The notes beneath the pieces are model-generated. The model was not told the origin of the DNA, made no database searches, and worked only from the letters and a program-made list of their open reading frames with translations. From contig JBKKDM010000177.1 of NCBI GenBank assembly GCA_046707905.1, positions 80,877 through 144,876 of the forward strand: a stretch of DNA of 64,000 bases. Direction: 5' to 3'. Position numbers and translations under genes: made by a program. Below are positions 1-64,000 of this stretch, piece by piece. This DNA comes from Candidatus Limnocylindrales bacterium (lineage in GTDB: Bacteria > Chloroflexota > Limnocylindria > Limnocylindrales > CSP1-4). Numbering within the stretch: the stretch's first letter is position 1; each line of letters begins with the position of its first letter.

Positions 1-390
1 CGAGCCCAGTGGCCTCGGGGACGATCGGCGCGTTCGAGGGCGCGCACTACTACCACTGCGCTGTATATCGGCCCGCCTTCGACTGTCGCATGCGGACGTT
101 AGGCCAACCGTTCTGCGAGGTCTGTCAGCGCGCGATCGAGCGCCAGCTCGAGCGCTTCCTCCCTCCGCACAATCGGGATGCGGTCATCGCCGTTGATCGA
201 TCCTCTGAAGGCGCCTAGCTCGACGGTATCGCGCCCGGGCGAATGCGTCGCTCCTATTGAAGCGGCTCTGCAAATCCCTCAGCGTCTCGGTCGTCCAGCA
301 GCGCCCCTTCGGAACGACGCGCCGTGGCGAGATCGGCCCAGTCTGGGTGGCTCCCGACCAAGCGGCCCCCATCCATAACCGGCTCGGTCC

Positions 391-2301
391 TCAGCCCTCC
401 GACGTCCGTGCGATGCGGTAGCTGCGGTACCAAGGAAGCAAGGTGAAGTTCACCGCGAGCGTGCCGGCTGCCCCGGTCACGAATGCGGCCAGGTACTGCC
501 AACCCGAGCCGAAGGCTTGGTCGACGTACGCACTGCCAAGAAAGGCAGCGGCCGCGATGGCTGCGACGATCCAGAACTCGAACACATCGCCGAGGCGGAG
601 CCACCTGATCCGTCGATCGGGCGTGGCCCGGTCCGGCATGGCGGGCACGTCGACGGAGTCAAGGAGGGCATCAACCGAATCTGCCGGGGGCGGCGGCGCT
701 GCATCCCGGCGGGGAGCGGCGCGCAGGGCGACCTCAATGATCCCCAGTCGTTCACGCAACAGGCCAAGGACATCCGGATTCTCGAGATCCTGAATGCTCT
801 TGGCCGGCCGGAGGTAGGCCTCACGTATCGCGATGGGGTTGGCGAGGCGCGCTCGATCTGCGATCCATTCCGGCAAGGTTTCGGGAAGTGCTTGGTAGCG
901 CTCGAAAACGAGGCGATAGAGCCGGAATGCTCGCAGCCAGGAGGCATTTGCCCTGGTTTGGGCGCCGACCGCGTCGAGATGCGCGTTGATGTCATCCACC
1001 GAGGTGATGTCGACGGATTGGAGAATGTCGTCGCCGGCCTTGCGGAGCGCGGCTGCCTCGCTCGCTGAACTGAGCTCGCCCGCCAGTTGACCTCGGAGAC
1101 CGGTACGGGCTTCCACCAAGGCGTCGACCAGGTCGCCTGCCTCGAGCAGATCGCCGGTGGCTTTCGTCGCCTTGTCGAGGTCGTCCTTGCTGTGCGCCGT
1201 CGCCACGTTCTGGAAGAGCTTGGCGGCCTCGGATGAGCCCGCTGGAAGTTCGTGCACCGGGTCGAAGATCCCGTCGAGAATCGTCCTGTCGGCTTCGCCG
1301 TACTTGCTGCGCGCCTCGATGTAGCGGAGTCGGGCGTTCCTTAGCTCCTCCCATAGGACTGCTCGGGGCCTGGTGTTGTCACTACGCCGCCGTAGCACGT
1401 AGGCCACGCCCGCACCAGCAAACACCGCGAAGAGCGGATAGATGAACAGATCCTGCACCTTGATGGTGAGCGAAAGGGTCGAAGCCTCGTCATTTCCTAC
1501 CTCGAATGGGAGGGACCCCGCATAGGTTCCACTCCGGGAGGTGCAGCCAAGCTCAAGCCACGCATCGCCCTTGGGGTATCCGTTCGGCATCCCGAGCCTC
1601 GCGAACATGCGCCCGCCCGTATCAGAGGCCAGGAGAGCCACCGGTTGGCGCACGACGGTGCCTGGGGCAACAGGTGATCCCAAGTCCGTGAGACTGACCC
1701 GTAGATCCTCCGAATCGCGCGGAGGCCAGCTCCAGCAGCCGGCGTCCCACTTGAAAACCCATGGGAGCGATCGCGTCATGGTCACGCTGATTTCGGATGG
1801 CTCGACGCTAGCACCGCCAAACCGCTCGGCATCGTTCGAGAAGGCAGCCTCGATCGGGATGGTTGCTGGTGCTATTCCGGGCTCTATCGCCTCGGCGACC
1901 AGAAGGCCGGCGAGCGCCGTCAGATCGGAAGGACCGTCGACGCCCACAGTCGCTGCGAGAACGCTGCCTGCAGGGATCGTTGTGGATGAGGCACCGTTGA
2001 CTGTCAGCCGAAGGGCGCTATCCGGGTCCGTGGACCTGAACTCGGTCCCGTCTGTCGAGTCGATGATCGCCACGGTTATCGTCAGGTCGACGGCCGACTG
2101 GTTCCCGATGACAACGACCGTGGAGGCGACCGTTCGATCGCCGGCGACCTTGAAATCTAATTCGATTGGCGAATCGGCAGGCAAGACAAATGACAACGCG
2201 TGTTGCCGGGCAGCGTCGTTGTCCATGGCGCTCGCCGTCGAGGCCAGGGCCAAGCCCAAGAAGCCGGCGATCGCTGCGGCTCGCCCAAGAGCACCGGACA
2301 T
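391..2301 (-). CDS. Large membrane-anchored hypothetical protein (signal peptide, central TM, two C-terminal TM helices)
   Basis: ORF 391..2445; likely start at MSGALGRAAAIAGFLGLALASTASA (signal-peptide-like) about 2301. Hydrophobic segments IYPLFAVFAGAGVAYVL and FWIVAAIAAAAFLGSAY / LAAFVTGAAGTLAVNF. No recognisable catalytic motif. Confidence 0.45.
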   Translation of the reverse strand: MSGALGRAAAIAGFLGLALASTASAMDNDAARQHALSFVLPADSPIELDFKVAGDRTVASTVVVIGNQSAVDLTITVAIIDSTDGTEFRSTDPDSALRLTVNGASSTTIPAGSVLAATVGVDGPSDLTALAGLLVAEAIEPGIAPATIPIEAAFSNDAERFGGASVEPSEISVTMTRSLPWVFKWDAGCWSWPPRDSEDLRVSLTDLGSPVAPGTVVRQPVALLASDTGGRMFARLGMPNGYPKGDAWLELGCTSRSGTYAGSLPFEVGNDEASTLSLTIKVQDLFIYPLFAVFAGAGVAYVLRRRSDNTRPRAVLWEELRNARLRYIEARSKYGEADRTILDGIFDPVHELPAGSSEAAKLFQNVATAHSKDDLDKATKATGDLLEAGDLVDALVEARTGLRGQLAGELSSASEAAALRKAGDDILQSVDITSVDDINAHLDAVGAQTRANASWLRAFRLYRLVFERYQALPETLPEWIADRARLANPIAIREAYLRPAKSIQDLENPDVLGLLRERLGIIEVALRAAPRRDAAPPPPADSVDALLDSVDVPAMPDRATPDRRIRWLRLGDVFEFWIVAAIAAAAFLGSAYVDQAFGSGWQYLAAFVTGAAGTLAVNFTLLPWYRSYRIARTSEG

Positions 2302-2458
2302 TCGCACCCTCCGTCCCGGGATCGTGGTGGCTCGTGCCGCTAGAGGCAATGCATAGGTCGACGACGCAGTTTGCCAGTCCGCATTCGTGACCACGCCAGT
2401 TCGGCGAGGCGTCTGGCGGCGTCCGCACGTGACAGCGTGGGCCAAAACCCTGCGCCGC

Positions 2459-2478
2459 TCAACTGGGGAGAACCCTGG
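2459..2478 (-). promoter_or_regulatory. Conserved 20-nt motif copy (revcomp CCAGGGTTCTCCCCAGTTG)
   Basis: Upstream of minus-strand membrane-protein gene. Also in the divergent region before the XRE gene. Confidence 0.4.
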
Positions 2479-2483
2479 TCACC

Positions 2484-2816
2484 GTGTTCGGGGCGCCGAC
2501 GCAGGCGGCCTTGCGACGCTTCGAGCCCACGGTCGAGTCGAGGCTGTACGATCGAGACATGCCTCGAACGAGAGACGTGGTGCGCGAAGAACGCGCCTCG
2601 GCGGCTCGATGGATCGGCCGCCGCCTTGCCGCCGGTCGAGAACGCGCCAGCATGACACAAGTCGCGGCGGCAAGGGCGCTGGGCGTACCGCAGTCGCGGA
2701 TCGCCAAGCTCGAAGCGGGAGCGAGATCCCTGTTGTTCATCGAGGGATTGCGTCTGTCGAGCCTCTATGCGATGGCGCCATCCGAACTCGATCCGAACGC
2801 GACTGAGGAAGCCTGA
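2484..2816 (+). CDS. XRE-family helix-turn-helix transcriptional regulator
   Basis: HTH_XRE signature MTQVAAARALGVPQSRIAKLEAG. Real start may be internal (MPRTRD... about 2559). Confidence 0.6.
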   Translation: MFGAPTQAALRRFEPTVESRLYDRDMPRTRDVVREERASAARWIGRRLAAGRERASMTQVAAARALGVPQSRIAKLEAGARSLLFIEGLRLSSLYAMAPSELDPNATEEA

Positions 2817-3066
2817 CGCCCCCTGAGGAGTGACCGAGCCCCGGCTACACGTCGTCGGCAACTCGTCGGCAGTTCGTCGGCGGCTCTCGGGCCTGCCCCG
2901 GCTCTCTACCATCCCGCGGTGACGATGGCATTCGCCGTGCTCATTCCCCAGCACCGCGTTCGGTAACCGCGGGCTGCCCGCACGTGGCCGAGGGTTCAGA
3001 CGTTGTCCCATCCCTGCACGTTAAGTCCGCGTTCCCTTGGGCAGGCGTAGCGCGTTTCCCGAGCCG

Positions 3067-4194
3067 TTAGCGCCGAACCGTTGTTTCGAACAGCGCGGCT
3101 TGCTCGCCATCAGCCGGGCTAGGGGAAGCGGTGGAAGCGATCAATTGATCGAACCGGGTAACAAAGGCCGGGTCGAGCCCGGCTGCCTTAACGAGAAAAC
3201 GGATGACGTCCGACGCGAGCTTCGCCTCAACAACGTCACGGTGCGGGAAGGCTTCAACCCAAGTAACGCCGCGCCCAGCGATGGTTTCGACACCGACGAA
3301 CTCCAGAACTCGCAGGGCGCCAACGCCAAGATCTCGCCGACGCAGCAGGCGTGACGCCAAATCAGAGAGCTGATCGAAGTAGTCAGGCAGAACTGGAAAC
3401 TTCGACATCCGGTCTACGCGTTCCGGGGCGAGCTCGGCGATAAGTTCCTTGATGCGAGCGGCCAGTCGCTCCTTTTCGCGAAACTCGAATTCACTGCCGG
3501 TCACGATCTGTGCCAGTGATCCACGTCCGTCGGCGACTTGAAGCCGGACGACATCCTCGACGGCGCCGAGCAGCGCGACGAGGTACAGCCAAGCGAGGTC
3601 AAGGACTAGCAGAAGGCACCATTGCTCATCCGGGCGCAAGAGGCGGCTTGCGGCCTGGAGGTAGGCCGGGAGTTGCGTCAAGTTGCGCCGCCGCGGCAGA
3701 GTCCAGTAGTAGGCCCGCCGATATCGCTGCAGTGACTTGGCCGTGTCGGGTGTCTGCGTCGTCGCGACCATCCATCGCTGAAGCTGCTCGGCGGCAAGAA
3801 AACTTCCGGCTGCCGGCAGCATCACTTCGCCCGCCTGCTCCACGAGACCAGCTCTATCCGTGGGGTCCACCGCGGCGATGCCGAGTCGAAGAGCCAACTG
3901 TCGTGCCGCGGAAGCGATCTCCTCGTCGCGAACGAGAAACGCCGAGCGTGCACCAAACAAGTCGGCGACACCACGGAGCCAGAACACCCGCTCCGTCACC
4001 CGGCCCTTGAGTGTCTTGCAGTCGGCGACGGTGAACGCGAGACCGCTAAGCGGCGAATACTCGACGCCCAGAACATCGAGGTCCGTCCACTCTTCATATG
4101 GGGCGCGGGTCCTTGAGCGGGTTCGAGGGACGATCGCACTCAACTTCACATCGACGCGAGTCGCGGCGCCCATGGCCCAAAATGCCCGACGCAT
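3067..4194 (-). CDS. Hypothetical protein (island cargo gene A)
   Basis: Long ORF 3067..4407. Start trimmed to the ATG at 4192-4194 (MRRAFWAMGAAT), which has a GAAGG RBS and lies 25 nt downstream of the stop of the upstream gene. No recognised motif. Confidence 0.4.
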   Translation of the reverse strand: MRRAFWAMGAATRVDVKLSAIVPRTRSRTRAPYEEWTDLDVLGVEYSPLSGLAFTVADCKTLKGRVTERVFWLRGVADLFGARSAFLVRDEEIASAARQLALRLGIAAVDPTDRAGLVEQAGEVMLPAAGSFLAAEQLQRWMVATTQTPDTAKSLQRYRRAYYWTLPRRRNLTQLPAYLQAASRLLRPDEQWCLLLVLDLAWLYLVALLGAVEDVVRLQVADGRGSLAQIVTGSEFEFREKERLAARIKELIAELAPERVDRMSKFPVLPDYFDQLSDLASRLLRRRDLGVGALRVLEFVGVETIAGRGVTWVEAFPHRDVVEAKLASDVIRFLVKAAGLDPAFVTRFDQLIASTASPSPADGEQAALFETTVRR

Positions 4195-4219
4195 GTCGAC
4201 CTTCTGAGCGAAGTCGTGA

Positions 4220-5506
4220 TCAGTCAATTGGCTCGTATCCCATAGCCACGCGCAGGAGACGCTCAACCATCCGCCCGGCCAGCGGGCTGCCCTCGCGGAC
4301 CGCCGGTATCGCTTGGATCGGAGAGAGGTACTTTCCTTCGGTGAGGAGGACTTGCCCACCTCCGTATGGCAGCTCCTTGCTCCCGATGGCCTCGCCTTGC
4401 GAGGCAAGCTCGATCGCCAATTGGACCGCGGCGATGTTGTCGGCGCTATCGATCAGTTGAACTCCGTACCAACTTCCCGACTTGTGGAATTGGACGATAC
4501 CGCGCTGCGCCAGGACCGCGTACTGCCGGCGGGCACTGCTATGTGGTCGAATGGTGTATGTCGGGTCGGCAAGCACCTGCAGAAGCCGAACGGGATCGCG
4601 AAGATTTGTTGCTCCTCCGAAGTGCTCACCTGCTCGGACGGCCGCGATCAATGCCAGAGCCTTGTCCAGCAAGGCCTTTCCGACGGTCAGCAGCTGGGGC
4701 GCTACCCCGTACGGAGCAACGGCGAAGCTCTCTGTTCGCCCGTCGGGCAATTCCACTGCCGGACCAGCGATCAGGCCGCCCGCTACGAGGTCGGTCAGGG
4801 TCCGGCTGTGCGGTCCGATCGAAATGGGCAGGCCTTGGTAGCGTCGGACCTCCTCGACCGACGCCCGGATTTCGTCGATATCCAACATTCCGAGAAGCTC
4901 ACCGACCTCGGCAGGTCGTTCGTACGCGAAATAGGGCGAGTAGGCGATTGCGCCATCTGGGAGGTCGACAGTCTCGATTGCCATGGCGGCCCGCCCGATC
5001 GAAACGACCCGGTCGACGACGCCGGCATCAATCTGTAGTTGGCTGACGGGACGCGGGCCATAGGAGAGATCGTTGACCACCTCGAGCAGGCTCGTCTCGA
5101 TCTCCGTATGTGTCCGGATGGCCCAGACCTCCCCCAGATTACCGTACAGAGTGTCGAACTCCGCAGGCACCGTCTCGAAGAAGTCGGTGATCTCGCCAGC
5201 TCCGTCACGTTGCACCCGTCGCACAAAGCCGAGCTCATCTAGCAGATTTACGACACCGTCGAAGGCCCATGGCGTGATGTCAAGCTGCTCAGCGGCGTAC
5301 TGCTTGAGAGCCTTTGCATCCTTGACGACCTCCTGGCCTTTGACCGTCGTGCCAAGCGCAGCGGCCATACCCACGAGTTGCGTGGTGTGCAGTTCCGTGG
5401 CCACGAGGCCAACGTGTCGGTTGACCTTTCGCAAGCCCTGGTGGACGTCATGCGACCGGAGGGCTCGGAAGGCTGGGGAGATGGCCAGGCCATTCTCGGG
5501 CGGCAT
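4220..5506 (-). CDS. Hypothetical protein (island cargo gene B)
   Basis: ORF 4220..5674, start trimmed to MPPENG (ATG 5504-5506). Protein-like composition, possible winged-helix-like segments. Co-oriented with genes A and C. Confidence 0.4.
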   Translation of the reverse strand: MPPENGLAISPAFRALRSHDVHQGLRKVNRHVGLVATELHTTQLVGMAAALGTTVKGQEVVKDAKALKQYAAEQLDITPWAFDGVVNLLDELGFVRRVQRDGAGEITDFFETVPAEFDTLYGNLGEVWAIRTHTEIETSLLEVVNDLSYGPRPVSQLQIDAGVVDRVVSIGRAAMAIETVDLPDGAIAYSPYFAYERPAEVGELLGMLDIDEIRASVEEVRRYQGLPISIGPHSRTLTDLVAGGLIAGPAVELPDGRTESFAVAPYGVAPQLLTVGKALLDKALALIAAVRAGEHFGGATNLRDPVRLLQVLADPTYTIRPHSSARRQYAVLAQRGIVQFHKSGSWYGVQLIDSADNIAAVQLAIELASQGEAIGSKELPYGGGQVLLTEGKYLSPIQAIPAVREGSPLAGRMVERLLRVAMGYEPID

Positions 5507-5600
5507 CAACCTTGGCCGAGCGACCGACCGCAGGCGAATCCCGCACAATCGCAAACGGATTGATGGATCGCAACGTGGCTGCACCGCGTGAGATGCCGCA

Positions 5601-6257
5601 TCAGACGTACGGCGCGCGCCGAATGCGGGCCTCGGTGCTACTGAGCAACCGATCGAGCCGCGCCCAGCTCGCACGCAAATCCGGAGCGCGGTAGGACTTC
5701 GGCGCGTGACCGCGTTCCCGCAGGTGCCAAGTCTCGATACCGACGAGCCTGCCGTGCGTCGATTCGGCCAACGCGAGGGTCGCCGCCACCACCATCACGA
5801 CGCCCTTTCGCCCGCGCATCAGGGCGCGTTCCGCCCACAGGAGCCTCATGATCGGACCTTGCGGGCCCTGCATGATGAGCCCAAGAGGTGTGCGAATCAG
5901 GTGATTCCGCCATGACGTCACGGCGTCTGGCGAGGTCTTCGCCGAAATCAGGAAGGGCGCCTCGGGGGCTCGGCGGTCAAGGGCAAGGAACGTTTCGAGG
6001 TGGACGCGAACGGTTTCTGCCTGTTGCAACTTGAACGGCGTGATCCCTCGGCCGCGTTCAAGTTCGGCTTCGAGGCTGGCCCACATCGCCTCGGCGTTCC
6101 GGCCGTGCTCGTAGTACGCCGCCGCAGCGGCGTAGATCCAGCCGCGTTGCGGATAGGAGAATCCGGACCCACTTCGGAGGCTTGCGAGGCTTATGTTCGG
6201 GTCGCGCGCGAGCTCCCGAATGTCACTCAGGGTGAACGGGCTCCCGACGACCGACAA
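5601..6257 (-). CDS. Hypothetical protein (island cargo gene C)
   Basis: 218-aa ORF co-oriented with and immediately upstream of gene B. No recognised motif. Confidence 0.35.
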   Translation of the reverse strand: MSVVGSPFTLSDIRELARDPNISLASLRSGSGFSYPQRGWIYAAAAAYYEHGRNAEAMWASLEAELERGRGITPFKLQQAETVRVHLETFLALDRRAPEAPFLISAKTSPDAVTSWRNHLIRTPLGLIMQGPQGPIMRLLWAERALMRGRKGVVMVVAATLALAESTHGRLVGIETWHLRERGHAPKSYRAPDLRASWARLDRLLSSTEARIRRAPYV

Positions 6258-6259
6258 GG

Positions 6260-6511
6260 TCAGTGCTCACGATCGATCGGAGGATTGGGATCCTTTCGGG
6301 CAATCGTGTCCGAGGACCGGATACGTCCATCCTGCCCGTGCGTGATGACTTCGGCGCCGCCGCTCCGTCGGGCCAAGTCCTTGGCGGCCTTCTCTGCCCT
6401 TGCCTGCGTGGGTTTGACTTCAATGCTCGATCGCGAGTTGCCCGCCCGGACCGCACCCCAGCCATCGGGCCGTTTCACCACATGAATTTGCTTGGGGGTT
6501 GTCTTGGCCAT
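6260..6511 (-). CDS. DUF2188-family small protein
   Basis: C-terminal 83 aa of ORF 6260..7453 (MAKTTPKQIHVVKRPDGWGAVRAGNSRSSIEVKPTQARAEKAAKDLARRSGGAEVITHGQDGRIRSSD) matches the DUF2188 pattern. It has its own ATG at 6509-6511 preceded by an AAGGGAG RBS, but there is no stop between it and the upstream gene. Confidence 0.6.
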   Translation of the reverse strand: MAKTTPKQIHVVKRPDGWGAVRAGNSRSSIEVKPTQARAEKAAKDLARRSGGAEVITHGQDGRIRSSDTIARKDPNPPIDREH

Positions 6512-7453
6512 GTGCTTCGACTCCCTTCGTCTTGTGTCGTTTGCGTCACGAGTAGGTGAAGTGGCTTCTTGGTTGGGTAACTGGAGGTATTCCGCTTCTA
6601 GTAGTCCGGCGATCATGTCGGCGCTCGATGGATCGTCGTTCAGCTTTTGGAGCGGCGTCCAGCCATCAAGCGCTGGATGACTACTCGTCAACAGGCCAGC
6701 CAAGCCCCACGGGTCGTAGCAGGCTAGGCGAGACAAGGCTGGCTTGAGACCTGGCAAGAGGTGAGTTGGCCGGCTCGGATCGAATTGCCAGCGCGGATAC
6801 ACCAGCTTGCGAGAGGACCCGAGAGGCAGGCCGAGTAAAGCCCCACTCTGGCGACGAGCCGCAAGAGTCGTGCGACTAAGCTCGAGGAACTGTTGGATCT
6901 CCGAGGCGGACATCGGCCCACTGCCGCCGTATCGCAAGATCCGATCGCGCTGGTCCAGGAGTCGGTCGTCTGGCTGCCATGCGTCGGAGGTGTCCTCCGG
7001 CGGGGCCTCGCCGGCATGCTTCTCGAGCAGTCGAACGAGGTCGGTAGCGTAGCTCGCGACCATGGCCTCGAAATGCACTCGGATGAGCGTCAACGTTCGG
7101 GCCTTGGCTCGCTTGCCAACCGGGTATTCGGTCAGCAGATCGTAAACGGCTCGCGTCGCCGGCTTGGTACCGCTGGCCTCCCGCCCTCGGTGACCATTTG
7201 CGGTCGGCTCGAAGAGGCGGCCCATCGCCTTGCGGGAGAACGCCGAGACCGGATAGTCAGCAAATCGAACGGCGGCGAGCAAGGCGAGACTTCGGTCCAG
7301 CCCCTCAACGTCGACGGCGTCGACGCTCACATTCCCGGATGGGCCTACTCGAGCGCGCGCAACTTCTACCGCTGCGTTCGTGCTTGTGTCCTTGACTGCG
7401 ACGGTGAGGACGTAGCGGCTTTGGTTGGCCTGTGAGATTGCCTGTGGTCCCAT
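6512..7453 (-). CDS. HTH plus DUF2384 (Xre/MbcA/ParS antitoxin-like) domain protein, reading through in-frame into the DUF2188 gene
   Basis: HTH-like segment MSASEIQQFLELSRTTLAARRQSGALLGLP. C-terminal segment ACYDPWGLAGLLTSSHPALDGWTPLQKLNDDPSSADMIAGLL resembles the DUF2384 antitoxin domain of RES-Xre systems. An extra N-terminal domain of about 150 aa is present. Confidence 0.5.
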
Positions 7454-7493
7454 GCCTTCATGTTGGTCCTGTTCGTAAGTTATGTCAAGTTCG

Positions 7494-8180
7494 TCAACCC
7501 CAGGCGACGCCTACAGCACTGAGAAGGACTGCCCGTGCCTCGTCAAAAGACGCGTCGTCCACAGGTATGCCGGCGTCCCCCGGATTGAGTGTTGTCAGCG
7601 TCCTCGGCTCGAAGATGGCGACGTTAGGCCCATGGCCGCCTCCGAGGCGGGACCGATACACGAGCCCGCCAAGTTGGTCGTCGCAGTCGAAGAATCGGCG
7701 CGACCACGCCTGAGTCAGCGAATACCGACCCACGGTCCCAATGCGATCGTCAAGTCGATCAGGACCGCGCTGTACCCCGAGGACGGCGGGCGCTTGCAGG
7801 TTCAGGAGGCGAACCTCCTTGTCGACTCTTACCGTTCCGCAAACTCGACCTAGTCGCTGGGCCGGCGTAACCAAGCGCCCGGGAGTATCGCCATACACCT
7901 CCAGAAACGCCCCGGTGGCAGTCCGCGACCCATACCACACCGCGTATTCGACCCGGGGGTCGTCGAACCGATAGCGGGCAGGCGCCCTCTTCAGGATGTA
8001 GAGGAGCGGATGACCGGTCGCACCTGAAGGCAGCCCACCCACGTGGAATAGAGAGAGATCGGTGCCGCCGCCGAGCTCACCCGCCAATTCACCCGCCGTG
8101 ATGATGGCCGGTTCGAGCTCGAGCGACGTGCAGTCAGGCGGAGGAAGCGGGAGCGGACTTGGTCCGGCGGCCGTGGACAT
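7494..8180 (-). CDS. RES-domain protein (putative NAD-targeting toxin of a RES-Xre pair)
   Basis: RES signature RYRFDDPRVEYAVWYGSRTATGAFLEV (R...YxS...E spacing). 228 aa, immediately upstream of and co-oriented with the Xre/DUF2384 gene. Confidence 0.7.
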   Translation of the reverse strand: MSTAAGPSPLPLPPPDCTSLELEPAIITAGELAGELGGGTDLSLFHVGGLPSGATGHPLLYILKRAPARYRFDDPRVEYAVWYGSRTATGAFLEVYGDTPGRLVTPAQRLGRVCGTVRVDKEVRLLNLQAPAVLGVQRGPDRLDDRIGTVGRYSLTQAWSRRFFDCDDQLGGLVYRSRLGGGHGPNVAIFEPRTLTTLNPGDAGIPVDDASFDEARAVLLSAVGVAWG

Positions 8181-8404
8181 TCGGCTGGGCTCCTACGAGG
8201 TCCTCGCAACCCACCGCTCGCGACAAGGTGGGTATCGATGGGCACGAAATCAAACGTGCGCGCTGGCACGTTCGATGAGTATTCGTCGACACGACTGCGA
8301 CCACAATCGGGGAGAACCCTTGTCGCGCAGCCGTTGGGCCGCCCGACGGTCCGAAGCCGGATGGGCTTTGCGGCGCCGGATCCGAGGTGTTGCGACCGGC
8401 GGGC

Positions 8405-9269
8405 CTATGCGAGCCTGCGCCTCCGAGCCGGGCGAAGGCCTCGAATGGGGATGACGCGGGCGTGCTCCGCCTTGACCACAGCGTCGGACGGGTGCTGGTA
8501 GACGCGCTGACTCTTCTCGTCCGCGTGACCCATGATCTGCTGGCTGATGCGCGGATGCATGTTGCCGTTGGCGGCCGTCGTTCCGAAATAGTGGCGCAGG
8601 CGATGGAGCCCGAAACGGGTGGAGCCGCCGCCCCGCTTGTAGGCACGCGTGATTGCTTGGTAGAGCCCGCTCGGCGTCAGGCGCTCGCCGCGGGCCGATG
8701 GAAAGAGCGGAGCACGGTCGGACATCTCCTCAGGCCGCGTGCCGCTGATGGCGGGTCGGTCGCGCCGAAGGTAGGTGCGGATCGCGGACACAGTCTCCCG
8801 GCTGAGGGGCGCCCGGCGTTCGCGATCCCACTTGCCGTGACGTACCAAAGCCCAAGCGTCCCCGAAGATCGATGTCCATCACATAGCTACGGGTGACATC
8901 GCTGGTGCGGTGACTGGTGTCGGTCGCGAGCAGGATCATCGTGGCGTCACGTCCTCGTCCTCGAAGTCGGGCTCGGGCCGGTTCTCGGCTCGTTGAGCAA
9001 CTAGGTGTTCGTGTCCTACAGTCGTAGCGGTAGCCCTTCTCGGTCCGGTCGTTGATGATCGAGGCGGAGGCGGCGAGGAACTCCTCGAAGAGATCGTCGA
9101 GCGAGAGAGTCGCGGAGTAGCGCGGAGCCGAGCTCAGAGGGACCGATCGGCCCCGGGCCGGAGGTTCGGGCCGCCCTCTGGATACGTCATGGATCTGTCC
9201 CGCTGCCGGATCTTTCGAGGCGGCGCGCGTAGATCGCTCACCGTTCCTCGCCCCGCGGCGGGGGACCAT
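8405..9269 (-). pseudogene. Tyrosine recombinase / phage integrase, frameshifted
   Basis: Two overlapping minus-strand ORFs in different frames. ORF 8730..9269 carries an N-terminal SAM-like segment (SLDDLFEEFLAASASIINDRTEKGYRY). ORF 8405..8848 carries the catalytic C-terminus (LHRLRHYFGTTAANGNMHPRISQQIMGHADEKSQRVYQH, the HxLRH...Y box). It lies adjacent to the 3' end of a tRNA gene. Confidence 0.6.
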
Positions 9270-9440
9270 CAGAAGCCTCGAAATCGCGGGCAGAATGTCA
9301 GCTGAATCGGGGCTGCCCGCCGGGCAGAATGTGTCGGCTCCCTTGGCCCGGGAAGCCAGGAGAGAATCGGAGACCCGTCAACCTCACCTATCCACACAAA
9401 TCTGCGCTAACAGCGGCAATTCGTGGATGAAAGAGGTTGT

Positions 9441-9516
9441 TGGAGCGGGAGAAGGGTCTCGAACCCTCGACCTTCTGCTTGGGAAGCAGACACTCTGCCA
9501 GCTGAGTTACTCCCGC
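9441..9516 (-). tRNA. tRNA-Gly (anticodon CCC), CCA encoded
   Basis: Reverse complement of 9441..9516 folds as a canonical tRNA. Acceptor stem is GCGGGAG/CTCCCGC, anticodon arm is TCTGC-TTCCCAA-GCAGA, T-arm is GAGGG-TTCGAGA-CCCTT, discriminator is T, and a 3' CCA is present. Confidence 0.85.
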
Positions 9517-10006
9517 TCGGGAGGCCGTGATCCTATCGCGGCGCCTCGGCCGCGCGCCATCGCCGGCAGCAGGACCACCTCGTCGCGATCCCCGACCGGC
9601 GTGTCGAGCGCCAACAGGTGCCGCACCTCGAAGACGTTGACGACCGGTTCAGTTCGCCATTAGCGGTCCGGAGCTGGCCGGTCCGGAGCTGGCCGGCGGT
9701 CCTGGGGTGCGCGGCGAGTATGCGGTCGATGACCTCGCGCACCTTCCCGCCTTCGATCGTGACGTGCTTGGCTCCGTCGTTCGAGGCGCGGAGGACCGCT
9801 GAAATGCGGATCGAGGTCATGCCTGGAGCCACCTTTCGAAGTGCTGACGCTAGCCGGGAGGGAGGGGCGCGAGGCCGGCTTGATCCGCTGACGCGGGTCG
9901 AGCCTCGATCCCGTAACCGTTCTTCGTGGCCTTGGCATCACGCCACCTTCGCCCCGCATCCGAAGCTAGCCGGCCCCGAAGGACCGGTTATAGACGCCGC
10001 GCGACG

Positions 10007-11341
10007 CTAAGGAAGCAGCACGTCGATCGGGCCGTATCGAGCGACCTCGTTGAGGGTCGTTGGCAGCGCCAGATCTCCAACATTGCCCGTCTCCACGTGG
10101 ATCGCCACCGTGCTCTCGAGCGGCGACCACGGAATGTCGCAGAACTCTCCCGACGTGCACGGCTGGACAGCCGTCGCCGCCACGACATCTGGGCCGATCC
10201 AGATCGGGGCAACGAAGCCATCCGCGAGGTGTGTCGTCGCTCGCGTCTCGGTATCGAAGACGAAGACCGCGGGTTGGTCGGCATCGCCATCGTCGTACGC
10301 AATCAGCTTGCCCGATGGCGACGCTGCCGGCCTGAACGCAGCGCTCGGGAATCCGGATGGCCGAGTCGCGCCGGTCGCCGCTGATAGGGCCAGCCACTCC
10401 CAAGGCGCAGCGGCTTCCTGCGGGTCTTCCTGGAACAGCACTCGATTGTCCGAGAGCCACCGACCAAAGGAGCCGTTCCGCGGCTCCACGGTATCCCGCC
10501 CATCGATCGTCACGATGAACAGACTCGGCCGCGCGGCGGTATCGGTCACGAGCACCGCCTCGGAGCCTGGCGACCATGCAACCGCGGTCTCTTCCCGCTG
10601 ACCGACGCTCGTTCCGAACGGGTTTTCGATCTGTCGGAGCACCGATGTCTTGCCCGTGCGTGAGTCAAACGAGCAAAGGATTCGGGGCCCTACCAGCGTC
10701 TGTGTCTGCGTCCGGAGCAGGTACGCCAGGACCGTTCCGTCGTCGTTCCAGTCGAACGCGAGGAGGCTGTTGGGAAATCGGAGCAGTTCGGTCGCGCTGT
10801 CGGCTTGAAGGTCGAATTCCACCAGCGAGTCCTGGCCGAAGGTGTGTGCGCCGTCGGGGTTCTCGCGGAGGTGGACGAAGGACACGAGCCGCGGGGTGCG
10901 GAATCGTGGCCGGAGTCCACTAGGAGAATTGCTCGCATCCAGGTGCGCACTGCTGTTGCTTGAGATGCTGTAGAGCGACAGGCCATTGGGCGTCGAGTAG
11001 ACCGCGAGACCCTGCTTGGGGGCGGGGCGCGGTTCGGTGGCGGCGATGACCCGTCCGCAGTCAGCGACGACTACCGCGCTCGGGTCAGGAAACTCGGTCT
11101 CTGGCGCGCTCGTTGGCGGCACGCTACGCGTCGTGCTCTCGGGCATGAGGCTCTGCGCGGGCGACGGCGTTGCCGGCTGTGGACTGACGATCGGGCTGCA
11201 CGCGCCAAAGACGAGCCCGAACCCAAGCAAGGTGGCCGCGACCGCTTTGGCTTTTCGCGCCCGAGCGCCCGTGTCCCGGGCTCGCACCTCAGGCTCAGTC
11301 GTCAACCCAGCCCAGGCTCCGCGTCCAGTTCCCGACGGCAT
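10007..11341 (-). CDS. Lipoprotein with TolB-like / WD40-like beta-propeller region
   Basis: Lipobox LVFGAC after a basic N-region (RARKAKAVAATLLGFGLVFGACSP). Repeated beta-propeller-like segments. Start uncertain. Confidence 0.5.
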   Translation of the reverse strand: MPSGTGRGAWAGLTTEPEVRARDTGARARKAKAVAATLLGFGLVFGACSPIVSPQPATPSPAQSLMPESTTRSVPPTSAPETEFPDPSAVVVADCGRVIAATEPRPAPKQGLAVYSTPNGLSLYSISSNSSAHLDASNSPSGLRPRFRTPRLVSFVHLRENPDGAHTFGQDSLVEFDLQADSATELLRFPNSLLAFDWNDDGTVLAYLLRTQTQTLVGPRILCSFDSRTGKTSVLRQIENPFGTSVGQREETAVAWSPGSEAVLVTDTAARPSLFIVTIDGRDTVEPRNGSFGRWLSDNRVLFQEDPQEAAAPWEWLALSAATGATRPSGFPSAAFRPAASPSGKLIAYDDGDADQPAVFVFDTETRATTHLADGFVAPIWIGPDVVAATAVQPCTSGEFCDIPWSPLESTVAIHVETGNVGDLALPTTLNEVARYGPIDVLLP

Positions 11342-11987
11342 CGTTGTCGTATTCCGCTTGGGTCGGCGCTGTGTTCCATTTGATCGTGTTGAATCGATCC
11401 CATGCGGAACTGGTCACGTTGTTCTCGTGGAGGTGATAGCCGGTCCAGCAATCGGGGACCGCGGCGTCGCTGGCGGTGTCGCCGATGTTGAAGCTGTTGA
11501 ACCATGAGTAGTCCCAATAATTGGGGCCACCTTGGAAGAGGATGTCTTTCGGTGATGTCGTCGAAACCACCGCATGCGCAAAGACCATCTGCCCCTTGAC
11601 GAGCCCGTCCCAGGTCGATCGGATGCGGGCCTGGGCTTGGTCAATGTACCCGCTCCCTGCCCCAGTTCCGCAAAAGGGGTCCGGGAGCTGGTAGGGCTCA
11701 GCCTGGGCCCACGGGATCAACACAATGTCAGGTTCATCCTCACTCAGCGCTCGGGTCCGGAAGTAGATGTTCGAAGTGCCAGAACCGCAATTCTTGTTCC
11801 AATCGAGTGCGTCCCCATTGGCGGAATGCCAGCGCTGAGTGAGGCATGAGCTGGCGCTCGAGACGTCCATCGGCGGCATCATCCAGATCCGCATGTCATA
11901 AGGACCGGCGGCCGAGATAGGTGACGCGGAGACGCCGAGGATGACTGCGCAAACGCCGGCAAGAAGGGCCGCGCGGCGAAGATTCAT
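11295..11987 (-). CDS. Secreted hypothetical protein
   Basis: N-terminal signal peptide MNLRRAALLAGVCAVILGVSASPISAAG. Trp/Asn-rich mature part. Confidence 0.5.
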   Translation of the reverse strand: MNLRRAALLAGVCAVILGVSASPISAAGPYDMRIWMMPPMDVSSASSCLTQRWHSANGDALDWNKNCGSGTSNIYFRTRALSEDEPDIVLIPWAQAEPYQLPDPFCGTGAGSGYIDQAQARIRSTWDGLVKGQMVFAHAVVSTTSPKDILFQGGPNYWDYSWFNSFNIGDTASDAAVPDCWTGYHLHENNVTSSAWDRFNTIKWNTAPTQAEYDNDAVGNWTRSLGWVDD

Positions 11988-12745
11988 CGGATTCCCTCCG
12001 CCAGCTGCACGAGCTCGTCAAATGGGATTCCGTTGTCAGCGAAGACGCGGAGCACCACGTACTCCGGATCGGCGTCGTCCTCGATCACGATGACCTGTCC
12101 TGTCCCCAAGCCGAGCTGTGGATCGGCCGGCTGAACGAAGATCGCAGGAGCACCATTGATGGTGCCTTCGGTCACCCTGTCGTATGGAGCCATGAGGTCG
12201 ATGTCCCGCTTACCCCATATCGCCCGATACACCATGAGGATCCCTTCGCCAAGCGGAGTATCTAGCGTCATCATGCTGGTGACGTTGAGTGCCGCACCGT
12301 CGCAGACCCACTTCGTGACTTCTGGCTTGCCCCGGACCTCGATGTCGGCGGGGACGTAGGTGAGCGTGAAGTCCAGTTCGGTCGCCGTGTCGCTGTCGAC
12401 CAACTCCGGCTCGCAATCCAGGGACAGGTTCCTGCCAAGCCCTTCCTCTTCGAGGATGTTGTCTGGAGCCAGCCGCCAACCTTGGAGGACTCCGTCGAAG
12501 AGAGGCTTCTCGCTCTCCTCGGTCAGGATGCGGCGGATTTCATCGATCGCCATCGGGCCCGGCCGCGCCGGCTCTCTGCCGCCGCGCGCTTCGACGAGCG
12601 CTTGGTAGATCGGCCGGTCATCCGCCGGCGGAGCCGCAGTCGCCACCGGCGAGCCCGCAGTCGCCGACAGGGACCCCGCCAGAACAGCTGACATAGCGAG
12701 GACCAGCGCGCCTGTCCAACTCATCTGCCTCAGCCGGAACAGCAT
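11984..12745 (-). CDS. Secreted hypothetical protein
   Basis: ORF 11984..12889. Likely start MLFRLRQMSWTGALVLAMSAVLAGSLSATAGSP (signal peptide) at 12745. The conserved 20-nt motif lies about 100 nt upstream. Confidence 0.5.
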   Translation of the reverse strand: MLFRLRQMSWTGALVLAMSAVLAGSLSATAGSPVATAAPPADDRPIYQALVEARGGREPARPGPMAIDEIRRILTEESEKPLFDGVLQGWRLAPDNILEEEGLGRNLSLDCEPELVDSDTATELDFTLTYVPADIEVRGKPEVTKWVCDGAALNVTSMMTLDTPLGEGILMVYRAIWGKRDIDLMAPYDRVTEGTINGAPAIFVQPADPQLGLGTGQVIVIEDDADPEYVVLRVFADNGIPFDELVQLAEGIR

Positions 12746-12844
12746 GCCCACCTCCGCCGCTCGGATGCGACGAGCTTTCGGGACGAGCGAAAGCCTTCGC
12801 GTGCACCGTCCCGGTTGAACACTAGTGCCGTCTCCCGAGCGCAC

Positions 12845-12864
12845 AACTAGGGATAACCCTCGAC
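12845..12864 (-). promoter_or_regulatory. Conserved 20-nt motif copy (revcomp GAGGGTTATCCCTAGTTG)
   Basis: About 100 nt upstream of the secreted-protein gene starting about 12745. Confidence 0.35.
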
Positions 12865-12999
12865 TCGGCCCCCACTCAGGGCGTCGCAATCGCGGCTATC
12901 GCGATCGGCCGAGCTGAGGACTTCCCTCGTTGTGACCCGCCAAGTTTGCTCGCAGGCTCAATGCCCACTAACCCACCAGCCCACCACTCCACGCCACCA

Positions 13000-13650
13000 T
13001 CACGGCTTCGTCGGCGCTGTGTTGGGATCGAAGGCAACGCAGGTCGGAAGCCCGACCGAGCCACTCGAATCGGGCGTGCCCCACACGGCAATCGGACCCG
13101 AGAATGTGGCGTTCGGCGTCGTGATCGTCCAGACGTCTCCGGGTGAAGGAGCGGCATCGACCGCGTAGAGGAACGTCCCATCTGTGCCGGCCGACATCCT
13201 CCCTTCCGGCAGTCCGGCGACAGCAGGACTCGGTGGTGCCCCAAGAAAGCCGAAGAGCATGATCCCGGGCAGGCCAGCATCCGCGCTGCAGACAAGCTGG
13301 GCCACGAAGGGACGGGCCGAACCGCCATCGACGGCCGCCAGCTCGGTGGTCCGACCACCTGAAACGAGATCGACGGCAACGGCCCCTTCGGCGATGCGGA
13401 TCGTCAGTTCGCCCAATGGGATCGTCATGCGACTCGCGGCCGTTCCGGCCGATGGCGGCAGCTCGACTCGCGCCAGCACGGCGACGGTGGCAACGACCGC
13501 TACGGCGAGCAAAGCCGTGAGGCGACGGCCTGATTCTCGTCGTCGCGTCCGCTCGGCGGGAACGGCGACCGCCTCCGCCAGGAGGGCTGATGGCGTCTCG
13601 TCGCGAAGCTCACGACGAATGGCGCTTTCGAGAGGCGTGACGTGCTGCAT
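13000..13650 (-). CDS. Putative membrane-anchored anti-sigma factor
   Basis: Directly downstream of the ECF sigma gene with an ATGA overlap. Single TM segment LTALLAVAVVATVAVLA. No other motif. Confidence 0.45.
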   Translation of the reverse strand: MQHVTPLESAIRRELRDETPSALLAEAVAVPAERTRRRESGRRLTALLAVAVVATVAVLARVELPPSAGTAASRMTIPLGELTIRIAEGAVAVDLVSGGRTTELAAVDGGSARPFVAQLVCSADAGLPGIMLFGFLGAPPSPAVAGLPEGRMSAGTDGTFLYAVDAAPSPGDVWTITTPNATFSGPIAVWGTPDSSGSVGLPTCVAFDPNTAPTKP

Positions 13651-14178
13651 TCAGGATCTCCCAACTTCAATCGGCGCATCCTCGAGGCCGAGGGCCAGGC
13701 GCAGGCGCCCCCTTGCGCGGAAGAGCAAGGAACGGATGGTCGAGGGCTTTTGGTCGAGAAGGGTCGCGATGTCGGCGACGCTCAGGGCTTGGCCATAAAA
13801 GAGGACGATGACCGTTCGTTGGGTGGCGGGCAGGTCGGCGATTGCCTCTCGGACCTCCGGGTGGCGCGAGCCAGGCTCGGCCTGCATGAACGGCAGCAAT
13901 TCCATCAACCGGGCGAGCCGACGATGTCGCTGGAAGCAGAGGTTCAGCGCGATCTTCGCCATCCAGGCGGCGGCTCGCTCAGGATCCCGAAGCTGGCTGA
14001 GCCGCGACCTTGCCAGCAGGTATGCATCTTGGGCGATGTCTTCGGCCTCGTCGCCCACGATCGATCGACAGAGCGCCACGAGTTCAGGACGTGCGGATGC
14101 AAAGGCGGCGTCCAGGACTGCCACATTCAGGGGCCCAACGCGCTCGACGTTCGGGTTGTCGCTGGCCGCCATCATCAA
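13651..14178 (-). CDS. ECF-family RNA polymerase sigma factor
   Basis: Sigma-70 region 2 (EDIAQDAYLLARSRLSQLRDPERAAAWMAKIALN) and region 4 (LPATQRTVIVLFYGQALSVADIATLLDQKPSTIRSLLFRARGRLR). Confidence 0.75.
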   Translation of the reverse strand: MMMAASDNPNVERVGPLNVAVLDAAFASARPELVALCRSIVGDEAEDIAQDAYLLARSRLSQLRDPERAAAWMAKIALNLCFQRHRRLARLMELLPFMQAEPGSRHPEVREAIADLPATQRTVIVLFYGQALSVADIATLLDQKPSTIRSLLFRARGRLRLALGLEDAPIEVGRS

Positions 14179-14261
14179 CTATCTAGATGCGCGAGCGGCT
14201 CGCAAGGTTGCAGCACCGCGCCAAGAGAATTTCGCAGCGCCGCGTCGGCTGGCAGCCGACC

Positions 14262-15404
14262 TCAGTTGGTGATGATCGTGAGATTCCAATGTGCCTGGAT
14301 GGTCGGCCAGCGTTCCGAAAACATGTCGGCTCCGGCGCGCCCGATGTGGATGCCCCGGATGGTCACGCCGCCACTAGCCGGGTAGTTGTACCAAGGGGCT
14401 CCCGAGTCGCCCACTTGCGTCACGACTCCATCCCGGTAGACGGCGAGTCCACCCGTGCATCCGGCCGGAACGCAGAGCACGCCGTTCAGTGCGACGGCGT
14501 GATGGCCGCATGTCTCGTTCGAGGTTCGGCCGCTGACGCAGTACGAGGTGCTATTGACGACGGGGTTGGCCGCGCCCTTTACCGGCTGCCACACGCCGAC
14601 CGCGTTGCCAGAGTAGATCGAGCCTCCGTGATTACCGCTAATGAGCTCCATATCCCAGGCAGGGTACGGTCCGCGGTCGGAAACGCCGCCCCATAGAAGG
14701 CCTGTGCCACCGGCAACCGTCGCGCCTGCGGCGAAGCAATGGGCGGCAGTGACCATGTGCGTGAGACCGTTCGGCTTTCGCACGCCAAAGCCACTCGTGC
14801 ACGACACGCCGTTTGCGCTGATGTAGGCCCCGCCCCAGTGCGGCGGCGCGTCATTCGCTCGCGAGTCAAGGCCGCCGTCGGCAACCTCCCGGACGTCGAT
14901 GGCGTCCGGATGCTTTCTCACCAGGTCGGCAAAGATGGAGCCTTCGCCGACGACGTCGACGACCATCTTCCCGGAGGCAAGGTCGAGGTAGGACCCGTAC
15001 GTGGCATCCTTCGCCCGACGGTCGAAGGTGCGCTCGAGAACTGCTTTCTCGACGGCGGCGATCGTCTCGAGCTCGATCTCCCGGAACTCGATTCGAGCGC
15101 CAAGCGCGGCCACATCGACGTCGAGGGTCGCTGTCTTGCGGGACACGGGAAAGACGGCGACGTATTGCTCGCGCTCGAAGTCGTAGTAGACGCCGAGACC
15201 GCCAGCGGCGGCGGTCTCCGCGTTGAGTCGAACCGCGGCCAGCTCCTCGTCGCCATCGGTGGATTGCGCGCCAGGGGTAACCGTGGCCGGACTTTCACTC
15301 GCGGCTGCCGGACCCCCCAGCGTGATGGCGAAGGCGAACGTGAGGGCCGCGAGACCTCCACGCCGGGGAATGGGCGATGAGATTCTCGGCCGTAGAGACT
15401 TCAT
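14262..15404 (-). CDS. S1E-family (streptogrisin / alpha-lytic-protease-like) secreted serine protease with pro-domain
   Basis: Signal peptide, then catalytic His motif TAAHC, Ser motif GDSGAP and Cys pairs typical of alpha-lytic proteases. Confidence 0.8.
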   Translation of the reverse strand: MKSLRPRISSPIPRRGGLAALTFAFAITLGGPAAASESPATVTPGAQSTDGDEELAAVRLNAETAAAGGLGVYYDFEREQYVAVFPVSRKTATLDVDVAALGARIEFREIELETIAAVEKAVLERTFDRRAKDATYGSYLDLASGKMVVDVVGEGSIFADLVRKHPDAIDVREVADGGLDSRANDAPPHWGGAYISANGVSCTSGFGVRKPNGLTHMVTAAHCFAAGATVAGGTGLLWGGVSDRGPYPAWDMELISGNHGGSIYSGNAVGVWQPVKGAANPVVNSTSYCVSGRTSNETCGHHAVALNGVLCVPAGCTGGLAVYRDGVVTQVGDSGAPWYNYPASGGVTIRGIHIGRAGADMFSERWPTIQAHWNLTIITN

Positions 15405-15486
15405 CCAACCACCTCATTGATTCCTGGGGCTCCGTCGCCTCGGTGGAAGCGAGGCCTTGCCCGAGTCCGCGGCGTCGTTCCAAGCC

Positions 15487-15873
15487 TCAGCCTGGGGCGA
15501 TGCAATCCTCACCGGGAAGCTGGCACTTCGTTGCTCCGTTCCCCTTTCCGTCCTGCACCGATCGGACGCCAAGTGGCGCCTGCAGCGTTGTCCGAAAGAT
15601 GTACTTCTGCGCCGTGCCGGAGGCTGGGAATGAGATGACGGCATGCTGGCATTGGGCGTGGATGCGGACGACGTCGGTCGACTCCTCGACGGCCCCGATC
15701 CCGCAATCCAGGTCCGGCGCGTCGAGGAAGACCACCTCCAACTGGCGCTCGTCGACCACCCAGTAGGCCAGTGGCCGCTCGTTCGCCGATCGCCAAGAGA
15801 GGCCGATATAGGCCAGCCCCACGACGGCCGCCGCGACCGCGAGCGTGGCTAAGTAGGGCGATGAAGGGCGCAT
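15487..15873 (-). CDS. Small membrane-anchored hypothetical protein
   Basis: Start trimmed to MRPSSPYLATLAVAAAVVGLAYIGL (TM helix). Sits between two protease genes. Confidence 0.3.
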   Translation of the reverse strand: MRPSSPYLATLAVAAAVVGLAYIGLSWRSANERPLAYWVVDERQLEVVFLDAPDLDCGIGAVEESTDVVRIHAQCQHAVISFPASGTAQKYIFRTTLQAPLGVRSVQDGKGNGATKCQLPGEDCIAPG

Positions 15874-15877
15874 TCGA

Positions 15878-17179
15878 TCACTGGAGGTTTGGGGTCCCGG
15901 GCAGCCCGAGGAAACTGAGGTAGACGGGGGTGAAGTAGATTCGGCAAACGAAGAAGCCGCTGAAGATCCCAGCAGCTTTGACCCCGCCACTCACGGTCGA
16001 GAACACCGCGCCACCGGAGTCACCGTTGGTGGCGCACGGCTGGAAGAGCGCACCGCGCGCCGCGGATGAAATGTTCCTCACCCAGAGATCCGAAGGCGGG
16101 CTGTACAGGATGTCCCAGCCCACCAGATCTACGGTATATGGGCCTGTCTCGCCTGATGCGCGACCGCTGACGTAGACGACGTCGCCATTCTGTGCGACGC
16201 GGTTGTAGAACGAGATGACGGACGACCCAGTGGTCGAGTTCACGCCTCCCCGATAGATCTTCGAGCCAGAGGTTTTTCCGCTGACGAGGCGGATCAATGC
16301 GACATCGCCCCGATACGTGCTCTGGCCGGTGTAGTACCGGGTCCCGTGGACCGAGTCCCAGTTCTCCTCGGAGTTGGCCGTGACATTGCCGACGTTGCTG
16401 AAGGTTCCGATCTTCACGGATCCGCCGGTAGAGAAGCAGTGCGCGGCCGTCAGCATCGAGTTGTCCGAGCCACCGATCGACCAAGGGATCCCGTCAGAAC
16501 ATGCCTGGTTCTGAATCGACGCGCCGCCCCAGAAGGGTGAGGAATCCGACTGTCGGTCGAAACCAGGCTGGGCTCCTCGCATCGAGCCGTCGATCAACAG
16601 CTCGATCGTTTCGGTGCCGTACAGCCTGGCGAGCGCCTTGAACAAGCGCGCGCTCGGCGCACTGACAACAATGGTCACACGGTTCGTCCGCGGGTCGGGT
16701 CCGGTCATGTAGATGAGGTCCGCATCCTCGACACCCCTGTCCCGAAGGGTTGTCGCGTCGTGCTTGATCGCCTCCAACGTACCGAAGGAGAAGGACACCT
16801 CGCGCTGGCCGCTCTCCTGCTGGAGCTCGGCCCGCGCGGCACCGACGAGGCCAGCGCCGGCCTTCGAAGCGGCCGAGAGGATGATCTTCCCGCTGTCGTC
16901 ATCGAGCCAGGGGTAGCCGACGTCGTCCGGGTGCTCCATGGCGAACATCAGGGCGTCGCTCATCGCCTGCGCTTGCGCTTCGTCTCGAGGCTCCGGATGT
17001 TCAATTTTCGCGATCAGCGGGATGCCAGCGGTATCGATTGCGGCGGATCTTGGCCCCTGCGAGCTTGGAGCGGCGGCTGTCGTGGCTGCCGCGACCGACG
17101 GCGGCGCGACGACCACCAGCCCGACCAGTAGGGTCATCGCGAAACGCACGCGTACTCGAAGAGCGACGAACGTAGTCAT
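15878..17179 (-). CDS. S1E-family (streptogrisin-like) secreted serine protease, second copy
   Basis: Likely start MTTFVALRVRVRFAMTLLVGLVVVAPPSVAAA (signal peptide) about 17179 within ORF 15878..17476. Motifs TAAHC and GDSGGAVF. The conserved motif lies about 155 nt upstream. Confidence 0.75.
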   Translation of the reverse strand: MTTFVALRVRVRFAMTLLVGLVVVAPPSVAAATTAAAPSSQGPRSAAIDTAGIPLIAKIEHPEPRDEAQAQAMSDALMFAMEHPDDVGYPWLDDDSGKIILSAASKAGAGLVGAARAELQQESGQREVSFSFGTLEAIKHDATTLRDRGVEDADLIYMTGPDPRTNRVTIVVSAPSARLFKALARLYGTETIELLIDGSMRGAQPGFDRQSDSSPFWGGASIQNQACSDGIPWSIGGSDNSMLTAAHCFSTGGSVKIGTFSNVGNVTANSEENWDSVHGTRYYTGQSTYRGDVALIRLVSGKTSGSKIYRGGVNSTTGSSVISFYNRVAQNGDVVYVSGRASGETGPYTVDLVGWDILYSPPSDLWVRNISSAARGALFQPCATNGDSGGAVFSTVSGGVKAAGIFSGFFVCRIYFTPVYLSFLGLPGTPNLQ

Positions 17180-17334
17180 TCCCTGACCTCCCTCGCAGCG
17201 GTCCAGCGCGATACATCTGTTCGCCGACGCTGCGTCCCTTCCACGTGCGCTCCCCCAGGCTAACGGGCGCCATTCGGGGGCGAGCGAGGTGCGCTCGGTG
17301 ATGCTGCCAACCTTAGTGCGTGTGTCTCCGCACG

Positions 17335-17353
17335 CAATTGGGGATAACCCTTG
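17335..17353 (-). promoter_or_regulatory. Conserved 20-nt motif copy (revcomp CAAGGGTTATCCCCAATTG)
   Basis: About 155 nt upstream of S1 protease gene 2. In the divergent intergenic region shared with the SARP gene. Confidence 0.4.
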
Positions 17354-17610
17354 CATGGCGTCGCGAAGAGGGGAACTCGGGCAGGCATGAAGGCCATTCG
17401 CTCGGGCCTCAACCAGGGGTCTGCGAATGCCCTGCAAGGCCGGCGCCCGGGCGCAACTCGGGGCGCGACGCGGCATGACTGCGCCACATCGCGGCAGGGC
17501 GTCATAAGGGTTCTCCCCTATGGACTTGGCCAGTCGGATGGCAGACGATCACCCATCTCCCCGGGTAGGGAGAGCCGGGGACGCACAAGGCCCGCAGCGC
17601 CCACAACTCG

Positions 17611-18450
17611 GTGCTCGGGCGGCGAGAGGGCGCGATGGAGGCACCGGCCCGATCCGGGTCGCCGCAACCAGTCGTCGAGCGCGGAACTCGACATTCGGTC
17701 GAGCTGCGCCTCCTGGGCGGCTTCGAGTTGCGAAAGCACGACCAGGTCTTGCCAACGCGGCCCGGGGGAAAGACCCAGACCTTGCTGGTCAATCTCGCCT
17801 TGCGCCTCCACGTGGGCATGGAACGGGATGAGCTGTGCACCGTCCTCTGGCCGGCAAGCGACGAGGCACTGGCCGCGCAATCGCTGGACACGCTTCTTCA
17901 TAGTCTGCGGCGGAGCGTCGGTGATGCCTTGGGCGGTGCCGCGCCGGTCGTGCGAACGGCGGGTCGCCTCCGGCTAAACACGGAGATCGGGATCGGAGTC
18001 GACGTCGAGGCATTCGAGGCCGAGGCCATCCAAGGCGATCGACTCCGTCGGGCCGGCAGCCAAGCCGAGGCGATGACGTCATACGAGCGGGCGGCGAGCC
18101 TCTATCACGGAGATCTGGTGGTTGGATCGGAAGTCCGACACCTCCTCGAACGGGAACGCCTGCGAGCGCGCTATCTCGAGCTTCTGGCGAGCCTCTCGGA
18201 CGCGCGCTTTGCCGCGGCGGACTACATGACCTCTCGCGAGTGGGCCCAGACGCTCCTGCAGTGCGATCCCTGTCGCGAGGATGCCCATCGCTTGGTGATG
18301 CGATGCGATGTCCGCCTGGGCCGGAGGGCCCAGGCTCTTCGCCAATACGCCACGTGCGCGGAGATCCTTCGGCGCGAGTTCGCAACTGATCCGGAACCAG
18401 CGACTCGAGAGCTGTACGACTCGGTGCGCCTCAGTCCCGCGCACGTCTAG
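17611..18450 (+). CDS. SARP-family (AfsR/DnrI/RedD-like) transcriptional activator: OmpR-type winged helix plus BTAD
   Basis: N-terminal VELRLLGGFELRKHDQVLPT...LLVNLALR (OmpR/PhoB-type DNA-binding domain). BTAD-like helical repeat region (YERAASLYHGDLVVG...AHRLVMRCDVRLGRRAQALRQY...REFATDP). Alternative start ATG 17635. Confidence 0.7.
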   Translation: MLGRREGAMEAPARSGSPQPVVERGTRHSVELRLLGGFELRKHDQVLPTRPGGKTQTLLVNLALRLHVGMERDELCTVLWPASDEALAAQSLDTLLHSLRRSVGDALGGAAPVVRTAGRLRLNTEIGIGVDVEAFEAEAIQGDRLRRAGSQAEAMTSYERAASLYHGDLVVGSEVRHLLERERLRARYLELLASLSDARFAAADYMTSREWAQTLLQCDPCREDAHRLVMRCDVRLGRRAQALRQYATCAEILRREFATDPEPATRELYDSVRLSPAHV

Positions 18451-18825
18451 CAGCGAGCCTCTGGCGCGACCTCAGCCCAAGATCAGGGATTCCTGAGTTT
18501 TCGCAGCGCCTGCAGCCGGTGTGACCTCACCTCCAACTATGGACGGGCTGCTAGAACCGAAACCGTGGGCCGTTCTGGCAGCTCGGAAAGCCGGCAGCTT
18601 GGAGGAGGCACCGATCGCGAGGTGCTCGCCGTACTCCGGATCCGCGTGTCGCCGACGGGGGAGCTCCGGTACGGCGACGCGGTCGACGCCGAGACAGAGC
18701 GTCGGCGGCGCTTCCGTTCATGGACTGGGTTGCTAACGGACATCCGGTCGCTCGTCGACGAGAGCCTCCGGCGAAGAGGGGATCGACCGGGGATCCATCC
18801 ACGGCCCGACTGACAGGAGGTCAAG

Positions 18826-19191
18826 GTGGGCGAGAAGCTCGACTGGACGATCATCGTGCAGGCCGTCAACGGGCCGCAAATGAAATCGACGGCCTCGGCC
18901 GACGTTGATGCCTACGACAAGTTCACCTTCACTGTGCCGGCCGGCGGATCAGTCGACGTCGAGCTTGGCCCTGGGGGCTCCGCCGTCAGCTGTCTGGTCG
19001 CCATTCCGGCCCAAGGAGCGACCGGGGTCACGTACAAGGTCGGGACGAACGACGTCAAGCTCGACGCCCCGCTGGTCCTGCTCGGCGGCGCCGTTGCGCT
19101 CTCCGGGAGCCCGACCTCGCTGACCTTCGACAACGCGGACGCTGCTGATGCGTCCGTGGAGATCCTCATCGGCCGAAAGGCCGCCACCTAG
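18826..19191 (+). CDS. Hypothetical beta-rich protein, first gene of the eCIS operon
   Basis: GTG start preceded by a perfect AGGAGG RBS. 121 aa. No similarity to the clear tube protein at 20798. Confidence 0.5.
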   Translation: MGEKLDWTIIVQAVNGPQMKSTASADVDAYDKFTFTVPAGGSVDVELGPGGSAVSCLVAIPAQGATGVTYKVGTNDVKLDAPLVLLGGAVALSGSPTSLTFDNADAADASVEILIGRKAAT

Positions 19192-19231
19192 GCGTTCGGC
19201 GCGTCGAGAGCTCAGTACTGCGAGGAACAAC

Positions 19232-20785
19232 ATGGCCCTGACCTTGGCTCACCCGGGTGTCTACATCGTCGAGAAGCCGAGTGGTGTTCGGACGATCACC
19301 GGGGTCGCAACCTCGATTACCGCGTTTATCGGCCGCGCCCTCCGGGGCCCCGCCGATCGGCCGCGCCTGGTCCAGAGCTTTGCCGAGTTCGATCGCGTCT
19401 ATGGCGGACTGTGGGCCGAAAGCACCCTCGGCTACTCCGTATCGCAGTTCTTTTCCAACGGCGGTCGCGATGCCCTCATCTGCCGTGTCCACAACGGCGC
19501 GATCGCGGCCTCGCTGACCGTTGGTGGCAATCTCGATCTCGTCGCGGCCAGCCCTGGCACGTGGGGCAGCCGGCTGCGCGTCCGGGTGGAGGATGCCCCG
19601 GACCGGCCCAACGAGACCCCTGGGACGCGATTCAATCTCTACGTCAAGGACACGGCGACAATTCAGGTCGAGCGCTTCCTCAACCTCTCTACCGATCCGC
19701 TCAACGCTCGATTCGTGACCGAGATCCTGGCGCAGCAGTCGGAGTTGGTCCGAGTCGACCCCGCCGGGTCTGTCGGGGCAACCCGCCCGACGGCCGATGC
19801 CGCCGCCGTCGTAGGCCAGGACCCACTCGACAGCGCACCGTTCTCCAATCCCTTTCCGACTAACGGCGGAGACGGCAATCCGATCACCGACAATGCCATC
19901 TCAGCGCCTGGGCTCGAGGCCGGACGTCAGGGCCTCTGGATGCTCGAGAACGCCGACCTCTTCAACATTCTCGTCATCCCTCCACTCGAGCGCGACACCG
20001 ATGTCGGCCAGGTCACCTGGGACGCCGCAATCCGCTTCGCGCGCGACCACCGCGCCATGGTGATCGTCGATGCGCCCGCGGCTCTCGGGACGCCCGATCA
20101 GCTGCTCAACGGCATGTCCACGATTGCAACGCCCGACCAGAACGCGGCGCTGTACTACCCGCGCTTCCGGGCCCCGGATCCGCTTGCCGAGAACCGCCTC
20201 GCGACCTTCGCAGCTTCGGGTGCAGTAGCCGGGATCTACGCGCGAACGGACGCCCAGCGCGGCGTCTGGAAGGCGCCCGCCGGGCTGGACGCAACGCTGG
20301 TCGGTGTGTCCGAACTCACGGTCCGGCTGACCGACGGGCAGAACGGCCGCCTGAACCCGCGCGGCGTCAACTGCTTGCGAGTCTTCCCGGTGCATGGCCG
20401 AGTGGTCTGGGGGGCACGGACCCTTCGGGGCGACGACCAGATGGCCTCTGAGTGGAAGTACGTGCCCGTTCGGCGGACGGCACTGTTCATCGAAGAGAGC
20501 CTGTTCCGCGGCACCCAGTGGGTTGTCTTCGAGCCGAACGACGAGCCCCTCTGGGCCCAGATCCGCCTCAACGTCGGCACGTTCATGCAGGACCTCTTCC
20601 GACAGGGCGCCTTCCAGGGCGCCTCGCCACGCGAGGCGTATTTCGTGCGCTGCGACGGGGAGACGACCACGCAGAGCGACATCGATCGCGGGATCGTGAA
20701 TATCCTCGTCGGCTTTGCGCCTCTCAAGCCCGCCGAGTTCGTCGTCATCACGATCCAGCAGATCGCCGGTCAGCCGGCAGCGTAG
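19232..20785 (+). CDS. Contractile tail sheath protein (Afp2-4 / phage sheath family)
   Basis: Start MALTLAHPGVYIVEKPSGVRTITGV is the hallmark sheath N-terminus. GAGGA RBS. 517 aa. Its C-terminal region is also typical of sheath proteins. Confidence 0.9.
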   Translation: MALTLAHPGVYIVEKPSGVRTITGVATSITAFIGRALRGPADRPRLVQSFAEFDRVYGGLWAESTLGYSVSQFFSNGGRDALICRVHNGAIAASLTVGGNLDLVAASPGTWGSRLRVRVEDAPDRPNETPGTRFNLYVKDTATIQVERFLNLSTDPLNARFVTEILAQQSELVRVDPAGSVGATRPTADAAAVVGQDPLDSAPFSNPFPTNGGDGNPITDNAISAPGLEAGRQGLWMLENADLFNILVIPPLERDTDVGQVTWDAAIRFARDHRAMVIVDAPAALGTPDQLLNGMSTIATPDQNAALYYPRFRAPDPLAENRLATFAASGAVAGIYARTDAQRGVWKAPAGLDATLVGVSELTVRLTDGQNGRLNPRGVNCLRVFPVHGRVVWGARTLRGDDQMASEWKYVPVRRTALFIEESLFRGTQWVVFEPNDEPLWAQIRLNVGTFMQDLFRQGAFQGASPREAYFVRCDGETTTQSDIDRGIVNILVGFAPLKPAEFVVITIQQIAGQPAA

Positions 20786-20797
20786 GAGCGTCGACCG

Positions 20798-21322
20798 ATG
20801 GCCCAGTTCACTGTCAACCCTCGCCGATTCGATCCCTACAAGAACTTCAAGTTCCGGGTGAAGTGGGATGGTCGCTACGTCGCGGGCATCTCCAAGGTCG
20901 GCAGCCTCAAGCGTTCCACCGAGGTCGTGGAGCATCGCGAGGGTGGGGACCCATCAACGGGGCGCAAGAGCCCCGGGCGAAACAAGTACGAGCCCATCAC
21001 CCTGGAGCGGGGCGTCACGCACGACGTCGAGTTCGAGAAGTGGGCCAACAAGATCTGGAACTTTGGCTCGGGCCTCGGGATGGAGGTCTCGCTGGCTGAC
21101 TTTCGCAAGGACCTCATCATCGAGGTCTACAACGAGGCGGGCCAGCTTGCCCTCGCGTACAAGGTCTTCAGATGCTGGGTGTCCGAGTTCCAGGCCCTGC
21201 CGGATCTGGACGCCAACGCGAATGCCGTCGCCATCCAGCACGTGAAGCTCGAGAACGAGGGTTGGGAGCGCGACTATGACGTCGCCGAGCCCAAGGAGCC
21301 GCAATTCAGCGAGCCGGCCTGA
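20798..21322 (+). CDS. Tail tube protein (T4 gp19 / Afp1-5 family)
   Basis: MAQFTVNPRRFDPYKNFKFRVKWDGRYVAGISKV is the conserved tube-protein N-terminus. GGAG RBS. Confidence 0.9.
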   Translation: MAQFTVNPRRFDPYKNFKFRVKWDGRYVAGISKVGSLKRSTEVVEHREGGDPSTGRKSPGRNKYEPITLERGVTHDVEFEKWANKIWNFGSGLGMEVSLADFRKDLIIEVYNEAGQLALAYKVFRCWVSEFQALPDLDANANAVAIQHVKLENEGWERDYDVAEPKEPQFSEPA

Positions 21323-21330
21323 GGCCTTCG

Positions 21331-22113
21331 GTGGTCATTGAACGATCGGACGGCCGCACGACGACGCGACTGGACCCGACCAGCCTCGTTGATCTCTGGG
21401 AGACCCACGCACAGCGTGGGGCCCTGCACGCCGGAATCACCGCCCTTGAGCGGGCTGGGAACCGGGACGTTCTCTCACTGACGCTCGGCGATCGCAACGA
21501 GCGACTTCTCACGCTGCGCCAAGCGCACCTCGGGGACGACTTGAACTTGGTGGCGACGTGTCCACATTGCGGGGTGGATGTGGAGGCAACGGTTTCCTGC
21601 GATCAGCTCATCGCCGCGGGTTCAGAGGATGACGCCACGGATCGCGATGGTGCCAAGGCCGAGCGCGGGTCATGGGACCTCACCCTCGATGGCTACCGGA
21701 TCAGGATGCGGCCCCTCCGGGTTGCCGCTGAGGTCGGTGCGGTCGCCGCTGACGATCTCGAGTCCGCTCGGGCCGTTCTGATCACGGCCGCCGTGACCGA
21801 GGCTTTCCGGGAAGCAGACGTCGTCGAGCCCACCCAGCTTCCTGAGGCGGTCGTTGTCGCCGCCGGCGATTCCGTGCTGCAGGCGGATCGACTCGCGGAG
21901 GTCGAACTCCAAATCATGTGCCCTGAGTGCTCGAGGTCGTGGCCAGCGAGCCTGGACGTTTCGCGCTTGGTGCCCGAGGAGCTGTCACGTCTCGGGGCCG
22001 AACTCTTGGGTGATGTCGACCTACTTGCACGCACGTACGGGTGGACCGAGGCAGCCGTTCTGGCACTGCCAGCGGCGCGGCGCGCGACCTATGTCGCCCT
22101 TGCGAGCGGCTGA
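21331..22113 (+). CDS. eCIS-associated hypothetical protein with two CxxC motifs
   Basis: CPHCG and CPECS about 108 aa apart (a possible zinc ribbon). Sits between the tube and DUF4255 genes. Possible assembly or tape-measure-associated factor. Confidence 0.5.
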   Translation: MVIERSDGRTTTRLDPTSLVDLWETHAQRGALHAGITALERAGNRDVLSLTLGDRNERLLTLRQAHLGDDLNLVATCPHCGVDVEATVSCDQLIAAGSEDDATDRDGAKAERGSWDLTLDGYRIRMRPLRVAAEVGAVAADDLESARAVLITAAVTEAFREADVVEPTQLPEAVVVAAGDSVLQADRLAEVELQIMCPECSRSWPASLDVSRLVPEELSRLGAELLGDVDLLARTYGWTEAAVLALPAARRATYVALASG

Positions 22114-22829
22114 TGCTCCGGAACGACCTCTTCACGCGACTCGCGACCGGCAGTCGAGGGCCGGGCGCGCTCCGGCTCCGCCCACGCCCAACGTGGCGGA
22201 CGTTCGGAGATGGTCTCGATTCTGAGCTGGAAGCGGGAACGCCCACCGTGGGAGATCGCGCGGCCATGACAGCCATACGATCATCAGCACGCGGGATGAC
22301 CCGCGACCGCATCGACGAATTCGCTCGTCAATCCCGGCCTCAGAGCCCCCGTACCCTAGCCCACGAAGCGTCTACCGATCTTGCTGCGCCCGTCCTGGTA
22401 CAGGGCGGCCGTCTGGCTGCAGCGGTTGCCGCCCCGAAACCGTCAGTCACGCCGGCGTCTGTCGCGGCCGAGGACGCGTCGTCCGCGGTCGATTTCGAGT
22501 CCGCCTCGACCGCGCCCGCCTCGGAGCCGAGCGCGGAGATCGACAGCATCCGAAAGGGCGCCGCGCCTGACCTCGAAGGTCAACAAGGACCCAGCCTCGA
22601 TACCTTCGCCGTCGTCCGTCCCCGGGCCGGTGTCAATCGCCGACGAGGGTCTGATCCCACGCGAATGGCATCCGAACCGGCCCCCGTCCCCGACGTCGTC
22701 GTCCAGATCGGCAGGATCGAGGTCCGAGCCGCGGTCGTGGCTGCACCACGCCGCGAGCCAGCGAGCCGACCACGGCCCCGGCTCTCGCTCGATCAGTACC
22801 TCAACGACCGTCACGGTTCGGCCGGATGA
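22113..22829 (+). CDS. Ala/Pro/Ser-rich hypothetical protein (candidate tape-measure / length-determinator-like)
   Basis: Start ATG overlaps the upstream stop (TGATG). Low-complexity extended composition with a more conserved-looking C-terminus (VVQIGRIEVRA...LSLDQYLNDRHG). The tape-measure assignment is a guess. Confidence 0.45.
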   Translation: MLRNDLFTRLATGSRGPGALRLRPRPTWRTFGDGLDSELEAGTPTVGDRAAMTAIRSSARGMTRDRIDEFARQSRPQSPRTLAHEASTDLAAPVLVQGGRLAAAVAAPKPSVTPASVAAEDASSAVDFESASTAPASEPSAEIDSIRKGAAPDLEGQQGPSLDTFAVVRPRAGVNRRRGSDPTRMASEPAPVPDVVVQIGRIEVRAAVVAAPRREPASRPRPRLSLDQYLNDRHGSAG

Positions 22830-24094
22830 GCACCGCCCTCGCCGTCGCTGGCGTCACCGCCGTCCTGCGCGGTGTGCTTGACGCCTGGCTGGTCGATCAG
22901 AACGCGGCCACGGCCCTCGGGGGTGCGAACCCGGAGGTGAGCGCTGTGGCCCCGGACACGATCGAGCTTACCGGCGCCAACGCGGCACCGCGGCTGAATC
23001 TCTTTCTCCATCACGTCTCACGAAACGCGGGCTGGAGCAACGAGGACCTGCCATCCCGGAACGGCTCCGGAGAGCGGAACGCCAGCCCGGCACTCGCGCT
23101 CGATCTGCACTACCTGTTGACCGCCTACGGACCTGCTGAGCTCCAGGCAGAAGTCCTGCTCGGCATGGGGATGCAGCGCCTTCACATGAGCCCGGTGCTG
23201 GGGCGCTCCGACATCGAGGCGCGCCTGCCGGTCCGTCTTCGAGGTTCCGCACTCGGTCGCCAGGTCGAAATGATCAAGGTGACCCCAGAGCCCATCGGCA
23301 TCGAGGAGCTGTCCAAGTTGTGGACGGCGTTGCAGGCCCACTACCGCCCATCAGCGGGGTACCAGGTTTCAGTCGTCCTGATCGAGGCCCCGCAGACCGG
23401 CCGTGCCCCCAAACCGGTCCTTTCCCGCGGCGCTGCTGATCCCATCTCTGGCCGAGAGCGCGGCGTCGTGACCATTGCCGGGGTTGGGCCGGTCATGCCG
23501 CTCGTTTCGTCGATCGAGGGCTCGACCGGGCACGCGACAGCGACGCTCGGGGCGGTTGTCGAGATCGCCGGCGTCAACCTTCAGGGCGTCGGCCGAACCG
23601 CCATCCTCGAGAATCGACTACTCGGCATCCGGCGCGAGGTGGCCGCGGCCGCGAACACCTCGGACGATACCGTCCGTTTCACGATCCCCACCGCCCCCGC
23701 ACAGCTGGCGGCCGGGATCTACACGGTGCGAGTCAGGCTTACGCCGCCAGGTGCCTCCGGGCCATGTGAAACGAACGAGCTCGCCCTCTCACTCCTGCCT
23801 GAAATCCTTTCCACCAATAGCCCAGTGACGGCGAATGGCCAGGGCGTAGCCCAGATCGACCTCGTGGTCCGGCCCCAGGTCAGGCCGTTCCAGGACGCAG
23901 CATTGCTGATCGGTGGTCGTTCGATCCCGGCCGAGCCGCATCCCACGGCGACGGCGAGCCTGCGATTCCGCGTGCCGGGCGCCGTCGCCGATACCTACCT
24001 GGTCGCCCTGCGTGTCGCCGGCATGGAGACGCCGAGGATCGACCGTAACGCTACCCCAGTGGCCTTTGCCGGAACCCCGGTGGTGATCACGTGA
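22826..24094 (+). CDS. DUF4255-domain protein (Afp16/Pvc16-like tail terminator/cap)
   Basis: N-terminus MSTALAVAGVTAVLRGVLDAWL fits the DUF4255 N-terminal helix pattern. ATGA overlap with the upstream gene. Sits just before the AAA ATPase, as in type-II eCIS gene order. Confidence 0.65.
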   Translation: MSTALAVAGVTAVLRGVLDAWLVDQNAATALGGANPEVSAVAPDTIELTGANAAPRLNLFLHHVSRNAGWSNEDLPSRNGSGERNASPALALDLHYLLTAYGPAELQAEVLLGMGMQRLHMSPVLGRSDIEARLPVRLRGSALGRQVEMIKVTPEPIGIEELSKLWTALQAHYRPSAGYQVSVVLIEAPQTGRAPKPVLSRGAADPISGRERGVVTIAGVGPVMPLVSSIEGSTGHATATLGAVVEIAGVNLQGVGRTAILENRLLGIRREVAAAANTSDDTVRFTIPTAPAQLAAGIYTVRVRLTPPGASGPCETNELALSLLPEILSTNSPVTANGQGVAQIDLVVRPQVRPFQDAALLIGGRSIPAEPHPTATASLRFRVPGAVADTYLVALRVAGMETPRIDRNATPVAFAGTPVVIT

Positions 24095-26016
24095 TTGAGG
24101 AGGCAATCCGGGAGGCCGTCCCGTGGCTGGACGCCAATCAGAGTTATCTCGCGGCGCACCTCGCGCGCGTCGCGGCGTTGCTCGATCGGGCGAGCGCCCT
24201 GCCTGGGGCAGACGCGACGCTCGCCGACGCCCAGGCCGCGGTCGACCACGCGGGAGCTGAGGTCGTCGAGCCCGCGCTCGATCGGATCGTGCGTCTCTTT
24301 GGGCTGACCGACTTCGAGCGCGACACCCTCCTTCTCTGCGCGGGTGTTGAGCTCGACGCGGGGATCGCTCGCCGGTGCGCAGGAATCGCCGGCGGACCGT
24401 GGGGGACCTTCGGGACTGCGCTGGGGAGCTTCCAGGGAGCGCACTGGAGCGCGCTGCTGCCCCATTCCCCCCTCCGCGGATTTCGGCTCGTCGAGCCGGC
24501 GACGGTGGATTCGATCGTCACGGCGCCTCTCCGCGCCGCAGAGCCGGTGATCCATGCCCTGGCCGGATTGGAAACGCTCGATGGGGAGCTTGCGCCGCTC
24601 CTCACTCGCGCGATCCCGGCCCCACTAGCGGCCCCCTCGCAGAGCGCCGTCGCAGAGCAGCTCTCCGGCTGGCTCGTCGACTCGTCGTCCGGCCGATTCC
24701 AACTTGTCGGCGATGACGCAGAGGGCCAGCGGGACGTGGCCGCAGGGGCGTTGGCGCGGATCGGTCGGGGCCTCTGGACGCTCCCCGCGTCCGAGATCCC
24801 TCGAGACGTCGCCATCCGTCAGGCCTTCGCCTCGACGTGGAGCCGAGACGCCGCGCTGCTCGGCGCCGCCTTGCTCATCACGCGTGCGGAAGAACATGCC
24901 GACGCTGCCGTGGACTTCGCGCTCCGGATCTCGGGCATTGTTGGGTTCGCATCCGTGCATCGCCTTCCAATGCCCCCTGGCGCCGGCACGTGGCCAGTCG
25001 CGCTGCCAGAGCCCATCGAGCAGCGCAACCTGTGGCGTCAGGCCGTGTCCGAGGACGTCCTCGATGACGAGAGCCTCGGTGTCGTCTCGAGTCAGTTTCG
25101 CCTTTCGGCTTCCGGAATCGAGCGCGCCGCGCTCGAGCTGGTTGCGGTTGGGATCTCGGGCAGAGCAGCTCTCCGCGCCATTCGCCCCGCCACCGACAGC
25201 GACGCTGTCGGCGAGCTCGCCACCTGGATTGAACCGCGGGCCGACTGGGACCAGCTCGTCTTGCCGATGGACCAGATCGACGTTCTTCGGGAGATCGTGG
25301 ACCAAGTGCGCGGGCGGACGACCGTACACGACGCTTGGGCGTTTCGGGCCCGTGCGGGGGATGGCCTGGGGATCGCGGCCCTCTTTGAAGGAGACAGCGG
25401 GACTGGGAAGTCCCTGGCGGCGGAGGTGGTGGCGACGGCGCTCGGGTTGCCCGTATTGCGAGTCGACCTGGCGGGCGTCGTGAGCAAGTACATCGGTGAG
25501 ACCGAGAAGAACGTCAGCCGCATCTTCGCGGTGGCCGAGGGCAGCGGCGCGGTGATCCTCTTCGACGAGGCGGAGGCCCTCTTCGGCAAGCGCACCGAGG
25601 TCAAGGACAGCCACGACCGCTACGCGAACATCGAGGTCGCGTATCTCTTGCAGCGGGTCGAGGCGTATCGCGGGCTCGCGATCCTGACCTCGAACGCCCG
25701 ATCGTCGATCGACAAGGCATTCCTTCGGCGGCTGCGGTTCGTGGTCAAGTTCCCGTTTCCCGACCAGTCCCACCGCGAGCGCATCTGGCGTGCGGCGTTT
25801 CCCACCGCCGCGCCGACCAGGGGCATCGATTACCGCAGCCTGTCGCGACTTCCATTGGCGGGTGGTGACATCCGAAACATCGCGCTCGGTGCGGCATTCC
25901 GGGCAGCTGCCGCCGGGGAGCCTATCCGGATGGTCCACATCCGGGCCGCCACGAGAAGAGAGCTCGAAAAGCTTGGCCGATCGCCATCTGACGCGGACGT
26001 CGAGGCCCGCCGATGA
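24091..26016 (+). CDS. AAA+ ATPase (Afp15/Pvc15-like eCIS assembly ATPase)
   Basis: Walker A GDSGTGKS, Walker B ILFDEAE, sensor/arginine region SNARSSIDKAFLRRLRF. A long unique N-terminal region precedes it. GTGA overlap start. Confidence 0.9.
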   Translation: MIEEAIREAVPWLDANQSYLAAHLARVAALLDRASALPGADATLADAQAAVDHAGAEVVEPALDRIVRLFGLTDFERDTLLLCAGVELDAGIARRCAGIAGGPWGTFGTALGSFQGAHWSALLPHSPLRGFRLVEPATVDSIVTAPLRAAEPVIHALAGLETLDGELAPLLTRAIPAPLAAPSQSAVAEQLSGWLVDSSSGRFQLVGDDAEGQRDVAAGALARIGRGLWTLPASEIPRDVAIRQAFASTWSRDAALLGAALLITRAEEHADAAVDFALRISGIVGFASVHRLPMPPGAGTWPVALPEPIEQRNLWRQAVSEDVLDDESLGVVSSQFRLSASGIERAALELVAVGISGRAALRAIRPATDSDAVGELATWIEPRADWDQLVLPMDQIDVLREIVDQVRGRTTVHDAWAFRARAGDGLGIAALFEGDSGTGKSLAAEVVATALGLPVLRVDLAGVVSKYIGETEKNVSRIFAVAEGSGAVILFDEAEALFGKRTEVKDSHDRYANIEVAYLLQRVEAYRGLAILTSNARSSIDKAFLRRLRFVVKFPFPDQSHRERIWRAAFPTAAPTRGIDYRSLSRLPLAGGDIRNIALGAAFRAAAAGEPIRMVHIRAATRRELEKLGRSPSDADVEARR

Positions 26017-26249
26017 GACGCCTGACCATTGCCGTGGACACCCTTGTGGTCGAAGGCCTGGCGGACCTCGACCCCCGCGCACTCGAGCGTGCGTTCACGC
26101 AGCGCGTCGGCGAGCTGTTGGAGGCGGGAGCACTCGAGAATCTCGGTCGCGCGGGTCGCCTGGCCGTCGATCCGATCTCGACCGGTGACGCGCGGGCGGC
26201 CACCATCGGCGGCGCTATCGCGGAATCCTTGTCGAGGGCCGCGCAGTGA
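26013..26249 (+). CDS. Small hypothetical protein (78 aa) between the ATPase and the first DUF4157 protein
   Basis: ATGA overlap at both ends. Possible adaptor or chaperone. Confidence 0.4.
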   Translation: MRRLTIAVDTLVVEGLADLDPRALERAFTQRVGELLEAGALENLGRAGRLAVDPISTGDARAATIGGAIAESLSRAAQ

Positions 26250-28066
26250 CGGCGGCCGCTGCGCGCGTCGTGATGCCATCTGGTCCTGCTCGACCACCGG
26301 CTCGACCGCGAGCGTTCGCGCCGGACGCACCACGCGAGCGCGAGGCCGCCTTCGCGGCCGCGCGCGTTCTAGCAACAGGCGGGCCTCCGCTGACGACCGG
26401 ACCGCACTCGGCAGGCAAGACCGCGGACGGCGTCGGCGGCGAGCCCCTGCGACGCGCGGAACGCTCCTTCTTCGAGGCGCGATTCGGCGCCGACCTCGGG
26501 GCCATTCGGATCCATACGGCCGCTGCCGCCGACCCGATCTTCCTTCAGACCGGCGCGACGGCAGCCGCGCTCAGGGGCGACATCTGGTTGCGAGAGAGTG
26601 CGGCGATCGACCCCGGCTGGAGGAAGCGGACGCTGGCACATGAGATCGCTCATGTGCTGCAGCCGGAGGTCGCGAGAGGGGAGCGCTTGGGTAGGACGGT
26701 TGACGACTGGTTGACCGGCAGCCCAGCAGTCCGCAGCTGGGGCTACACCCAGCTCGTATCGGAGATCGATGACCTCGAGGCATGGCTGGAACGGCAGACC
26801 ACGTCCTCGTTTGACGAGACGCGCGTCCGCGAGGCGCTGGCGGAATTGCGAGGCGAGGTTGCACGGCGGGACCGCGAGGCCCGAAGGGCTGCTCGCTCCC
26901 GCCCGCGCCCAGCGGGCCGCGATGCGGCTCTGCCGGCTCGCCGGCCGCGCGTTCTGTCGGAGCCGTCGAGCTACGTGTACTCGGACCCATCGGAGATGCG
27001 CGCCGAGTACGACTTGATCATGGAGTGGCTCGCCCGCCGCGACGTCTCCCGCGCCGAGCGCCGCATGCTCGAGGTTGAGCGCGACAACCTCGCACCCCAG
27101 TTCGCGTCCGACCGTGTACGCGTCGCTGGCGAGCAACGGGTCGCCAGGTTGCAGGCGGCCTTGGCGCCGTCCGACCAAGAGGCCGGCCGCGAGCTGGAGG
27201 TCGCTGCCCGCGTGATCGCTGGCATCGCTCGAGATGACCAAGACACGAACCGATACTGGATCTACCAAGGCGGCGAACGGCTGCCGATCAGCGCCGATCA
27301 GGCCTCCCAGGTCCGGGGCGAAATCGATCGCCAGTTGCGCCGCGCCTCGCGGATGATCGCCGGCGATTCAGAGCAGTCCTGGGACACCTATCAGTCCCAG
27401 CTGGCAGTCAACCGGGACCATCCGATCATCTCGTCGATCGCCGGCTGGCTCGGCGGTGCGAACGACCCAGGGGAGGAACTCTCGAGGCGTCGGCGCCGGC
27501 TGGTACACGAGCTCAGGACCTACGACGAGGAAATCGCCGCTGGGAACATCGTCGCCGCATCGCGCAGGCTCGCGACGATCGAACGCCAGGCCCAGGTCAT
27601 CCATGGCGCCGCCGCAGCCTTCCGGGACCGGCACATCTCGGGTGCGGAGCGGGCCGTGGGCGCGCTCGAGATCACGCGAGATGTCTCGTTTGCGATCGCG
27701 GGCAGCATCGCAGCCGTGCTCGCCGCTCCAGTCGTCGCCGGGGCAGTGGCAGGGGCGGGGTTGACCGGGGCCACCGCGACGGTCGCGACGATTGGGGGCA
27801 CGGGTCTGGTTGTTGGTGGCGGGACCGGAATCGTTCGGGGTGGATCCGCGGCAACCGGCGTCGTCCTCGCCGGCGGTAGCGCTCGTGACGCCGGACGGGC
27901 ATTCGTGGGTGAAGGTGGGCGCGGTTTCCTTGATGGATTCATGGCCGGGCGGGCGGCGGCGCCGCTCGCGTGCTGGGGACGGCTCTGGGGATTGGCGGGC
28001 AGGTGGGTGGACAGGTCGCCCGGCGAATGGCGGCGGAGGCGATCGTCAATGGAACATCCTCGATGA
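26246..28066 (+). CDS. DUF4157-domain protein (eCIS cargo/toxin candidate 1, N-terminal part)
   Basis: DUF4157 signature PLRRAERSFFEARFGADLGAIRIHTAAAADPIFLQTGATAAALRGDIWL...LAHEIAHVLQ (HExxH). Coiled-coil middle region. Gly-zipper-like C-terminal segment (VAGAVAGAGLTGATATVATIGGTGLVVGGGTGIV). Confidence 0.75.
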   Translation: MTAAAARVVMPSGPARPPARPRAFAPDAPREREAAFAAARVLATGGPPLTTGPHSAGKTADGVGGEPLRRAERSFFEARFGADLGAIRIHTAAAADPIFLQTGATAAALRGDIWLRESAAIDPGWRKRTLAHEIAHVLQPEVARGERLGRTVDDWLTGSPAVRSWGYTQLVSEIDDLEAWLERQTTSSFDETRVREALAELRGEVARRDREARRAARSRPRPAGRDAALPARRPRVLSEPSSYVYSDPSEMRAEYDLIMEWLARRDVSRAERRMLEVERDNLAPQFASDRVRVAGEQRVARLQAALAPSDQEAGRELEVAARVIAGIARDDQDTNRYWIYQGGERLPISADQASQVRGEIDRQLRRASRMIAGDSEQSWDTYQSQLAVNRDHPIISSIAGWLGGANDPGEELSRRRRRLVHELRTYDEEIAAGNIVAASRRLATIERQAQVIHGAAAAFRDRHISGAERAVGALEITRDVSFAIAGSIAAVLAAPVVAGAVAGAGLTGATATVATIGGTGLVVGGGTGIVRGGSAATGVVLAGGSARDAGRAFVGEGGRGFLDGFMAGRAAAPLACWGRLWGLAGRWVDRSPGEWRRRRSSMEHPR

Positions 28067-29073
28067 TTGACGCCCTCGCGCACGGGGCAACAGTCGAGCA
28101 AGCGGTCGCGGCTGGCCTCAGGAGCGCCGCCCTTGCCGTACCGGGCGCGGTTGTCGGGGCTTCGGGGAGCCGACTGACACGAGAGCTCGGTGGACCCCTC
28201 GCCGCCGGCGGCACGGCGTACCTCGGCGCAATCGCTTCCGGTCAGTCGCGGGAGGAGGCCTTGCGCGCCGCCGCGGTAGCGGTCGCAGCGAACGTGGTCA
28301 CGAGCCGCGCCCAGCACGGCGCCGAGGCCGACGCGCGGCTCGAGGCGCGCGGCCGGGCCATCGGAGAAGCCCTTCGACCGTCTGGTCGAGCCACGGTGCC
28401 GGCCAGCGCGACGGCTCCTCCCATTACCGTCGCAGGCCAGGCGGCGCCGGATTCTCCGTCCGCCTCGAGCCCGCCGCAGGCGACATCCGCTGCGGCGCCC
28501 GCGACGGCAACGCCGGGACCGACCGCCAGCTCAGCCCAAACGAGCGCCGGTGCCGGGGCCGCCCAACCGACGCCGACCCCGACCGTCGCTGCGGCCCCCC
28601 AGGCCTCGATCGCCGGTGCGCCGGCAAGCACGGCGACGGCGTCGCCTGGCCCCCGCGAGTCGGCAGGCGCCACACCGCCGGGCATCCGCCAGCACACCGA
28701 TCCATTCACCGGACAAACCCACCCCGTCACGGCATCGGCTCGGGCCCCCAGCGCCATCCACGGTCACATGCGCGGCACCGGTGCGGAGTTCGAGGCCTAC
28801 AACACGGCTCTCCATCGCCGCGGCGAGATCGGCATCCAGCGACCCGGTCGTGTGAACGAAGGCGGTCCGGACTTCATCACGGCGCGGGTGGCGCCGAACG
28901 GGCCTCCGGGCTGGATGGGCGAGGTGCAGGCCGCCGTTGCTCCCGGCCGACTCAACCTGGGCGACGCCGCCCTCGAAGCCCAGATTCGCGCAGCGGTCAC
29001 GGCGGGCAACGTGACCATGCGAAATCTCCAGGTCCGGATCTCGCCGACCGGCCTGACGATCACCGGTTGGTAG
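27970..29073 (+). CDS. Probable continuation or C-terminal effector domain of DUF4157 protein 1 (different frame: frameshift or overlapping gene)
   Basis: Frame +1 is open from 27934. Its protein-like Gly-rich segment merges into an Ala/Pro/Thr-rich linker, then a distinct roughly 120-aa C-terminal domain (IHGHMRGTGAEFEAYNTALHRRGEIGIQRPGRVNEGGPDFITARV...). The last about 30 codons of the 26246 frame look non-protein-like (W/R-rich). Confidence 0.5.
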   Translation: MLGTALGIGGQVGGQVARRMAAEAIVNGTSSMIDALAHGATVEQAVAAGLRSAALAVPGAVVGASGSRLTRELGGPLAAGGTAYLGAIASGQSREEALRAAAVAVAANVVTSRAQHGAEADARLEARGRAIGEALRPSGRATVPASATAPPITVAGQAAPDSPSASSPPQATSAAAPATATPGPTASSAQTSAGAGAAQPTPTPTVAAAPQASIAGAPASTATASPGPRESAGATPPGIRQHTDPFTGQTHPVTASARAPSAIHGHMRGTGAEFEAYNTALHRRGEIGIQRPGRVNEGGPDFITARVAPNGPPGWMGEVQAAVAPGRLNLGDAALEAQIRAAVTAGNVTMRNLQVRISPTGLTITGW

Positions 29074-29077
29074 GACC

Positions 29078-29734
29078 GTGACTGGATTCACCCGATCGCC
29101 GCGGCTCGTCAAGGGGGGTCTCGTGCTCCTCGAGCCCCTGACGGGTGCGCCGCTCGGCGTCATCGCGTTGCAGTACAACCCGGACTCGCTGTCGCGCACG
29201 CTGCAGGTGCAGGGGACCGGCGAGGGCGGCGCGCGGAGCGACGCCCTCCGCCTGAAGGGCCCGCCAATCGAGACGATCAAGCTCGAGGCTGAGGTCGATG
29301 CGACGGATCAGCTCGCCGACCCATCCGCCAACCCGACGGCCGTCGCGGTCGGAATCCACCCACAGCTTGCCGCCCTCGAGATGCTCGCCTATCCGAGCTC
29401 GACCGCCATGTTCGTCAACGCCGTCCTCTCGGCCATCGGCACGATCGAGGTCGTGCCGATGGAGGCGCCGCTCAGCCTGTTCGCCTGGAGTCCCAACCGG
29501 GTCGTCCCGGTCCGCATCACGGACTTCTCGATCACCGAGGAGGCCTTCGATCAGCACCTCAATCCGATCCGCGCGAAGGTGAGCCTCGGGCTTCGGGTCC
29601 TCACACCAGACGACCTCGGGCTGCTGCATCGGGGGAGTGCCATCTTCATGGCCCACCTGATCGCCAAGGAAGCACTTGCACGCAGGGCCCCACGCGCGAG
29701 CCTCGGCCGGCTGGGCCTCGGAGGCGTGCCGTGA
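29078..29734 (+). CDS. Tube-like / baseplate-proximal hypothetical protein (possible second tube-family or tube-initiator component)
   Basis: Beta-rich 218-aa protein immediately before the LysM and gpD genes. Weak resemblance to tube-fold proteins. Assignment tentative. Confidence 0.4.
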   Translation: MTGFTRSPRLVKGGLVLLEPLTGAPLGVIALQYNPDSLSRTLQVQGTGEGGARSDALRLKGPPIETIKLEAEVDATDQLADPSANPTAVAVGIHPQLAALEMLAYPSSTAMFVNAVLSAIGTIEVVPMEAPLSLFAWSPNRVVPVRITDFSITEEAFDQHLNPIRAKVSLGLRVLTPDDLGLLHRGSAIFMAHLIAKEALARRAPRASLGRLGLGGVP

Positions 29735-30099
29735 ACGAGACCAATCCAGAGCTCGCGGCATTGCTGAATCCGGATCCGGCCACGACGCCCAGATTCCCGC
29801 CCAACAGTCGATACGCGGCCACGCCGATCGCCAGGCTGACAGCCCCGGACGGCCGGGAAGTGCCGTACCTGCGCCGTCGGTTCGTTCCATCTCCGGAGCG
29901 GTTCGCCGTGATCAGTGAACACCGAGTCGAGGAGGGAGATCGACTGGACCGGATCGCGGCGCAGGAGCTGGGTGATCCCGAATTGTTCTGGCGTCTCTGT
30001 GACGCCAACGGAGCGATGCGACCGTCTGAGCTCACGGAAACGATCAGGCGCCCCCTCAGGATCACGCTTCCAGACGGGATCCCCGGAGGCGAACGGTGA
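29731..30099 (+). CDS. LysM-like tail protein (P2 gpX-like)
   Basis: HRVEEGDRLDRIAAQELGDPELFWRLCDANG resembles a LysM motif. Positioned immediately before the gpD-like gene as in P2. GTGA/ATGA overlap. Confidence 0.6.
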   Translation: MNETNPELAALLNPDPATTPRFPPNSRYAATPIARLTAPDGREVPYLRRRFVPSPERFAVISEHRVEEGDRLDRIAAQELGDPELFWRLCDANGAMRPSELTETIRRPLRITLPDGIPGGER

Positions 30100-31244
30100 T
30101 CGGCGGCGTGCATCTGACGCTGCTCATCGGGCCCGGAGTCCCCATCCCGGCGCCGCCGCCGATCGTCGATGCGCTCGAGTCGATCCAGGTTACGACCGGC
30201 CGCGACCGCGCAGGTTTCCAGTTGGCCTTCGAGGTCGGGCCGACCTCCCTGATCCAGAACGTGCTGCTGCCAGCTGGCTTCTTTGATCCGATCGTGACAC
30301 GCGTGATCGTCATGGTCACGGTGCGCGGAATCCCCCAAGTCCTGATCGACGGTGTGGTGACCCGACATGAGGTTGGCGCCTCGAACGAGCCCGGAAAGTC
30401 GACCCTCACGGTGACCGGCGAAGACCTGACGGTCCTCATGGACCTGGCGGAAATGCCATTCATGCGGTACCCGGGCCAACCGGTGCCGGTGCGAGTTGCC
30501 GCGATCCTCGCCAAGTACGCCGCGTTCGGCATCGCCCCAATCACGATCCCGCCCTTGATGCCGGGCACCGTGAATCCCCTCGACGAGCTGCCAAGTCAGC
30601 GTGGCACCGATCTCGCCTATATCCGCGAGCTGGCGGGCCATGCCGGCTACGTCTTCTACCTGGAGCCGGGGCCAGCACCCGGCATGAGCCTCGCCTACTT
30701 CGGTCCGGACATTCGCATCCCGCTGCCGCAGCCGGCGCTCGCCATCAACACCGGGGCCGGCTCGAATGTCGAGTCGCTCACCTTCAGCCTCGACGGCATG
30801 GCAAAGAAGGTCGTCGTGCTGTCGGTCTTCGACCCGGCGACCAAGAAGATCCCGCTCCCGCTCCCCGTTCCACCGATCAACGTGCTGCGCCCGCCGCTGG
30901 GGCTGCGCCCAACCCTTCCAGCGAAGCTCGAGTTCACCCAGGAGGAATCCGGGCTCGACATCTCCGAGGCCATCGGCCGGGCCCTGGCGCTGAGCATCGC
31001 TAGCTCGGCCGCGATCACCGCCAACGGCTCGCTCGACGTGGCCCGCTATGGACGGCCACTGCGTGCGCGAATGCTCGTGGGAGTTCGGGGTGCCGGGTTC
31101 ACCTACGACGGCCTCTACTACGTCGACTCAGTGAGCCACGACATACGCCGCGGCGCGTACAAGCAGACGTTTTCGCTGTCGCGAGACGGGCTCATCTCGG
31201 CGACGCCCATCGTCCCGACGGACCCGATCGGAGTTGTCGCATGA
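30096..31244 (+). CDS. Phage late control gene D (gpD) family baseplate hub protein
   Basis: 382 aa, in the conserved position after the LysM gene. C-terminal YDGLYYVDSVSHDI...GAYKQTFSL is typical of the gpD family. Confidence 0.7.
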   Translation: MIGGVHLTLLIGPGVPIPAPPPIVDALESIQVTTGRDRAGFQLAFEVGPTSLIQNVLLPAGFFDPIVTRVIVMVTVRGIPQVLIDGVVTRHEVGASNEPGKSTLTVTGEDLTVLMDLAEMPFMRYPGQPVPVRVAAILAKYAAFGIAPITIPPLMPGTVNPLDELPSQRGTDLAYIRELAGHAGYVFYLEPGPAPGMSLAYFGPDIRIPLPQPALAINTGAGSNVESLTFSLDGMAKKVVVLSVFDPATKKIPLPLPVPPINVLRPPLGLRPTLPAKLEFTQEESGLDISEAIGRALALSIASSAAITANGSLDVARYGRPLRARMLVGVRGAGFTYDGLYYVDSVSHDIRRGAYKQTFSLSRDGLISATPIVPTDPIGVVA

Positions 31245-31771
31245 CCGCCCGACCTGCGCGACGGTTCCTCGGCAAGTACCGCGGCGTCGTCACGCAGAAC
31301 ATCGATCCGTTGCTGCGTGGCCGATTGCTCTGCATCGTGCCTGACGTGCTCGGTTCCGTGCCCTCGAGTTGGGCGGAGCCGTGCGTTCCGCTCGCAGGTC
31401 CGACCGGGCCACCCATGGGCGTCTACATGGTCCCGCCGATCGGCGCAGGCGTGTGGGTTGAGTTCGAGCGGGGCGATCCATCCAAGCCGATTTGGGTGGG
31501 CTGCCGATGGGGCAGCCAGTCGGACATTCCGCCACTGGCTCGTGCGGGCCTGCCGATCTCCCCGAACATCGTCCTGCAGACGGCCGGTCAAAACGCCATT
31601 GTCGTCAGTGACCTTCCCGGGCCGAGCGGTGGAATCATGCTGAAGAGCACGACCGGCGCCATGATCATCGTCAACGACACCGGGATCTATATCCAGAACG
31701 GCAAGGGCGCCTCGATCGTCATGACCGGCCCGACGGTCAACGTCAACGCCGGCGCCCTGACCGTGGTGTAG
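31241..31771 (+). CDS. Baseplate spike protein (gpV / gp5 OB-fold family)
   Basis: FLGKYRGVVTQNIDPLLRGRLLCIVPDVLG...WAEPCVPLAGP...GVWVEFERGDPSKPIWVG is the gpV N-terminal OB-fold pattern. Confidence 0.75.
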   Translation: MTARPARRFLGKYRGVVTQNIDPLLRGRLLCIVPDVLGSVPSSWAEPCVPLAGPTGPPMGVYMVPPIGAGVWVEFERGDPSKPIWVGCRWGSQSDIPPLARAGLPISPNIVLQTAGQNAIVVSDLPGPSGGIMLKSTTGAMIIVNDTGIYIQNGKGASIVMTGPTVNVNAGALTVV

Positions 31772-31773
31772 CG

Positions 31774-32094
31774 ATGCCCGGCCCGGTGCTCCACCTCGGC
31801 GCGACCGTCCTGTGCTCCCACGGCGGCCAAGCGACCCCAACGACCCCCAACGCACGGGTCACGGTGAGCGCGCAACCCGTCGCGACGGTCGCCAGCCCGT
31901 ACGGCGTGGTCGGGTGTCCCTTTGTTCCGAACGCCGGAAACGGCCCCTGCACGACGGGCCAGTGGTCAGCCGGCGCTACCCGGGTCTTCGCTGCCGGGCA
32001 GCCCGTCGTCGTGATGAGCGGAACCTCGACTTGCGTGCCGACCGGCACGCCTCTCGCTCCCGTGTCATCCCAGACGCGGGTCATCGCGACCTGA
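31774..32094 (+). CDS. PAAR-like (DUF4280) spike-tip protein
   Basis: 106 aa. HLGATVLCSHGGQATPTTPNARVTV and repeated Cys/Gly/Pro pattern typical of DUF4280. Directly follows the spike gene. Confidence 0.6.
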   Translation: MPGPVLHLGATVLCSHGGQATPTTPNARVTVSAQPVATVASPYGVVGCPFVPNAGNGPCTTGQWSAGATRVFAAGQPVVVMSGTSTCVPTGTPLAPVSSQTRVIAT

Positions 32095-32096
32095 CG

Positions 32097-32462
32097 ATGC
32101 AGCTCAACTACCCGTTCCGATTTGACACCCGGCGACGGACCGCCGGCGCGGACGACGATGAGCACGTCCGCGACCTGATCGAGCAGGTGCTGTTCACCCA
32201 GCTTGGCGAGCGGGTCAATCGACCGGACTTCGGGAGCGGCCTCCTCACCCTCACGTTCGCCCCGATGTCAGACGAGATCGTGGCCGCCACCACGTTCCTG
32301 GTGCGGGGATCGCTCGAGCAATGGCTGGGCGGCCTCATCGCCGTCGAGGACGTCGCCGTCGAACGCGGAGACGGGACGCTGAACGTAACGGTCGCGTACA
32401 CGATGCGCAGAACGGGCGAGCAACGGGTCGCCCAGTTCTCGAGACCTGCGGGCGCGCCATGA
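32097..32462 (+). CDS. Baseplate wedge protein gp25 / GPW family
   Basis: MQLNYPFRFD...VRDLIEQVLFTQLGERVNRPDFGSGLLTLTFAPMSDE fits the GPW/gp25 pattern. Confidence 0.8.
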   Translation: MQLNYPFRFDTRRRTAGADDDEHVRDLIEQVLFTQLGERVNRPDFGSGLLTLTFAPMSDEIVAATTFLVRGSLEQWLGGLIAVEDVAVERGDGTLNVTVAYTMRRTGEQRVAQFSRPAGAP

Positions 32463-35077
32463 GCCTGCTCTTCGCCTGCTGCGATGAACGCCGACGGGCT
32501 GCGCTCCTGGGTCACAGCAGCCTGAATGGCATCGATGACCTCCGCGTCGAGTCGCTGGCCGCCGCCGACCTTGATGCCGTTGAGCAGGCGGAACAACTGC
32601 AGCTGCCACCGAACCGCCGAGCCGAACTGCTCTGGCAGCGACGGCTGACGCTTCGCTTCGTCAATCCGCTCACCGGACCTCAGCTTGGCCTGACGTCAGA
32701 GCAGGTGCAGATCGAAGGGGGCGCGCGGGTCCGTGGGATCAGCGCCCTCGTGCTCTCCGCCGGGGGTCAGGAGATCGTGCTCAAGGCCTCGATGGCCGGC
32801 GATTTCAGTCGCTACACCCTCCGCCTCGTCCGGTCCTCGACTGACGATCGCCCGCCGCTGGGCTTCGACCCGATCCTGTCAAGGATCGACTTCTCGTTCA
32901 AGGTCAACTGCCCATCAGAGTTTGATTGCCGGGACGCCCACGTCTGCCTGCGGCCCGCCGCAGTCGAACCGGTCATCGACTATTTGGCCAAGGACTACGG
33001 CAGCTTCCGCCGGGTCCTCCTCGACCGGATGGCCCTCCTGGCGCCGCAGTGGCGCGAGCGAAACCCCGCCGATCTCGGGATCGCGCTCGTCGAGGTCCTC
33101 GCATACGCCGGCGATCAGCTCAGCTATTTCCAGGACGCGGTCGCGACCGAGGCGTACCTCGCTACCGCCCGAAAACGCACCTCGATTCGGCGACTCGCCC
33201 GGCTCGTCGACTATTCGATGCACCAAGGATCGAACGCCAGGACCTGGATCCAGGTCGAAGTCGCTGCCGACACCATCGTCGGTCAGGACCTGCGCTGCAT
33301 CTCCGGTGCGCTCGCCTTACCCGACCGTATCGCCCCCGGCTCGCCCGAGGAGGAGGCGGCCGAGAACTCGGCGAGTGAGTGGTTCGAGATCGTGACGCCC
33401 GATCCGGACCCCGCTGCGGTCTCGGCCCCGATCGAGCTCTTCGCCGATCACAACCACATGACGTTCTACACGTGGGGAGACGATGAGTGCTGCCTCCCTG
33501 CAGGTGCGACGCGAGCCACCTTGCGAGGAGCCCATCCCGATCTCGCCGTCGGCATGGTCCTGGTTCTCGAAGAGGCGCTCGGTCCCAAGACGGGGGACGC
33601 AGCAGATGCCGACCCAGCCGCGCGACAGGCCGTCCGGCTCGTCGACGTCCGCCACAGCGACGAGGGCAACGCGCTCGTCGACCCGCTCGACGGAACGCCG
33701 ATCACCGAGATCGAGTGGCACCGCGGGGACGCGCTCACCCGCCCCTTCTGCATCAGCGCACGGACGACGGACAACGCGCCCGTGGCTGATGCGACGGTGA
33801 TTCGCGGCAACGTCCTCCTCGTGGACCATGGGCGTCGAATCGGGCCCGAGCCGCTCGGGTCGGTGCATCGGCTACAGCGCCCGGTTCCTGACGGGCCCGC
33901 TGGCGGGTGCGATGACGTTCCTGCTGCATGTGATCCGAGCGAGCTCCAAGTGGAGACCCGTTTCCGACCGTCGCTGGAGCGCGGTCCCATCTCGATGACC
34001 GCCGTTGTGCCGGTGGTCCAGTCGACAATGACCGGACTGCGACGTCGCGCGCTCCGCTTCGACCCGGGCGGCTCGGCTCGCTCGGCACTCCTGACCGACC
34101 CAGCAGACGCCCGCCCATTCGTCCTGGTCACCAGCCTCCTGAACGGGGTGACCCGGACCTGGACGGCCGTTTCGGACTTGTTGAACAGCGGAGCATCCGG
34201 GTTGGACGCGGTCGTCGAGGTGGAAGACGACGGTCCGACAGGGCTCCGGTTCGGGGACGGCGAGCACGGGCGCCGCCCGGAGGTCGGCGAGGACTTCGTC
34301 GCTCACTACCGCATCGGCAATGGGCGCGCAGGCAACGTTGGAGCCGAGGCCATCCAGCACGTGGTCAGCGCCGACGCGCGCATCGTCCGGGTCCGAAACC
34401 CCCTCCCGGCGACCGGCGGCCGCGACCCTGAGTCGTTGGCCGAGGTGCGACGGCGTGCTCCGCAGGCTTTCCGGTCGCAGCGGCGCGCTGTCACACCGGC
34501 CGACTACGAGAACCGGACGGTCGAACGACCGGGCATTCAGCGAGCTTCCGCGAGGCTGCGCTGGACCGGCAGCTGGCATACGCATTTCGTCGCCGTCGAT
34601 CGGTCGAGCGGCGCGCCCGTCGACGAGTCGCTCGAAGGCGACCTCCGAGCGTTCGTGGAACCCTATCGCCTCGCCGGCCACGACCTCGAGTTCGACGACC
34701 CGACCTTCGTCGCCCTCGAGCTGGCCTTGGAGGTCTGCGTCGCCGATGGCTACTTCCGTGGCGACGTCCGGCGTCGCCTGTTCGAGGTCCTCTCGAATCG
34801 CCTCCTCCCAGACGGGCGCCGGGGCGTGTTCCACCCTGAGCAGCTGACATTCGGGCAGTCGGTCTACCTCTCACCCCTGCTCGCGGCAGCCCACGCCGTC
34901 GAGGGCGTGGCCTCGGCGACCGCCACGCGATTTGGACGGCTCGGCGGCGCCGATGGCGGTCGGGCCCTGGACGACGGATACATCGGCCTGAACGCGCTTG
35001 AAATCGCGCGCCTCGACAACGATCCCGATTGGCCCGAGCGAGGCGTCCTTCGCCTCGACCTCCTGGGGGGTGCGTAG
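32459..35077 (+). CDS. Baseplate J-like protein (gp6 / Afp11-like)
   Basis: ATGA overlap start MSLLFACCDERRRAALLGHSSLNGIDDL. Baseplate_J core NPADLGIALVEVLAYAGDQLSYFQDAVATEAYLATARKRTSIRRLARLVDY. 872 aa. Confidence 0.75.
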   Translation: MSLLFACCDERRRAALLGHSSLNGIDDLRVESLAAADLDAVEQAEQLQLPPNRRAELLWQRRLTLRFVNPLTGPQLGLTSEQVQIEGGARVRGISALVLSAGGQEIVLKASMAGDFSRYTLRLVRSSTDDRPPLGFDPILSRIDFSFKVNCPSEFDCRDAHVCLRPAAVEPVIDYLAKDYGSFRRVLLDRMALLAPQWRERNPADLGIALVEVLAYAGDQLSYFQDAVATEAYLATARKRTSIRRLARLVDYSMHQGSNARTWIQVEVAADTIVGQDLRCISGALALPDRIAPGSPEEEAAENSASEWFEIVTPDPDPAAVSAPIELFADHNHMTFYTWGDDECCLPAGATRATLRGAHPDLAVGMVLVLEEALGPKTGDAADADPAARQAVRLVDVRHSDEGNALVDPLDGTPITEIEWHRGDALTRPFCISARTTDNAPVADATVIRGNVLLVDHGRRIGPEPLGSVHRLQRPVPDGPAGGCDDVPAACDPSELQVETRFRPSLERGPISMTAVVPVVQSTMTGLRRRALRFDPGGSARSALLTDPADARPFVLVTSLLNGVTRTWTAVSDLLNSGASGLDAVVEVEDDGPTGLRFGDGEHGRRPEVGEDFVAHYRIGNGRAGNVGAEAIQHVVSADARIVRVRNPLPATGGRDPESLAEVRRRAPQAFRSQRRAVTPADYENRTVERPGIQRASARLRWTGSWHTHFVAVDRSSGAPVDESLEGDLRAFVEPYRLAGHDLEFDDPTFVALELALEVCVADGYFRGDVRRRLFEVLSNRLLPDGRRGVFHPEQLTFGQSVYLSPLLAAAHAVEGVASATATRFGRLGGADGGRALDDGYIGLNALEIARLDNDPDWPERGVLRLDLLGGA

Positions 35078-35079
35078 CC

Positions 35080-37896
35080 ATGACCCTGCCCCTCGAGGCC
35101 ACCTGCAGCTGCTGCCAGGGCCTCGGTCCTCGAACGCCCGGCCGAATCGAGAATCGGCCGGGACTGTCGGCGATCACGCATCGCGTGGGAACGCACGGCA
35201 CCTTCAAGGCGAGCCTGCTCGCGGCCCTCTCCAGGCGCGACGTTCCGGCACTGGGCGGCCTCGGGACGCGGGATGACGACGACTATTCGATTGCCATGAT
35301 CGATTCGTTCGCAGTCATGGCCGACATCCTGACCTTCTACACCGAGCGCATTGCGAACGAGAACTTCCTGCGGACCGCGACCGAGCGTCGATCGATCAGC
35401 GAACTGGCTCGGTTGATCGGCTACGAGCTTGCTCCCGGTCTGGCGGCTGAAACGCACCTCGCCTTCACGATCGATCCACCCCTGCCGGGCTCACCGGAAA
35501 TGCCCGTCCCAATCGCCGCCGGCGCTCGGGTCCAGAGTGTCCCGGGACCCGAGGAGCGACCCCAGACCTTCGAAACGGTCGATGCGATCTCGGCGCAACA
35601 CCGGTGGAATGAGCTCCGGGTCCAGACGATCGAGCAACAAGCGATCGGATTCGGTCAGCGTGAGCTGGTTCTCCGCGGCGCCAACCTCGGCCTCGCTCCG
35701 GGGGACGTCTTCCTGATCGTCGGAGACGAGCGTCTCGACGACCCGGGGAACGAGCGCTGGGACGCGCGAGTCCTTCGGACCGTCGACATTGACGCCACAG
35801 CCGAAACGACACGGATCACTTGGCTTGAGGGCCTTGGCAGCGCGGTGCCTCGCGTGAACCCGGCCGCGGCCAACGCGCGGGCGTTCGTCTTCCGCCAGCG
35901 CGCAGCGCTCTTTGGCCACAACGCCCCCGACCCCCGGCTGATGTCGCTGTCGGGAGAAGCCAAGGAGGCGCTGGTCAAGGACCTGACCAATGGCATCTGG
36001 AAGAACTTCGAGCTCTCCAAGAAGACGATCGATTTGGACCAGTCGTATCCGAAGGTCGTCCCGGATAGCTGGATCTTGCTGGTCAGCGAAGCCATTCCGC
36101 ATGGCGCGTCATCGCTTTCGGGGTACGCGGAGCTGTACCAGGCGCTGACGGTCGGTCATCAATCCATCAGCGCTTTCGGCCTCGCCTCGAAAGCCACGAG
36201 GGTTGGGCTCGACAGCAGCGAGCATCTCGACTGGTTCTCGCGCCGGGAGACCCTGGTCCTCGGCCAGTCGGAGGAGCTGCCAATCGCGGCCCGGCCTGTT
36301 CGGGCTCCGGTGTACGGCGACGCTCTGGCGTTCGCCGGTCATGTCCCGGGTCTATCGCGCGGGCAAGCGTTGGCGCTGACCGGGCCGGCGCAGCACATCC
36401 GGGTCACGATCGCAGGGGATGCCCTCAGCCTCACGTTTGGGGATGGGACCAGCCGCACGATGTCCACCGGCGACCGCCTCGCTCTCGCAGGACCTCCCGA
36501 GCTCGACGTGCAGGGAGCACGCGTGCCGGTCGCTCCCGTCGACCTTGAGCGGCAGCTCAATCCGGTCGCGACCGGCCCGCGGCCGAGCCTCTGGTGGAGC
36601 CTGCGAGATCGCGATGGGCGTGTCGGCACTGCGAACGCCGCCGCGTCGGCCTTCGTCCTTGATCCGGCGTTGGCCGATGCGCCGGGAGCACCCGGCGACG
36701 AGATCGTCGGCGAGGTCAGCAAGATCTCCGCCCTCGCCGACGCGATCGTGGACGACCGTGATCGGACGTCGATCCGGCTGGCCGACCCGACTCGCAACGT
36801 CTACGAGCGAGCGAGCCTGCGCATCAACGCAAACGTTGCCAGTGCCACGCATGGCGAGACCGTGAGCGAGCTGCTCGGAAGCGGCGACGGCAGCGTCGCC
36901 AACCAGCGCATCCGCCTTCGCCAGGAGCCCCTCACGTACGTCGGGTCGGAATCGCCAAGCGGTCGCCGCTCGACGCTACAGCTGCGGGTTGATGGCGCGC
37001 TCTGGGAAGAGCGGGACAGCCTCTTCAACGCTCCCCCGGGAGCACGGGCCTTCGAGGTACAGATGGGTGACGGGAGCGAGACGGATCTCCTGTTCGGGGA
37101 TGGCCGTGAAGGCGCACGCCTGCCGACTGGCCAAGGGAACATCCGGGCGACCTACCGCAAGGGCATCGGAGCCGCCGGCAACGTCCGCCGCGGCCAGCTC
37201 ACGTCGCTGCTGGCTCGTCCAACCGGCGTTCGTTCGGCGGCCAATCCAGAGCCCGCTGTCGGAGGGACGGACCCTGAGCCTGCTGGGCAGGCCCGGCGGA
37301 ACGCGCCGCGAACGGTGTTGACCCTTGGCCGTGCGGTCTCGCGGAAGGACTACGAGGACTTTGCGGCGGCTTTTGCCGGCGTCGCAAAGGCTACCGCCCT
37401 CTGGGTGCCATTTGGTCCCCAGCGAGGCATGGTCGTGACGGTGGCGGGACCTGATGGAACGACGATCCCGGCGACGGGCGAAGGCCACGACCGCCTGGTC
37501 GACGCGCTGCGCGCCTATGGCGATCAAACCCTCGATGTGCGGGTCCTGTCGTACGCGCGGGCGACCTTCGACCTCGGGCTTCTCGTCAAGGTCGATCCAG
37601 GTCGCGAAGTTCAACAGGTGGTTGCCGAGGTCCGGAAGGCACTCCTCGCCCAGTTCGATTTCAACGCGCGTGACTTCGGACAGGGCGTGGCCATCGACGA
37701 GATTGCCGCCGTCTGCCATGGGGTCGTCGGCGTGATTGCCATCGACGTGACCGTGCTCCGACGGTCCGGGCAGCCTGGACCCGACGCGAGCCCACGCTTG
37801 CACGCGACCCCGACGCTCGTCTCGGGCACGGCCGTCATGCCAGCGGAGATCTTGACGATCGATCCGGCGGCGCTCGAGCTCGGGGCGATGGCATGA
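35080..37896 (+). CDS. Second baseplate J-like large protein (gp6/gp7-pair paralogue, Afp12-like)
   Basis: Start MTLPLEATCSCCQG. Baseplate_J-like core DDDYSIAMIDSFAVMADILTFYTERIANENFLRTATERRSISELARLIGYEL. 938 aa. Confidence 0.65.
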   Translation: MTLPLEATCSCCQGLGPRTPGRIENRPGLSAITHRVGTHGTFKASLLAALSRRDVPALGGLGTRDDDDYSIAMIDSFAVMADILTFYTERIANENFLRTATERRSISELARLIGYELAPGLAAETHLAFTIDPPLPGSPEMPVPIAAGARVQSVPGPEERPQTFETVDAISAQHRWNELRVQTIEQQAIGFGQRELVLRGANLGLAPGDVFLIVGDERLDDPGNERWDARVLRTVDIDATAETTRITWLEGLGSAVPRVNPAAANARAFVFRQRAALFGHNAPDPRLMSLSGEAKEALVKDLTNGIWKNFELSKKTIDLDQSYPKVVPDSWILLVSEAIPHGASSLSGYAELYQALTVGHQSISAFGLASKATRVGLDSSEHLDWFSRRETLVLGQSEELPIAARPVRAPVYGDALAFAGHVPGLSRGQALALTGPAQHIRVTIAGDALSLTFGDGTSRTMSTGDRLALAGPPELDVQGARVPVAPVDLERQLNPVATGPRPSLWWSLRDRDGRVGTANAAASAFVLDPALADAPGAPGDEIVGEVSKISALADAIVDDRDRTSIRLADPTRNVYERASLRINANVASATHGETVSELLGSGDGSVANQRIRLRQEPLTYVGSESPSGRRSTLQLRVDGALWEERDSLFNAPPGARAFEVQMGDGSETDLLFGDGREGARLPTGQGNIRATYRKGIGAAGNVRRGQLTSLLARPTGVRSAANPEPAVGGTDPEPAGQARRNAPRTVLTLGRAVSRKDYEDFAAAFAGVAKATALWVPFGPQRGMVVTVAGPDGTTIPATGEGHDRLVDALRAYGDQTLDVRVLSYARATFDLGLLVKVDPGREVQQVVAEVRKALLAQFDFNARDFGQGVAIDEIAAVCHGVVGVIAIDVTVLRRSGQPGPDASPRLHATPTLVSGTAVMPAEILTIDPAALELGAMA

Positions 37897-40037
37897 TCCT
37901 CGACGGCGCGCGCCTCCTCGAGTTGCTGCCGGCAGTATACCGCATTCGGGACGTCGAGCTCGCCAGCCTGCTCGGTGAGCTCCTGACCGCCACGCAGCGC
38001 GCCGAGCTCACAACACTTGAAGGTCAGATCGGCGTACTTGACACGGCCGGCCTGGAGCGTCTCGACGAGCTTCGGGACCAAGCGCAGCGCGGTCCCCTCG
38101 CGGCGCTCCTGAGCATCATTGGCGAGCAGCTCGCCGTCCTTGATGACGATGTGCAGACCCTCTACGACGATCAGTTCGTCGAGACGGCCTCCGCGTGGGC
38201 GCTTCCGTACGTCGGCGACCTGATCGGCTATCGATCCCTGCATGGAAAAGCGCCCGGGCTCACGGCCCGGGCCGAGATCGGGCACACCATCGCCTTCCGC
38301 CGACGCAAGGGCACGGCCTCGATGTTGGAGCAGCTGGCCCGCGACGTGACCGGCTGGGAGGCGCGAGTCGTCGAGTCATTCGCCCTCCTGGCGACCACGC
38401 AGTACATGAACCACTGCCGGCTGGCCAATCGCGTGACGCCCGAGCTGCGGCAGGGTGGCGCCAGGGAACTGGTCGCGACGGCATTCGATCCATTCCCTCG
38501 AACCCTCGATGTGCGGCGCGTTGGCGGGGCTCGCGGCCGCCACAACATTCCCAATGTCGGCATCCACCTGTGGCGGCTTCGCGCCCTCGCGCGCCAGCGG
38601 ATCCCGGTCACGCCCGACCTGACCGACGCCGCGGGCGCACGCTTCTGGGTGGACCAACTTGGCACCGATGTCGCGATGTGGACGCTGCCACAGCGAGAGG
38701 ACGTGATCGAGCACCTAGCAGAGCCGATCAACGTCCCGATACCGATCTCTCGCCGACGCCTAGAAGCGGATCTAGCAAGTGCCCAGGCCGAGCTCTATGG
38801 CGAGGGACGGAGCGTGGCCATTTACGTCAACGGTGTGCTCGAGCCGCTGGCGACCGTGGCGGTTTGCCACCTTGGAGACACGCCGACGGGGTGGGCTCAT
38901 GACGCACCCGCCGGCAAGATCGCGGTCGACCCGGAGCTGGGCCGCATCGCCGTGGCCGCTGACCGCTTGCCACTCCCGGGCCCGCTCACGACCACCTTCC
39001 ATCGGGGCGGCCCGGATGCAGTAGGGGGCGGAGATTACGACCGGTCGCGTTCGTTCACCCCCGCCGCCGCAGGCGTGCCCCTAGTTGGGGTGCCGGACGA
39101 CATCGCCACGGTGCAGGGAGCGATTGATGCGGTCACCGCATTGGGCGGCGGCGTTGTCGAGATCCGGGACAGCCGCCGCTACCCGGAGGCGCTGGCGATC
39201 GACCTGCCCGCGAACGCCACGTTGGAGGTCCGCGCCGCCAATCTGGGCCGCCCGCTGATCGAGCTTCCGACGCCCTGGACGATCCGCGGTGCTCCAGGTA
39301 GCCGGGTCAGCTTGAACGGCTTGCTCGTGACCGGCGACCGTCTCGTGGTTCGCGGGGCGGCCAACCGGTTGGGTGCCTTGACCATCGCGCATTGCGCCCT
39401 CGTGCCCGGTCGCACCCTGACGCACACCGGCGAGCCGGTGACGCCCGGGGCGTCGAGTGTCGGGATCGGGATTCCTGGCGTCGACCTGACCATCTGCGCC
39501 TCGCTGGTCGGGGCCGTACGCGTCCACAACGGATCGAGTGCTCGTGTTGACGGATCGATGCTCGATGCCGGTATCGGCGGGGTCGCCTATGCCGCCTCCG
39601 ACACCGCACCCGGCGACCCGGGCGGCGCCCTCGACATTGAGTCGAGCACGGTGCTGGGACATGTTCGAGTCGACCGGCTGGACGCCTCCAATTCGCTGCT
39701 GTTCGGCACCACGACCGCCGTCCGGACGCAGGACGGTTGCCTGCGTTTCAGCTACGTCGACCCCAGTTCGGTCACTCCCCGCCGGTATCGCTGCCAGCCG
39801 GAGACAGGCCCGGGGGACATCAACGTCCCCCATTTCGAGACCTTGCTCTTCAACGCGCCCGGCTACGGCCGTCTCGCGGGCGGGACGCCTGCCGGCATCG
39901 CGCGGGGATCGGAGGACGAGTCGGAGATCGGCATCTTCCGGCGCCGCTATGAGCCGCAACGCCATGCAGACCTGCAGATCCGATTGGACGAATACCTACG
40001 CGTCGGTCTCGACGCTGGCGTAATCCACGAGTCGTGA
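37893..40037 (+). CDS. P2 gpI-like baseplate / fibre-attachment protein
   Basis: N-terminus MILDGARLLELLPAVYRIRDVELASLLGELL resembles the phage tail protein I (LLP...D) N-terminal motif. ATGA overlap. 714 aa. Confidence 0.55.
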   Translation: MILDGARLLELLPAVYRIRDVELASLLGELLTATQRAELTTLEGQIGVLDTAGLERLDELRDQAQRGPLAALLSIIGEQLAVLDDDVQTLYDDQFVETASAWALPYVGDLIGYRSLHGKAPGLTARAEIGHTIAFRRRKGTASMLEQLARDVTGWEARVVESFALLATTQYMNHCRLANRVTPELRQGGARELVATAFDPFPRTLDVRRVGGARGRHNIPNVGIHLWRLRALARQRIPVTPDLTDAAGARFWVDQLGTDVAMWTLPQREDVIEHLAEPINVPIPISRRRLEADLASAQAELYGEGRSVAIYVNGVLEPLATVAVCHLGDTPTGWAHDAPAGKIAVDPELGRIAVAADRLPLPGPLTTTFHRGGPDAVGGGDYDRSRSFTPAAAGVPLVGVPDDIATVQGAIDAVTALGGGVVEIRDSRRYPEALAIDLPANATLEVRAANLGRPLIELPTPWTIRGAPGSRVSLNGLLVTGDRLVVRGAANRLGALTIAHCALVPGRTLTHTGEPVTPGASSVGIGIPGVDLTICASLVGAVRVHNGSSARVDGSMLDAGIGGVAYAASDTAPGDPGGALDIESSTVLGHVRVDRLDASNSLLFGTTTAVRTQDGCLRFSYVDPSSVTPRRYRCQPETGPGDINVPHFETLLFNAPGYGRLAGGTPAGIARGSEDESEIGIFRRRYEPQRHADLQIRLDEYLRVGLDAGVIHES

Positions 40038-40056
40038 CGGAACGAGAGGGACCAAG

Positions 40057-43000
40057 ATGAGCGCCGATTACAGCCGCTGGCCCGTCAGGACACGAGACTT
40101 CACCCAGGTTCGGCTCCAACAAGGGCGAGTTCTCACGGATGCGGACTGGAACGAGCAGGCCCTCGTCGCGGAGCGACGCGAGCGGTTCGAGACGATGGAT
40201 GGGCTGGGGCGGGCAGTCGTCCCGACGGCGTCTGCGAACGCCTTCGCGATCACGGTCTCGGGCTCCGACCTTTCGATCGGCGTTGGCCGAGCTTACGTCG
40301 ACGGCCTCCTGGTCGAGAACTACGGCACCCCTGGCGCCTTCGATCCGATCACAGCCGAGCGGATGCCGAGCGGGCCGGTGCTCTATTCAACCCAGCCGTG
40401 GCTCCGCAACCCCCCGAACCTGCCGGCTGCCCCGTACGCCGCATACCTCAAGGCTTGGCAGCGAGAGCGAACAGCCGTCGAGGAACCCAGCCTCATCGAA
40501 CAGGCCCTCGGCGTCGACACCGCGGCCAGACTCCAGACGGTCTGGCAGATCAAGACCGTTTCGACCGGGCCGGCCGCGACGTGCGATGACCTCGATGCGC
40601 TGATCGCGGCGGCAGAGCCAGCGGCCGCCGGGCGGCTTACCAACGGGACCGCGGTCGTTCCGGGCCAGCCGGATCCCTGCCGGGTGGTGCCGGGGGGCGG
40701 CTACACGGGGCTCGAGAATCAGCTTTATCGCGTCGAAATCCACCGCGGCGGCGTCGTCGGTGGGGCGGGAGGTGCAACGTTCAAGTGGTCGCGCGACAAC
40801 GCAACCGTATCGGCGCGCGTCGAATCCATCGGGCAGGCCCGAAATCGCCTGGTGGTCGACTCGCTCGGACCGGACGACGTTCTCTCGTTCCACGATGGCG
40901 ACTGGGTTGAGATCCTCGACGACGATCACGAGCTCGGCGCGCTGCCTGGTGAGCTTCGTCAGATCCAGATCGGCGGGGGAATCGACAAGGCCAGTCGAAC
41001 CATCGTGCTGACCGACGCACTCCCGTCCGCCGCGCAGGCCTTCCCGGTCGACGCCCAGCTCCGAACCCTGCCCGATCGCAACACGCGAATCCGCCGCTGG
41101 GACCAGGCAGGCAAGGTCCTGAACTCTGGCGGGGGAACGGTCACAGACCTCGATGCCGCCAACGCCACCGGCGCAATCCTCGTCCCGGCGTCGAACGTCT
41201 CGGTTCTGCTCGAGCACGGGATCGTGGTCCGCTTCTCCACCGAGGGCCAGGGCCGCTTCCGAACGGGCGACTTCTGGCTCTTTGCCGCGCGGACGGCCGA
41301 TGCCAGCGTGGAGGTCCTGGCGGCCGCACCGCCGCTCGGCGTCCACGCGCATTACGCCCCTCTCGCAATCATCGGGCCCAATCCCAGCGACTGCCGCACG
41401 ATCGTCCCGCCTTTGGCCGAGATGGACACGCTCCACTACCTCGGCGGCGACGGGCAGGAGGCCACCCCGTCCTACCTCCAGCCGGCTCCCATCACGCTTC
41501 CGGTCCCGATCGCGGTTGGCGTCAGCCGTGGCAGCCTCCCGGTGGCAGGCCGCACGGTCCGTTTCACCATCGTCGACTTCCCGAACGCGGGCTCGTTGCC
41601 CGGCGCCGCTCAGGGAACGGTCGAGATCGATACGCCGGTGAACGGCATCATCAGTTTGGTCTGGACGCTCGGGTGGGATGGTCGCGAGAGCCAGAAGAAG
41701 CAGGAAGTGGTGGCCGAGCTCCTCGATGGGGTTGGCCAACCGATAGGGCTGCCGATTCGCTTCTCGGCCCGGCTTCGGACCGCCGACCTGGTCGCCTACG
41801 ATCCCGCCGCGTGTGCCGATCTCGCCGGTGCCGGAACCGTGCAGCAAGCGCTGGATGCACTGTGCGGACGCGACCCGGGCGAGGGCTGCTGCCTCATCGT
41901 GCGGCCGGGTGACCGGCTGCCAGCCGCGATCGAGGAGGCGGCCGCGCGCGGGAAGGGACACGCGTGTCTGTGCCTGACGCCCGGCGTCTATGAGCTGTCC
42001 GAGGACGACTCGAACCAGGTGCGGGAAATCCTCGGGCAGGTGCTGACGCTCACCATCGGCGGTCGCGGCGCACAGATCCTTCTCGGCGCTCCACTCGTCA
42101 TCGAGGGCCTCCAGGCTCTCGATATCCGCGAAGTCCAGATCGCCAACGCGACCGAACAGCTCGACGTCGTGCTCGACATCGTCGGCTGCGGCTCCGTCAC
42201 GCTCGACGGCATCGAAGCCAATCTGACCAATGGCTCCGAGGATTCTCGGGTCGTTCGGATGGCCAGCCCGGAAGCTGGGGAAGCCCCGCCCGCCATCAGG
42301 ATTCGGAACTGCACCATCCAACACGGGAAGCGCGTTCGACGGTTCCCTCGTGAGGAGATCGTCGGGGAGCTTCCCGCGACCATCCGGGCGATGGTCCTCA
42401 TGGCTCGCTCCGAATCGCCGGCCGGCGACACGGTGAGTGAATTCCGAAACCTGATGGACCAGCCCGAGGAGCGCCGTGTCGCTGACGCGGACATGCTCGA
42501 CGCTCTTGCGACTGAGCATCGCGACTTGCTCGATGTCACGACGAATCGTGCCATCAACCGTCTTAGCTCGACGGTCCGTGAAGGCCGCAGCCTGCCGCTC
42601 TCCCGCCTGACGACGCTCCTGGATCGAGCGCGCCTCGTCGGCGACCGCTTTATCCGTGAGTTCGACGCCGGGACGGCCGTGGAGATCGTCGACGGCCGAA
42701 GCGACGTCTGGCTCGATAGCAACCAGCTGCGCGGCAAGGTCATGGTCTATGGCTCCGGCGCACGCCCGGACGCTGAAGCCCGGTTGCAGGAGGTTCTGGA
42801 GGGCATCGACTGGTTCGGGATTGAACCCGGTGCCATGCAGGTTCTTCCGCCCGGGGTCGCAGGACTCCGGCTTTCGAAGAACACGCTGGCTCGTATCACG
42901 ATCGGCGGAGATGGCGTCGAGGCGTTCCTCCGCTTCCTGGAGACGCGCGAGTTTCCGGACGGGCTGCTGTTCGACTCTGTCGTGCTCGACGGCAACGACA

Positions 43001-43215
43001 TGTCCGACCCTCGCCAGGCCGTCCTCGGCCAGCTGGTCTCGCTCGCATCGAACACGATCGGCGGTGGACGAGGCGCCTCAATGGGCTTTGCCTGTGGCAA
43101 CGTCGCGACCATGAGCGGAAACATCGGGACGAATGGCGAATTCCTGCTGGCGGCCTGGGAGAGCGCCGAAGCCGCCAACCGCCGCATGAAGATCCATCCC
43201 GGAACCCATCCGTGA
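40057..43215 (+). CDS. Large tail-fibre / receptor-binding-like protein
   Basis: 1052 aa. N-terminal motif VRLQQGRVLTDADWNEQ, recalled (not checked) as recurrent in eCIS-associated fibre-like proteins. Gly-rich beta-rich body. Last structural gene before cargo. Confidence 0.5.
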   Translation: MSADYSRWPVRTRDFTQVRLQQGRVLTDADWNEQALVAERRERFETMDGLGRAVVPTASANAFAITVSGSDLSIGVGRAYVDGLLVENYGTPGAFDPITAERMPSGPVLYSTQPWLRNPPNLPAAPYAAYLKAWQRERTAVEEPSLIEQALGVDTAARLQTVWQIKTVSTGPAATCDDLDALIAAAEPAAAGRLTNGTAVVPGQPDPCRVVPGGGYTGLENQLYRVEIHRGGVVGGAGGATFKWSRDNATVSARVESIGQARNRLVVDSLGPDDVLSFHDGDWVEILDDDHELGALPGELRQIQIGGGIDKASRTIVLTDALPSAAQAFPVDAQLRTLPDRNTRIRRWDQAGKVLNSGGGTVTDLDAANATGAILVPASNVSVLLEHGIVVRFSTEGQGRFRTGDFWLFAARTADASVEVLAAAPPLGVHAHYAPLAIIGPNPSDCRTIVPPLAEMDTLHYLGGDGQEATPSYLQPAPITLPVPIAVGVSRGSLPVAGRTVRFTIVDFPNAGSLPGAAQGTVEIDTPVNGIISLVWTLGWDGRESQKKQEVVAELLDGVGQPIGLPIRFSARLRTADLVAYDPAACADLAGAGTVQQALDALCGRDPGEGCCLIVRPGDRLPAAIEEAAARGKGHACLCLTPGVYELSEDDSNQVREILGQVLTLTIGGRGAQILLGAPLVIEGLQALDIREVQIANATEQLDVVLDIVGCGSVTLDGIEANLTNGSEDSRVVRMASPEAGEAPPAIRIRNCTIQHGKRVRRFPREEIVGELPATIRAMVLMARSESPAGDTVSEFRNLMDQPEERRVADADMLDALATEHRDLLDVTTNRAINRLSSTVREGRSLPLSRLTTLLDRARLVGDRFIREFDAGTAVEIVDGRSDVWLDSNQLRGKVMVYGSGARPDAEARLQEVLEGIDWFGIEPGAMQVLPPGVAGLRLSKNTLARITIGGDGVEAFLRFLETREFPDGLLFDSVVLDGNDMSDPRQAVLGQLVSLASNTIGGGRGASMGFACGNVATMSGNIGTNGEFLLAAWESAEAANRRMKIHPGTHP

Positions 43216-43231
43216 GTCTGATGTAAGGGCG

Positions 43232-44764
43232 ATGGCGCAAGGTCCCTGGCGCCGGTCGACGAGGTCGCGCAGCTCCCCGCAAGAGCGGCAGGCTGACGCG
43301 ATCGCGGCGATGGTGTCTCGGGCAGATTCGAAGCCCTCATCTGCGCACCGCTCGCGGCAGGGCTTGCCGGCCGTGCTCGCCGGTCGGCTCCGTTCCGCCA
43401 CGGGCTACGACTTCTCCGGCATCCGAGTGCATGCCGGCAGCCAAAGCGCGTCCGAGGCCCGGCGCTTGGGGGCCAGGGCCTTCACGGTGGGCCGAAACGT
43501 CCATCTCGGCAGCGAGGCTGCGACCGATCAGGAAACGCTGTTGGCCCACGAGGCCGTGCACGCGGCCCAGCAGGGAAGCGTGCCGCAGGCCACGGCCTGG
43601 GGCGGACCGTCGACCACGCTGCTGAGGAGCGAGCCGAACATCCCACAGCTCACTCCGGGCGTGGACGCGACCGACAGCTGGCGCGACCTCGTCCGGCAGG
43701 AGGCGTTCATTCCGGACGAACCCACGCTGCGGGCTCGCGGGACCTCGGCCCGCGACCGCTTCCTACAGGCGCGCGAGGGCCAGCGATTGATCAACAACCT
43801 ATGGCAAGCCTCGAATCGAGGCAGGGCCAGTCCTCGTTTCGGCTTGGGTGTCGCGTTCCGAACGCAACTTCCGCCGCAAACTGATGGCCTCGATGCGAGT
43901 GGCTATTTCGAGCCCAACTCCCCGAGCGCTGGGCGCTATACCGTCCACGTCAAGGATGTGCTGCCCCCGATCTCAGGGTCGTTCCGTGTCGGCGGCATCA
44001 CGGGTGAGGGCGTTGGGTACGCGCATACGGATCCCGAATCTGATATGGCCGCCACACTCCACCACGAGCTGGAGCACGTGGAATTCGTTCGAACCGGGGC
44101 CGGAACGATCTGGCCGACCGGACATGGCGACGTCAGCAAGGGTGAAGTCGAGCCTGCCTTTCGTGAGCGCATCGCCGCATTTCAGGGCGACCTGGATGCG
44201 ATCGAGCGGCGTATCCGCGCAGACGCCGTGGCGCGAAACCAGGAGCCGATAGCCGCGGCTCCGGCAACCCGGGACGTCGCGCCGGCCAGGTCCGCGTCAA
44301 CGCCGTCCGATCAGCCGTTCGTGGGCTTCAGGTTGAGTGGCGAGGCCGGTTTGGCCGGTCAGGACGGTCGCCGTTTCGCCGGCGTGGCTGGTGCAGACCT
44401 TGTCCTCGGTCGAATCAGCTCCCTGAATCTCGGCGCGAGAGGCGTGTACTTGACGCCAGATCGCCTCTTCGCCGGTGGTGCCGTTGGCATTCGGTTCGGC
44501 CAATCGGCAGGTGACAGAGCAGGTCAGCGCGTCGAGAATCCGCTCTTCTTCGACATCGAAGCCGGCGTCGTAGGTCAACTCAACGCGACGGAAGCCTCTC
44601 GTGTAATGGATCGCGTCGGACTGTTCGGTTCGGCCGGAGTCGGCCAGGAATACGGGACGTCGGGCAACCGCTTCTTCTGGCGGCTCGGCGGCTTTGTGAT
44701 CGTCTCGGATCGGGGCAATGCATCGGGCGGTGGGACTGCGGGAATCGGTGTGCGGTTCCAATAG
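43232..44764 (+). CDS. DUF4157-domain protein (eCIS cargo/toxin candidate 2) with second HExxH and Gly/aromatic-rich C-terminus
   Basis: DUF4157 signature LAGRLRSATGYDFSGIRVHAGSQSASEARRLGARAFTVGRNVHLGSE...LAHEAVHAAQQ. Second zincin-like motif ATLHHELEHVEF. C-terminal 150 aa rich in G/F/R with alternating hydrophobics (beta-rich). Confidence 0.75.
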   Translation: MAQGPWRRSTRSRSSPQERQADAIAAMVSRADSKPSSAHRSRQGLPAVLAGRLRSATGYDFSGIRVHAGSQSASEARRLGARAFTVGRNVHLGSEAATDQETLLAHEAVHAAQQGSVPQATAWGGPSTTLLRSEPNIPQLTPGVDATDSWRDLVRQEAFIPDEPTLRARGTSARDRFLQAREGQRLINNLWQASNRGRASPRFGLGVAFRTQLPPQTDGLDASGYFEPNSPSAGRYTVHVKDVLPPISGSFRVGGITGEGVGYAHTDPESDMAATLHHELEHVEFVRTGAGTIWPTGHGDVSKGEVEPAFRERIAAFQGDLDAIERRIRADAVARNQEPIAAAPATRDVAPARSASTPSDQPFVGFRLSGEAGLAGQDGRRFAGVAGADLVLGRISSLNLGARGVYLTPDRLFAGGAVGIRFGQSAGDRAGQRVENPLFFDIEAGVVGQLNATEASRVMDRVGLFGSAGVGQEYGTSGNRFFWRLGGFVIVSDRGNASGGGTAGIGVRFQ

Positions 44765-44776
44765 ACTCGCGGCGCC

Positions 44777-45715
44777 TCACGGGTTGGCGGGCGGGGTCGT
44801 GGGGGGTAACGCTGTTCCTGTAGCCGTCTGTCCGGGCGGAGGTGCAGGAACCTCTTCCTCGGGCTTCGCGGTGGGCGCGACCGAAGGTAGGTTCTCCGTG
44901 CCTGCCCCGGCAGATCCGCTGACCGCGGGATGGTCCGGACCGTTGGACACGGGCGCACCCGCGACCCCGGACCCCGCCCTCGAATCGCTCCGAGCGCCGT
45001 CTCGGCGGTGAAGGCCGACCGCCTTACCTAGGCTACTCAGACGGCTCGACGCGTCGGGGACCTGGCCGCGGATTCCGCGCACAGCGTCTTCCAGTACCTC
45101 TTCACCCACGAAGTTCATCAGGAGCAACCCCAGGTTCAGGACCTTGGCTTGCGGCGGGATGTCCGAGTCGGATACGAGCTGCTTGATCTGGTCGCCGATG
45201 GCCTTCTGGTCCTCGAAGGTGAGGTTCTGCATCAGCATGATCGAGAACGCGGGAAGCGACTTGTAGATCGTGTCGAAATCGAGGTCGCCCATGATCCGCA
45301 CAACCTGCTCCGCACGATCACTTGCTCGCTTGCGATCGACTCCACGATCTGTTGCCCCAAGGAGAATCTGCAGAAAGGCAACCGGGCCGACGCCAACGTC
45401 GGTATTGCCGACCCTGACGACGAACAGCGATGTGCGAAAAATCGCCATCGCCCCGAAACCCGCGCCGAGAATCCGGAGGAGGCGCTGTGCCTCGGGCGTG
45501 GCCGTACCGCCCGGGGTCCACCCAAAGGTCAGCAATGCCACCAACGCAAACAGGCTCGCGAATCCATTGATAGCGACGTAGAGCATTGCGGATCGCGTCT
45601 GAATCGCTCGCCTGGGCTCGTCCCGATAGCGGGCGACCAGCTCGCCGACGCCGACGATACTTCCGATCAAGAAGACGATGATTCCGTCAATGGTCGGTTC
45701 CGCGAGCAGGTTCAT
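44777..45715 (-). CDS. Membrane hypothetical protein with Pro/Ala-rich C-terminal tail
   Basis: Start MNLLAEPTIDGIIVFLIGSIVGVG. Multiple TM helices. Convergent with cargo gene 2. Confidence 0.45.
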   Translation of the reverse strand: MNLLAEPTIDGIIVFLIGSIVGVGELVARYRDEPRRAIQTRSAMLYVAINGFASLFALVALLTFGWTPGGTATPEAQRLLRILGAGFGAMAIFRTSLFVVRVGNTDVGVGPVAFLQILLGATDRGVDRKRASDRAEQVVRIMGDLDFDTIYKSLPAFSIMLMQNLTFEDQKAIGDQIKQLVSDSDIPPQAKVLNLGLLLMNFVGEEVLEDAVRGIRGQVPDASSRLSSLGKAVGLHRRDGARSDSRAGSGVAGAPVSNGPDHPAVSGSAGAGTENLPSVAPTAKPEEEVPAPPPGQTATGTALPPTTPPANP

Positions 45716-45862
45716 GGCTGCGCTCCCTTGCTGCTTGGGCGAGCAACGCCAGCAGTATTCCCCGGCCCGCAACCAGAATCCATATCCTTGCCGACCTTCC
45801 GGCCGGCGGCCAATGACGTGCGCCTCGATTCATTCGAGACAGGACTGCGGGAATAGCGCATC

Positions 45863-46351
45863 ATGAACCCGTATTTGGCTAGGCGACTGGCGAGGAGAGA
45901 AATGGACGCAGGTCGAAGCCGATCGAGAGATGTCGTTGGGACGTTTCTTGACACCGTGGGCGACTCGAGATCAGCGTCGCAGACCCGTCCCCCCTCGACC
46001 AGCTCATGGCCCTCAGCAGAGCCGACCAGCGAGGCTCCCGCCGCCATCGACGACGGGTCCGAGTTCGAGGCGGAGTCCGAGACCGAGACTTCGTCCGCCG
46101 ACGCGGCCGAGCGCGTTGAGCCGATGCGGCCGTCGGCCCCATCGATTGTTGGCACCGTACTTGGTCGCCTGACCGATCGCGACCACCTGTTGATCACGGA
46201 ACTGGCCGCCGAACTCGACGTTTCGATCCTCGAGATCGCGAACGTCCTAGAAAAGCTCAACTCCGCGGGCTTGATTGAGATTGGCGGCACGCCAGGTCGA
46301 GAAATGGTCCGCCTGACTGAGTCGGGCCGAACCGTGGCGGGCCTCTCCTGA
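45863..46351 (+). CDS. Putative winged-helix transcriptional regulator with acidic N-terminal region
   Basis: C-terminal LGRLTDRDHLLITELAAELDVSILEIANVLEKLNSAGLIEIG resembles a MarR/wHTH recognition helix and wing. Confidence 0.4.
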   Translation: MNPYLARRLARREMDAGRSRSRDVVGTFLDTVGDSRSASQTRPPSTSSWPSAEPTSEAPAAIDDGSEFEAESETETSSADAAERVEPMRPSAPSIVGTVLGRLTDRDHLLITELAAELDVSILEIANVLEKLNSAGLIEIGGTPGREMVRLTESGRTVAGLS

Positions 46352-46443
46352 CGAGTTCGGCATGAGGACGGTTGATCAGCCGTCGACGATGCGGATCGCC
46401 CGAATGTTCCTCTGGCTACGAGCTTTTCCGCAGGCAAGGTGAG

Positions 46444-46629
46444 CTACTGACTTGGGTCGATCACGCCGCCTTTGGACGTGTCGCTCAGATCGTCATTGCG
46501 CGTGACCTCGTCGCGCTCATCGCTGCCGGCCTTCTTGCTGTGCTCGGGCTTGTTCCACCACTGCTTGACCCTGTCGCGAGCCTCATCGGCCCGCACCGGC
46601 CCCTCGCCGTCCTGGTCGTCTGACGGGCT
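46444..46629 (-). CDS. Small acidic hypothetical protein (61 aa)
   Basis: Start MSPSDDQDG, overlapping the stop of the upstream gene on the minus strand (start/stop coupling). Confidence 0.3.
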   Translation of the reverse strand, partial: SPSDDQDGEGPVRADEARDRVKQWWNKPEHSKKAGSDERDEVTRNDDLSDTSKGGVIDPSQ

Positions 46630-47435
46630 CATCTGGACAACCTCTCTCCGGCAAGAAATCCGGTGCCGTTTTCGTGCTCGATCCGGTGCCAGCCGAATGC
46701 GACCGTGCCGTCGGCCCGCTTCCACGGGCCGCCGACCTCCGTTGCGATGACGGAGTAGCTCTGCCCGAGGACCACCGGTCCGAGATCGGGCCCGTCAGTG
46801 AATGGCGTTTCTCGAATCCTGCCGTTCATCTTGCCGAATCGCGTCACGCCTTCTGTGTCTGTGCCGACGAGGGTGTTGATCCTCCCGCCGCCCCGGGCTT
46901 CGGCGGCCCTGAAGAGCAGCGAAGCGCTCCACCATCGGTAGCCTCGGCTCGTTCCCGGGTCCTCGACTTGGAATTCGCCGTGGCCCTTCGCCGTCAGCTC
47001 GCGCTCGCACTCGCAAGCGCCATTCGTGCGCCACGCGTACTCGTTGACGTAGACCGTGTGGCAGCCCTTGAACGTGCCCGTTGCCCGCTTGGTCCCGACG
47101 GTCACCGTGCAGTCGAGCGAAATGCAGAACGCGCGACCCGAGGCTGCCATGTCGCGCACCTGGCTCCGCTCCAGGCCATAGCGCGGCCTGAGGATGATCG
47201 CATTGTCTGTCTCGTCGGCGACCGCCGAGGCGGCCTGGTCGTAGGTGACGCCACCGTCCTTGTCTCCGGTGCGCTTGCGGAGGACCGGGGCCGGGATGCG
47301 TAGCCTGCCGACCGTCACGCGACCGATCAGTTCAGTGCAGGCCGCCAGCACACAGTTCTCCCATTGAAACTTCGATCCGTCGCCCTGAAAGTAAGGTTCA
47401 TCACGGAATGGGGTCGTTCCCGGGGCGGGTGGCAT
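46629..47435 (-). CDS. Hypothetical protein (Cys-rich, 268 aa)
   Basis: Protein-like ORF with several Cys residues (CVLAAC, CISLDC, CECERE). No recognised motif. Confidence 0.45.
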   Translation of the reverse strand: MPPAPGTTPFRDEPYFQGDGSKFQWENCVLAACTELIGRVTVGRLRIPAPVLRKRTGDKDGGVTYDQAASAVADETDNAIILRPRYGLERSQVRDMAASGRAFCISLDCTVTVGTKRATGTFKGCHTVYVNEYAWRTNGACECERELTAKGHGEFQVEDPGTSRGYRWWSASLLFRAAEARGGGRINTLVGTDTEGVTRFGKMNGRIRETPFTDGPDLGPVVLGQSYSVIATEVGGPWKRADGTVAFGWHRIEHENGTGFLAGERLSR

Positions 47436-47495
47436 GGCTCCCTCTCCTCAATGTTTCACATGGGCCCCGGCGAGCTGACGGATCCGCGCTCCCTT

Positions 47496-48080
47496 CTAGT
47501 TGCGGAAGACCGAGCTGAATGTGTCGTTGAATGACCCAAGCGAGCCGAACGCGCTATTGCAACAGAACGTGAACCGCGTGCCGCTATAGAGCCAATTCGT
47601 CCAGAACACGCCGCTCTCGCCGTTCTTGACCACGAATGAACTGATCCTGTCATTCCACCCAATCAGGGAGAGCATCGAGTAGTCCTGCGCCATGTGCATG
47701 AATGCACCTTGGTAAAAGGTGAATTCGTACACCGTCGCATAGGTGACGCCAGCGGCGGCGAGCGAGCTATCAGTAGATCGCAGTGCACTGGTTCCGCTTT
47801 TGGCTAGCGTGGGCGCATCTGCGAGAGCATCGGGGTTCGAATAGCAGTGAATCGCGGGGAAGTCGAAGTCGTGGCAATACCACTTGCCAACATCCACCAG
47901 ATCGATAGGCTGGCCGTCGAGATCGGCGTGCAGCTCCGTCTGGAGGCTTCGCATCGGTCGATCATTGCGGCCTTCGTGCGATGCCGAGCTGGCGGGCGGC
48001 TTGATGGCTGTGGCAAGGGCGATGCCGACGGCCAAGAGCAGCCCCGAGCGCCATGCTCGCTCAGACAAGAGCCTCCCCAC
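47496..48080 (-). CDS. Secreted hypothetical protein
   Basis: Signal peptide (WRSGLLLAVGIALATAIKPPASSASHEG). Cys-containing, aromatic-rich mature domain. Confidence 0.5.
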   Translation of the reverse strand: MGRLLSERAWRSGLLLAVGIALATAIKPPASSASHEGRNDRPMRSLQTELHADLDGQPIDLVDVGKWYCHDFDFPAIHCYSNPDALADAPTLAKSGTSALRSTDSSLAAAGVTYATVYEFTFYQGAFMHMAQDYSMLSLIGWNDRISSFVVKNGESGVFWTNWLYSGTRFTFCCNSAFGSLGSFNDTFSSVFRN

Positions 48081-48127
48081 CTCGAACCTCCCTCCAAGGT
48101 TGCCCCGGTGCGTAGGCTTCTGAGGCT

Positions 48128-49705
48128 ATGGAAGGCTATGGGCGAGCGGAATTGGGGAGTTCCCAAAGGTTGGGCAAGGGTTTTCCCCACTTGAAGCTCG
48201 ACGAGGTCGAAATCACGCTTCGACGAACGGCTCTCGCGGCCTGCGCGTTGACCGCGTTCTTGACCGCGATAGTCGCGACCACAGCCGCCATCGAGGGCCG
48301 CGCGGATGCAGGTGTCGTTGTCGACTCGTCCGGGACGGTGGTCAGTGTTTCGCACACCGGCTTCGCTTGGCGAGATGGCATTCGACCCGGGCAGCATGTC
48401 GTGGTCGCCAGTCGATCCGACGCCGATGGCGGCTGGTCGATGGTCACCGATGGTCCCGCTGGCCGGATTACGTCGCGCGAGGCGCCAATCGTCACCGCGC
48501 TCCGGGAGACACTTCCATTCGCATTGGTGGGCCTCGCCGCAGGGAGCCTGGCCTTCGGGTTCCTCCGGATCAACCGCGAATGGGCCTTGCCTTCGGCCTG
48601 CCTCGCCCTCGTCTGCGCCTCAGTCCCGCTGCTCCTGGCCAACCAGCTCTGGTCAATGCCAGCCGTGGTTCTCGCGTCCGCGGCGCCAGCGGCGTGGGCG
48701 AGTTGGCGGTCGCGACGAACCCCGATTCTTGCGACCTCGATCGCTCTCGGGTCGGCGGCACTCCTCGCCGCTTGGCTTTCCGCCTACGTCAGCGGGGATC
48801 CTGCCGACGAACTCGACCAGGGACGGCGCCTCCTCGCGCTCGGCGGCACTGGCTATCTGATGGTGGAGCGAGTGGTGCAGAACCTGCCGGGCAAGGCTAT
48901 GCGTCTCACCTCCGTTCACGCAGTCCGGGTGATCGGAACGGCGGTGTTCATCGTGGCTGGGTTAGGCCTAATCTATTTCGCGGCCTTCCCGGCGCCAGTA
49001 ATCGCGATCGCGCTCGTTCTCGGCCTCCTGGCCGTGCCGCCGCTCCGAATGGCGCTCGGACGACGCGTTGAACTTGCCCTTCTGGCAGACCTGCGCGACC
49101 ACGTCGCGGCTGATGTCGCGGAAGAGGAGCGGGGCCGGTTGGCCCGCGAGCTGCATGACGCGCCGCTTCAGGAGCTCTCCGCCGTCATTCGGCGGCTTGA
49201 ACTCGTGCCCGAAGCAAGCTCCGAAACGACCGCCCTGCGAGTCGTCGCCGACCAACTTCGATCCGTGGCAGTTGGGCTGCATCCCCCGATGCTCGACGAC
49301 CTTGGCCTCGGCCCTGCCCTCGACTTCCTCGCAGAGCAACTAACCTGCGAGGAGACGGCTGTTGCGGTCGCGGTAAGCGATGCGACCGGTTTGGACGCCG
49401 GTAGCCGGCCGCCCAAATCGGTGGAATTCGCTCTTTACCGAATCGCCCGTGAGGCCGTGACCAACGCGCTCCAGCACGCGGATGCGAGGAATATCACGAT
49501 TGGGGGCCGGATCGGTCGAGACTCAATCGATCTCCTCGTTGTCGACGATGGCCGCGGTCTCGTCGATGGCGCCAGCCACGAGGCCATCGGCCGGGGTCGA
49601 TTCGGTCTCGCATCGATGCGCCGGCGTGCGAACTCGATCGGGGCCGAGTTGTCTCTCCAGGGCACCCGAGCCGGTACGAGGGTAGCCGTCGCTTGGCGCC
49701 GGTGA
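48128..49705 (+). CDS. Sensor histidine kinase, NarX/NarL-type (HisKA_3 plus HATPase_c), multi-TM sensor
   Basis: H-box RELHDAPLQELSAV. ATPase motifs AVTNALQHADARN and VVDDGRGL. Five to six TM segments in the N-terminus. True start probably downstream of the 20-nt motif at 48175. Confidence 0.75.
   Translation: MEGYGRAELGSSQRLGKGFPHLKLDEVEITLRRTALAACALTAFLTAIVATTAAIEGRADAGVVVDSSGTVVSVSHTGFAWRDGIRPGQHVVVASRSDADGGWSMVTDGPAGRITSREAPIVTALRETLPFALVGLAAGSLAFGFLRINREWALPSACLALVCASVPLLLANQLWSMPAVVLASAAPAAWASWRSRRTPILATSIALGSAALLAAWLSAYVSGDPADELDQGRRLLALGGTGYLMVERVVQNLPGKAMRLTSVHAVRVIGTAVFIVAGLGLIYFAAFPAPVIAIALVLGLLAVPPLRMALGRRVELALLADLRDHVAADVAEEERGRLARELHDAPLQELSAVIRRLELVPEASSETTALRVVADQLRSVAVGLHPPMLDDLGLGPALDFLAEQLTCEETAVAVAVSDATGLDAGSRPPKSVEFALYRIAREAVTNALQHADARNITIGGRIGRDSIDLLVVDDGRGLVDGASHEAIGRGRFGLASMRRRANSIGAELSLQGTRAGTRVAVAWRR
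48149..48193 (+). promoter_or_regulatory. Inverted pair of motif copies (GAATTGGGGAGTTCCC ... CAAGGGTTTTCCCCACTTG)
   Basis: Lies in the 5' region of the histidine kinase gene. Confidence 0.35.
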
Positions 49706-50322
49706 TCCGGATCGCAATCGTTGACGACCACCCCATCGTTCTGCATGGCCTGCGTACCGCGCTATCAACCGTCGATGACTTCGAGATTACGGCGAGCGGC
49801 GGGACGCTTGCGGAAGCTCGCGAGATTGCCGATCGCTCCGACGTCGAGGTGCTCCTGCTCGATATCCGCCTTCCGGACGGAAACGGGCTCGAGCTTCTGA
49901 GCGAGATTTCGCGTCGCGGTCGACCGGCCGTCCTTGTCCTGTCGACCTTCCGGTCACGCCAGTACGTCGCCGCTGCATTGCGCTTCGGCGCGAACGGGTT
50001 CCTTCTCAAGACCACCCCGCTCAAGGAACTGATTGCCGCAATTCGATCGATCGCTGACGGCGGGACAGCGTTCAGTAATGAGCAGATCCGGGAAGGTCAG
50101 GGCGGCTTCGTGAAATTGACGGATCGTGAGCGGGACATCGTGCGTTTGGTTCTGGAGGGAAAGTCGAACGACGAGATTGCCGTAGTGCTCAGCACGTCGC
50201 GGAAGACGGTGGAGTATCACCTCTCGAGAATGTATGAACGGTTCGGGATCATGACCCGGGTCGAACTCGCGCTACGGGCTGATCACGATGGCTGGCTCGA
50301 CATCAAGCAGGAGGCCACGTAG
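49693..50322 (+). CDS. Response regulator, NarL/FixJ (LuxR-type HTH) family
   Basis: Receiver IRIAIVDDHPIVLHGLRTAL...VLLLDIRLPDGNGLELL. LuxR HTH LTDRERDIVRLVLEGKSNDEIAVVLSTSRKTVEYHLSRMYERFG. Confidence 0.85.
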   Translation: MAPVIRIAIVDDHPIVLHGLRTALSTVDDFEITASGGTLAEAREIADRSDVEVLLLDIRLPDGNGLELLSEISRRGRPAVLVLSTFRSRQYVAAALRFGANGFLLKTTPLKELIAAIRSIADGGTAFSNEQIREGQGGFVKLTDRERDIVRLVLEGKSNDEIAVVLSTSRKTVEYHLSRMYERFGIMTRVELALRADHDGWLDIKQEAT

Positions 50323-50401
50323 CCACGAGGCCAACCCGCCTAGGTGATTTTCGAAACATTCGGAACGTATCCCGCCGCCCGCCGAGGCCCGTTGGCGCCG
50401 G

Positions 50402-50427
50402 CCTAGGGTTCTCCCCAATTGCCCTAG
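50402..50427 (+). promoter_or_regulatory. Conserved 20-nt motif copy (CCTAGGGTTCTCCCCAATTG, flanked by the CTAGGG/CCCTAG palindrome)
   Basis: 77 nt upstream of membrane-protein gene 50479. GCGACGAT follows 19 nt downstream. Confidence 0.45.
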
Positions 50428-50478
50428 CAGGGAACAATCGCGACGATCTCGAGAACCGGTCGACCGCTCGAGCGAGAA

Positions 50479-51945
50479 TTGGGGATCGGCTCGCCATGGG
50501 AGGGCCAGGGCGTGACGGCGAGTTCGCTAGCAAGGACTGTGGCCGGGGCTATCTACCCCGCGCTTGGGGTCATCACCGCTCTGGAGCTGTGGTTGTGGGC
50601 GAGGGTCGCGGCCGGAGATGTCGAGGCCGCAACGCCTGAGCTCCTGACGGACGGCGCCTTCTTTCTCATCGTCATCGGAACGATCGCTGCCGGGCGCGGC
50701 CTGGCGCAAGCACGATGGGGCGAGGCCTATCTAGGCGCATTACTTGCGACGGGGCCGGTGGTTCCCTTCCTGGTGAGCCTCGGAGTGCTTCTTCTCTATC
50801 TCCGTCAAGGGCCGGGCGACCACGCGAGTGCGGTGTACGTCGGCTTGGCGGCAGGCCTGGGAGCATGGATCTTCGGAGCCCCGCTCTTCCAGTGGATGGC
50901 CCGCGCCGATACCGCCCAGTCGCGGAGCTACGGCGATCTCGTGATGCGAACCCGCCGGGCTGCCGAGCGATTGGCCCGCATCGAGGCCGCCGGGGTGAGG
51001 CCAATCGATGGGTCGGTCGGCATCATCCGGACCGATCTGCAGTACCTCCAGGGGGAGCTCGGCCTCTCACCAGGGACGAACATTGGCGCGGGCCTCCGGT
51101 ACGCCAGTGCCGTCGGCTACATGAATCTGTGGCGGGCCGTGCACCGTGTCGAAGAGCGGCTCCTGACAATGGAGTCACTGCCCGAGCTGTTCGGCGCCGC
51201 GCTCTACAACTCGTTGCGCTTGCGCGGTGTGCCCAACGGGACGCTTCTAACCAAGAAGCTCCATGGGGCGTTGGCGACCTTCGGGCCGGCCGCCAAGCCC
51301 GCTATCTGCGACCAAGATGTTCAGCCACAAGACGATCCGACAGCGCACGAGACGGCGAGGGCCGTGATCAGCGAGGTTGTGCACGCGCTCAACGTCTACC
51401 TCGACGACTCGTGGGAGCGGCTGATACGCCAGCGGAACCGCCTCCTTCGGACGATTCTCGTAACGTCCACCGTCGGCTTGCTCCTGATCTCGCTCGCCGT
51501 CCTGTTCCATGTGCCCAAGTCGGCGCTGGGAGCGGCAGGCCTCTTCTACCTTGTTGGCGCGCTCGTCGGGCTCTTCGCCCAGCTTCGCGTCGAAACGCGC
51601 GCCGGGCTGGCCGTGGACGACTATGGTCTCTTTGAGGCCAGGCTGCTGGCAACGCCACTTCTCTCTGGGCTGGCTGCCGTTGCCGGTGTGGTGCTCGTGG
51701 CGTTCACGCCGGGACTCGCTGGACTGGGTGCTGATGCCGCGAAGACGACGGTGCACCTTGCCGCTGCGCTGTCGCTGGAGGACAACCCCGGCGGATTGGT
51801 TGCGGCAGCGATCTTCGGCTTGACCCCGCAGCTCTTGATTGGCTGGCTAAGCAAGCAGGCGGACGACGAAATGACTCGCCTGAAGAATGTAAATGCGGGC
51901 GAGAAGTCAGCGCCACGACAGGACGAAGAGTCGGCAGCGACATAG
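50479..51945 (+). CDS. Polytopic membrane hypothetical protein
   Basis: At least 8 hydrophobic helices. The 20-nt motif lies 77 nt upstream. Alternative TTG/GTG starts. Confidence 0.5.
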   Translation: MGIGSPWEGQGVTASSLARTVAGAIYPALGVITALELWLWARVAAGDVEAATPELLTDGAFFLIVIGTIAAGRGLAQARWGEAYLGALLATGPVVPFLVSLGVLLLYLRQGPGDHASAVYVGLAAGLGAWIFGAPLFQWMARADTAQSRSYGDLVMRTRRAAERLARIEAAGVRPIDGSVGIIRTDLQYLQGELGLSPGTNIGAGLRYASAVGYMNLWRAVHRVEERLLTMESLPELFGAALYNSLRLRGVPNGTLLTKKLHGALATFGPAAKPAICDQDVQPQDDPTAHETARAVISEVVHALNVYLDDSWERLIRQRNRLLRTILVTSTVGLLLISLAVLFHVPKSALGAAGLFYLVGALVGLFAQLRVETRAGLAVDDYGLFEARLLATPLLSGLAAVAGVVLVAFTPGLAGLGADAAKTTVHLAAALSLEDNPGGLVAAAIFGLTPQLLIGWLSKQADDEMTRLKNVNAGEKSAPRQDEESAAT

Positions 51946-51958
51946 CGCGTAGCGCAGG

Positions 51959-51977
51959 CCCGGGTTTTCCCCAGTTG
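51959..51977 (+). promoter_or_regulatory. Conserved 20-nt motif copy (CCCGGGTTTTCCCCAGTTG)
   Basis: 112 nt upstream of the DUF4157-M14-M15 cargo gene. Confidence 0.4.
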
Positions 51978-52070
51978 CGAGAGGGCGCATAACGGCTCAG
52001 TCTGAGTTCCGCACACCGCGCCGGTAGCCCATCGACCCGAGCCACCTCCCGGGCGGCCTTTGGATCGCCG

Positions 52071-54350
52071 ATGCCCACATTCCAGACAGCTCGCGGAAAC
52101 CTCACAGCGGCAGGGCGGCAAGTCCCCTCCGAGGTTCGTGGGCTGCGCGTTTCAAGAGTCGGTGACGCTGCAGAGACATCGGCGGAGGCGGCCGGGTCGC
52201 TTCCACCACTCGAACGTCCGAAAAACCAGCGGGAGACCCTGCCACGAGCCCCCAGCCGATATGCCCCCTCGTGGTTGGGTCCTGGCCAGCCTCTTGACCC
52301 AGCGCTCCGGCGACGATTCGAGGCGCGGCTTGACCATTCCTTCGCGGACATCCGTATCCACGACGACACCAGGGCGAATGCTTCTGCGATCGCGCTTCAG
52401 GCCCGCGCGTACGCAGTAGGCCGCCACGTTGCTTTCGCCCCCGGGTACTACGAGCCGACAACCGAAGCCGGATTCGCTCTGCTCGGTCATGAGCTCGCAC
52501 ATGTCCGGCGCCAGGCAGGCGAAGGCACTGCGATCGACCGGGCACCGATGCGCGATGCTGAGCTCGCGCGGCTGGATCGCGAGCTCGCCGCAGGTGTTCC
52601 GCTCACCCAGTCAAACGGCGAGATCGGTGCAGCTGCTGATGCTGGGACCACGGTTCCACCCGGCGAAGACACGAGCCTGCCAATCGTGATGCGCGTCTAT
52701 CGCGCTGCCGCGGCGCTCATTCCGACGACTGGGACGCCCGCGGTCCCGTCTGCGCCTTCGGCACCTGCTCCGCCGCCTGGGCCTGCCGGCACGCGCAGCG
52801 ACGCCGGTGTCCCATACAGCGACGCCGCTCCTACCGACGGGCCGCCGGTCGCCGCGATGCCGGCCGAAGCACCGACTGCCGTTGGCCCGACGTCGTCTTC
52901 GCCGCCTCCGGCCAAAACCCCTCCGACTCCTCCACCTCAGCGCGCTCTTGTGGTTGGCGGCGTCCACGGTGACGAGCGCGGACCCCTGCAGCTGGTCGAT
53001 GCCCTCGATCGCGAACTAGCGGCCGGCGCCCGCCGGGACTTCGATACGTTTGTCATTCCCCGGATGAATCCATGGGGAGTCGCCAACGGCGCGCGCGAAA
53101 ACCGCCGCGGTGTGGACCTCAACCGCAACTTCCCAGGCCTCCGCGGGTTTCCCGCCGCCGCCGGACCAGTCCCGGCCGAGCAACCGGAGGTTCGGGCGGT
53201 TCGCCGGGTCATCGAAATCCTTCGGCCGGTGCGGATCCTGGCGCTTCACGCGATTGGCGGCGCCGAGAAAGGAGGCGTCTTTGCCGATCCCGTCGAGGGT
53301 GCCGCCCGAGATCTGGCCGCTCGAATGGCGTACGCGATGGGCCCCGCGAATGTCCGGGGCAACGTCCTCCGAAATGGTGCCTTTAGCGCCCGGTACCCAG
53401 AGTCCGCGTCGGTCAGCGTCACGACATCGCAGAGCAGCCTTGGCGCATGGGCATCGGCACCGACAGCCGTCGGTGGACGGGGAACTGCCGTGATTACACA
53501 CGAAGTGCCCGACAAGCCAGCCCTGGCCGCAACCGGTTCCCGCTCAGTGGCGAGCATCATGCCGGGTCTTCGCGAGTTCCTCGTCAGCAACGGAGGTGCG
53601 GCATCGGCCGCCGATGGCGCCCTCCGGGCGGCGGTCACCGACGCCTTCCTCACGGGCGAGCAGACGACTCCTGCTGAAGCCAGGCTACTTGCCGACATCA
53701 GCGGCGTCGTCAACAGTCGCTTTGCCGACATGGCGGCCCACTACAGCGCCGTTTGGCTACCAGCAAATCGCGGTCCTGGACTGCCGCCCAGACTCTCGAT
53801 CGTCGGAGGCCAAGGCGTCCGCCGTTTCCCGGACCAGGCGGCGATCGTCCGGGGTCAGCTCGGGGCGCTGACCGCCACGAGCGCGGACGCGCAGATCCGC
53901 GCCGAGATCGAACGCGTTCTCACAACCCGGTCCATGCCGGGCTTCTCGCGCCATCACTGGGGAACGGACATCGACATCGTCTCGGCGGACCGTGTGCGCT
54001 GGACCGGTACCGGGGACCTGGTCGCGCTGATCCCGTTCATTCGCGATCACGCACCCCGGTTCGGCTTCTTCAATCCGTATGCAGGCCCGAGCGGCACGCC
54101 CGCTAGTGGCGGGTTCCCGAGTCCGGCAGCCCCCCACTACCTGGAGGAGCCGTGGCATCTCTCCTACGCCCCGATCGCCACGGTGTTGCAAGCCGAATGG
54201 GCGCGTCGAATCACCGGAGCTGTGCTTGACGGCTTGGTAACACGGACAGCCGCGGCCATCCGCGGGCCCATCCCGCAGGCGACCATGGAGCGCGTGCTTC
54301 GTGGTATGGGCTTGACGAGCTATCAGACCAACGTGGCGTCGCCTCCGTAG
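52071..54350 (+). CDS. DUF4157-domain cargo protein fused to M14 zinc-carboxypeptidase-like and M15 (VanY / D,D-peptidase-like) domains: putative peptidoglycan-hydrolysing eCIS effector (candidate 3)
   Basis: DUF4157 signature LDPALRRRFEARLDHSFADIRIHDD...ARAYAVGRHVAFAPG...LLGHELAHVRRQ. M14 motifs VVGGVHGDERGPLQ (HxxE), IPRMNPWG, GVDLNRNFPG. M15-like SRHHWGTDIDIVS. Pro/Ala-rich linker between the domains. Confidence 0.8.
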   Translation: MPTFQTARGNLTAAGRQVPSEVRGLRVSRVGDAAETSAEAAGSLPPLERPKNQRETLPRAPSRYAPSWLGPGQPLDPALRRRFEARLDHSFADIRIHDDTRANASAIALQARAYAVGRHVAFAPGYYEPTTEAGFALLGHELAHVRRQAGEGTAIDRAPMRDAELARLDRELAAGVPLTQSNGEIGAAADAGTTVPPGEDTSLPIVMRVYRAAAALIPTTGTPAVPSAPSAPAPPPGPAGTRSDAGVPYSDAAPTDGPPVAAMPAEAPTAVGPTSSSPPPAKTPPTPPPQRALVVGGVHGDERGPLQLVDALDRELAAGARRDFDTFVIPRMNPWGVANGARENRRGVDLNRNFPGLRGFPAAAGPVPAEQPEVRAVRRVIEILRPVRILALHAIGGAEKGGVFADPVEGAARDLAARMAYAMGPANVRGNVLRNGAFSARYPESASVSVTTSQSSLGAWASAPTAVGGRGTAVITHEVPDKPALAATGSRSVASIMPGLREFLVSNGGAASAADGALRAAVTDAFLTGEQTTPAEARLLADISGVVNSRFADMAAHYSAVWLPANRGPGLPPRLSIVGGQGVRRFPDQAAIVRGQLGALTATSADAQIRAEIERVLTTRSMPGFSRHHWGTDIDIVSADRVRWTGTGDLVALIPFIRDHAPRFGFFNPYAGPSGTPASGGFPSPAAPHYLEEPWHLSYAPIATVLQAEWARRITGAVLDGLVTRTAAAIRGPIPQATMERVLRGMGLTSYQTNVASPP

Positions 54351-54415
54351 GGATGGCGCGCGGCCACCCATCGCCTCTCCGGCCCGTCAGGGTGTCTGGA
54401 AGTGCGCCGGGCAGT

Positions 54416-54435
54416 CCTAGGGAACTCCCCGATTG
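54416..54435 (+). promoter_or_regulatory. Conserved 20-nt motif copy (CCTAGGGAACTCCCCGATTG)
   Basis: 94 nt upstream of four-TM protein gene. GCGACGAT follows 17 nt downstream. Confidence 0.45.
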
Positions 54436-54509
54436 TCACGGCGACGCCCGAGCGCGACGATGCGTAGGCGCCCTACGCACCTGGGCGATCGCAAGTTGGA
54501 GGCGCCGTC

Positions 54510-55283
54510 GTGACCGATCAGCCGACGCGTGATCCCCAGGTTACGGCGAACTCCGCTCGAATTCGAGCGCGGAGCTATCTGAACGTCGAGATGCTCCTCC
54601 TCGGCGTTTCGGTGGTGCTCCTTGGCGGGGCTGCGATCCTGCTCGCCCACTACGGGTTCACGTCTCGACCCGAAGTCGTGACGACGATGGTGATTCTCCT
54701 CGGAATCGTCGTCCTCCTGGTGGCGATCGGTGCGTTCGTCGCACTGCTCCGCGGATTTGACCTTGCCGACCGCAGGTACGCCCTCGGTCTCCCTGACGGA
54801 AGCGTTCGGGCGATCCTCGCACTCGGGCTTCTCCTCGTTTTCGCCATGATCTCCGTGTTCCTCTATTGGGACGCCGCGCACCCGCCGCTGCTGCAGTCTG
54901 TTGGCATCACCGCCGAGCAGTTGGCCAAATTCGAGGACGGCACCATCATCGCGATTGAGCCCGGTCCTACCGTGGGCACCTTTAACGTTCGAACGGTCGC
55001 GACGAATGCCAATGCCCAGCAGCTAGGACAGCAACTGGTGACACTCCTTGGCACCCTCGTGACAGCGATCGCCGCCTTCTACTTCGGCGCGACCTCCGTT
55101 GCCTCGGCGACGAGCACTTCGCGCGAAGGCGCGACGTCCGACGGCGAGCGGCCATTGGGGAAGACAGACCCCTCCGAGGCTAGCGAGGGCCAGGGGGAAA
55201 TGTCGCAATCCGAACTGGCTGCCGCTCGCCGGGCTGAACTCAAGAAGCAGGTGCCGAAGGTCCCGCCGCTGCGGCAGGAGTAG
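54510..55283 (+). CDS. Four-TM membrane protein (candidate immunity protein for cargo 3)
   Basis: GTG start with the 20-nt motif 94 nt upstream. TM helices MLLLGVSVVLLGGAAILLA, VVTTMVILLGIVVLLVAIGAFVALL, ILALGLLLVFAMISVFLYW and LVTLLGTLVTAIAAFYFG. Confidence 0.5.
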   Translation: MTDQPTRDPQVTANSARIRARSYLNVEMLLLGVSVVLLGGAAILLAHYGFTSRPEVVTTMVILLGIVVLLVAIGAFVALLRGFDLADRRYALGLPDGSVRAILALGLLLVFAMISVFLYWDAAHPPLLQSVGITAEQLAKFEDGTIIAIEPGPTVGTFNVRTVATNANAQQLGQQLVTLLGTLVTAIAAFYFGATSVASATSTSREGATSDGERPLGKTDPSEASEGQGEMSQSELAAARRAELKKQVPKVPPLRQE

Positions 55284-55342
55284 GAGTGGACTGCACACCG
55301 TGATGGGGGCGATGACGTCCACGCCGTGGCTCCCGTGGCAGC

Positions 55343-57139
55343 TTGATGTTTGACGCGATACGTCGGCCGGTATCTGGCCTCTCGGCTGTTGGATTCGCTC
55401 CGTCACCTCGTCGCGGAACGCCCATTCCCGATGCGCTGCGATTGTCGATGGAGGCGTCTTTCGGGCACAGCTTCGCCAACGTTCGCGTCCACGAGGGCCC
55501 CGAAGCTCGGCGAGCGGCGGCATCCATCGGGGCCGCGGCGTTCACGACCGGCGACGACGTTGCGATCGGGGCGGGCCAAGCGCTCGACAGCCCTATGGGG
55601 CACAGACTCGTAGCCCATGAGCTCGGCCATGTCCTGCAGCATCGACGTCATCCGCGCCTGGTTGAACACGCGCGCGTGTCCGGACGCGGTGGTGCCGCCG
55701 AACGCGAGGCCACGTCCCTTGCCGTCGCAGCCTTCCCCCATCCGTTGGCGCGCCGACGTGGCGCCCGGTCGCCAGTCCGCCTCGAAGCCGTCGAGATCGG
55801 CGCAGGAGTCGATCGGCAGGATCTCGACGCTGGAGTTGGGGGCGCGGGTCCAGCGCCGCCCGCTACCACTCCCTCTCCAGGCGCCTCGGCGAGCGATGTC
55901 GCCGTGCTGGTCAAGGCATGGCTTGATTACGCCGTGCCGGGAGTGGCAGCTGGGATCGGCGATCCCGATCGGGCCTACGCCATCCTTCGAAGTCTCGACT
56001 CAGACAAGCTCCTTGCGGTGCTTGGGGAGCTGGATCGGCTTGCTTACCTCGCCGTCCTCGAAGGCTACAGCGGTGCAGGGCGGGCGGATCCGCGAACCGA
56101 GCCCTTCTTCCTGGCGGTGAAGTATCGCGAGCACGACTTGGCTGATGCCGATCGAGCTCGTGGACCCTCCAAGATCTCCAGCCTCGATCCGGGCGACCAA
56201 GCCGCTGTTCGCAGGTATCTTGCCCCGCTCGGACAGCACCGGGTCGAAATGTTCGTCAGTGGAGCAGACGCCGAATCGACCCGACTCGCGGGTCTCACCC
56301 TCGACGCGCTCGAGGCGAAGCGGAAGGCGGCGGAGGCGCAGGCGAAGGTGGAGGCCGACGCGGCCGCCAAGGCTGCCGGCAAGGCCCCGCCGGCGACGGC
56401 TCCTAAGGTCGACCTGGGAACGGTCGTTGCAAAGGATGTCGACAAGCTCAAGATCCAACCGCTCGCCACCGACGCTTGGACCAAGCTCCCGGACCCGACG
56501 AAAGCCGATTGGACGAACCGCCGGGCGCCGGCGGCGATCGCGGCGATCATGGCGAGCATCAAGGGCACGCCGCTAGAGGCCACGATGACAGGGCATTCCA
56601 TCGTGTTTGAACCACTGAAGATGCTGGAGCGCGGCGGCTATGCCTACCAGGATGGTCCGAACCTGGTCGGGGGCACGGCGTTCATCGCAGACGCCGAACG
56701 CGACCCGAAGAGCGTGTGGGGGATTCTGGCCCACGAGATCGGCGGCCACTTCGAGTACGGGACCACCTACGCGGACGCCATTGCGAAGAAGGTCCTGGCG
56801 AGGCTGCCCGAGACCGACCGTAAGCGCTACTCGGAGACGAAAGAGGGCCGGGCTGCCTTCTTCGACACGTACATCTACTCCGAGACCGAGATTTTCTCTG
56901 CCCTGCGCCAACGCCAATACGATGTTCCAGTCAGTGGCCCCGCACCAAGCCATGGCGCGATCAAGCCCGACGCCAATATTGCTGGACGCCTCGACACCTT
57001 GGCCGCCGCATATCCCCCCCACGTCGTCAACGCGATCCTTATCGAGCTGAATCGCCGCGTCCAGGCAAGTTCCAACATCCTTGATCGCGACAAGGCGTAC
57101 TTCGTCGCGGAAGCGAAGAAGCGGGGGCATCCCCTTTGA
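55343..57139 (+). CDS. DUF4157-domain protein (eCIS cargo/toxin candidate 4) with C-terminal HEIGGH zincin-like motif
   Basis: DUF4157 signature LRLSMEASFGHSFANVRVHEGPEARRAAASIGAAAFTTGDDVAIG...LVAHELGHVLQH. Coiled-coil (EAKRKAAEAQAKVEADAAAKAAGKA). C-terminal ILAHEIGGHFEYG. Confidence 0.75.
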   Translation: MMFDAIRRPVSGLSAVGFAPSPRRGTPIPDALRLSMEASFGHSFANVRVHEGPEARRAAASIGAAAFTTGDDVAIGAGQALDSPMGHRLVAHELGHVLQHRRHPRLVEHARVSGRGGAAEREATSLAVAAFPHPLARRRGARSPVRLEAVEIGAGVDRQDLDAGVGGAGPAPPATTPSPGASASDVAVLVKAWLDYAVPGVAAGIGDPDRAYAILRSLDSDKLLAVLGELDRLAYLAVLEGYSGAGRADPRTEPFFLAVKYREHDLADADRARGPSKISSLDPGDQAAVRRYLAPLGQHRVEMFVSGADAESTRLAGLTLDALEAKRKAAEAQAKVEADAAAKAAGKAPPATAPKVDLGTVVAKDVDKLKIQPLATDAWTKLPDPTKADWTNRRAPAAIAAIMASIKGTPLEATMTGHSIVFEPLKMLERGGYAYQDGPNLVGGTAFIADAERDPKSVWGILAHEIGGHFEYGTTYADAIAKKVLARLPETDRKRYSETKEGRAAFFDTYIYSETEIFSALRQRQYDVPVSGPAPSHGAIKPDANIAGRLDTLAAAYPPHVVNAILIELNRRVQASSNILDRDKAYFVAEAKKRGHPL

Positions 57140-57756
57140 CGACCCCCGATCCCGAGGTGCGCCGCGAAATCTTCGCGCTGGCGAATGACCATCCGGACCC
57201 TCCGATCGCAGCTATGGATGCCCTCCGGTCGCGAGGTCGCGAAGTGGTTCCGGTGCTACTCGAGGCGATCCGAGCGGATGAGTTCGGCGGGGTCGCCCTC
57301 GGACGACTCCTCGACGTCGTGACGGAGCTTGACCCCGATGCCGCTGTCGCCGCGGCAACCCTTCTCGTTGAGGATCCTCGCGGCAACGTTGCGCAAGCGG
57401 CCGTTCGCACCCTCGGGGTAGTCGGTTCTCCGGCCGCGCGCCAGGCCCTGCAAACGATTGCCGGTGGTTCTGATGCTGACGCCGCCGCCTATGCACGGAT
57501 CCTGCTCGGGCCTAGGGTTCTCCCCAATAGCAATCTCGTCGCTGCACGCCGAGATTCGTGGCAACCTCGACCCCGATGGTCGGGTCGCACCCGCGGGGTT
57601 CCCGAAATGGCGAAGACGAGTCCGTGGCATTCAGTGAAGGCAGACATTCACCACAACAACACGAACTGCAACACGGGCAACAACATCGAGAAGGAGAACC
57701 GGCGCGAAGGGACGGGCGGGAAGCCGCTGTGTGCCGAGTGCGCACGGCTGCCATAA
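57136..57756 (+). CDS. HEAT-repeat (PBS-lyase-like) protein, possible immunity factor; the C-terminal 49 aa may be a separate small Cys/His ORF
   Basis: TTGA overlap start. Repeats VVPVLLEAIRAD...AVAAATLLVEDPRGNVAQAAVRTLGVVGSPAARQAL. The in-frame ORF continues across a copy of the 20-nt motif (57511) to MAKTSPWHSVKADIHHNNTNCNTGNNIEKENRREGTGGKPLCAECARLP, which has an ATG at about 57607. Confidence 0.45.
   Translation: MTTPDPEVRREIFALANDHPDPPIAAMDALRSRGREVVPVLLEAIRADEFGGVALGRLLDVVTELDPDAAVAAATLLVEDPRGNVAQAAVRTLGVVGSPAARQALQTIAGGSDADAAAYARILLGPRVLPNSNLVAARRDSWQPRPRWSGRTRGVPEMAKTSPWHSVKADIHHNNTNCNTGNNIEKENRREGTGGKPLCAECARLP
57511..57530 (+). promoter_or_regulatory. Conserved 20-nt motif copy (CCTAGGGTTCTCCCCAATAG), nominally intragenic
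   Basis: Inside the 3' part of the HEAT-protein ORF, 96 nt upstream of the ATG of the small Cys/His ORF (about 57607). Confidence 0.4.
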
Positions 57757-58041
57757 CCCCTGTGGCCGTGGTGGGAGCGAATGTGAATTCCCACCACGTC
57801 CCTGTTTGCCTCTCGATCCACGATTGGCCAAACGCGGCGCAGAGCCTGGACGCGCAGACCCCGCACCGCCGTTAGAGCGCGATAGCCCTCCGATCGATCC
57901 CCGTGAAACCCGACCGTCGGCTCCGCGTGGGTATGGCCGGCACCGCCCTCGCACGACTCAAGAACGCTCAACCCGAGCGCGGCGCAACACGGTCCCGGCC
58001 TCGGCATTCCGGGTCCAATCGCGTCTCAAGCATGTCGCTAG

Positions 58042-58752
58042 CTAGCCCGAGAAGACTCGCACTAGATCGATCATGTCCTTGATCTTCCCTGCGTTGTTGA
58101 ATACCCATTTCGCCGCCGCGCCCGCGACCTCGAGGCCATCCGGCGCCTCTCCGCTCCGTGGAGCCGCCATGAGGTTCAGTGGCTTGGTGGTTTCTTCCAG
58201 GAGCTCCAAGCCATTCGACACGACGCCTGCGATCCGGGGGATGAGGGCCTCGTCGCCGAGATTAATCGTCCCCTTGTCGCGGTCCACGCTGACAACCAGA
58301 TTCGTTCGCGCACCCGTGACCGGGTCGGGTTGAGTGAGGAGGGCAAGGTCGTCGACGCGTCCGTAGAGACCGTTGTCGTTGACGCCCATGAATAGAGGTC
58401 GAGTGGCGTAGAGCTCGTCCCAGACGCGCTTCCGAAACTGCTCGTCCTTGGGTCCGTACATCAGCCGGCGGATGGGCTCGAGCGCCTGTCCGAAGCTTGT
58501 CGCGACCATCAGGCCCCCGCGGGGGTATGGCAGGAGGTAGGCGACCGCCACCAGGGACCCGGCCTCGTATCGCACTTCAATTTCGAGTTCGGTGAAGTCC
58601 GGCAAGGCACGTCGACGAAGACCGCTCGCCCACGTGTCATAAGGGCCGGCAGCCCAGCGCGGCTGCACCAGGAAGCGCAGCGAGCCGACAGGTTCAACCT
58701 CGATGTCGGCTGGCATGAGCCAGCGATCCGGAGTTCGGGCCTCGCCAGCCAT
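58042..58752 (-). CDS. Hypothetical protein
   Basis: ORF 58042..58851, start trimmed to MAGEARTPDRWLMPADIEV. Last gene of a three-gene minus-strand cluster. Confidence 0.4.
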   Translation of the reverse strand: MAGEARTPDRWLMPADIEVEPVGSLRFLVQPRWAAGPYDTWASGLRRRALPDFTELEIEVRYEAGSLVAVAYLLPYPRGGLMVATSFGQALEPIRRLMYGPKDEQFRKRVWDELYATRPLFMGVNDNGLYGRVDDLALLTQPDPVTGARTNLVVSVDRDKGTINLGDEALIPRIAGVVSNGLELLEETTKPLNLMAAPRSGEAPDGLEVAGAAAKWVFNNAGKIKDMIDLVRVFSG

Positions 58753-58756
58753 GCCG

Positions 58757-59011
58757 CTACTCCGGGACGGGAACACCCCGACGCTTGAGCTCCTCGGCGA
58801 CTCGCTGACGGATCGCCAAGCCCTGAACGCTCTGCAGGAGGGCCTGCCCATCGACCGAGACCGGATCTTCCTTGGTCCCGAATTCGGCCTGCTGATTCAT
58901 GTAGTTGAGGGTCGCGAACGCCTTCGCGTGTTTCGCATACTCCTGCAACAAGCGATCAGTGGGAATGCCCCTGAGATCGGTATCTGGTTTGATGCCCGTG
59001 AACCGCCACAT
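58757..59011 (-). CDS. Small hypothetical protein (85 aa)
   Basis: MWRFTGIKPDTDLRGIPTDRLLQEYAKHAKAF... lies between the toxin-like gene and the 58042 gene. 4-nt intergenic gap. Confidence 0.35.
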   Translation of the reverse strand: MWRFTGIKPDTDLRGIPTDRLLQEYAKHAKAFATLNYMNQQAEFGTKEDPVSVDGQALLQSVQGLAIRQRVAEELKRRGVPVPE

Positions 59012-59066
59012 ACCCACTCCTAATGTCTCTGTCGCGGGCCGACCTCGACTCGTCGGTCGACTGGTG

Positions 59067-60382
59067 TTAAGCGACTGAGAGTGCGCGCAGCACGTAGATG
59101 TCGCCGGTTCCCGCCGGATCCGCGGAGTCAGCCGATGGCCCAACTTCGATGACGATGCGGTTGAGTCCAAGGACAAGATAGTCGTGGTAGTCAACAGCGC
59201 CAAAGCCGAGGCTGCGCAGTGAGATCATCGTAAGGTTGTCGTCCCCGCCCTCCCCCTCGTGCTCTGTGACGTACCGGCGGATCGTCGGTGTCGACGCCAA
59301 CACCTGGGGCAGCGTGATCGTTGGATCCGGGTTCACCCAGATCGACACGGTCGCCGGCCGTCGACCGGTGATCCAGTGCTTCATCGCGAGGTCGTAGTCC
59401 GCTTCACGATCGAGGACTTTGAAGAGCACCGTAAGTACGCCCTTCTGGGCGGCGTCGATTTCCAGTGTCATCCCCGAACCGCTGTACCCATAGCCGGGCC
59501 CGAAGTCGAAGCCACTTCCGAGGACGCGCAGATTGTCCATCCTCGAGCACGCAGCGAACGCGCCACCTGCCTGCGCCTGTAGCTCCCCCGGCGTGAAACC
59601 GACCATCGCCTGCTTCCCGGCGCCGGTGACGCTCACCGGGATGAGGGCGTACTGCTCAAGCGGGATCGTGTGGATGATTGATCCAGCGGTCGGGTATGCG
59701 GTCGAATGCGGCGCGATCGCGACCGGCGAACCGTCGGCTTCATCGGCGTCATGGGTCGCTTGCCAGAACACGCCGCTGTGGGCCACTGTGTGAGCTGCGG
59801 CTCGTCTGTGGGAGACCAGGACGTCGGCGTGACCAGCCATGTCGACTGGCAATTGAAGTCAAAGCCCATCTGTGCAAGGTGCGATGGCGGCTGGATGTAC
59901 CCGTCCAGCGACATGCGCATCTGGACGTCCTTCGGGATCGGCATCTGCGTCCCATCGACACCGGTCGGACGCAGGAGCACTGCATCCCATGGATATTCCT
60001 GGGCCCAGATCCAGGCGACGTTTGGGATGCTGTTTGCAATCCCGAGCCGAGCGAAGGAGGCCCAATCCTTGATGGTCATTCCGGCACTCGTCGAGACCTG
60101 GGAGGACGACCCTCGGTTCACAGCGTCCATCCACTCGTTCCGGGATTCCGAGGTCTCAGCGTGCTCGAAGTTGATCCCGCCCGAGGGATTGCCTTCGGCA
60201 TCGACACCGAGGTTCGCGCCGAAGCTGTTGGTGACCGTCGTGGCAGACCCTACCGTGTGCTGGCGGGTCAAGGTGGCGTCGGTGCCGATCACCTGCGCGA
60301 CATCGGTATTGACGCTGGAATTGACGGTCTTAGGGCTGTACTCGACGAGCTTGATGTCCAGCGGTGGGCTCCCATCGGCCAT
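59067..60382 (-). pseudogene. Possible beta-pore-forming-toxin-like (aerolysin/ETX-MTX2-like) protein, interrupted by a frameshift near 59800
   Basis: Two overlapping minus-strand ORFs (59633..60532 and 59067..59852) in different frames. The upstream part has a Ser/Thr-rich alternating amphipathic segment (TDATLTRQHTVGSATTVTNSFGANLGVDAEG) of the kind that forms membrane hairpins in aerolysin-type toxins. The fold assignment is speculative. Confidence 0.35.
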
Positions 60383-60838
60383 CCCGGGCTGCAGCAGATT
60401 CACGAGCGCCGCTGGATAGCCGAGCCACGTCCTCGGCGTGTCATGCGTCAGATCGAAGGGCGGGCTCTTGAGCACGCGCAGGCGAAGGGTGCAGCGCACG
60501 CGATAAGCCGTGTGGGATCCGAGGTTGCGCACGTCTCGGGTCTTGGAAACGTCGTAGCGGACGAGCCCGTATCCCTGCCGAACGACGGGTCTGCCCCGGT
60601 CACTTGCCTACCAGCGCTGCCCGGGCGGACGGTTGAAGGCACGATTGAGGGCCGCGCCACCGATAACGATCGCACCGATCACGACGCCGGGGAGTGAGGT
60701 CAAGAACGCGATCACGTCATCCATCGCAGAAACTACCTCTACAGTTGCCCGCGAGCATAGACCTCAGGAGAGCGGCGTCTGTACGCGAACAGACCCCGCG
60801 GGCGCGGCTGAGCTAGACACTTCGGAACGGATCTTGAG

Positions 60839-61570
60839 GTGCTCATGCCTGAAGACGTAGACGCCAGCATCGCCGCTCGGTTCGCGCCGCTTGTAGGAGT
60901 GTGGCGGGATGACCTACCTGCCGATCCGGATCCCTGGCTGCGCGAAGCCGACTTGGTGCGGTACGACGACGCCGGGACGGCCACGACGATCGGTATCGCA
61001 GGTGATACTGACCAGTGGCCGGCAGATGCTCGGTCCGACGGCGTGCGGCCGAACGAGCGATCGGCCGCCGGCCTCGCGTCGGTTCCGCGATCCCGCGCCG
61101 CGAAGTTGGTGCCGGTCGGTGGAGAGGCAGCGAGCTTCGGGCGGTTACCCCTGCGTGGGGGACGAGTCGACGCTCCATGCTTCTACGAAGCCGAGGCAGA
61201 CGCGGCCGGTGTGCTGCTCACCTACTGGTTCTTCTTCCCGACGAGCACGACGCCGGCCAACCAGTTCACCCAGATGCTGCCCGTGATCATCGATGCGATG
61301 CGCCACGGCGAGCTCTCGCCCACCGAGTTTCCGCCTGTCTCTGTCGAGGCGCCACGAAACCTCGTTGACCGCTTTTGGGAATGGGTGGCGCGCAGCTCCC
61401 CCTTCGGAAAGGACCTCGTTCGCTCGGCGCGGAGCATTGGCGCACTTGGAACGTTTGCCGCGGTCCTGCCGTTTCGAGCGCTGGGGGTGGATACCAAAGC
61501 CTTCATCAAGCAGCTCGACCCCCGCGTTCAGGATCTGATCGCCTCGGTGTACGTCCACGAGGGGGATTAG
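60839..61570 (+). CDS. Hypothetical protein
   Basis: 243-aa protein-like ORF. No recognised motif. Confidence 0.4.
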   Translation: MLMPEDVDASIAARFAPLVGVWRDDLPADPDPWLREADLVRYDDAGTATTIGIAGDTDQWPADARSDGVRPNERSAAGLASVPRSRAAKLVPVGGEAASFGRLPLRGGRVDAPCFYEAEADAAGVLLTYWFFFPTSTTPANQFTQMLPVIIDAMRHGELSPTEFPPVSVEAPRNLVDRFWEWVARSSPFGKDLVRSARSIGALGTFAAVLPFRALGVDTKAFIKQLDPRVQDLIASVYVHEGD

Positions 61571-62604
61571 GAAGGTATCTCCGTGCGGCTGAACACCGCC
61601 GGAGCCCTCGAAGAAGCGATCTATTGGGCGCACGGAAAGCCGGTGATTGACGCGCGACCGGAGCTGCAGGTCGTCGACGGAGTCGATCGGATCCTCGTCA
61701 GCGTCGCGGGAGGATCCCACGCCTGTGGGAGGGCGAGCGCTGATGGCGCCGGCGCACGCGGCTTCGACCCAGCCCGGCGGCTCCAAGAGGAAGTGTTCCC
61801 TGGAGCGACCGGCGCCCATTGGCGGACGTGGGACCATCTGCGCCCGGCGCCGTCGCAGCTCTGGTACGGCTTTGCAGGTGCCTGGGGGCGCCCGCGGCTG
61901 CCGCCCGTCGGATCCCTTGACCGCCGCCGGTTCGGGTCAATGGACATCTGGGTCGAATCGACCGGCCCATTGGGTCCTGGCCCACTCAAGCTGGCGCGGA
62001 ATCGCCAAGCGGCGTCGATATTGTGTCCAGCGGGCGAGTGCGTTTGTTCCGCCTTCTATTGCGTCGCGAGACGGCCAACGGCCTCCAATGAGCGGCCGTC
62101 CCAACCCCGGCCCTAAGGCTCGATATAGACAAGTCGAGCGATCCCCGCCGCGAGCGACGGGTCGCGGGCGGGCTGGTCCAAGACCGGACATCCCGATATC
62201 GATTGGACTTTCGTCGACTGGTACGAGAAGAATGTGGTTACGAGTTGGGACGGCTTCTGTTGGCGGACGACCACGCCTCTTTCCGGGCCGCTGTCCGCTT
62301 GGACCGACGCCTCAAGTCACGAGTAGCGCGGCGCGGCCTGCACGCCTTGACAGGCCCCGCGTACGGCGGGTGGTCCCACTGCTGAATGGCACGCATGTAG
62401 TCGCGGCAATGCCTGCGCATGACAAGCCGCGGGCCGAGACTCCGCGGCCTGCGTGGGCTGTCGCCGGGCGCCGGGGGGCTCGGAAGGCTCAAGAGGCGAT
62501 GCCGCCGTTGCCTGTTGGTCACATCTAGGTTGGCGTCTCAACTCGCCTCGGTTCGCGGATCACGTGGATCGACGCCATCGCGACGACGGTCGGCGAGACC
62601 GACG

Positions 62605-62624
62605 CCTAGGGTTCTCCCCACTTG
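62605..62624 (+). promoter_or_regulatory. Conserved 20-nt motif copy (CCTAGGGTTCTCCCCACTTG)
   Basis: About 240 nt upstream of the ATG of the partial GST/P450-like ORF. Confidence 0.4.
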
Positions 62625-62846
62625 GCCGAATGCCTGTCGACAGGAAGAATCTCCTACTGTCGAGGCCTAACTCCATGAGGCTGCCTTCGACCGAAGGCCA
62701 GAGGAACCCGGTAATGCCTCGACGCGAGCCGAGGCTAAAGCGAGATGGTCGATGCGATGGCCTAGTGGCGGGGTGTGAGGCGGTCAAGGGCTTGGCCGAA
62801 AGGGGACGGCATGGGCACCGAGCCACCGCAGAAGGCACCGTGGCGC

Positions 62847-64000
62847 ATGGTGTCGATCCCGGTCAGTCCATACGTCGAGCTCGTTCGATGGGCGCTTGAC
62901 TGGTTCGCCGTGCCCTACCGGGAGGAGCCGCACGCGCCGTTTGTCCACCTCTTCGCGGCCTGGCGGGCAGGCGGGGGGACAGAGGTTCCGGTCCTCGTCA
63001 CGCCCGACGGGACGCAGTCGAACGCCCGTCAGTCGATCGCGTTTATCGAGACGACCCGAGCCGATCGCTCGCTGCGCCCCGCCGAGCCAGCGGCGAGGAA
63101 ACTGGTCGATGAGCTGTACGAGCTCTTCTACGGTCCCCTTGGTGTGGCAGTGCGCGCCTGGGCGTACGCGTACCTGCTGCCCGGGCGCCGGGCCGGAGTC
63201 CGCGTGTGGAGCGCAGGGGCGCCTAGCCCGGAACGATGGCTCGTCCGCGTCGCCTACCCGGCGCTGGCCCTCCTGATGCGGAAAGCGCTCGGAATCGGCC
63301 CGACCACGATCGAGAACGAGCGTGCAGCAATCCAGCTGATTTTCGACCGAACGGCCGCTGTACTCGCCGACGGGCGACGATATCTCGGCGGCGAGGAGAT
63401 CAGCCTCGCCGACGTCGCCCTCGCGTCACTGGCAGCGCCCGCGATTGTTCCGGCCGAGTACGGCGGCCCGCTGCCGACGCTCGACGAGATGCCGCCTCCG
63501 ATGCGGGCGCAGGTGGAGCGATGGCGGGCGGAGCCCACGGGCCAGTTCATCCTGCGCTTGTACCGCGAAGATCGAGGACGGGCCATGCGCCCCGGAGCCG
63601 CGACGACATTGCAAGGTGCTCCGGGTGACGCCGGCTGGATCGAGGAGATTCGAGCCACCGCCACGCGCTGGTTAACCGGGCCACGGGTGCTGCGTCTCGT
63701 GTTCGGGCTTCTTCGCCGGTTCGCGCCGATTCTCGTGATCGGCAAGACCGCCGTTATCAGTCGACACGCTGATGTTGTCGAGGTCTTGGCGCGCGACGAC
63801 GCCTTCACGATCAGCGAGATCAACGCCAAACGCTTCGACGATCTCGGCGCGCGCTTCATCCTTGGCATGGATCGATCGCCTGAATACGAGCGTGAGGAGG
63901 CCGTGCTGCGCCAGGCGGTGCGGCCCGACGATCTGCCGAGGGTCCGTGCGTTTGTCGCTACCCAGGCGGCGTCATTGATTGCTGCGGCCACGCCGACGGG
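62847..64000 (+). CDS. Partial ORF running off the window end: GST-like N-terminal region followed by cytochrome-P450-like N-terminus
   Basis: Stop-free frame-0 translation from ATG 62847 (MVSIPVSPYVELVRWALDWFAVPY...), absent from the ORF track because no stop lies within the window. The later part (VISRHADVVEVLARDDAFTISE...FILGMDRSPEYEREEAVLRQAV) resembles the P450 N-terminal region. The opposite-strand ORF 63254..63991 is Arg/Ser-rich junk. Confidence 0.4.
   Translation, partial: MVSIPVSPYVELVRWALDWFAVPYREEPHAPFVHLFAAWRAGGGTEVPVLVTPDGTQSNARQSIAFIETTRADRSLRPAEPAARKLVDELYELFYGPLGVAVRAWAYAYLLPGRRAGVRVWSAGAPSPERWLVRVAYPALALLMRKALGIGPTTIENERAAIQLIFDRTAAVLADGRRYLGGEEISLADVALASLAAPAIVPAEYGGPLPTLDEMPPPMRAQVERWRAEPTGQFILRLYREDRGRAMRPGAATTLQGAPGDAGWIEEIRATATRWLTGPRVLRLVFGLLRRFAPILVIGKTAVISRHADVVEVLARDDAFTISEINAKRFDDLGARFILGMDRSPEYEREEAVLRQAVRPDDLPRVRAFVATQAASLIAAATPT

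Follow-up and report, generated by a model that had tools for sequence, protein, structure and literature searches.

A shared promoter-proximal site in an eCIS island of Candidatus Limnocylindrales is probably the target of a NarL-type response regulator

To our knowledge, the switching-on of contractile-injection-system (eCIS) particles and their cargo is poorly understood beyond a few model organisms, and we know of nothing on it for Chloroflexota. Serratia Afp is regulated by the RfaH-like protein AnfA1. In mycobacteria, the NarL-family regulator DevR/DosR recognizes G/C-rich GGG...CCC palindromes, which usually lie by the -35 element and occur as multiple or paired boxes. The closest described architecture is that of E. 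coli NarL, which at yeaR uses a single 16-bp 7-2-7 site centred at -43.5, just 5' of a weak -35 (PMC10853779). Both yeaR and ogt are NarL-dependent through 7-2-7 sites at -43.5/-44.5 (PMC10853779, PMC7419079), and NarL is also able to activate from -67.5 (PMC7419079).

The 64-kb stretch analysed here (the window) belongs to an eCIS island in the genome of a Candidatus Limnocylindrales bacterium (Chloroflexota), an uncultured soil lineage, and contains 12 strong copies of the motif (c)tAGGGTTcTCCCcAaTTG, with about 0 expected from shuffles. As at yeaR and ogt, a 16-bp 7-2-7 inverted repeat abuts a weak -35 with its centre at -43.5 (here from the predicted TSS), the protein proposed to bind is a NarL/FixJ-family regulator paired with a HisKA_3-type kinase, and the second site of a paired set, at -66.5, has a counterpart in the activation by NarL from about -67. 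The NarL half-site TACYYMT, however, was not found in the motif, whose consensus is YTRGGGW; the architecture alone is shared, and because of this difference in heptamers the analogy holds in geometry only. The targets also differ, being secreted, toxin and eCIS genes here and respiration genes for NarL. DevR/DosR is likewise similar in its NarL-family regulator, its GGG...CCC palindrome near -35 and its paired sites, whereas the Dos box is a 20-bp palindrome in which GGG and CCC lie about 8 bp apart, compared with 4 bp here, and the regulon content is different. As in other contractile injection systems, dedicated regulators are encoded beside the eCIS.

A pattern search with the 20-mer (≤3 mismatches) returned 7 window matches and none in shuffles, and the 16-nt core (≤2 mismatches) returned 11, against a shuffle mean of 0.16 and a maximum of 1. 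The motif was also the top-ranked family in an independent repeat finder. Near-identical copies of 19–28 nt were present in the repeat finder's results. The 12 strong copies scored 17.5–34 bits in a weight-matrix scan, with core starts at 2460, 8304, 12844, 17335 and 48149 on the minus strand and at 17508, 48178, 50406, 51962, 54420, 57515 and 62609 on the plus strand; window scores were bimodal, and no copies of intermediate strength were found. The first-pass annotation, which had noted about ten copies of a recurrent motif of roughly 20 nt and judged them too conserved for chance, was thus right on both counts; its coordinates were accurate to 1–4 nt, although the copies at 8304(-) and 17508(+) were missing. 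The copies are tied to gene starts and orientation: all 12 lie 5' of a gene and are oriented towards it, with about 68–190 nt between motif end and start codon, varying with the start called. The cassettes, and the sole other match of the scan, are as follows.

2434..2478, minus strand: cassette 1, site CCAGGGTTCTCCCCAGTTG, -10 CACGCT (2434-2439), predicted TSS ~2427; predicted target 391-2301 (-), a 636-aa signal-peptide protein.
8278..8322, minus strand: cassette 2 (absent from the earlier list), site CAAGGGTTCTCCCCGATTG, -10 AATACT; predicted targets 7494-8180 (-), RES toxin, and 6260-7453 (-), DUF2188/Xre-MbcA-ParS gene.
12819..12862, minus strand: cassette 3, site CGAGGGTTATCCCTAGTTG, -10 TAGTGT, 16-nt spacer; predicted targets 11984-12745 (-), signal-peptide protein, and downstream genes to 10007.
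17309..17353, minus strand: cassette 4, site CAAGGGTTATCCCCAATTG, -10 AAGGTT or TAAGGT; predicted operon of the S1-protease gene 15878-17179, the ECF sigma gene 13651-14175 and 13000-13650, in that order.
17505..17549, plus strand: cassette 5 (absent from the earlier list), site TAAGGGTTCTCCCCTATGG, -10 GACGAT; predicted target 17635..18450 (+), SARP-like (BTAD) regulator.
48123..48167, minus strand: cassette 6, site TTTGGGAACTCCCCAATTC, -10 TAGCCT; predicted target 47496-48080 (-), conserved secreted "partner" gene.
48175..48219, plus strand: cassette 7, site CAAGGGTTTTCCCCACTTG, -10-like CACGCT, facing the kinase/regulator operon.
50403..50447, plus strand: cassette 8 (perfect copy), site CTAGGGTTCTCCCCAATTG, -10 GACGAT; predicted target 50512-51945 (+), a 477-aa protein.
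51959..52003, plus strand: cassette 9, site CCCGGGTTTTCCCCAGTTG, -10 CAGTCT; predicted target 52071-54350 (+), eCIS_core + M14 + VanY cargo gene.
54417..54461, plus strand: cassette 10, site CTAGGGAACTCCCCGATTG, -10 GACGAT; predicted targets 54510-55283, membrane protein, and 55448-57139, eCIS_core protein.
57512..57556, plus strand: cassette 11, site CTAGGGTTCTCCCCAATAG, -10 GAGATT, within the 3' extension of the HEAT-like ORF 57157-57756; uncertain target, the small ORF 57731-58045.
62606..62650, plus strand: cassette 12, site CTAGGGTTCTCCCCACTTG, -10 AAGAAT; predicted target a GST-like gene starting at 62775/62811 and continuing past the window end.
29970..29985, plus strand: weak match (9 bits), within a coding region and without a -10 at the right distance, for which reasons it was set aside as chance.

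The architecture was examined in a non-redundant set of 68 copies, taken from the window and from related contigs without use of the nAnnnT hexamer. In 50 of the 68 copies (background 2.7%) this hexamer follows TTGnnn at a spacing of exactly 17 nt; in 58 the spacing is 17±1 nt. It is present in all 12 window copies, while conservation of the -35 is limited to TTG. Given this fixed spacing, the motif is part of a sigma-70-type promoter. The GCGACGAT element that had been reported after two copies does occur 18 nt past those at 50406 and 54420 and is the -10 hexamer GACGAT, also found at copy 17508. Directly 5' of the TTG lies a 16-bp imperfect inverted repeat, YTRGGGW-NN-WCCCYAR, which consists of two 7-bp YTRGGGW half-sites 2 bp apart (motif positions -2..13). 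The left half, C/T-T-A-G-G-G-T, and the right half, Y-T-R-G-G-G-A on the bottom strand, agree at 6/7 positions; the outer positions (left/right) are Y in 93%/90% and T in 46%/88%, followed by R, G, G and G. The dyad is partial, since the outer positions of the left half-site are less conserved, and T at position -1 reaches only 46%; GGG...CCC is invariant within a G/C-rich block. With the TSS taken as 7 nt after the -10 (motif positions 37-42) and the dyad centre at position 5.5, the repeat would be centred at -43.5, abutting the -35, and transcription is predicted to start some 33 nt past the motif, as near 50454, 54468 and 62657.

Conservation is confined to the -10 and positions -2..+16; the flanking bases are uninformative, and at positions 17-36 no conservation was found, the sole downstream signal being nAnnnT at 37-42. 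The motif is therefore no fragment of a longer repeat or MITE. A reading as a MITE/REP-type mobile repeat, or as a "mobile promoter" copied recently and devoid of regulatory meaning, would explain the near-identical 19–28-nt copies, but nothing is conserved beyond the 19 nt and the -10, and a search for the longer unit with terminal inverted repeats against which the first-pass annotation had cautioned found none. Copies are moreover kept at orthologous positions despite diverged flanks: the SARP-like gene has kept its upstream copy in four eCIS genomes (the window, L142, L144 and L146), in which the SARP-like proteins are 64–81% identical and the flanking DNA has diverged, and the pair at the kinase locus is likewise kept. 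Of 44 copies, 33 lie in the intergenic 12% of the sequence; most of the 11 within ORF calls are at the kinase locus. The flank analysis effectively refutes the mobile-repeat reading.

The same geometry bears on the sigma factor. TTGnnn-N17-nAnnnT fits a primary-type sigma assisted by an activator site, as opposed to the -35 of an alternative or ECF sigma. It is very unlikely that a dedicated alternative sigma, either the ECF sigma encoded at 13651-14175 or another, reads the motif as an extended -35, even though the ECF sigma gene lies in a copy-headed operon, a layout suggestive of autoregulation, and two copies read GGGAAC, resembling an ECF -35. Against it stand the conserved -10 at the primary-sigma distance, a conserved block that extends 14 nt past the reach of sigma region 4, and the lack of a homologue of this ECF sigma in the other motif-rich loci; a search for ECF promoters (GGAAC-type -35 and CGT-type -10 about 16-17 nt apart) found no conserved CGT-type -10 16-17 nt after GGGTTC/GGGAAC. 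Of the earlier suggestion of "an alternative sigma or global regulator site", the regulator site thus fits better than the alternative sigma.

It is also unlikely that the motif is a lineage-wide general promoter element, G/C-rich and UP-like or an extended -35, read by alpha-CTD or the primary sigma and marking any strong promoter. In its favour, related loci totalling 232 kb have the motif at 42 of their 98 transcription-unit starts, the downstream genes are functionally diverse, and the position is that of a proximal UP subsite. The loci, however, were picked through the motif, eCIS or the regulator, so the copy densities are biased towards the motif. No copy precedes the eCIS structural operon or the housekeeping-like genes found in these loci (RNase T, helicase, TP_methylase, APH), and the missing intermediate-strength copies also speak against a general element. 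Matches were few: a 17-mer gave about 10 lineage matches among 116 genome-scan rows, 3 of which lie on one contig within a 32-kb span, and an 18-mer about 10 plausible matches in 241 million metagenome records. The dyad symmetry suits a dimeric factor, and the block is G/C-rich, with no A/T-rich tract of the UP-element type between -40 and -60.

Cassettes 6 and 7 form a back-to-back pair, 29 nt from start to start, at a locus of three genes.

47496..48080, minus strand: "partner" gene, encoding a 194-aa secreted protein.
48128..49705, plus strand: HisKA_3 sensor histidine kinase, start codon uncertain (48128, 48170 or 48190).
49693..50322, plus strand: NarL/FixJ-family response regulator with receiver and GerE HTH, the proposed motif binder.

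Six orthologous loci, the window and five related ones, were compared, with regulator orthologues 61–100% identical. In all six, a partner orthologue (45–57% identity) is divergent from the kinase gene, and paired back-to-back copies lie between the two with an offset of always 29 nt; further copies number 1–6 per 20-kb locus and 10 in the 64-kb window, and precede variable genes such as those for RHS toxins, peptidases and eCIS cargo. Of the window genes, the partner, kinase and regulator genes alone have matches in every one of the five related regulator loci, which is not so for the SARP-like, ECF sigma and Xre genes. The recognition helix of the regulator, SRKTVExHLSRMYER, hardly varies among the orthologues, regulator homologues also adjoin copies in L073 (71%) and L104 (52%), and cassette 8 starts 81 nt past the regulator stop codon (50322). 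With ≤135 bits against NarL equivalog cut-offs of ≥250, the window regulator is not a NarL equivalog; DevR is its second-best solved relative. The partner protein has sub-threshold matches to beta/gamma-crystallin and Inhibitor_I36. The motif is not eCIS-specific and follows the conserved kinase/regulator module, as both also occur in loci with no eCIS within 10 kb on either side. In motif-rich UBA5189 (L049/L057/L088), L116 and L068, no kinase or regulator gene was found within the 4–24 kb of sequence, and these genes could lie elsewhere in those genomes. A regulator gene adjoining the sites does not prove that the regulator binds them. Among the regulators named in the first-pass annotation, the NarL-type response regulator is nevertheless by far the best candidate binder, and the SARP-like gene and the ECF-sigma operon appear to be targets and not to encode binders.

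The role of cassette 7 is ambiguous because its copy falls within the longest kinase ORF: it could serve as a promoter, as an additional upstream site (-66.5) of cassette 6 or as an operator for autoregulation. Autoregulation by activation is weakened by this position and by L148 and L151, in which no canonical in-frame kinase start was found downstream of the predicted TSS of the (+) copy. The (+) copy within the kinase ORF could act as a roadblock, and the site touches the -35, as it would if it were a repressor operator at the -35 of a constitutive promoter, bound by the response regulator or an Xre-type HTH protein. An Xre-type gene (2484-2816) is divergent from copy 2460, with homologues near the L088 copies (54%) and in L149 (57%). 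Repression is nonetheless improbable, as the -35 is reduced to TTG and the site, which ends at -36, leaves the -35 and -10 uncovered, an arrangement typical of activator dependence, and the Xre gene is unmatched in L147, L148, L150 and L151.

The eCIS structural genes themselves lie apart from the motif.

18826..44764, plus strand: eCIS structural operon (sheath, tube, baseplate, AAA ATPase, DUF6519, eCIS_core).

The window scan found no motif copy upstream of this operon, and its probable link to the motif is the SARP-like regulator, which aligns with the N-terminal 263 residues of AfsR. It is quite unlikely that this protein is itself the motif binder, controlling its own gene and activating the cargo genes. 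SARPs act at or adjoining the -35, the gene's own promoter carries the motif in the four eCIS genomes, and, as at actinomycete SARP promoters, a cluster-situated activator site lies by or over a poor -35 in a system with a SARP-like gene. SARP boxes, however, are direct heptamers at 11-bp spacing with the last 8 bp from the -10, whereas the motif is inverted, no 11-bp direct repeat was found within or upstream of it, and the site ends 23 nt before the -10. L147, L148, L149 and L151 carry 3–8 copies with no BTAD gene within ±10 kb, and three CTCAG repeats with an 11-bp period at 18471-18497 are a better SARP-box candidate.

The proposal of a shared promoter or operator joining eCIS cargo, regulators and secreted proteins is upheld computationally by the bias in gene starts and orientation, the fixed -10 and the cross-genome conservation, alongside the linkage of the copies to the regulator gene. 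We consider it probable (about 0.6) that the cassettes are yeaR-like activator sites of the NarL-type response regulator and define a regulon; the TSSs, the identity of the binding protein and activation rather than repression are what we infer from sequence. The sensor kinase (48.1–49.7 kb) would phosphorylate the regulator (49693-50322), a dimer of which would bind the repeat just 5' of the weak -35 and recruit RNA polymerase with a primary-type sigma, as NarL does at E. coli yeaR, and thereby probably switch on secreted, toxin and injection-system cargo genes. The regulon core would consist of the divergent secreted partner gene and the kinase/regulator locus with its two back-to-back sites, and the accessory set here of the eCIS cargo, the SARP-like gene, the S1-protease/ECF-sigma operon, the RES toxin pair, secreted proteins and the GST-like gene. 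As the SARP-like regulator beside the operon is a predicted motif target, the eCIS structural genes would be controlled indirectly.

A full-text literature search turned up no account of eCIS cargo genes placed under a two-component system through a shared promoter cassette, and the system would best be read as a fresh example within a known type, a NarL-type regulator with a promoter-proximal site. If the regulator assignment is true, it would provide a second natural "non-canonical class II" -43.5 architecture as for NarL, with a different half-site. More tentatively, the partner–kinase–regulator module may be the master switch of a variable Limnocylindrales "antagonism arsenal" (eCIS cargo and SARP regulator, RHS toxins, proteases, toxin–antitoxin pairs and RiPP-like clusters), in which the 19-bp site and -35 would serve as a portable plug-in promoter wiring newly acquired weapon genes to one signal, and the secreted beta/gamma-crystallin-like partner protein might be part of that signal. 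The 19-bp site, predicted start sites, candidate regulator and kinase and candidate target list provide a precise and cheap experimental handle, and the site could be used as a sequence tag in Limnocylindrales metagenome bins to find co-regulated genes for secreted proteins, toxins and cargo, about half of the targets having no recognisable domain.

The recurrent motif that the first-pass annotation had described in the 5′ regions of the window is a real element. Its 20-nt form, CCTAGGGTTCTCCCCAATTG, has seven matches in the window at up to three mismatches and none in 100 dinucleotide-preserving shuffles; the 16-nt core has 11 matches at up to two mismatches, compared with a shuffle mean of 0.16; and an independent repeat finder returned the motif as the top direct-repeat family of the window. 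A weight matrix built from all copies and run across the window gave 12 strong copies, scoring 17.5–34 bits, while the next-best match, at 29970, scores 9 bits, lies inside a coding sequence and lacks a −10 hexamer, with no scores between. The copies that had been listed, about ten by the earlier count, were all recovered with coordinates within 1–4 nt, and two that had been missed, 8304(−) and 17508(+), were added (copies are named by core start and strand). The reported orientation also holds, as all 12 lie 5′ of a gene with GGGTT...TTG pointing at that gene, and about 68–190 nt separate the end of the motif from the start codon. An Rfam search of the window revealed no RNA family overlapping any copy.

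Motif-headed genes of the window (G+C 63–71%), with the eCIS operon, upstream of which the weight-matrix scan of the window found no copy
18.8–44.8 kb, complete eCIS operon with sheath, tube, baseplate, AAA ATPase and DUF6519 genes
Motif-headed, 636-aa secreted protein
Motif-headed, RES toxin and Xre/MbcA/ParS-like partner
Motif-headed, 253-aa secreted protein and two genes downstream
Motif-headed, operon from an S1 protease through an ECF sigma factor
Motif-headed, SARP-like (BTAD) regulator
Motif-headed, 194-aa secreted protein
Motif-headed, kinase/response-regulator locus
Motif-headed, 477-aa protein without assigned function
Motif-headed, two cargo units
Motif-headed, GST-like gene

The eCIS_core domain (PF13699) is present in three window proteins, one of which also contains M14 and VanY peptidase domains, and the sheath protein has its closest named relative in a Candidatus Limnocylindrales MAG (90% identity). 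The genes at 6260–8180(−), a RES-domain gene followed by one for a 397-aa protein with Xre/MbcA/ParS-like and DUF2188 domains, look like a RES-Xre type toxin–antitoxin pair under a motif copy. A small Xre-type HTH gene, 2484–2816(+), is divergent from copy 2460(−) and has homologues of 54–57% identity in the motif-bearing loci L088 (2070–2342) and L149 (4769–5008); small HTH_31 genes unrelated to it are motif-driven in L149 and L151. A tRNA-Gly(CCC), 9441–9516(−), resides beside a truncated phage-integrase-family ORF, 8405–8791(−), of which only the C-terminal part (128 aa) is present, and the left 9 kb of the window may have been integrated at the tRNA as an island. Among the first genes behind copies, 25 of 53 encode an N-terminal signal or anchor by a crude test, versus 24 of 143 other genes (Fisher p = 3e-5), a modest enrichment because 12 of the 25 positives are repeated orthologues of the kinase and of the secreted protein divergent from it.

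The comparison of flanks across 68 non-redundant copies from the window and related contigs reveals that sequence information is confined to positions −2 to +16, plus an A at 38 and a T at 42. The hexamer nAnnnT, whose positions played no part in the selection of copies, occurs exactly 17 nt past TTGnnn in 50 of the 68 copies and within ±1 nt of this distance in 58, against a background of 2.7% in the same loci. This fixed spacing identifies the motif, at the level of sequence, as the upstream half of a putative sigma-70-type promoter, the last three bases of the motif being the −35 TTG. Each of the 12 window copies is followed by such a −10 hexamer (GACGAT three times, CACGCT twice, and AAGAAT, TAGCCT, TAGTGT, CAGTCT, GAGATT, AATACT and AAGGTT or TAAGGT once each), and the GCGACGAT that had been seen after two copies is this −10 hexamer. 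A scan with stock consensus promoters recovered none of the cassettes (motif copy plus −10 hexamer), as TTG is the sole conserved part of their −35.

The element added to this promoter consists of the 13–16 bases ahead of the −35 TTG and has dyad symmetry, with two 7-bp half-sites separated by a 2-bp gap. The left half-site reads Y(93%)-T(46%)-A(85%)-G-G-G-T, the right one, on the bottom strand, Y(90%)-T(88%)-G/A-G-G-G-A, and the dyad centre would lie at −43.5 if transcription starts 7 nt past the −10. The copies are not embedded in a larger unit and their flanks show no conservation, and the motif is therefore neither a MITE/REP unit nor a recently copied promoter fragment; more generally, it does not fit the definitions of a SARP box, an ECF promoter, an UP element or a MITE. 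Three other readings were rejected: for sigma-54, the GG...TTGC spacing is wrong by 2–3 nt and the −10 is left unexplained; for a sigma-I-like ACCCCC −35, there is no conserved element at the needed distance; and for a PhoB/SARP-type 11-nt direct repeat, the halves fail to match as direct repeats.

Copies of the motif also recur in other genomes. In three related eCIS loci, with sheath proteins 82–90% and SARP-like proteins 64–81% identical to those of the window, a copy is found 94–121 nt upstream of the orthologous SARP-like gene, and the surroundings have diverged. The orthologue of gene 44777–45715(−) in the related eCIS locus L142 is motif-driven; in the window, a degenerate copy was sought in the upstream region 45716–45901, where ‘GGGTTC’ alone is left. 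The closest relative of the window, L150, keeps synteny with 44.8–57.8 kb, sharing the order eCIS end, three minus-strand genes, kinase, regulator, eCIS_core cargo and HEAT-like gene. Three genes that each have a copy of their own ahead of them in the window (50406, 51962 and 54420), for the 477-aa protein, the M14/VanY cargo and the 257-aa membrane protein, are missing from L150, and motif-headed genes thus seem to be gained or lost as units.

Further contigs with several copies carry Chloroflexi or Limnocylindria labels. Chloroflexi UBA5189 has eight copies in 24 kb, ahead of unrelated genes; neighbouring genes encode an S8 protease, a phospholipase-C-like protein, an ABC/FtsX exporter, an acyl-CoA-dehydrogenase-like protein, a 76-aa peptide and an RHS C-terminus, these functions being tentatively read from sequence. 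No eCIS gene was found within the region examined of this island (L049/L057/L088; DHWF01000026.1, 24–56 kb), which also encodes two haem-oxygenase-like ‘iron-containing redox’ proteins, a methyltransferase and peptides of 76–81 aa, and may be a RiPP-like or toxin cluster; an orthologue of its dehydrogenase-like gene lies likewise behind a copy in L116. A 4-kb Limnocylindria contig contains three perfect copies, and on a metagenome contig of 230 kb, copies precede genes for a 1055-aa RHS-like protein and for a secreted metalloprotease. In a Thermoleophilia MAG (L021, 55% G+C), the 16-mer occurs in two near-identical units of at least 110 nt, at 3908 and 7835, with TATGG/TATGA about 30 nt past it; this resembles a gene upstream region that was duplicated in a different lineage.

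Such recurrence could reflect a general promoter type rather than a clustered regulon, and the copy density speaks for the former: across nine loci (232 kb), 42 of 98 transcription-unit starts carry a copy, although this density is an upper bound because the loci were chosen through the motif, eCIS or the regulator. Of the 44 copies in these loci, 33 are centred in the intergenic 12% of the sequence, and the other 11, inside called ORFs, are mostly paired copies in the kinase-assigned ORF, and one is window copy 57515. Against a general promoter, several genes in the same loci have no copy, including the eCIS structural operon, RNase T, helicase, TP_methylase and APH kinase genes; the weight-matrix scores are bimodal; and the matches listed elsewhere are few. 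The exact 17-mer gave at least about ten lineage matches among the 116 listed in a genome scan, three of them within 32 kb of one 208-kb contig, and the 18-mer gave 21 matches in a metagenome collection, about half of which are low-GC chance matches and about 10 plausible. Matches listed for the AGGGTTCTCCCCANTTG genome scan are mostly chance singles in unrelated phyla, the informative ones being a few multi-copy Chloroflexota contigs, and both matches of a viral scan are due to chance. The few scan matches listed and the bimodal scores favour a putative clustered regulon over a general promoter type.

The candidate reader of the motif is the NarL-type response regulator 49693–50322. When all window proteins were compared with the motif-bearing loci by tblastn, few matches were obtained, and regulator homologues adjoin copies in L073 (71% identity) and L104 (52%). 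Five further loci of 20 kb, L147–L151, were fetched through regulator orthologues (79, 77, 75, 66 and 61% identity), and all five share with the window the same three-gene module, in which a 171–199-aa secreted protein is divergent from a HisKA_3 kinase and the regulator, with two back-to-back copies between the secreted-protein (partner) and kinase genes. These paired copies are 29 nt apart from start to start, with dyad centres 23 bp apart. Each fetched locus has 1–6 extra copies ahead of variable genes, encoding an RHS toxin, an ABC transporter, an M14 peptidase, metallo-beta-lactamase-fold, PLD-like and BNR proteins, and small HTH proteins. Among the window genes, those for the partner, kinase and regulator alone have a match in each of the five; this does not hold for the SARP-like, ECF sigma and Xre genes. 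The regulator belongs to the NarL/FixJ family, with DesR, DevR, ChrA, NarL and VraR as the closest solved relatives, reaches no equivalog cut-off in NCBIfam, and has a recognition helix that is nearly invariant among orthologues. The partner, 47496–48080(−), contains a signal peptide, several conserved cysteines and a GWNDRISSF motif, and has sub-threshold matches to beta/gamma-crystallin and Inhibitor_I36 (E about 2e-3).

The (+) copy at the kinase locus sits within the longest kinase ORF, and an ATG is found 50 nt upstream of it in all six loci. The conservation of this ATG is ambiguous, since the kinase ATG of the gene callers overlaps the opposite-strand −10 (CCATAG) belonging to the divergent promoter (48123–48130 in the window, aligned in L147–L151). 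The ‘conserved’ N-terminal kinase residues (AELG..., GKGFP) are translated motif copies, and L148 and L151 have no in-frame ATG, GTG or TTG downstream of the predicted transcription start. The (+) copy may be the promoter of a kinase gene that begins at an unusual start codon, may serve the partner promoter as a second upstream site, or may be an autoregulatory operator.

A precedent for this arrangement is E. coli yeaR, where a single NarL dimer occupies a 16-bp inverted repeat of the ‘7-2-7’ type. This repeat has its centre at −43.5, immediately upstream of a weak −35, and the dimer activates mainly via the alpha C-terminal domain (PMC10853779). Activation by NarL is likewise seen at ogt derivatives, with the site at −44.5 or at −67.5 (PMC7419079). 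The cassette resembles yeaR in length, symmetry type and predicted position, and the second site at the kinase locus, at −66.5 from the partner promoter, compares with −67.5 at the ogt derivatives. Geometry, position and a linked regulator were found computationally, whereas the NarL half-site was not: the half-site here is YTRGGGW, as opposed to TACYYMT for NarL, so that the shared feature is the architecture and not the NarL site itself. By analogy, the cassette would behave as a yeaR-type promoter of a NarL-family regulon. The phosphorylated regulator would bind the inverted repeat and recruit polymerase to promoters whose −35 is TTG alone. The two cargo units would be direct targets, and control of the particle genes would be indirect, through the SARP-like gene, as suggested by the conservation of this target and the lack of a copy at the structural operon.

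Between the SARP-like gene and the eCIS operon, three direct CTCAG/CTGAG repeats with an exact 11-bp period (18471–18497) are located 21–47 nt past the stop of the SARP-like gene. The repeats are invariant in four genomes (the window, L142, L144 and L146), with varying spacers, and are a candidate SARP box, although some 55 nt separate them from the nearest conserved −10-like block (TGCTAGAAC, 18549–18557), compared with 8 bp for a canonical SARP box. A block with 3-periodic conservation at ~18590–18800 precedes the first eCIS gene that was called (18826). Gene calling in L144 gives an 89-aa ORF for this block, and the operon may therefore begin with an unannotated small gene.

A full-text literature search turned up no account of this motif, none of Limnocylindria promoter motifs and none of eCIS or eCIS cargo being under two-component control. 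A regulon of this kind is unsurprising in principle; the motif offers a concrete, testable way into the regulation of eCIS and the associated arsenal in a Chloroflexota order that has not been cultured, and its sequence can serve as a tag for co-regulated genes without assigned function.

What the first reader, a model, noticed from the sequence alone, without database searches (positions are those of the whole stretch)
18826..43215. Complete type-II-order eCIS operon with tight translational coupling and several unassigned components
The gene order runs sheath, tube, two unknowns, DUF4255 cap-like, AAA+ ATPase and a small ORF. It continues with [cargo], a tube-like protein, LysM, gpD, gpV, PAAR-like, gp25, two baseplate-J proteins, gpI-like and fibre. 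This matches actinobacterial and cyanobacterial eCIS layouts, with cap and ATPase before baseplate, rather than the Afp/PVC order. Nearly every junction is an ATGA/GTGA/TGATG overlap. No protein is recognisable as a tape measure. The Ala/Pro-rich 22113..22829 product and the CxxC protein 21331..22113 are the only candidates. The first gene (18826, perfect AGGAGG RBS) and the 29078 product have no assignable family.
Basis: partly seen in the sequence, partly recalled or inferred. Interest (0 to 1): 0.6.

Follow-up and report, generated by a model that had tools for sequence, protein, structure and literature searches.

The report
Phage-tail-like injection system operon
This is a real, essentially complete operon for a phage-tail-like protein-injection machine of an already catalogued kind (eCIS lineage II), probably from a soil Chloroflexota-like bacterium; its main toxin gene is broken by a one-base deletion.

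Summary
The operon is real. The same order occurs in actinobacterial, Chloroflexota and proteobacterial relatives. The closest is a Candidatus Limnocylindrales MAG (sheath 90% identical).

Corrections:
- The operon runs 18565..44764, not 18826..43215. An unannotated conserved 82-aa ORF precedes the "first gene", and a second DUF4157 gene follows the fibre.
- 11 of 20 junctions are overlaps, not nearly all.
- The CxxC protein is a T4 gp26/gp51-like hub-assembly protein, not a tape measure.
- The 29078 product is a tube-initiator-like protein.
- The "[cargo]" is one about 941-aa Tme-like DUF4157 polymorphic toxin, split by a 1-nt deletion.

No tape measure is recognisable, which is a published general feature of lineage II. 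The Ala/Pro-rich protein belongs to a conserved family (fixed termini, disordered middle, 224-479 aa). It sits where P2 encodes its tape measure and is the best ruler candidate, untested.

Verdict: a new member of a known kind, of modest interest.

The parts
17635..18450 (+). BTAD (SARP-like) transcriptional activator, probable pathway regulator
   Evidence: Pfam BTAD 1.4e-25. It keeps the same position upstream of the operon in L007, L009, L010 and L011 at 63-76% identity, and a BTAD gene also flanks the Streptomyces plasmid locus.
18565..18813 (+). g0: conserved 82-aa ORF of unknown function, not annotated in this contig; true first gene of the operon
   Evidence: It is 71% identical in amino acids to the L007 orthologue, with nucleotide differences by codon position of 15/14/50. 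The antisense frame has stops in L007. It is called as a gene in L009 (89 aa) and L010 (74 aa) and aligned. It has no Pfam or PHROG family.
18826..19191 (+). g1: 121-aa all-beta jelly-roll protein of unknown role, restricted to this subclade
   Evidence: It has an AGGAGG ribosome-binding site, a codon score of +60 and GC3 of 0.85, like sheath and tube. Only 10 relatives were found, all seen directly upstream of a sheath gene where context was fetched. The AF2 model has pLDDT 81.5. PDB fold hits are only generic cupin or jelly-roll matches with TM 0.45-0.5 and include no CIS entry.
19232..20785 (+). Contractile sheath (Cis2/Afp2-4 equivalent)
   Evidence: Pfam Phage_sheath_1 and Phage_sheath_1C. 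The best PDB sequence matches are 9ezm (haloarchaeal CIS) at 2e-71 and 8bky (S. coelicolor CIS) at 2e-70.
20798..21322 (+). Inner tube (T4 gp19 family)
   Evidence: Pfam Phage_T4_gp19 6.8e-45. Its 90%-identity cluster has 912 members spanning several phyla.
21331..22113 (+). T4 gp26/gp51-like baseplate-hub assembly protein with two CxxC pairs (probable Zn site)
   Evidence: Pfam T4_baseplate 1.1e-5, above the gathering score, and phrog_150 'baseplate hub'. The four Cys are invariant in the six-locus alignment and the homologue alignment. The AF2 model has pLDDT 90.3. It has no PDB fold match. Against BFVD it gives full-length matches down to E 8e-9, with TM 0.4-0.6, to proteins named hub assembly protein, gp26 hub subunit or hub assembly catalyst.
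22113..22829 (+). Ala/Pro-rich conserved protein (AlaPro family): best candidate for the ruler or lumen component, function untested
   Evidence: It starts with a TGATG overlap. It is present between the gp26-like gene and the cap in all nine loci whose fetched DNA reaches that position. The N-terminal motif is L..LA.R.LG..P.LR (the PSRFEP extension appears only in the actinobacterial loci L003-L005). The C-terminal motif is V.V.IGR[IVL][ED][VL]RA...SL.[EDQ]YL, aligned in 26 sequences. Family members are 224-312 aa and up to 479 aa. It has no Pfam, PHROG or PDB family.
22826..24094 (+). Cap / tail terminator (Pvc16_N, formerly DUF4255) with a roughly 220-aa C-terminal extension
   Evidence: Pfam Pvc16_N 3.8e-44 over residues 10-199. 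The extension has no family.
24091..26016 (+). AAA+ ATPase (Afp15/Cis15 equivalent)
   Evidence: Pfam AAA 2.2e-20 and WHD 3.1e-9.
26013..26249 (+). Conserved 78-aa protein of unknown function that follows the ATPase
   Evidence: It has ATGA overlaps at both ends and a codon score of +28. An ORF of 78-127 aa holds the same position in L002-L005, L007, L009 and L011. It has no family.
26246..29073 (+). Tme-like DUF4157 polymorphic-toxin cargo, about 941 aa if read through, interrupted by a 1-nt deletion near 27945-27950 (ORF1 26246..28066; second frame open from 27934, ATG at 28063)
   Evidence: Pfam eCIS_core 5.2e-13. The coding signal switches frame before ORF1's stop. Single-ORF homologues of 995-1200 aa run continuously across the junction. 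L007 has one intact 996-aa ORF, and the DNA alignment shows the missing base. Hydrophobic Gly/Ala-rich segments lie at residues 478-514 and 619-638. The C-terminal domain varies among homologues (PF14427 deaminase, PF14412 AHH).
29078..29734 (+). Tube-initiator-like protein (P2 gpU / Afp5-Cis1b position)
   Evidence: Pfam CIS_tube 5.8e-4, below threshold. A profile hit to 9rce_H scores 7e-4. It is 54-83% identical in all relatives.
29731..30099 (+). LysM-like tail protein X homologue
   Evidence: Weak PHROG hub and wedge hits. The positional orthologue in the Streptomyces plasmid is named 'tail protein X' by PGAP. It has no Pfam hit.
30096..31244 (+). gpD-like hub protein (assigned by position and size)
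   Evidence: It is 382 aa and lies between the X-like and V genes, as in P2 and R-pyocin (established gene order). Only a weak phrog_52 'tail protein' hit at 0.004 and no Pfam hit. It is 43-88% identical in relatives.
31241..31771 (+). Spike (gpV / gp5 OB-fold)
   Evidence: Pfam Phage_base_V 3.4e-17.
31774..32094 (+). PAAR-like spike tip
   Evidence: Pfam DUF4280 at 0.0034, below threshold. It sits between spike and gp25 and is conserved in relatives.
32097..32462 (+). gp25-like sheath initiator
   Evidence: Pfam GPW_gp25 5.1e-15. The start was refined. It matches PDB chain 9gtp_V.
32459..35077 (+). Baseplate_J protein 1 (gp6/Afp11-like)
   Evidence: Pfam Baseplate_J 2.7e-9. A concatenated-query PDB hit to the Baseplate_J chain 9gtp_1K of S. 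coelicolor CIS spans the two Baseplate_J proteins and cannot be assigned to one of them.
35080..37896 (+). Baseplate_J protein 2
   Evidence: Pfam Baseplate_J 1.8e-8.
37893..40037 (+). gpI / Mu gp48-like wedge protein with a large C-terminal extension
   Evidence: Pfam Phage_Mu_Gp48 at 0.017, far below threshold. Its position after the J genes is conserved in L007, the Xanthomonas locus L008 and the Streptomyces plasmid. It has no PDB sequence match.
40057..43215 (+). Tail fibre with a DUF6519 (eBAP5) baseplate anchor
   Evidence: Pfam DUF6519 6.6e-41. DUF6519 is defined as eCIS fibre anchor eBAP5 in PMC12923769. The C-terminal 570 aa have no family.
43232..44764 (+). Second DUF4157 cargo-type protein; last gene of the + strand operon
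   Evidence: Pfam eCIS_core 6.8e-18. A 16-nt gap separates it from the fibre gene. The next ORFs are on the minus strand.
52071..57756 (+). Satellite cargo genes: DUF4157+M14-like+VanY (52071..54350), an uncharacterised ORF with no Pfam family (54510..55283), DUF4157 (55343..57139), HEAT-repeat immunity-like protein (57136..57756)
   Evidence: Pfam results.

Best explanation
The region encodes a contractile injection system of eCIS lineage II, most like subtype IIa and the 'Tme-harbouring' group described for Streptomyces davawensis. The host is probably a Limnocylindria-like Chloroflexota or a neighbouring soil lineage.

Shown: a single + strand operon of 22 genes, 18565..44764, sits downstream of a BTAD activator gene. 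It carries every core part:
- sheath, gp19 tube, Pvc16_N cap and AAA+ ATPase;
- tube initiator, protein X, gpD-like hub, gpV spike, PAAR-like tip and gp25;
- two Baseplate_J proteins, a gpI-like wedge protein and a DUF6519 fibre.

The gene order is a rotation of the P2/R-pyocin tail order: FI FII E T | cap ATPase cargo | U X D V W J I H.

Inferred mechanism:
- The hub (D, V, PAAR, U, X) assembles with help from the gp26/gp51-like CxxC protein.
- Wedges made of gp25, the two J proteins and the I-like protein join the hub.
- Tube and sheath polymerise and are closed by the cap.
- The ATPase and DUF4157 domains serve cargo loading.
- The DUF6519 fibre binds a target, contraction drives the spike, and DUF4157 effectors are delivered.

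Because one satellite cargo carries M14 and VanY peptidoglycan-peptidase domains, the likeliest targets are other bacteria.

The in-operon cargo is a Tme-like polymorphic toxin: DUF4157, a helical region, a Gly/Ala-rich hydrophobic region, a Pro/Ala/Thr/Ser-rich linker and a variable C-terminal domain. In this genome a 1-nt deletion splits it, so it is probably inactive or separated from its loading domain.

No classical tape measure exists. The conserved Ala/Pro-rich protein at the P2 gpT position is the most likely length-setting or lumen component. This step is inference only.
For: -
- Conserved synteny is seen in nine related loci from Actinomycetota, Chloroflexota- and Acidobacteriota-named MAGs and Proteobacteria.
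- The closest solved sheaths are the haloarchaeal clade IIa CIS and the S. coelicolor CIS.
- Chen et al. 2019 state that subtypes IIa/IIc have two afp11 copies, that afp14 is generally absent from lineage II, and that lineage II carries subtype-specific genes of unknown function.
- In S. davawensis the sheath is BN159_7569, the tube 7570 and Tme 7576. That leaves five genes between tube and Tme, as here. Tme lies directly upstream of the baseplate genes.
- The gp26/gp51 relation of the CxxC protein rests.
- The frameshift rests.
- Full-length homologues carry deaminase or AHH nuclease C-termini.
- The role of DUF6519 as a fibre anchor is from PMC12923769.
Against: - The mode of action is not shown. 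The two best-studied lineage-II systems act cytoplasmically or as membrane-anchored T6SS-like machines, and no lysis cassette was recognised in the window.
- The host phylum is inferred only from the nearest locus. The tube cluster spans phyla at 90% identity or more, so horizontal transfer makes that inference weak.
- gpD-like, X-like, PAAR-like and gpI-like assignments rest on position plus sub-threshold hits.
- The frameshift could be a sequencing error. The two assemblies that carry it appear to derive from the same run.
- Nothing links the Ala/Pro-rich protein to length control except position and architecture.
Confidence: 0.8

Rival explanations
1. The machine is not released. It acts inside the producer (cytoplasmic CIS that mediates stress-induced cell death, as in Streptomyces coelicolor) or is anchored to the cytoplasmic membrane and fires outward (T6SS-like, as in Halogeometricum).
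For: The best solved sheath matches are exactly these two systems (PMC10066040, PMC12237407, PMC11566945). No holin or endolysin was recognised among the flanking ORFs scanned. The ISME J 2026 paper on Chloroflexota CIS found cytoplasmic particles, although that system is lineage IId.
Against: This locus encodes a 1052-aa DUF6519 fibre and a 714-aa wedge extension, which CIS-Sc lacks. No CisA-like or Hbor_38620-like multi-pass membrane anchor was noticed in the operon. A peptidoglycan-peptidase cargo fits attack from outside.
Confidence: 0.35
2. The Tme-like DUF4157 protein itself is the tape measure of this system. On this view it is a phage TMP derivative that fills the tube lumen, sets length and is ejected as the effector.
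For: Nagakubo et al. 2024 propose this for S. davawensis Tme. Their grounds are its position directly upstream of the baseplate genes, coiled-coil and transmembrane segments, and binding to the spike and tube initiator. Here the position, the DUF4157 domain, the helical region and the Gly/Ala-rich hydrophobic segments agree. If fully helical at about 1.5 A per residue, 941 aa would span about 140 nm (own arithmetic).
Against: The gene is optional at this site. It is absent between the ATPase-associated small ORF and the tube initiator in L009, a close relative (sheath 85% identical), and in L003-L005. In Xanthomonas it lies after the fibre gene. It is frameshifted here while all structural genes are intact. 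No PHROG tape-measure profile matches it. Its C-terminus is polymorphic, as in cargo toxins.
Confidence: 0.15
3. The locus is a defective prophage tail or an R-type tailocin rather than a cargo-injecting CIS.
For: The gene order is a rotation of the P2/pyocin tail module, and several genes hit phage families.
Against: A Pvc16_N cap, a dedicated AAA+ ATPase and four DUF4157 proteins are hallmarks that separate eCIS loci from phage tails (PMC10020575). No capsid, portal, terminase or integrase family was hit among the ORFs scanned with Pfam. A tblastn search of one AlaPro C-terminal motif against the phage collection found nothing.
Confidence: 0.03

Closest known systems
Streptomyces davawensis CIS and the 'Tme-harbouring' CIS group (Nagakubo et al. 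2024, PMC11126660)
   Same: Both have sheath, tube and five genes before a DUF4157 protein that lies directly upstream of tube initiator, spike, PAAR-like tip and baseplate genes. Both have fibre-type genes at the end. Both groups are spread across Actinobacteria, Proteobacteria and Chloroflexota.
   Different: Tme is over 2000 aa, is the largest ORF of its cluster and ends in an EndA-like nuclease. The protein here is about 941 aa, is not the largest ORF, ends in a different small domain and is frameshifted. Direct sequence comparison with BN159 proteins was not possible with the tools.
Streptomyces coelicolor CIS-Sc / S. lividans SLP (lineage IId; PDB 8bky, 9gtp)
   Same: Both are lineage II with a related sheath (2e-70), gp25 and Baseplate_J, a Pvc16_N cap, an ATPase, no Afp14-type tape measure and associated DUF4157 proteins.
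   Different: CIS-Sc has one afp11-type gene per locus (two copies per wedge), no fibre, the CisA membrane adaptor and a cytoplasmic mode of action. Its tube did not match this gp19-type tube at E<=0.01.
Halogeometricum borinquense CIS (clade IIa, T6SS-like; PDB 9ezm)
   Same: It gives the best solved sheath match (2e-71). It has two Cis11 genes, DUF4157 proteins in the cluster and no cis14 tape measure.
   Different: It is archaeal and membrane-anchored through a six-TM protein, and its structural genes are split by an 8.7-kb spacer.
Afp / PVC (lineage I eCIS)
   Same: The same machine parts are present: sheath, tube, cap, ATPase, spike, gp25, gp6-like protein, fibre and cargo.
   Different: The order differs, with cap and ATPase at the end. 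Afp/PVC have three sheath paralogues, a recognisable Afp14/Pvc14 tape measure and adenovirus-like fibres with eBAP1 anchors.
Phage P2 tail / R-type pyocin
   Same: The gene order FI FII (E T) ... U X D and V W J I H is preserved as a rotation. Protein X, V, W and J families are recognisable.
   Different: This locus adds a Pvc16_N cap, an AAA+ ATPase and DUF4157 cargo, and has no helical tape measure of about 800 aa. The E/T positions are held by a gp26-like protein and a disordered Pro/Ala-rich protein.

Membership tests
eCIS superfamily (Chen 2019; Geller 2021; Vladimirov 2023 definition) | Pvc16_N (DUF4255) tail terminator encoded in the locus | tested here: met
   Pfam Pvc16_N 3.8e-44, 151 bits against a cutoff of 27.
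eCIS superfamily | Dedicated AAA+ ATPase in the locus | tested here: met
   Pfam AAA 2.2e-20, with a GTGA overlap to the cap gene.
eCIS superfamily | Contractile sheath, tube, spike, gp25 and Baseplate_J genes clustered together | tested here: met
   All pass the Pfam gathering scores.
eCIS superfamily | Particles released from the cell that inject cargo into a target | not testable with these tools
   This needs EM and activity assays. Only a fibre gene (DUF6519) argues for it.
eCIS lineage II, subtype IIa/IIc (Chen 2019) | Two afp11 (Baseplate_J) copies | tested here: met
   32459..35077 and 35080..37896 both hit Baseplate_J.
eCIS lineage II, subtype IIa/IIc | No Afp14-type tape measure; PAAR-like gene present | tested here: met
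   No tape-measure family was hit in Pfam, PHROGs, NCBIfam or PDB. The PAAR-like DUF4280 hit at 0.0034 is sub-threshold.
eCIS lineage II, subtype IIa/IIc | Placement in the lineage II clade of an Afp11 or sheath phylogeny | not tested
   No tree was built. The only indirect support is that the best solved sheath relatives belong to lineage II.
Tme-like (tape-measure-related) DUF4157 effectors (Nagakubo 2024) | N-terminal DUF4157 / eCIS_core domain | tested here: met
   Pfam eCIS_core 5.2e-13 at residues 67-140.
Tme-like DUF4157 effectors | Gene immediately upstream of the baseplate/spike genes, with conserved synteny | tested here: met
   A 4-nt gap separates it from the tube-initiator gene. 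The locus-tag count matches S. davawensis.
Tme-like DUF4157 effectors | Largest ORF of the cluster | tested here: not met
   It is about 941 aa if read through, against 1052 aa for the DUF6519 fibre. As it stands it is 606 aa plus 336-367 aa.
Tme-like DUF4157 effectors | Remote homology to phage tape measure proteins | tested here: not met
   A PHROG scan at E<=1 returned only three unknown-function families and no tape-measure family. More sensitive HHpred-type profile comparison was not available.
Tme-like DUF4157 effectors | Coiled-coil and multiple transmembrane segments | tested here: inconclusive
   Kyte-Doolittle peaks lie at residues 478-514 and 619-638 within a Gly/Ala-rich region spanning 451-700. 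No dedicated TM or coiled-coil predictor was run.
T4 gp26/gp51 baseplate-hub assembly family (Pfam PF12322) - CxxC protein | Sequence match above the Pfam gathering score | tested here: met
   25.7 bits against a cutoff of 24.5, E 1.1e-5. Homologues carry precomputed PF12322 hits.
T4 gp26/gp51 baseplate-hub assembly family - CxxC protein | Same fold as phage family members | tested here: met
   The AF2 model has pLDDT 90.3. Foldseek against BFVD gives 46 hits at E<=1e-3, the best at 8e-9 with TM 0.5-0.6, many of them named hub assembly protein, gp26 or hub assembly catalyst.
Tape measure protein - Ala/Pro-rich protein | Gene between the tube/chaperone genes and the terminator/hub genes | tested here: met
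   It lies at the position of P2 gpT, between the gp26-like gene and the cap, in all nine loci whose fetched DNA reaches that position.
Tape measure protein - Ala/Pro-rich protein | Long alpha-helical or coiled-coil protein homologous to known TMP families | tested here: not met
   It has no TMP family hit. The middle is Pro/Ala/Ser/Thr-rich and not conserved. A tblastn search of the C-terminal motif against phages found nothing.
Tape measure protein - Ala/Pro-rich protein | Protein length proportional to particle length; located in the tube lumen | not testable with these tools
   Family lengths range from 224 to 479 aa, but no particle lengths are known.
eBAP5 / DUF6519 eCIS tail fibres (PMC12923769) | DUF6519 domain at the N-terminus of a gene just downstream of the baseplate genes | tested here: met
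   Pfam DUF6519 6.6e-41. The gene follows the gpI-like gene after a 19-nt gap.

The most novel reading that the evidence does not exclude
The Ala/Pro-rich family may be the missing length-determining or lumen protein of lineage-II contractile injection systems. The family has a conserved N-terminal L..LA.R.LG..P.LR motif and a conserved C-terminal V.V.IGRxExRA...SLxxYL motif. Between them lies an unconserved, disordered Pro/Ala-rich middle of about 130-370 residues. On this reading it is a non-helical, intrinsically disordered 'ruler' anchored at the hub and the cap and assembled with the adjacent gp26/gp51-like chaperone. That would explain how systems that are reported to have no tape measure gene still make particles of uniform length, as shown for Streptomyces CIS-Sc.
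Probability: 0.2. Interest if true: 0.7.

Novelty: new member of a known kind. Interest (0 to 1): 0.3.

Why it matters
As a whole the locus is one more lineage-II contractile injection system of a group that has already been catalogued and partly characterised. Its value lies in the details.

- It comes from a little-studied, uncultured soil lineage.
- It gives clean definitions of four conserved but unnamed components: g0, g1, the Ala/Pro-rich protein and the post-ATPase small protein.
- It assigns the CxxC protein to the T4 gp26/gp51 hub-assembly family.
- It shows that the Tme-like DUF4157 toxin is dispensable at its site, which argues against it being the universal ruler.

How lineage-II systems set their length is an open question in the field: CIS-Sc particles are uniform at 268 nm and no tape measure gene is known. 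The Ala/Pro-rich family offers a concrete, testable candidate in tractable Streptomyces relatives.

Tried and rejected
- Concatenated unknown proteins against PDB sequences gave nothing usable.
- Profiles of the CxxC, Ala/Pro-rich and 714-aa families against PDB sequences gave no real hits.
- NCBIfam gave nothing for any unassigned product.
- I suspected that the N-terminus of the post-ATPase small protein (R.I.V.ID.LvL.G) is homologous to the C-terminal motif of the Ala/Pro-rich family. An HMM of 26 C-termini recovered every Ala/Pro orthologue (E 1e-14 to 1e-26; 2e-6 for the contig-truncated L010 copy). It did not recover the small-protein family above noise, so I rejected the idea.
- A tblastn search of the Ala/Pro C-terminal motif against 50,697 phage genomes found no match.
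- A PHROG scan of the read-through DUF4157 protein for tape-measure similarity found none.
- My impression that the C-terminal parts of the 714-aa protein and the DUF6519 fibre are beta-helices got no Pfam support here. Only a faint Beta_helix hit exists in the Xanthomonas orthologue. I make no such claim.
- Promoter and terminator scans around the operon ends were uninformative.
- Rfam found only a tRNA.
- A programmed -1 frameshift at the cargo junction was considered. No X XXY YYZ heptamer and no long homopolymer lies in the overlap, so a simple deletion is the better reading.
- The genome-contig scan with the cap protein found only four distant relatives. The close relatives came from exact-protein look-ups instead.

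Full report
**What is in the sequence**

The window has 63-71% G+C. The + strand between about 18.5 and 44.8 kb carries an uninterrupted chain of ORFs.

Pfam assigns the following:
- sheath, 19232..20785
- T4 gp19-type tube, 20798..21322
- T4_baseplate, just above the gathering score, for the CxxC protein, 21331..22113
- Pvc16_N, formerly DUF4255, for the 422-aa cap, 22826..24094
- AAA plus WHD, 24091..26016
- eCIS_core/DUF4157, 26246..
- CIS_tube, sub-threshold, for 29078..29734
- Phage_base_V, 31241..31771
- DUF4280/PAAR-like, sub-threshold, 31774..32094
- GPW_gp25, 32097..32462
- two Baseplate_J proteins, 32459..35077 and 35080..37896
- DUF6519, 40057..43215

A codon-usage log-likelihood trained on the assigned genes shows that every unassigned ORF is coding in its own frame.

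**Junctions**

With refined starts, 11 of 20 junctions are overlaps: ten ATGA/GTGA and one TGATG. Five more are gaps of 2-8 nt and four are gaps of 12-40 nt. The longer gaps precede the sheath, tube, fibre and last cargo genes. Three of these four genes (sheath, tube and fibre), like g1, have a visible Shine-Dalgarno sequence. Translational coupling is real but was overstated.

**Boundaries**

The 375-nt 'intergenic' stretch upstream of 18826 is about 80% identical to the corresponding stretch of the closest relative, and the mismatches fall every third base. It encodes an 82-aa protein, g0, at 18565..18813.
- Against the orthologue, 57 of 80 residues are identical.
- Nucleotide differences by codon position are 15/14/50.
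- The antisense reading has stops in the relative.
- g0 is present in all five loci of the subclade and is called as a gene in two of them.

Downstream, a second DUF4157 gene (43232..44764) follows the fibre after 16 nt, and the next ORFs are on the other strand. The operon is therefore 18565..44764. A BTAD regulator gene lies just upstream, at the same place in all close relatives.

**Relatives and host**

The exact proteins occur on a Logan contig of run SRR31159422 and on an unnamed 163-kb NCBI contig.

The closest locus is in a Candidatus Limnocylindrales MAG, L007. Identities are sheath 90%, tube 93%, gpD-like 88%, g1 78% and BTAD 76%. Three further metagenomic loci (L009-L011) share the full layout.

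More distant loci with the same order come from Streptosporangiaceae, Mycolicibacterium, an Actinomycetota MAG and a Rubrivivax MAG. A Streptomyces europaeiscabiei plasmid has the same parts with the baseplate module inverted.

The tube's 90%-identity cluster has 912 members, including Pseudomonadota, Binatia and Ancylobacter. The system is therefore widely shared across phyla, and the host assignment (Chloroflexota-like) is tentative.

**Classification**

The best solved sheath matches are the haloarchaeal clade IIa CIS (9ezm, 2e-71) and S. coelicolor CIS (8bky, 2e-70). Afp, PVC, AlgoCIS and the Anabaena tCIS are far weaker.

Chen et al. 2019 report three relevant points:
- Subtypes IIa and IIc carry two afp11 copies.
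- afp14 is generally absent from lineage II.
- Lineage II has subtype-specific conserved genes without known domains.

All three points fit this locus. DUF6519 has been defined as fibre anchor eBAP5, correlated with Actinobacteriota.

The layout also matches the S. davawensis 'Tme-harbouring' group. There the sheath is BN159_7569, the tube 7570 and the DUF4157 effector Tme 7576, directly upstream of tube initiator, spike and tip. That leaves five genes between tube and Tme, as here.

**The unassigned components**

1. The CxxC protein
   - Four Cys and a YGW(T/S)E...RR..Y tail are invariant.
   - The AF2 model is confident, with pLDDT 90.3 and pTM 0.86.
   - It has no match among solved structures.
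   - It matches predicted structures of myovirus proteins full-length. Many are named 'baseplate hub assembly protein, T4-like', 'gp26 hub subunit' or 'hub assembly catalyst', with E down to 8e-9 and TM 0.4-0.6.
   - Together with the Pfam hit, this makes it a gp26/gp51-family hub-assembly protein and not a tape measure.

2. The Ala/Pro-rich protein
   - It is a member of a conserved family present between the gp26-like gene and the cap in every locus whose fetched DNA reaches that position.
   - The family has a conserved N-terminal motif and a strongly conserved C-terminal motif, V.V.IGR[IVL][ED][VL]RA...SL.[EDQ]YL..R.
   - Between the motifs lies an unconserved Pro/Ala/Ser/Thr-rich middle.
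   - Lengths are 224-312 aa in an exhaustive search and 479 aa in the Streptomyces plasmid.
   - It has no family in Pfam, PHROGs, NCBIfam or PDB.

3. g1
   - It is a 121-aa all-beta jelly-roll, with pLDDT 81.5 and only generic fold hits.
   - Only ten relatives were found.
   - It has a strong ribosome-binding site and a GC3 like sheath and tube.
   - This is compatible with an abundant structural or accessory protein, but its role is unknown.

4. The 78-aa protein
   - It follows the ATPase, is positionally conserved in all relatives and has no family.

5. The 29078 product
   - It is tube-initiator-like.

6. The 122-aa product
   - It corresponds to PGAP's 'tail protein X' in the Streptomyces plasmid.

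7. The 714-aa product
   - It has a faint Mu gp48 (P2 gpI) signal.

Read against P2 and R-pyocin, the operon is FI FII [gp26-like][Ala/Pro] | cap ATPase small cargo | U X D V PAAR W J J I H.

**The cargo**

ORF 26246..28066 (606 aa) and the next ORF overlap by about 100 nt. The coding signal switches frame well before the first stop. Over 27976..28062 the first frame scores -13.4 and the second frame +6.1.

A read-through translation of 941 aa finds single-ORF homologues of 995-1200 aa that run continuously across the junction, with consensus EGFMAGAGGAAARVLGPALGVGG. L007 has one intact 996-aa ORF. The DNA alignment shows one base missing in the window near 27945-27950. No slippery heptamer or long homopolymer is present.

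The family architecture, in order, is:
- DUF4157
- a conserved helical region
- a Gly/Ala-rich hydrophobic region
- a Pro/Ala/Thr/Ser linker
- a variable C-terminal domain, which is a deaminase or an AHH nuclease in some members

This is a polymorphic toxin of the Tme type. The window's C-terminal domain also lacks about 21 residues that are present in three homologues.

The gene is absent from this site in L009 and in three actinobacterial loci. In Xanthomonas it sits after the fibre gene. It is therefore accessory cargo rather than an obligatory structural ruler.

Two further DUF4157 genes lie at 52071..54350 and 55343..57139. The first carries M14-like and VanY peptidase domains. The second is followed by a HEAT-repeat protein with an ATGA overlap.

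**Tape measure**

It is also what the literature says for lineage II and for CIS-Sc, whose particles are nonetheless uniform in length.

Of the three candidates:
- The CxxC protein is excluded.
- The Tme-like protein is optional.
- The Ala/Pro-rich family remains, on the strength of position, universal presence, conserved ends and a variable-length middle. This is inference, and I give it about 0.2.

**Verdict**

The locus is a genuine, structurally complete lineage-II contractile injection system with DUF4157 cargo and a DUF6519 fibre. It is a new member of a known and recently well-described kind. The mode of action (released, cytoplasmic or anchored) cannot be decided from sequence. Interest is modest. 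The most useful leads are the Ala/Pro-rich family and the small conserved genes g0, g1 and the 78-aa protein.

Noticed in passing
It shows strong third-position substitution bias against the Limnocylindrales orthologue and is conserved in five loci. It has no known family.
   Followed up: yes
window about 27945..27950, within 26246..29073: A one-base deletion relative to the intact orthologue splits the Tme-like DUF4157 toxin gene into a 606-aa ORF and a 336-367-aa ORF. An ATG at 28063 overlaps the first ORF's stop as ATGA, so the C-terminal half might still be made without its DUF4157 loading domain.
   Followed up: yes
window about 28900..28960 (C-terminal domain of the cargo): An in-frame loss of about 21 residues relative to three homologues (they read ..NG-TVEIVVSDATINPNKVP..; one distant homologue has VVVVDAK, reminiscent of a PD-(D/E)xK motif). 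This may be decay of the toxin domain.
   Followed up: partly
window 52071..54350, 55343..57139, 57136..57756: Two further DUF4157 proteins lie outside the flagged interval. One has M14/AstE-like and VanY peptidoglycan-peptidase domains. The other is followed, with an ATGA overlap, by a HEAT-repeat protein that looks like an immunity gene. A HisKA_3 kinase and a LuxR-type response regulator (48128..50322) lie between the operon and these genes.
   Followed up: partly
window 43232..44764: The second DUF4157 protein ends in a Gly-rich region of alternating hydrophobic residues that finishes ..GIGVRFQ. This is reminiscent of a beta-barrel membrane domain, but it has no family hit.
   Followed up: no
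window 6260..8180 (-): A RES-domain toxin (7494..8180) lies next to an Xre/MbcA-like plus DUF2188 protein (6260..7453). This looks like a RES-Xre toxin-antitoxin pair.
   Followed up: no
window 9441..9516 (-): tRNA-Gly(CCC) lies about 9 kb upstream of the operon. The operon's G+C (0.67-0.71) is higher than that of the flanks (0.63-0.66). Together these may mark an acquired island, but no integrase was seen.
   Followed up: no
L012 22829..24268 (Streptomyces europaeiscabiei plasmid NZ_CP109155): The Ala/Pro-rich family member here is 479 aa, twice the window's 238 aa, with the same terminal motifs. Only the length of the disordered middle differs. In this plasmid the whole baseplate module is inverted relative to the sheath module.
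   Followed up: partly
window 20798..21322: The tube protein belongs to a 90%-identity cluster of 912 sequences that includes Pseudomonadota, Binatia and Ancylobacter. This is unusually high conservation across phyla and points to recent horizontal spread of this CIS type.
   Followed up: partly
window 13000..17476 (-): An ECF-type sigma factor (13651..14178), a possible anti-sigma partner (13000..13650) and a trypsin-like protease (15878..17476) lie on the opposite strand just upstream of the BTAD gene. Any relation to the operon is unknown, and the arrangement is not conserved in L007.
   Followed up: no

Follow-up and report, generated by a model that had tools for sequence, protein, structure and literature searches.

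Proteins in which a DUF4157 N-terminus is followed by a long linker and a C-terminal toxin represent a known architecture (PMC8213781), and cargo loading in AlgoCIS depends on an N-terminal loading sequence (preprint 10.64898/2026.05.27.728243). The gene analysed here lies at positions 26246-29073 of the window, i.e. the whole stretch of 64,000 nucleotides of Limnocylindrales DNA. It resembles the DUF4157 or 'PVC-metallopeptidase' eCIS-associated toxins (EATs; Geller et al. 2021, PMC8213781), including the AlgoCIS cargo Cgo1 and Cgo2, in three respects: (i) it encodes PF13699 and an HExxH motif near the N-terminus, followed by a very long linker and, at the C-terminus, a variable effector domain, (ii) it is situated inside a complete locus for an extracellular contractile injection system (eCIS) with sheath, Pvc16_N, AAA, tube, gp25 and Baseplate_J genes, and (iii) an immunity gene is not found next to it, which has also been reported for many EATs. 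Unlike these EATs, it occupies a mid-operon position among the structural genes, flanked by those for the AAA ATPase and the tube, and does not lie at the 3' end; it also contains a conserved Gly/Ala-rich hydrophobic module of ~250 aa, and it is frameshifted with a shortened C-terminal domain.

The C-terminal domain has a second point of reference in the Tox-REase families, restriction-endonuclease-fold domains found in polymorphic toxins (Zhang et al. 2012, PMC3482391), which are likewise small C-terminal domains on CdiA/FHA, Rhs and PVC-metallopeptidase proteins with a conserved E, D and (D/E)xK on an alpha-beta-beta-beta-alpha-beta core. In contrast to those families, the family in question matches no Pfam Tox-REase model by sequence, has a signature of its own (E…GEIG…GxDFITA…DxK…W…E, with a subgroup in which D-A-T stands for DxK) and includes stand-alone members, and no conserved immunity gene was seen. 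With frameshifted and decaying effector pseudogenes in toxin loci, the window gene shares a single-base indel and an internal deletion next to intact orthologues, and in this comparison nothing about it is distinctive.

One ancestral gene in two reading frames

The preliminary description had reported two overlapping frames, and these are present as described: ORF1 extends from 26246 to 28066 (606 aa), and the second frame is open from 27934 to 29073, the first of these limits being exact because a TGA at 27931-27933 closes this frame upstream. When codon-usage log-odds are derived from a training set of 12 Pfam-supported window genes, the ORF1 frame scores +12.6 bits and the ORF2 frame -30.1 bits at 27830-27949, and the signs are reversed at 27950-28069 (-22.8 and +13.5 bits, respectively); the switch point is 27950, and the ORF2 frame remains positive up to 29039. 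Past 27949, ORF1 continues as RAAAPLACWGRLWGLAGRWVDRSPGEWRRRRSSMEHPR, a tail that is W/R-rich as proposed (9 R and 4 W) and that comprises 38 codons instead of the estimated 30 or so; in the protein alignment it has no counterpart in any of the 29 homologues. When the window was scanned in full, no Pfam-supported gene other than ORF1 ended in a long non-coding tail (in ORF1, 31 codons at -21.5 bits). A similar tail is seen in an unannotated minus-strand ORF at 59633-60586, with a possible second frame switch at ~59850.

The downstream frame, previously labelled +1, is the -1 frame relative to ORF1: codon starts change from pos%3=2 to pos%3=1, which equals one missing base. In the nucleotide alignment of the junction, the window reads 'ggccgg-gcgggc' against 'ggcaggggcaggc' in the closest orthologous locus (L002) and 'ggcgggcgccggg' in L003, with a one-base gap in a Gly codon. 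Alignment and codon usage thus place the indel at 27947-27949, inside the interval of 27940-27975 in which it had been expected. The homologous proteins read ...GF[MLV]AGAGGGAARVLG... at this point; ORF1 supplies ...GFMAG and the second frame supplies AGGGAARVLG, and the junction-spanning peptide expected of an intact product is ...GFMAGAGGGAAR....

All homologues in the protein alignment (29/29; 760-1200 aa) run through the junction as one continuous polypeptide, and none has the two-gene arrangement. The closest orthologue, L002:5299-8289, from a Limnocylindrales MAG that is the nearest among GTDB representative genomes, is an uninterrupted ORF of 996 aa at the same operon position, with the same N-terminal, middle and C-terminal domains and one extra base in that Gly codon. 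The DUF4157 N-terminus and the C-terminal effector domain are combined in one polypeptide in the 29 homologues and in L002, whereas they are in different frames in the window. ORF1 and ORF2 each represent one half of a single ancestral gene (~940 codons), in agreement with the earlier proposal that a single indel would fuse DUF4157, a Gly-zipper region, a linker and a C-terminal domain into a protein of roughly 940 aa; with one base restored, the merged product is 941-942 aa. The features of the gene are listed in Table 1. The HExxH motif is intact (HEIAH, 26639-26653), and an ESxGA motif, seen at the end of the linker, precedes the C-terminal domain in other architectures too.

Table 1. Features of the disrupted effector gene and of the ORF preceding it (window coordinates)
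Feature	Position	Strand	Evidence or remark
Conserved 78-aa ORF	26013..26249	+	4-nt overlaps with upstream AAA ATPase gene and downstream DUF4157 gene
5' part of effector gene, codons 1-568: N-terminal region, DUF4157/eCIS_core, helical region, first half of Gly/Ala-rich hydrophobic module	26246..27949	+	L002 identity, positive codon usage, homologue alignment
DUF4157 / eCIS core (PF13699), residues 67-140	26444..26665	+	E = 5e-13, 49.4 bits vs cutoff 22
Frameshift site: GGG run; in orthologues a full Gly codon + G of next Ala codon	27947..27949	+	Nucleotide alignment
Second half of conserved Gly/Ala-rich module, -1 frame	27949..28437	+	76% identical to L002, aligned to all 29 homologues
ORF1 out-of-frame tail: 38 nonsense codons + TGA	27950..28066	+	-22.8 bits codon usage, R/W-rich
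ATGA overlap: caller-chosen ATG of ORF2 on out-of-frame TGA of ORF1; possible re-initiation point	28063..28066	+	
Ala/Pro/Thr/Ser-rich low-complexity linker, RESAGA motif at end (~28654-28668)	28438..28674	+	Length and sequence variable among homologues
C-terminal domain, shortened member of unannotated PD-(D/E)xK-like polymorphic-toxin family	28675..29073	+	Stop codon 29071-29073
In-frame deletion junction	28900..28905	+	63 nt vs L002, 60 nt vs L003, 24 profile columns vs family

Conservation extends across the shift. Identity to L002 is 79% before it (residues 141-568) vs 76% after it (27949..28437), and 76.5% over the aligned positions of the C-terminal domain, which L002 encodes at 7825-8286; segment identities were used in place of dN/dS because the ~77% amino acid identity to the sole close orthologue would saturate synonymous sites. 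Since the part past the shift is equally conserved and contains no internal stop across 374 codons, the lesion, if real, is recent.

The C-terminal domain and its deletion

The preliminary description could not assign the C-terminal domain, and we likewise found no match in Pfam, NCBIfam or PDB, the last searched with sequence profiles built from 9 and 96 sequences. The domain is not unique to this locus: its family comprises at least 341 cluster representatives and is found on CdiA-like, Rhs and DUF4157 proteins. In most of 137 full-length members it ends within a few residues of the C-terminus, with N-terminal partners that include TPS plus Fil_haemagg (P0079), RHS (P0113, P0100), DUF4157 with or without PT-TG (P0045, P0052) and LysM (P0203). 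In the same 137 members, E37, G62 and D64 are each conserved without exception (137/137), D82 is present in 135 (with a Glu in one more) and K84 in 117.

A structure prediction, as called for earlier, was made for the orthologous domain and not for the window copy. This AF2 model has a pLDDT of 90.8 (H24-47, E51-54, E66-71, E77-85, H98-107 / H118-129, E133-141), and has the alpha-beta-beta-beta-alpha-beta core topology of the PD-(D/E)xK superfamily. In a structure search with Foldseek, no match was significant, with best E-values of 0.009-0.05 and TM-scores not exceeding 0.36. The E…GxD…DxK pattern and the topology of the model fit a PD-(D/E)xK nuclease fold, and we infer that the domain is a nuclease delivered by the eCIS. 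Stand-alone members occur among housekeeping genes; beside four of these, no immunity gene was evident and the neighbours were unrelated.

From these data we tentatively suggest, as an idea that may well prove wrong, that the domain represents a hitherto undescribed family of toxins whose fold resembles that of restriction endonucleases (E…GEIG…GxDFITA…DxK…W), common to CdiA, Rhs, LysM-, OmpA- and DUF4157/eCIS proteins, marked by the ESxGA boundary motif and typically without a neighbouring immunity gene, and that the window holds a naturally detoxified copy. If so, the absent immunity gene would suggest that the producer does not have the target or that the toxin needs to be activated.

The window copy differs from its relatives by a deletion that the preliminary description overlooked. 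The deletion removes ~21-24 residues, including the central beta-strand and the loop after it; these carry the invariant Asp (of the DxK motif, which is D-A-T in the closest orthologues), and the deleted residues map to strand 77-85 of the model. Among the 137 full-length members, the window protein is the only one gapped at this strand: its E and GxD are kept and the entire D82/K84 strand is gone. The missing segment is not encoded elsewhere in the window, for which other frames and both strands were searched. The proposed putative toxin domain is a truncated member of the family; because the strand with the invariant Asp is missing, the window copy is very unlikely to be an active toxin, as judged from its sequence, and the C-terminal piece is unfit as a toxin candidate. 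The toxicity assay suggested for it would probably come out negative.

A probable degraded effector gene and alternative explanations

We suggest, with a probability of about 0.62, that 26246-29073 is one gene for a degraded eCIS effector, either a young pseudogene or an inactivated effector. The gene is orthologous to the ~1000-aa effector with DUF4157 (eCIS core domain) that is encoded by this lineage of eCIS. The intact protein is presumably loaded via its N-terminus and would deliver the PD-(D/E)xK-type nuclease-like domain. Loss of one base from the Gly codon at GGG 27947-27949 would end the main product after 568 authentic and 38 nonsense codons, in the middle of the Gly/Ala-rich module, and the 63-nt in-frame deletion in the C-terminal domain is the second lesion. 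The window copy could then not deliver, the warhead being uncoupled from the loading end and part of its core being lost. That one gene carries two independent lesions is in keeping with relaxed selection.

We infer that the missing base reflects a genuine mutation and does not stem from an error in the reads. Alternatively, and in our estimation rather unlikely, a sequencing or consensus error could have shortened a genomic GGGG, in which case an uninterrupted 942-aa DUF4157 protein would be encoded with the 63-nt deletion still present. Such an error would account for a G-run that differs by one base in length and is embedded in a GC-rich, repeat-like stretch (ccgggcgggcggcggcgcc), and for a downstream frame that remains open throughout and matches the upstream part in conservation; moreover, the possible switch at ~59850 could mean that indel errors occur at an appreciable rate in the assembly. 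An independent Logan assembly of SRR31159422 agrees with the window at every base over 9.8 kb, the GGG run included. The same string was thus obtained by two assemblers, which speaks against an error, but both assemblies probably derive from one run and could share a systematic error at the G-run. The run of only 3-4 bases is also short for homopolymer errors, and ~9 neighbouring syntenic genes are intact and equal in length to their L002 counterparts, from which it follows that the stretch is not riddled with indels. Finally, the gene already carries an independent inactivating deletion that is not artefactual. An exact DNA pattern permitting GGG or GGGN retrieved no intact or near-identical allele from JGI metagenomes, and the nearest metagenome relative in a protein-guided scan is only 52% identical.

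That the two frames are functional as separate proteins, ORF1 with DUF4157, the helical region and half of the Gly/Ala module, and ORF2 starting by termination-reinitiation at ATG 28063 or from GTG 27970, we regard as very improbable. Gene callers do output two genes (606 aa, and 336 aa for ORF2, P0031, from ATG 28063), and the ATGA at the ORF1 stop resembles genuine junctions of the same operon, which also use NTGA overlaps. However, none of the 29 homologues is split, the break is inside a conserved module, the ATG is no more than an internal Met at a conserved position, and ORF2 would have neither the N-terminal part needed for loading (10.64898/2026.05.27.728243) nor the strand with the invariant Asp. 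Least credible is the programmed frameshift that the preliminary description had offered as an option, by which a -1 ribosomal shift or transcriptional slippage would restore the full-length protein at a set ratio. A -1 slip of Gly-tRNA on GGG does yield the consensus ...FMAG-AGGGAARVL..., but this holds for any single-base lesion there. The site (gcc ggg cgg gcg) has no X_XXY_YYZ heptamer, homopolymers are too short for RNA polymerase slippage, the downstream 121 nt have an ordinary RNA fold (z = -0.52 vs dinucleotide shuffles; 56/200 shuffles fold equally well), and the shift is absent from every homologue, including the 67%-identical orthologue. With slippery site, structure signal and conservation all absent, a programmed frameshift is unsupported and was rejected. 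The gene is an ordinary decaying or mis-sequenced one, not a recoding signal, and no new recoding mechanism is revealed.

For annotation, the 606-aa and 336-aa calls are best joined into a single entry that is marked as a disrupted effector gene. In addition, the analysis reveals a toxin-domain family of several hundred clusters that has no annotation; for experiments, its intact members, among them the Limnocylindrales orthologue, are better targets.

Operon context

On the same strand, the gene is surrounded by genes for sheath, T4_baseplate, Pvc16_N, AAA, CIS_tube, gp25, two Baseplate_J proteins and DUF6519, i.e. an eCIS cluster. It is flanked by the AAA+ ATPase gene and the tube gene in mid structural operon; the tube gene follows 4 nt further in both the window and L002, and no immunity gene is directly downstream. 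For eCIS biology the case is a modest addition, documenting a conserved family of DUF4157 effectors that are encoded in mid-operon and whose C-terminal domains are interchangeable (the nuclease-like domain described here, Pput2613 deaminase and AHH). The 78-aa ORF in front of the gene has no Pfam or NCBIfam match; a small homologous ORF is found upstream of the orthologues in L002 (with its end at 5302) and L004 (521-796), and the overlaps of the window ORF with both neighbouring genes are consistent with translational coupling.

Reading frame of the first DUF4157 gene

The first DUF4157 (PF13699, eCIS_core) effector gene spans two overlapping frames, as had been described: ORF1 (606 aa) is overlapped by a second frame, ORF2, which opens at 27934 and ends at 29073. 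The downstream frame, initially labeled +1, is in fact -1 relative to ORF1, corresponding to one missing base. In codon-usage log-odds, for which twelve of the window's Pfam-supported genes formed the training set, ORF1 and ORF2 frames score +12.6 and -30.1 bits, respectively, over 27830-27949 but -22.8 and +13.5 bits over 27950-28069, and the ORF2 frame remains positive up to its stop. Past 27949 the ORF1 frame reads RAAAPLACWGRLWGLAGRWVDRSPGEWRRRRSSMEHPR up to its stop (38 codons, including 9 Arg and 4 Trp). When the entire window was scanned, no Pfam-supported gene other than ORF1 had a long non-coding tail; a comparable tail is seen in one unannotated ORF of the minus strand.

A search with the fused 941-aa protein identified 29 homologues of 760-1200 aa (the 606-aa ORF itself not counted), all of which are single polypeptides across the junction with the consensus ...GFREGFMAGAGGGAARVLGPALGVGG..., where the window has ...GFLDGFMAG from ORF1 and AGGGAARVLGTALGIGG from the second frame. 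The nearest relative, locus L002 (Candidatus Limnocylindrales MAG GCA_035248345.1, contig DATFHO010000064.1), has the same synteny (Pvc16_N, AAA, small ORF, DUF4157 protein, tube gene) and contains at 5299-8289 an uninterrupted 996-aa ORF with the N-terminal, middle and C-terminal domains of the window gene. The nucleotide alignment has a single-base gap in a glycine codon (window ggccgg-gcgggc, L002 ggcaggggcaggc, homologous locus L003 ggcgggcgccggg) and, therefore, the lesion maps to the GGG run at 27947-27949. Together, the continuous homologues, the intact L002 ORF and the one-base gap support the proposal that one gene was split by an indel. For the L002 orthologue, the deposited annotation gives a start at 6001 and thereby a product of 762 aa that lacks DUF4157; the open frame and the homology reach back to 5299 (996 aa, DUF4157 included), so that the start is annotated 234 codons too late.

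The C-terminal domain family and its window copy

The last 132 aa had no match in Pfam, NCBIfam or PDB sequences, and the first search gave eight relatives of this domain. A profile search retrieved 341 cluster representatives with E <= 1e-3, of which 128 reach E <= 1e-30. The "novel toxin domain" of the preliminary description is unannotated but belongs to a widespread PD-(D/E)xK-like family and is not unique. Most of 137 full-length members carry the domain at their C-terminus or end a few residues after it. The parts ahead of the domain include TPS with filamentous-haemagglutinin repeats (a 2394-aa protein), RHS repeats (proteins of 3757 and 1833 aa), DUF4157 (alone or together with PT-TG), LysM and OmpA_C, and stand-alone members comprise 160-190 aa. 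Among the 29 whole-protein homologues the C-terminal domain is swapped (this domain in P0002, P0003 and P0027, a Pput2613 deaminase in P0019, AHH in P0029). The spread over architectures is as expected of a polymorphic-toxin C-terminal domain.

Every architecture has an ESxGA motif ahead of the domain, and stand-alone members start at this motif, which may mark a domain boundary or serve in processing. In fusions with DUF4157, LysM and other parts it lies ~10 residues before the domain (RESAGA at ~28654-28668 in the window), and the stand-alone N-terminus is M-x-I-[IL]-E-S-x-G-A (P0083, P0186, P0202, P0210). Three stand-alone members (L013 3001-3525, L018 3001-3576, L019 3001-3843) have unrelated, partly housekeeping neighbors, and no conserved small downstream gene was seen next to them; these surroundings are unexpected for a nuclease toxin.

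In the alignment of the 137 members, E37, G62 and D64 never vary, D82 occurs in 135 (Glu in one more), K84 in 117 and W102 in 99%; 14 members, the nearest orthologues among them, have D-A-T-I-N instead of D-x-K. An AF2 model of the orthologous domain (96-sequence alignment, pLDDT 90.8, pTM 0.78) consists of helix 24-47 (E37), strands 51-54, 66-71 (D65 just before) and 77-85 (D83), helices 98-107 and 118-129, and strand 133-141, matching the PD-(D/E)xK nuclease core (alpha-beta-beta-beta-alpha-beta), in which E, D and D-x-K occupy their canonical places. Foldseek gave no significant match (best E 0.05-0.07 in PDB, 0.009 in BFVD; TM-scores <= 0.36); the named top-ranked matches were mostly REase-fold nucleases (MspJI, HincII, SfsA, FokI, Hjc, NucS, SPARDA, the cap-snatching endonuclease of bunyaviruses and phage PD-(D/E)XK proteins). 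We consider it probable that the domain is a nuclease. It is similar to the Tox-REase families (Zhang et al. 2012, PMC3482391), although none of their Pfam models matches it.

A segment that all relatives have between ...DFITARVAPNG and PPGWMGEV... is missing from the window copy, and no other of the 137 members is gapped at D82. The deletion amounts to 63 nt relative to L002 (21 codons: TVQVIVSDATINLNKRTYSAV) and 60 nt relative to L003, and no other part of the window encodes the missing residues. In the AF2 model they make up all of the central strand 77-85 and the loop to the next helix; by this model, the window copy has lost the predicted catalytic residue and part of the sheet. The window domain is thus truncated and almost certainly inactive.

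Origin of the frameshift and probable decay of the gene

The intact relatives fit the described plan of eCIS cargo, in which DUF4157 is joined through a long linker to an effector domain at the C-terminus; for many such toxins an immunity gene is absent (PMC8213781). The plan also has an N-terminal region required for loading, as for cargo of AlgoCIS (preprint 10.64898/2026.05.27.728243). Translation started at 26246 would stop at 28066, within a conserved Gly/Ala-rich hydrophobic module (residues ~478-730; 25% Ala, 19% Gly). Re-initiation at the ATGA overlap at 28063 might yield a 336-aa remnant, which would lack the loading end and carry a crippled warhead. The simplest reading is that 26246-29073 is an effector gene in early decay.

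We estimate the probability that the frameshift is a real mutation at about 0.6. The programmed frameshift considered in the preliminary description finds no support: the site (gcc ggg cgg) is neither a slippery heptamer nor a long homopolymer, the 121 nt downstream are no better folded than shuffles (z = -0.52), and the shift occurs in none of the 29 homologues. Recoding is accordingly very improbable, and a functional split into two proteins deserves equally little credence. That the missing base is an error is a more serious alternative, if still an unlikely one. Identity to L002 is 79% before and 76% after the shift and, since conservation is equal on both sides, the lesion is either young or technical. 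Arguing against a pure assembly artefact, the Logan assembly of SRR31159422 equals the window across 9,821 nt including the GGG run, the 606-aa and 336-aa genes are called in both sources, and ~9 neighboring genes equal their L002 counterparts in length; however, the two assemblies probably share reads. Searches of JGI metagenomes and GTDB representative genomes yielded neither a closer relative nor an intact allele. Favoring a real mutation, we nevertheless note a second site on the minus strand: coding signal runs from 60586 to 59852 in a frame that closes only at 59633, past an R/S-rich tail of 72 codons (-30 bits), and goes on in another frame from 59846 to 59079. Neither half of this region (59067-60586) has a Pfam match. 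By its sequence, the signature near 59850 is of the same kind as the frame change at 27950 and bears on the question of error versus mutation.

The eCIS locus and neighboring genes

On its + strand, the window (66% G+C) encodes a complete extracellular contractile injection system (eCIS). It has four DUF4157 genes, and NTGA overlaps link most operon genes.

Features of the eCIS locus in the window
Feature	Coordinates	Strand
BTAD-domain regulator	17611-18450	
Sheath	19148-20785	+
T4_baseplate-like	21331-22113	+
Pvc16_N	22826-24094	+
AAA+ ATPase	24091-26016	+
Small ORF	26013-26249	
DUF4157, first (under study)	26246-29073	+
ORF1	26246-28066	+
Tube	29078-29734	+
gp25	31812-32462	+
Baseplate_J proteins, two (eCIS structural set)		+
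DUF6519	40057-43215	+
DUF4157, second	43232-44764	
HisKA_3 kinase/GerE response regulator	48128-50322	
DUF4157, third	52071-54350	
DUF4157, fourth	55343-57139	
HEAT_2 repeat gene	57136-57756	

The small ORF directly upstream of the first DUF4157 gene, with a 4-nt overlap, has counterparts in L002 (ending at 5302) and the homologous locus L004 (521-796). These ORFs (78-91 aa, no family assignment) are kept whatever C-terminal toxin follows and may encode an adaptor or chaperone. The BTAD regulator upstream of the eCIS and the HisKA_3/GerE pair between the structural genes and later DUF4157 genes are of the types reported near eCIS loci. Two domains of the third DUF4157 protein, one M14-like carboxypeptidase and one VanY (D-Ala-D-Ala carboxypeptidase), suggest an effector that targets the cell wall. 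The fourth DUF4157 gene overlaps the HEAT_2 gene by 4 nt; because HEAT-repeat proteins are listed among Tox-REase-7 immunity partners (Zhang et al. 2012, PMC3482391), the two products may, by analogy, form a toxin/immunity pair.
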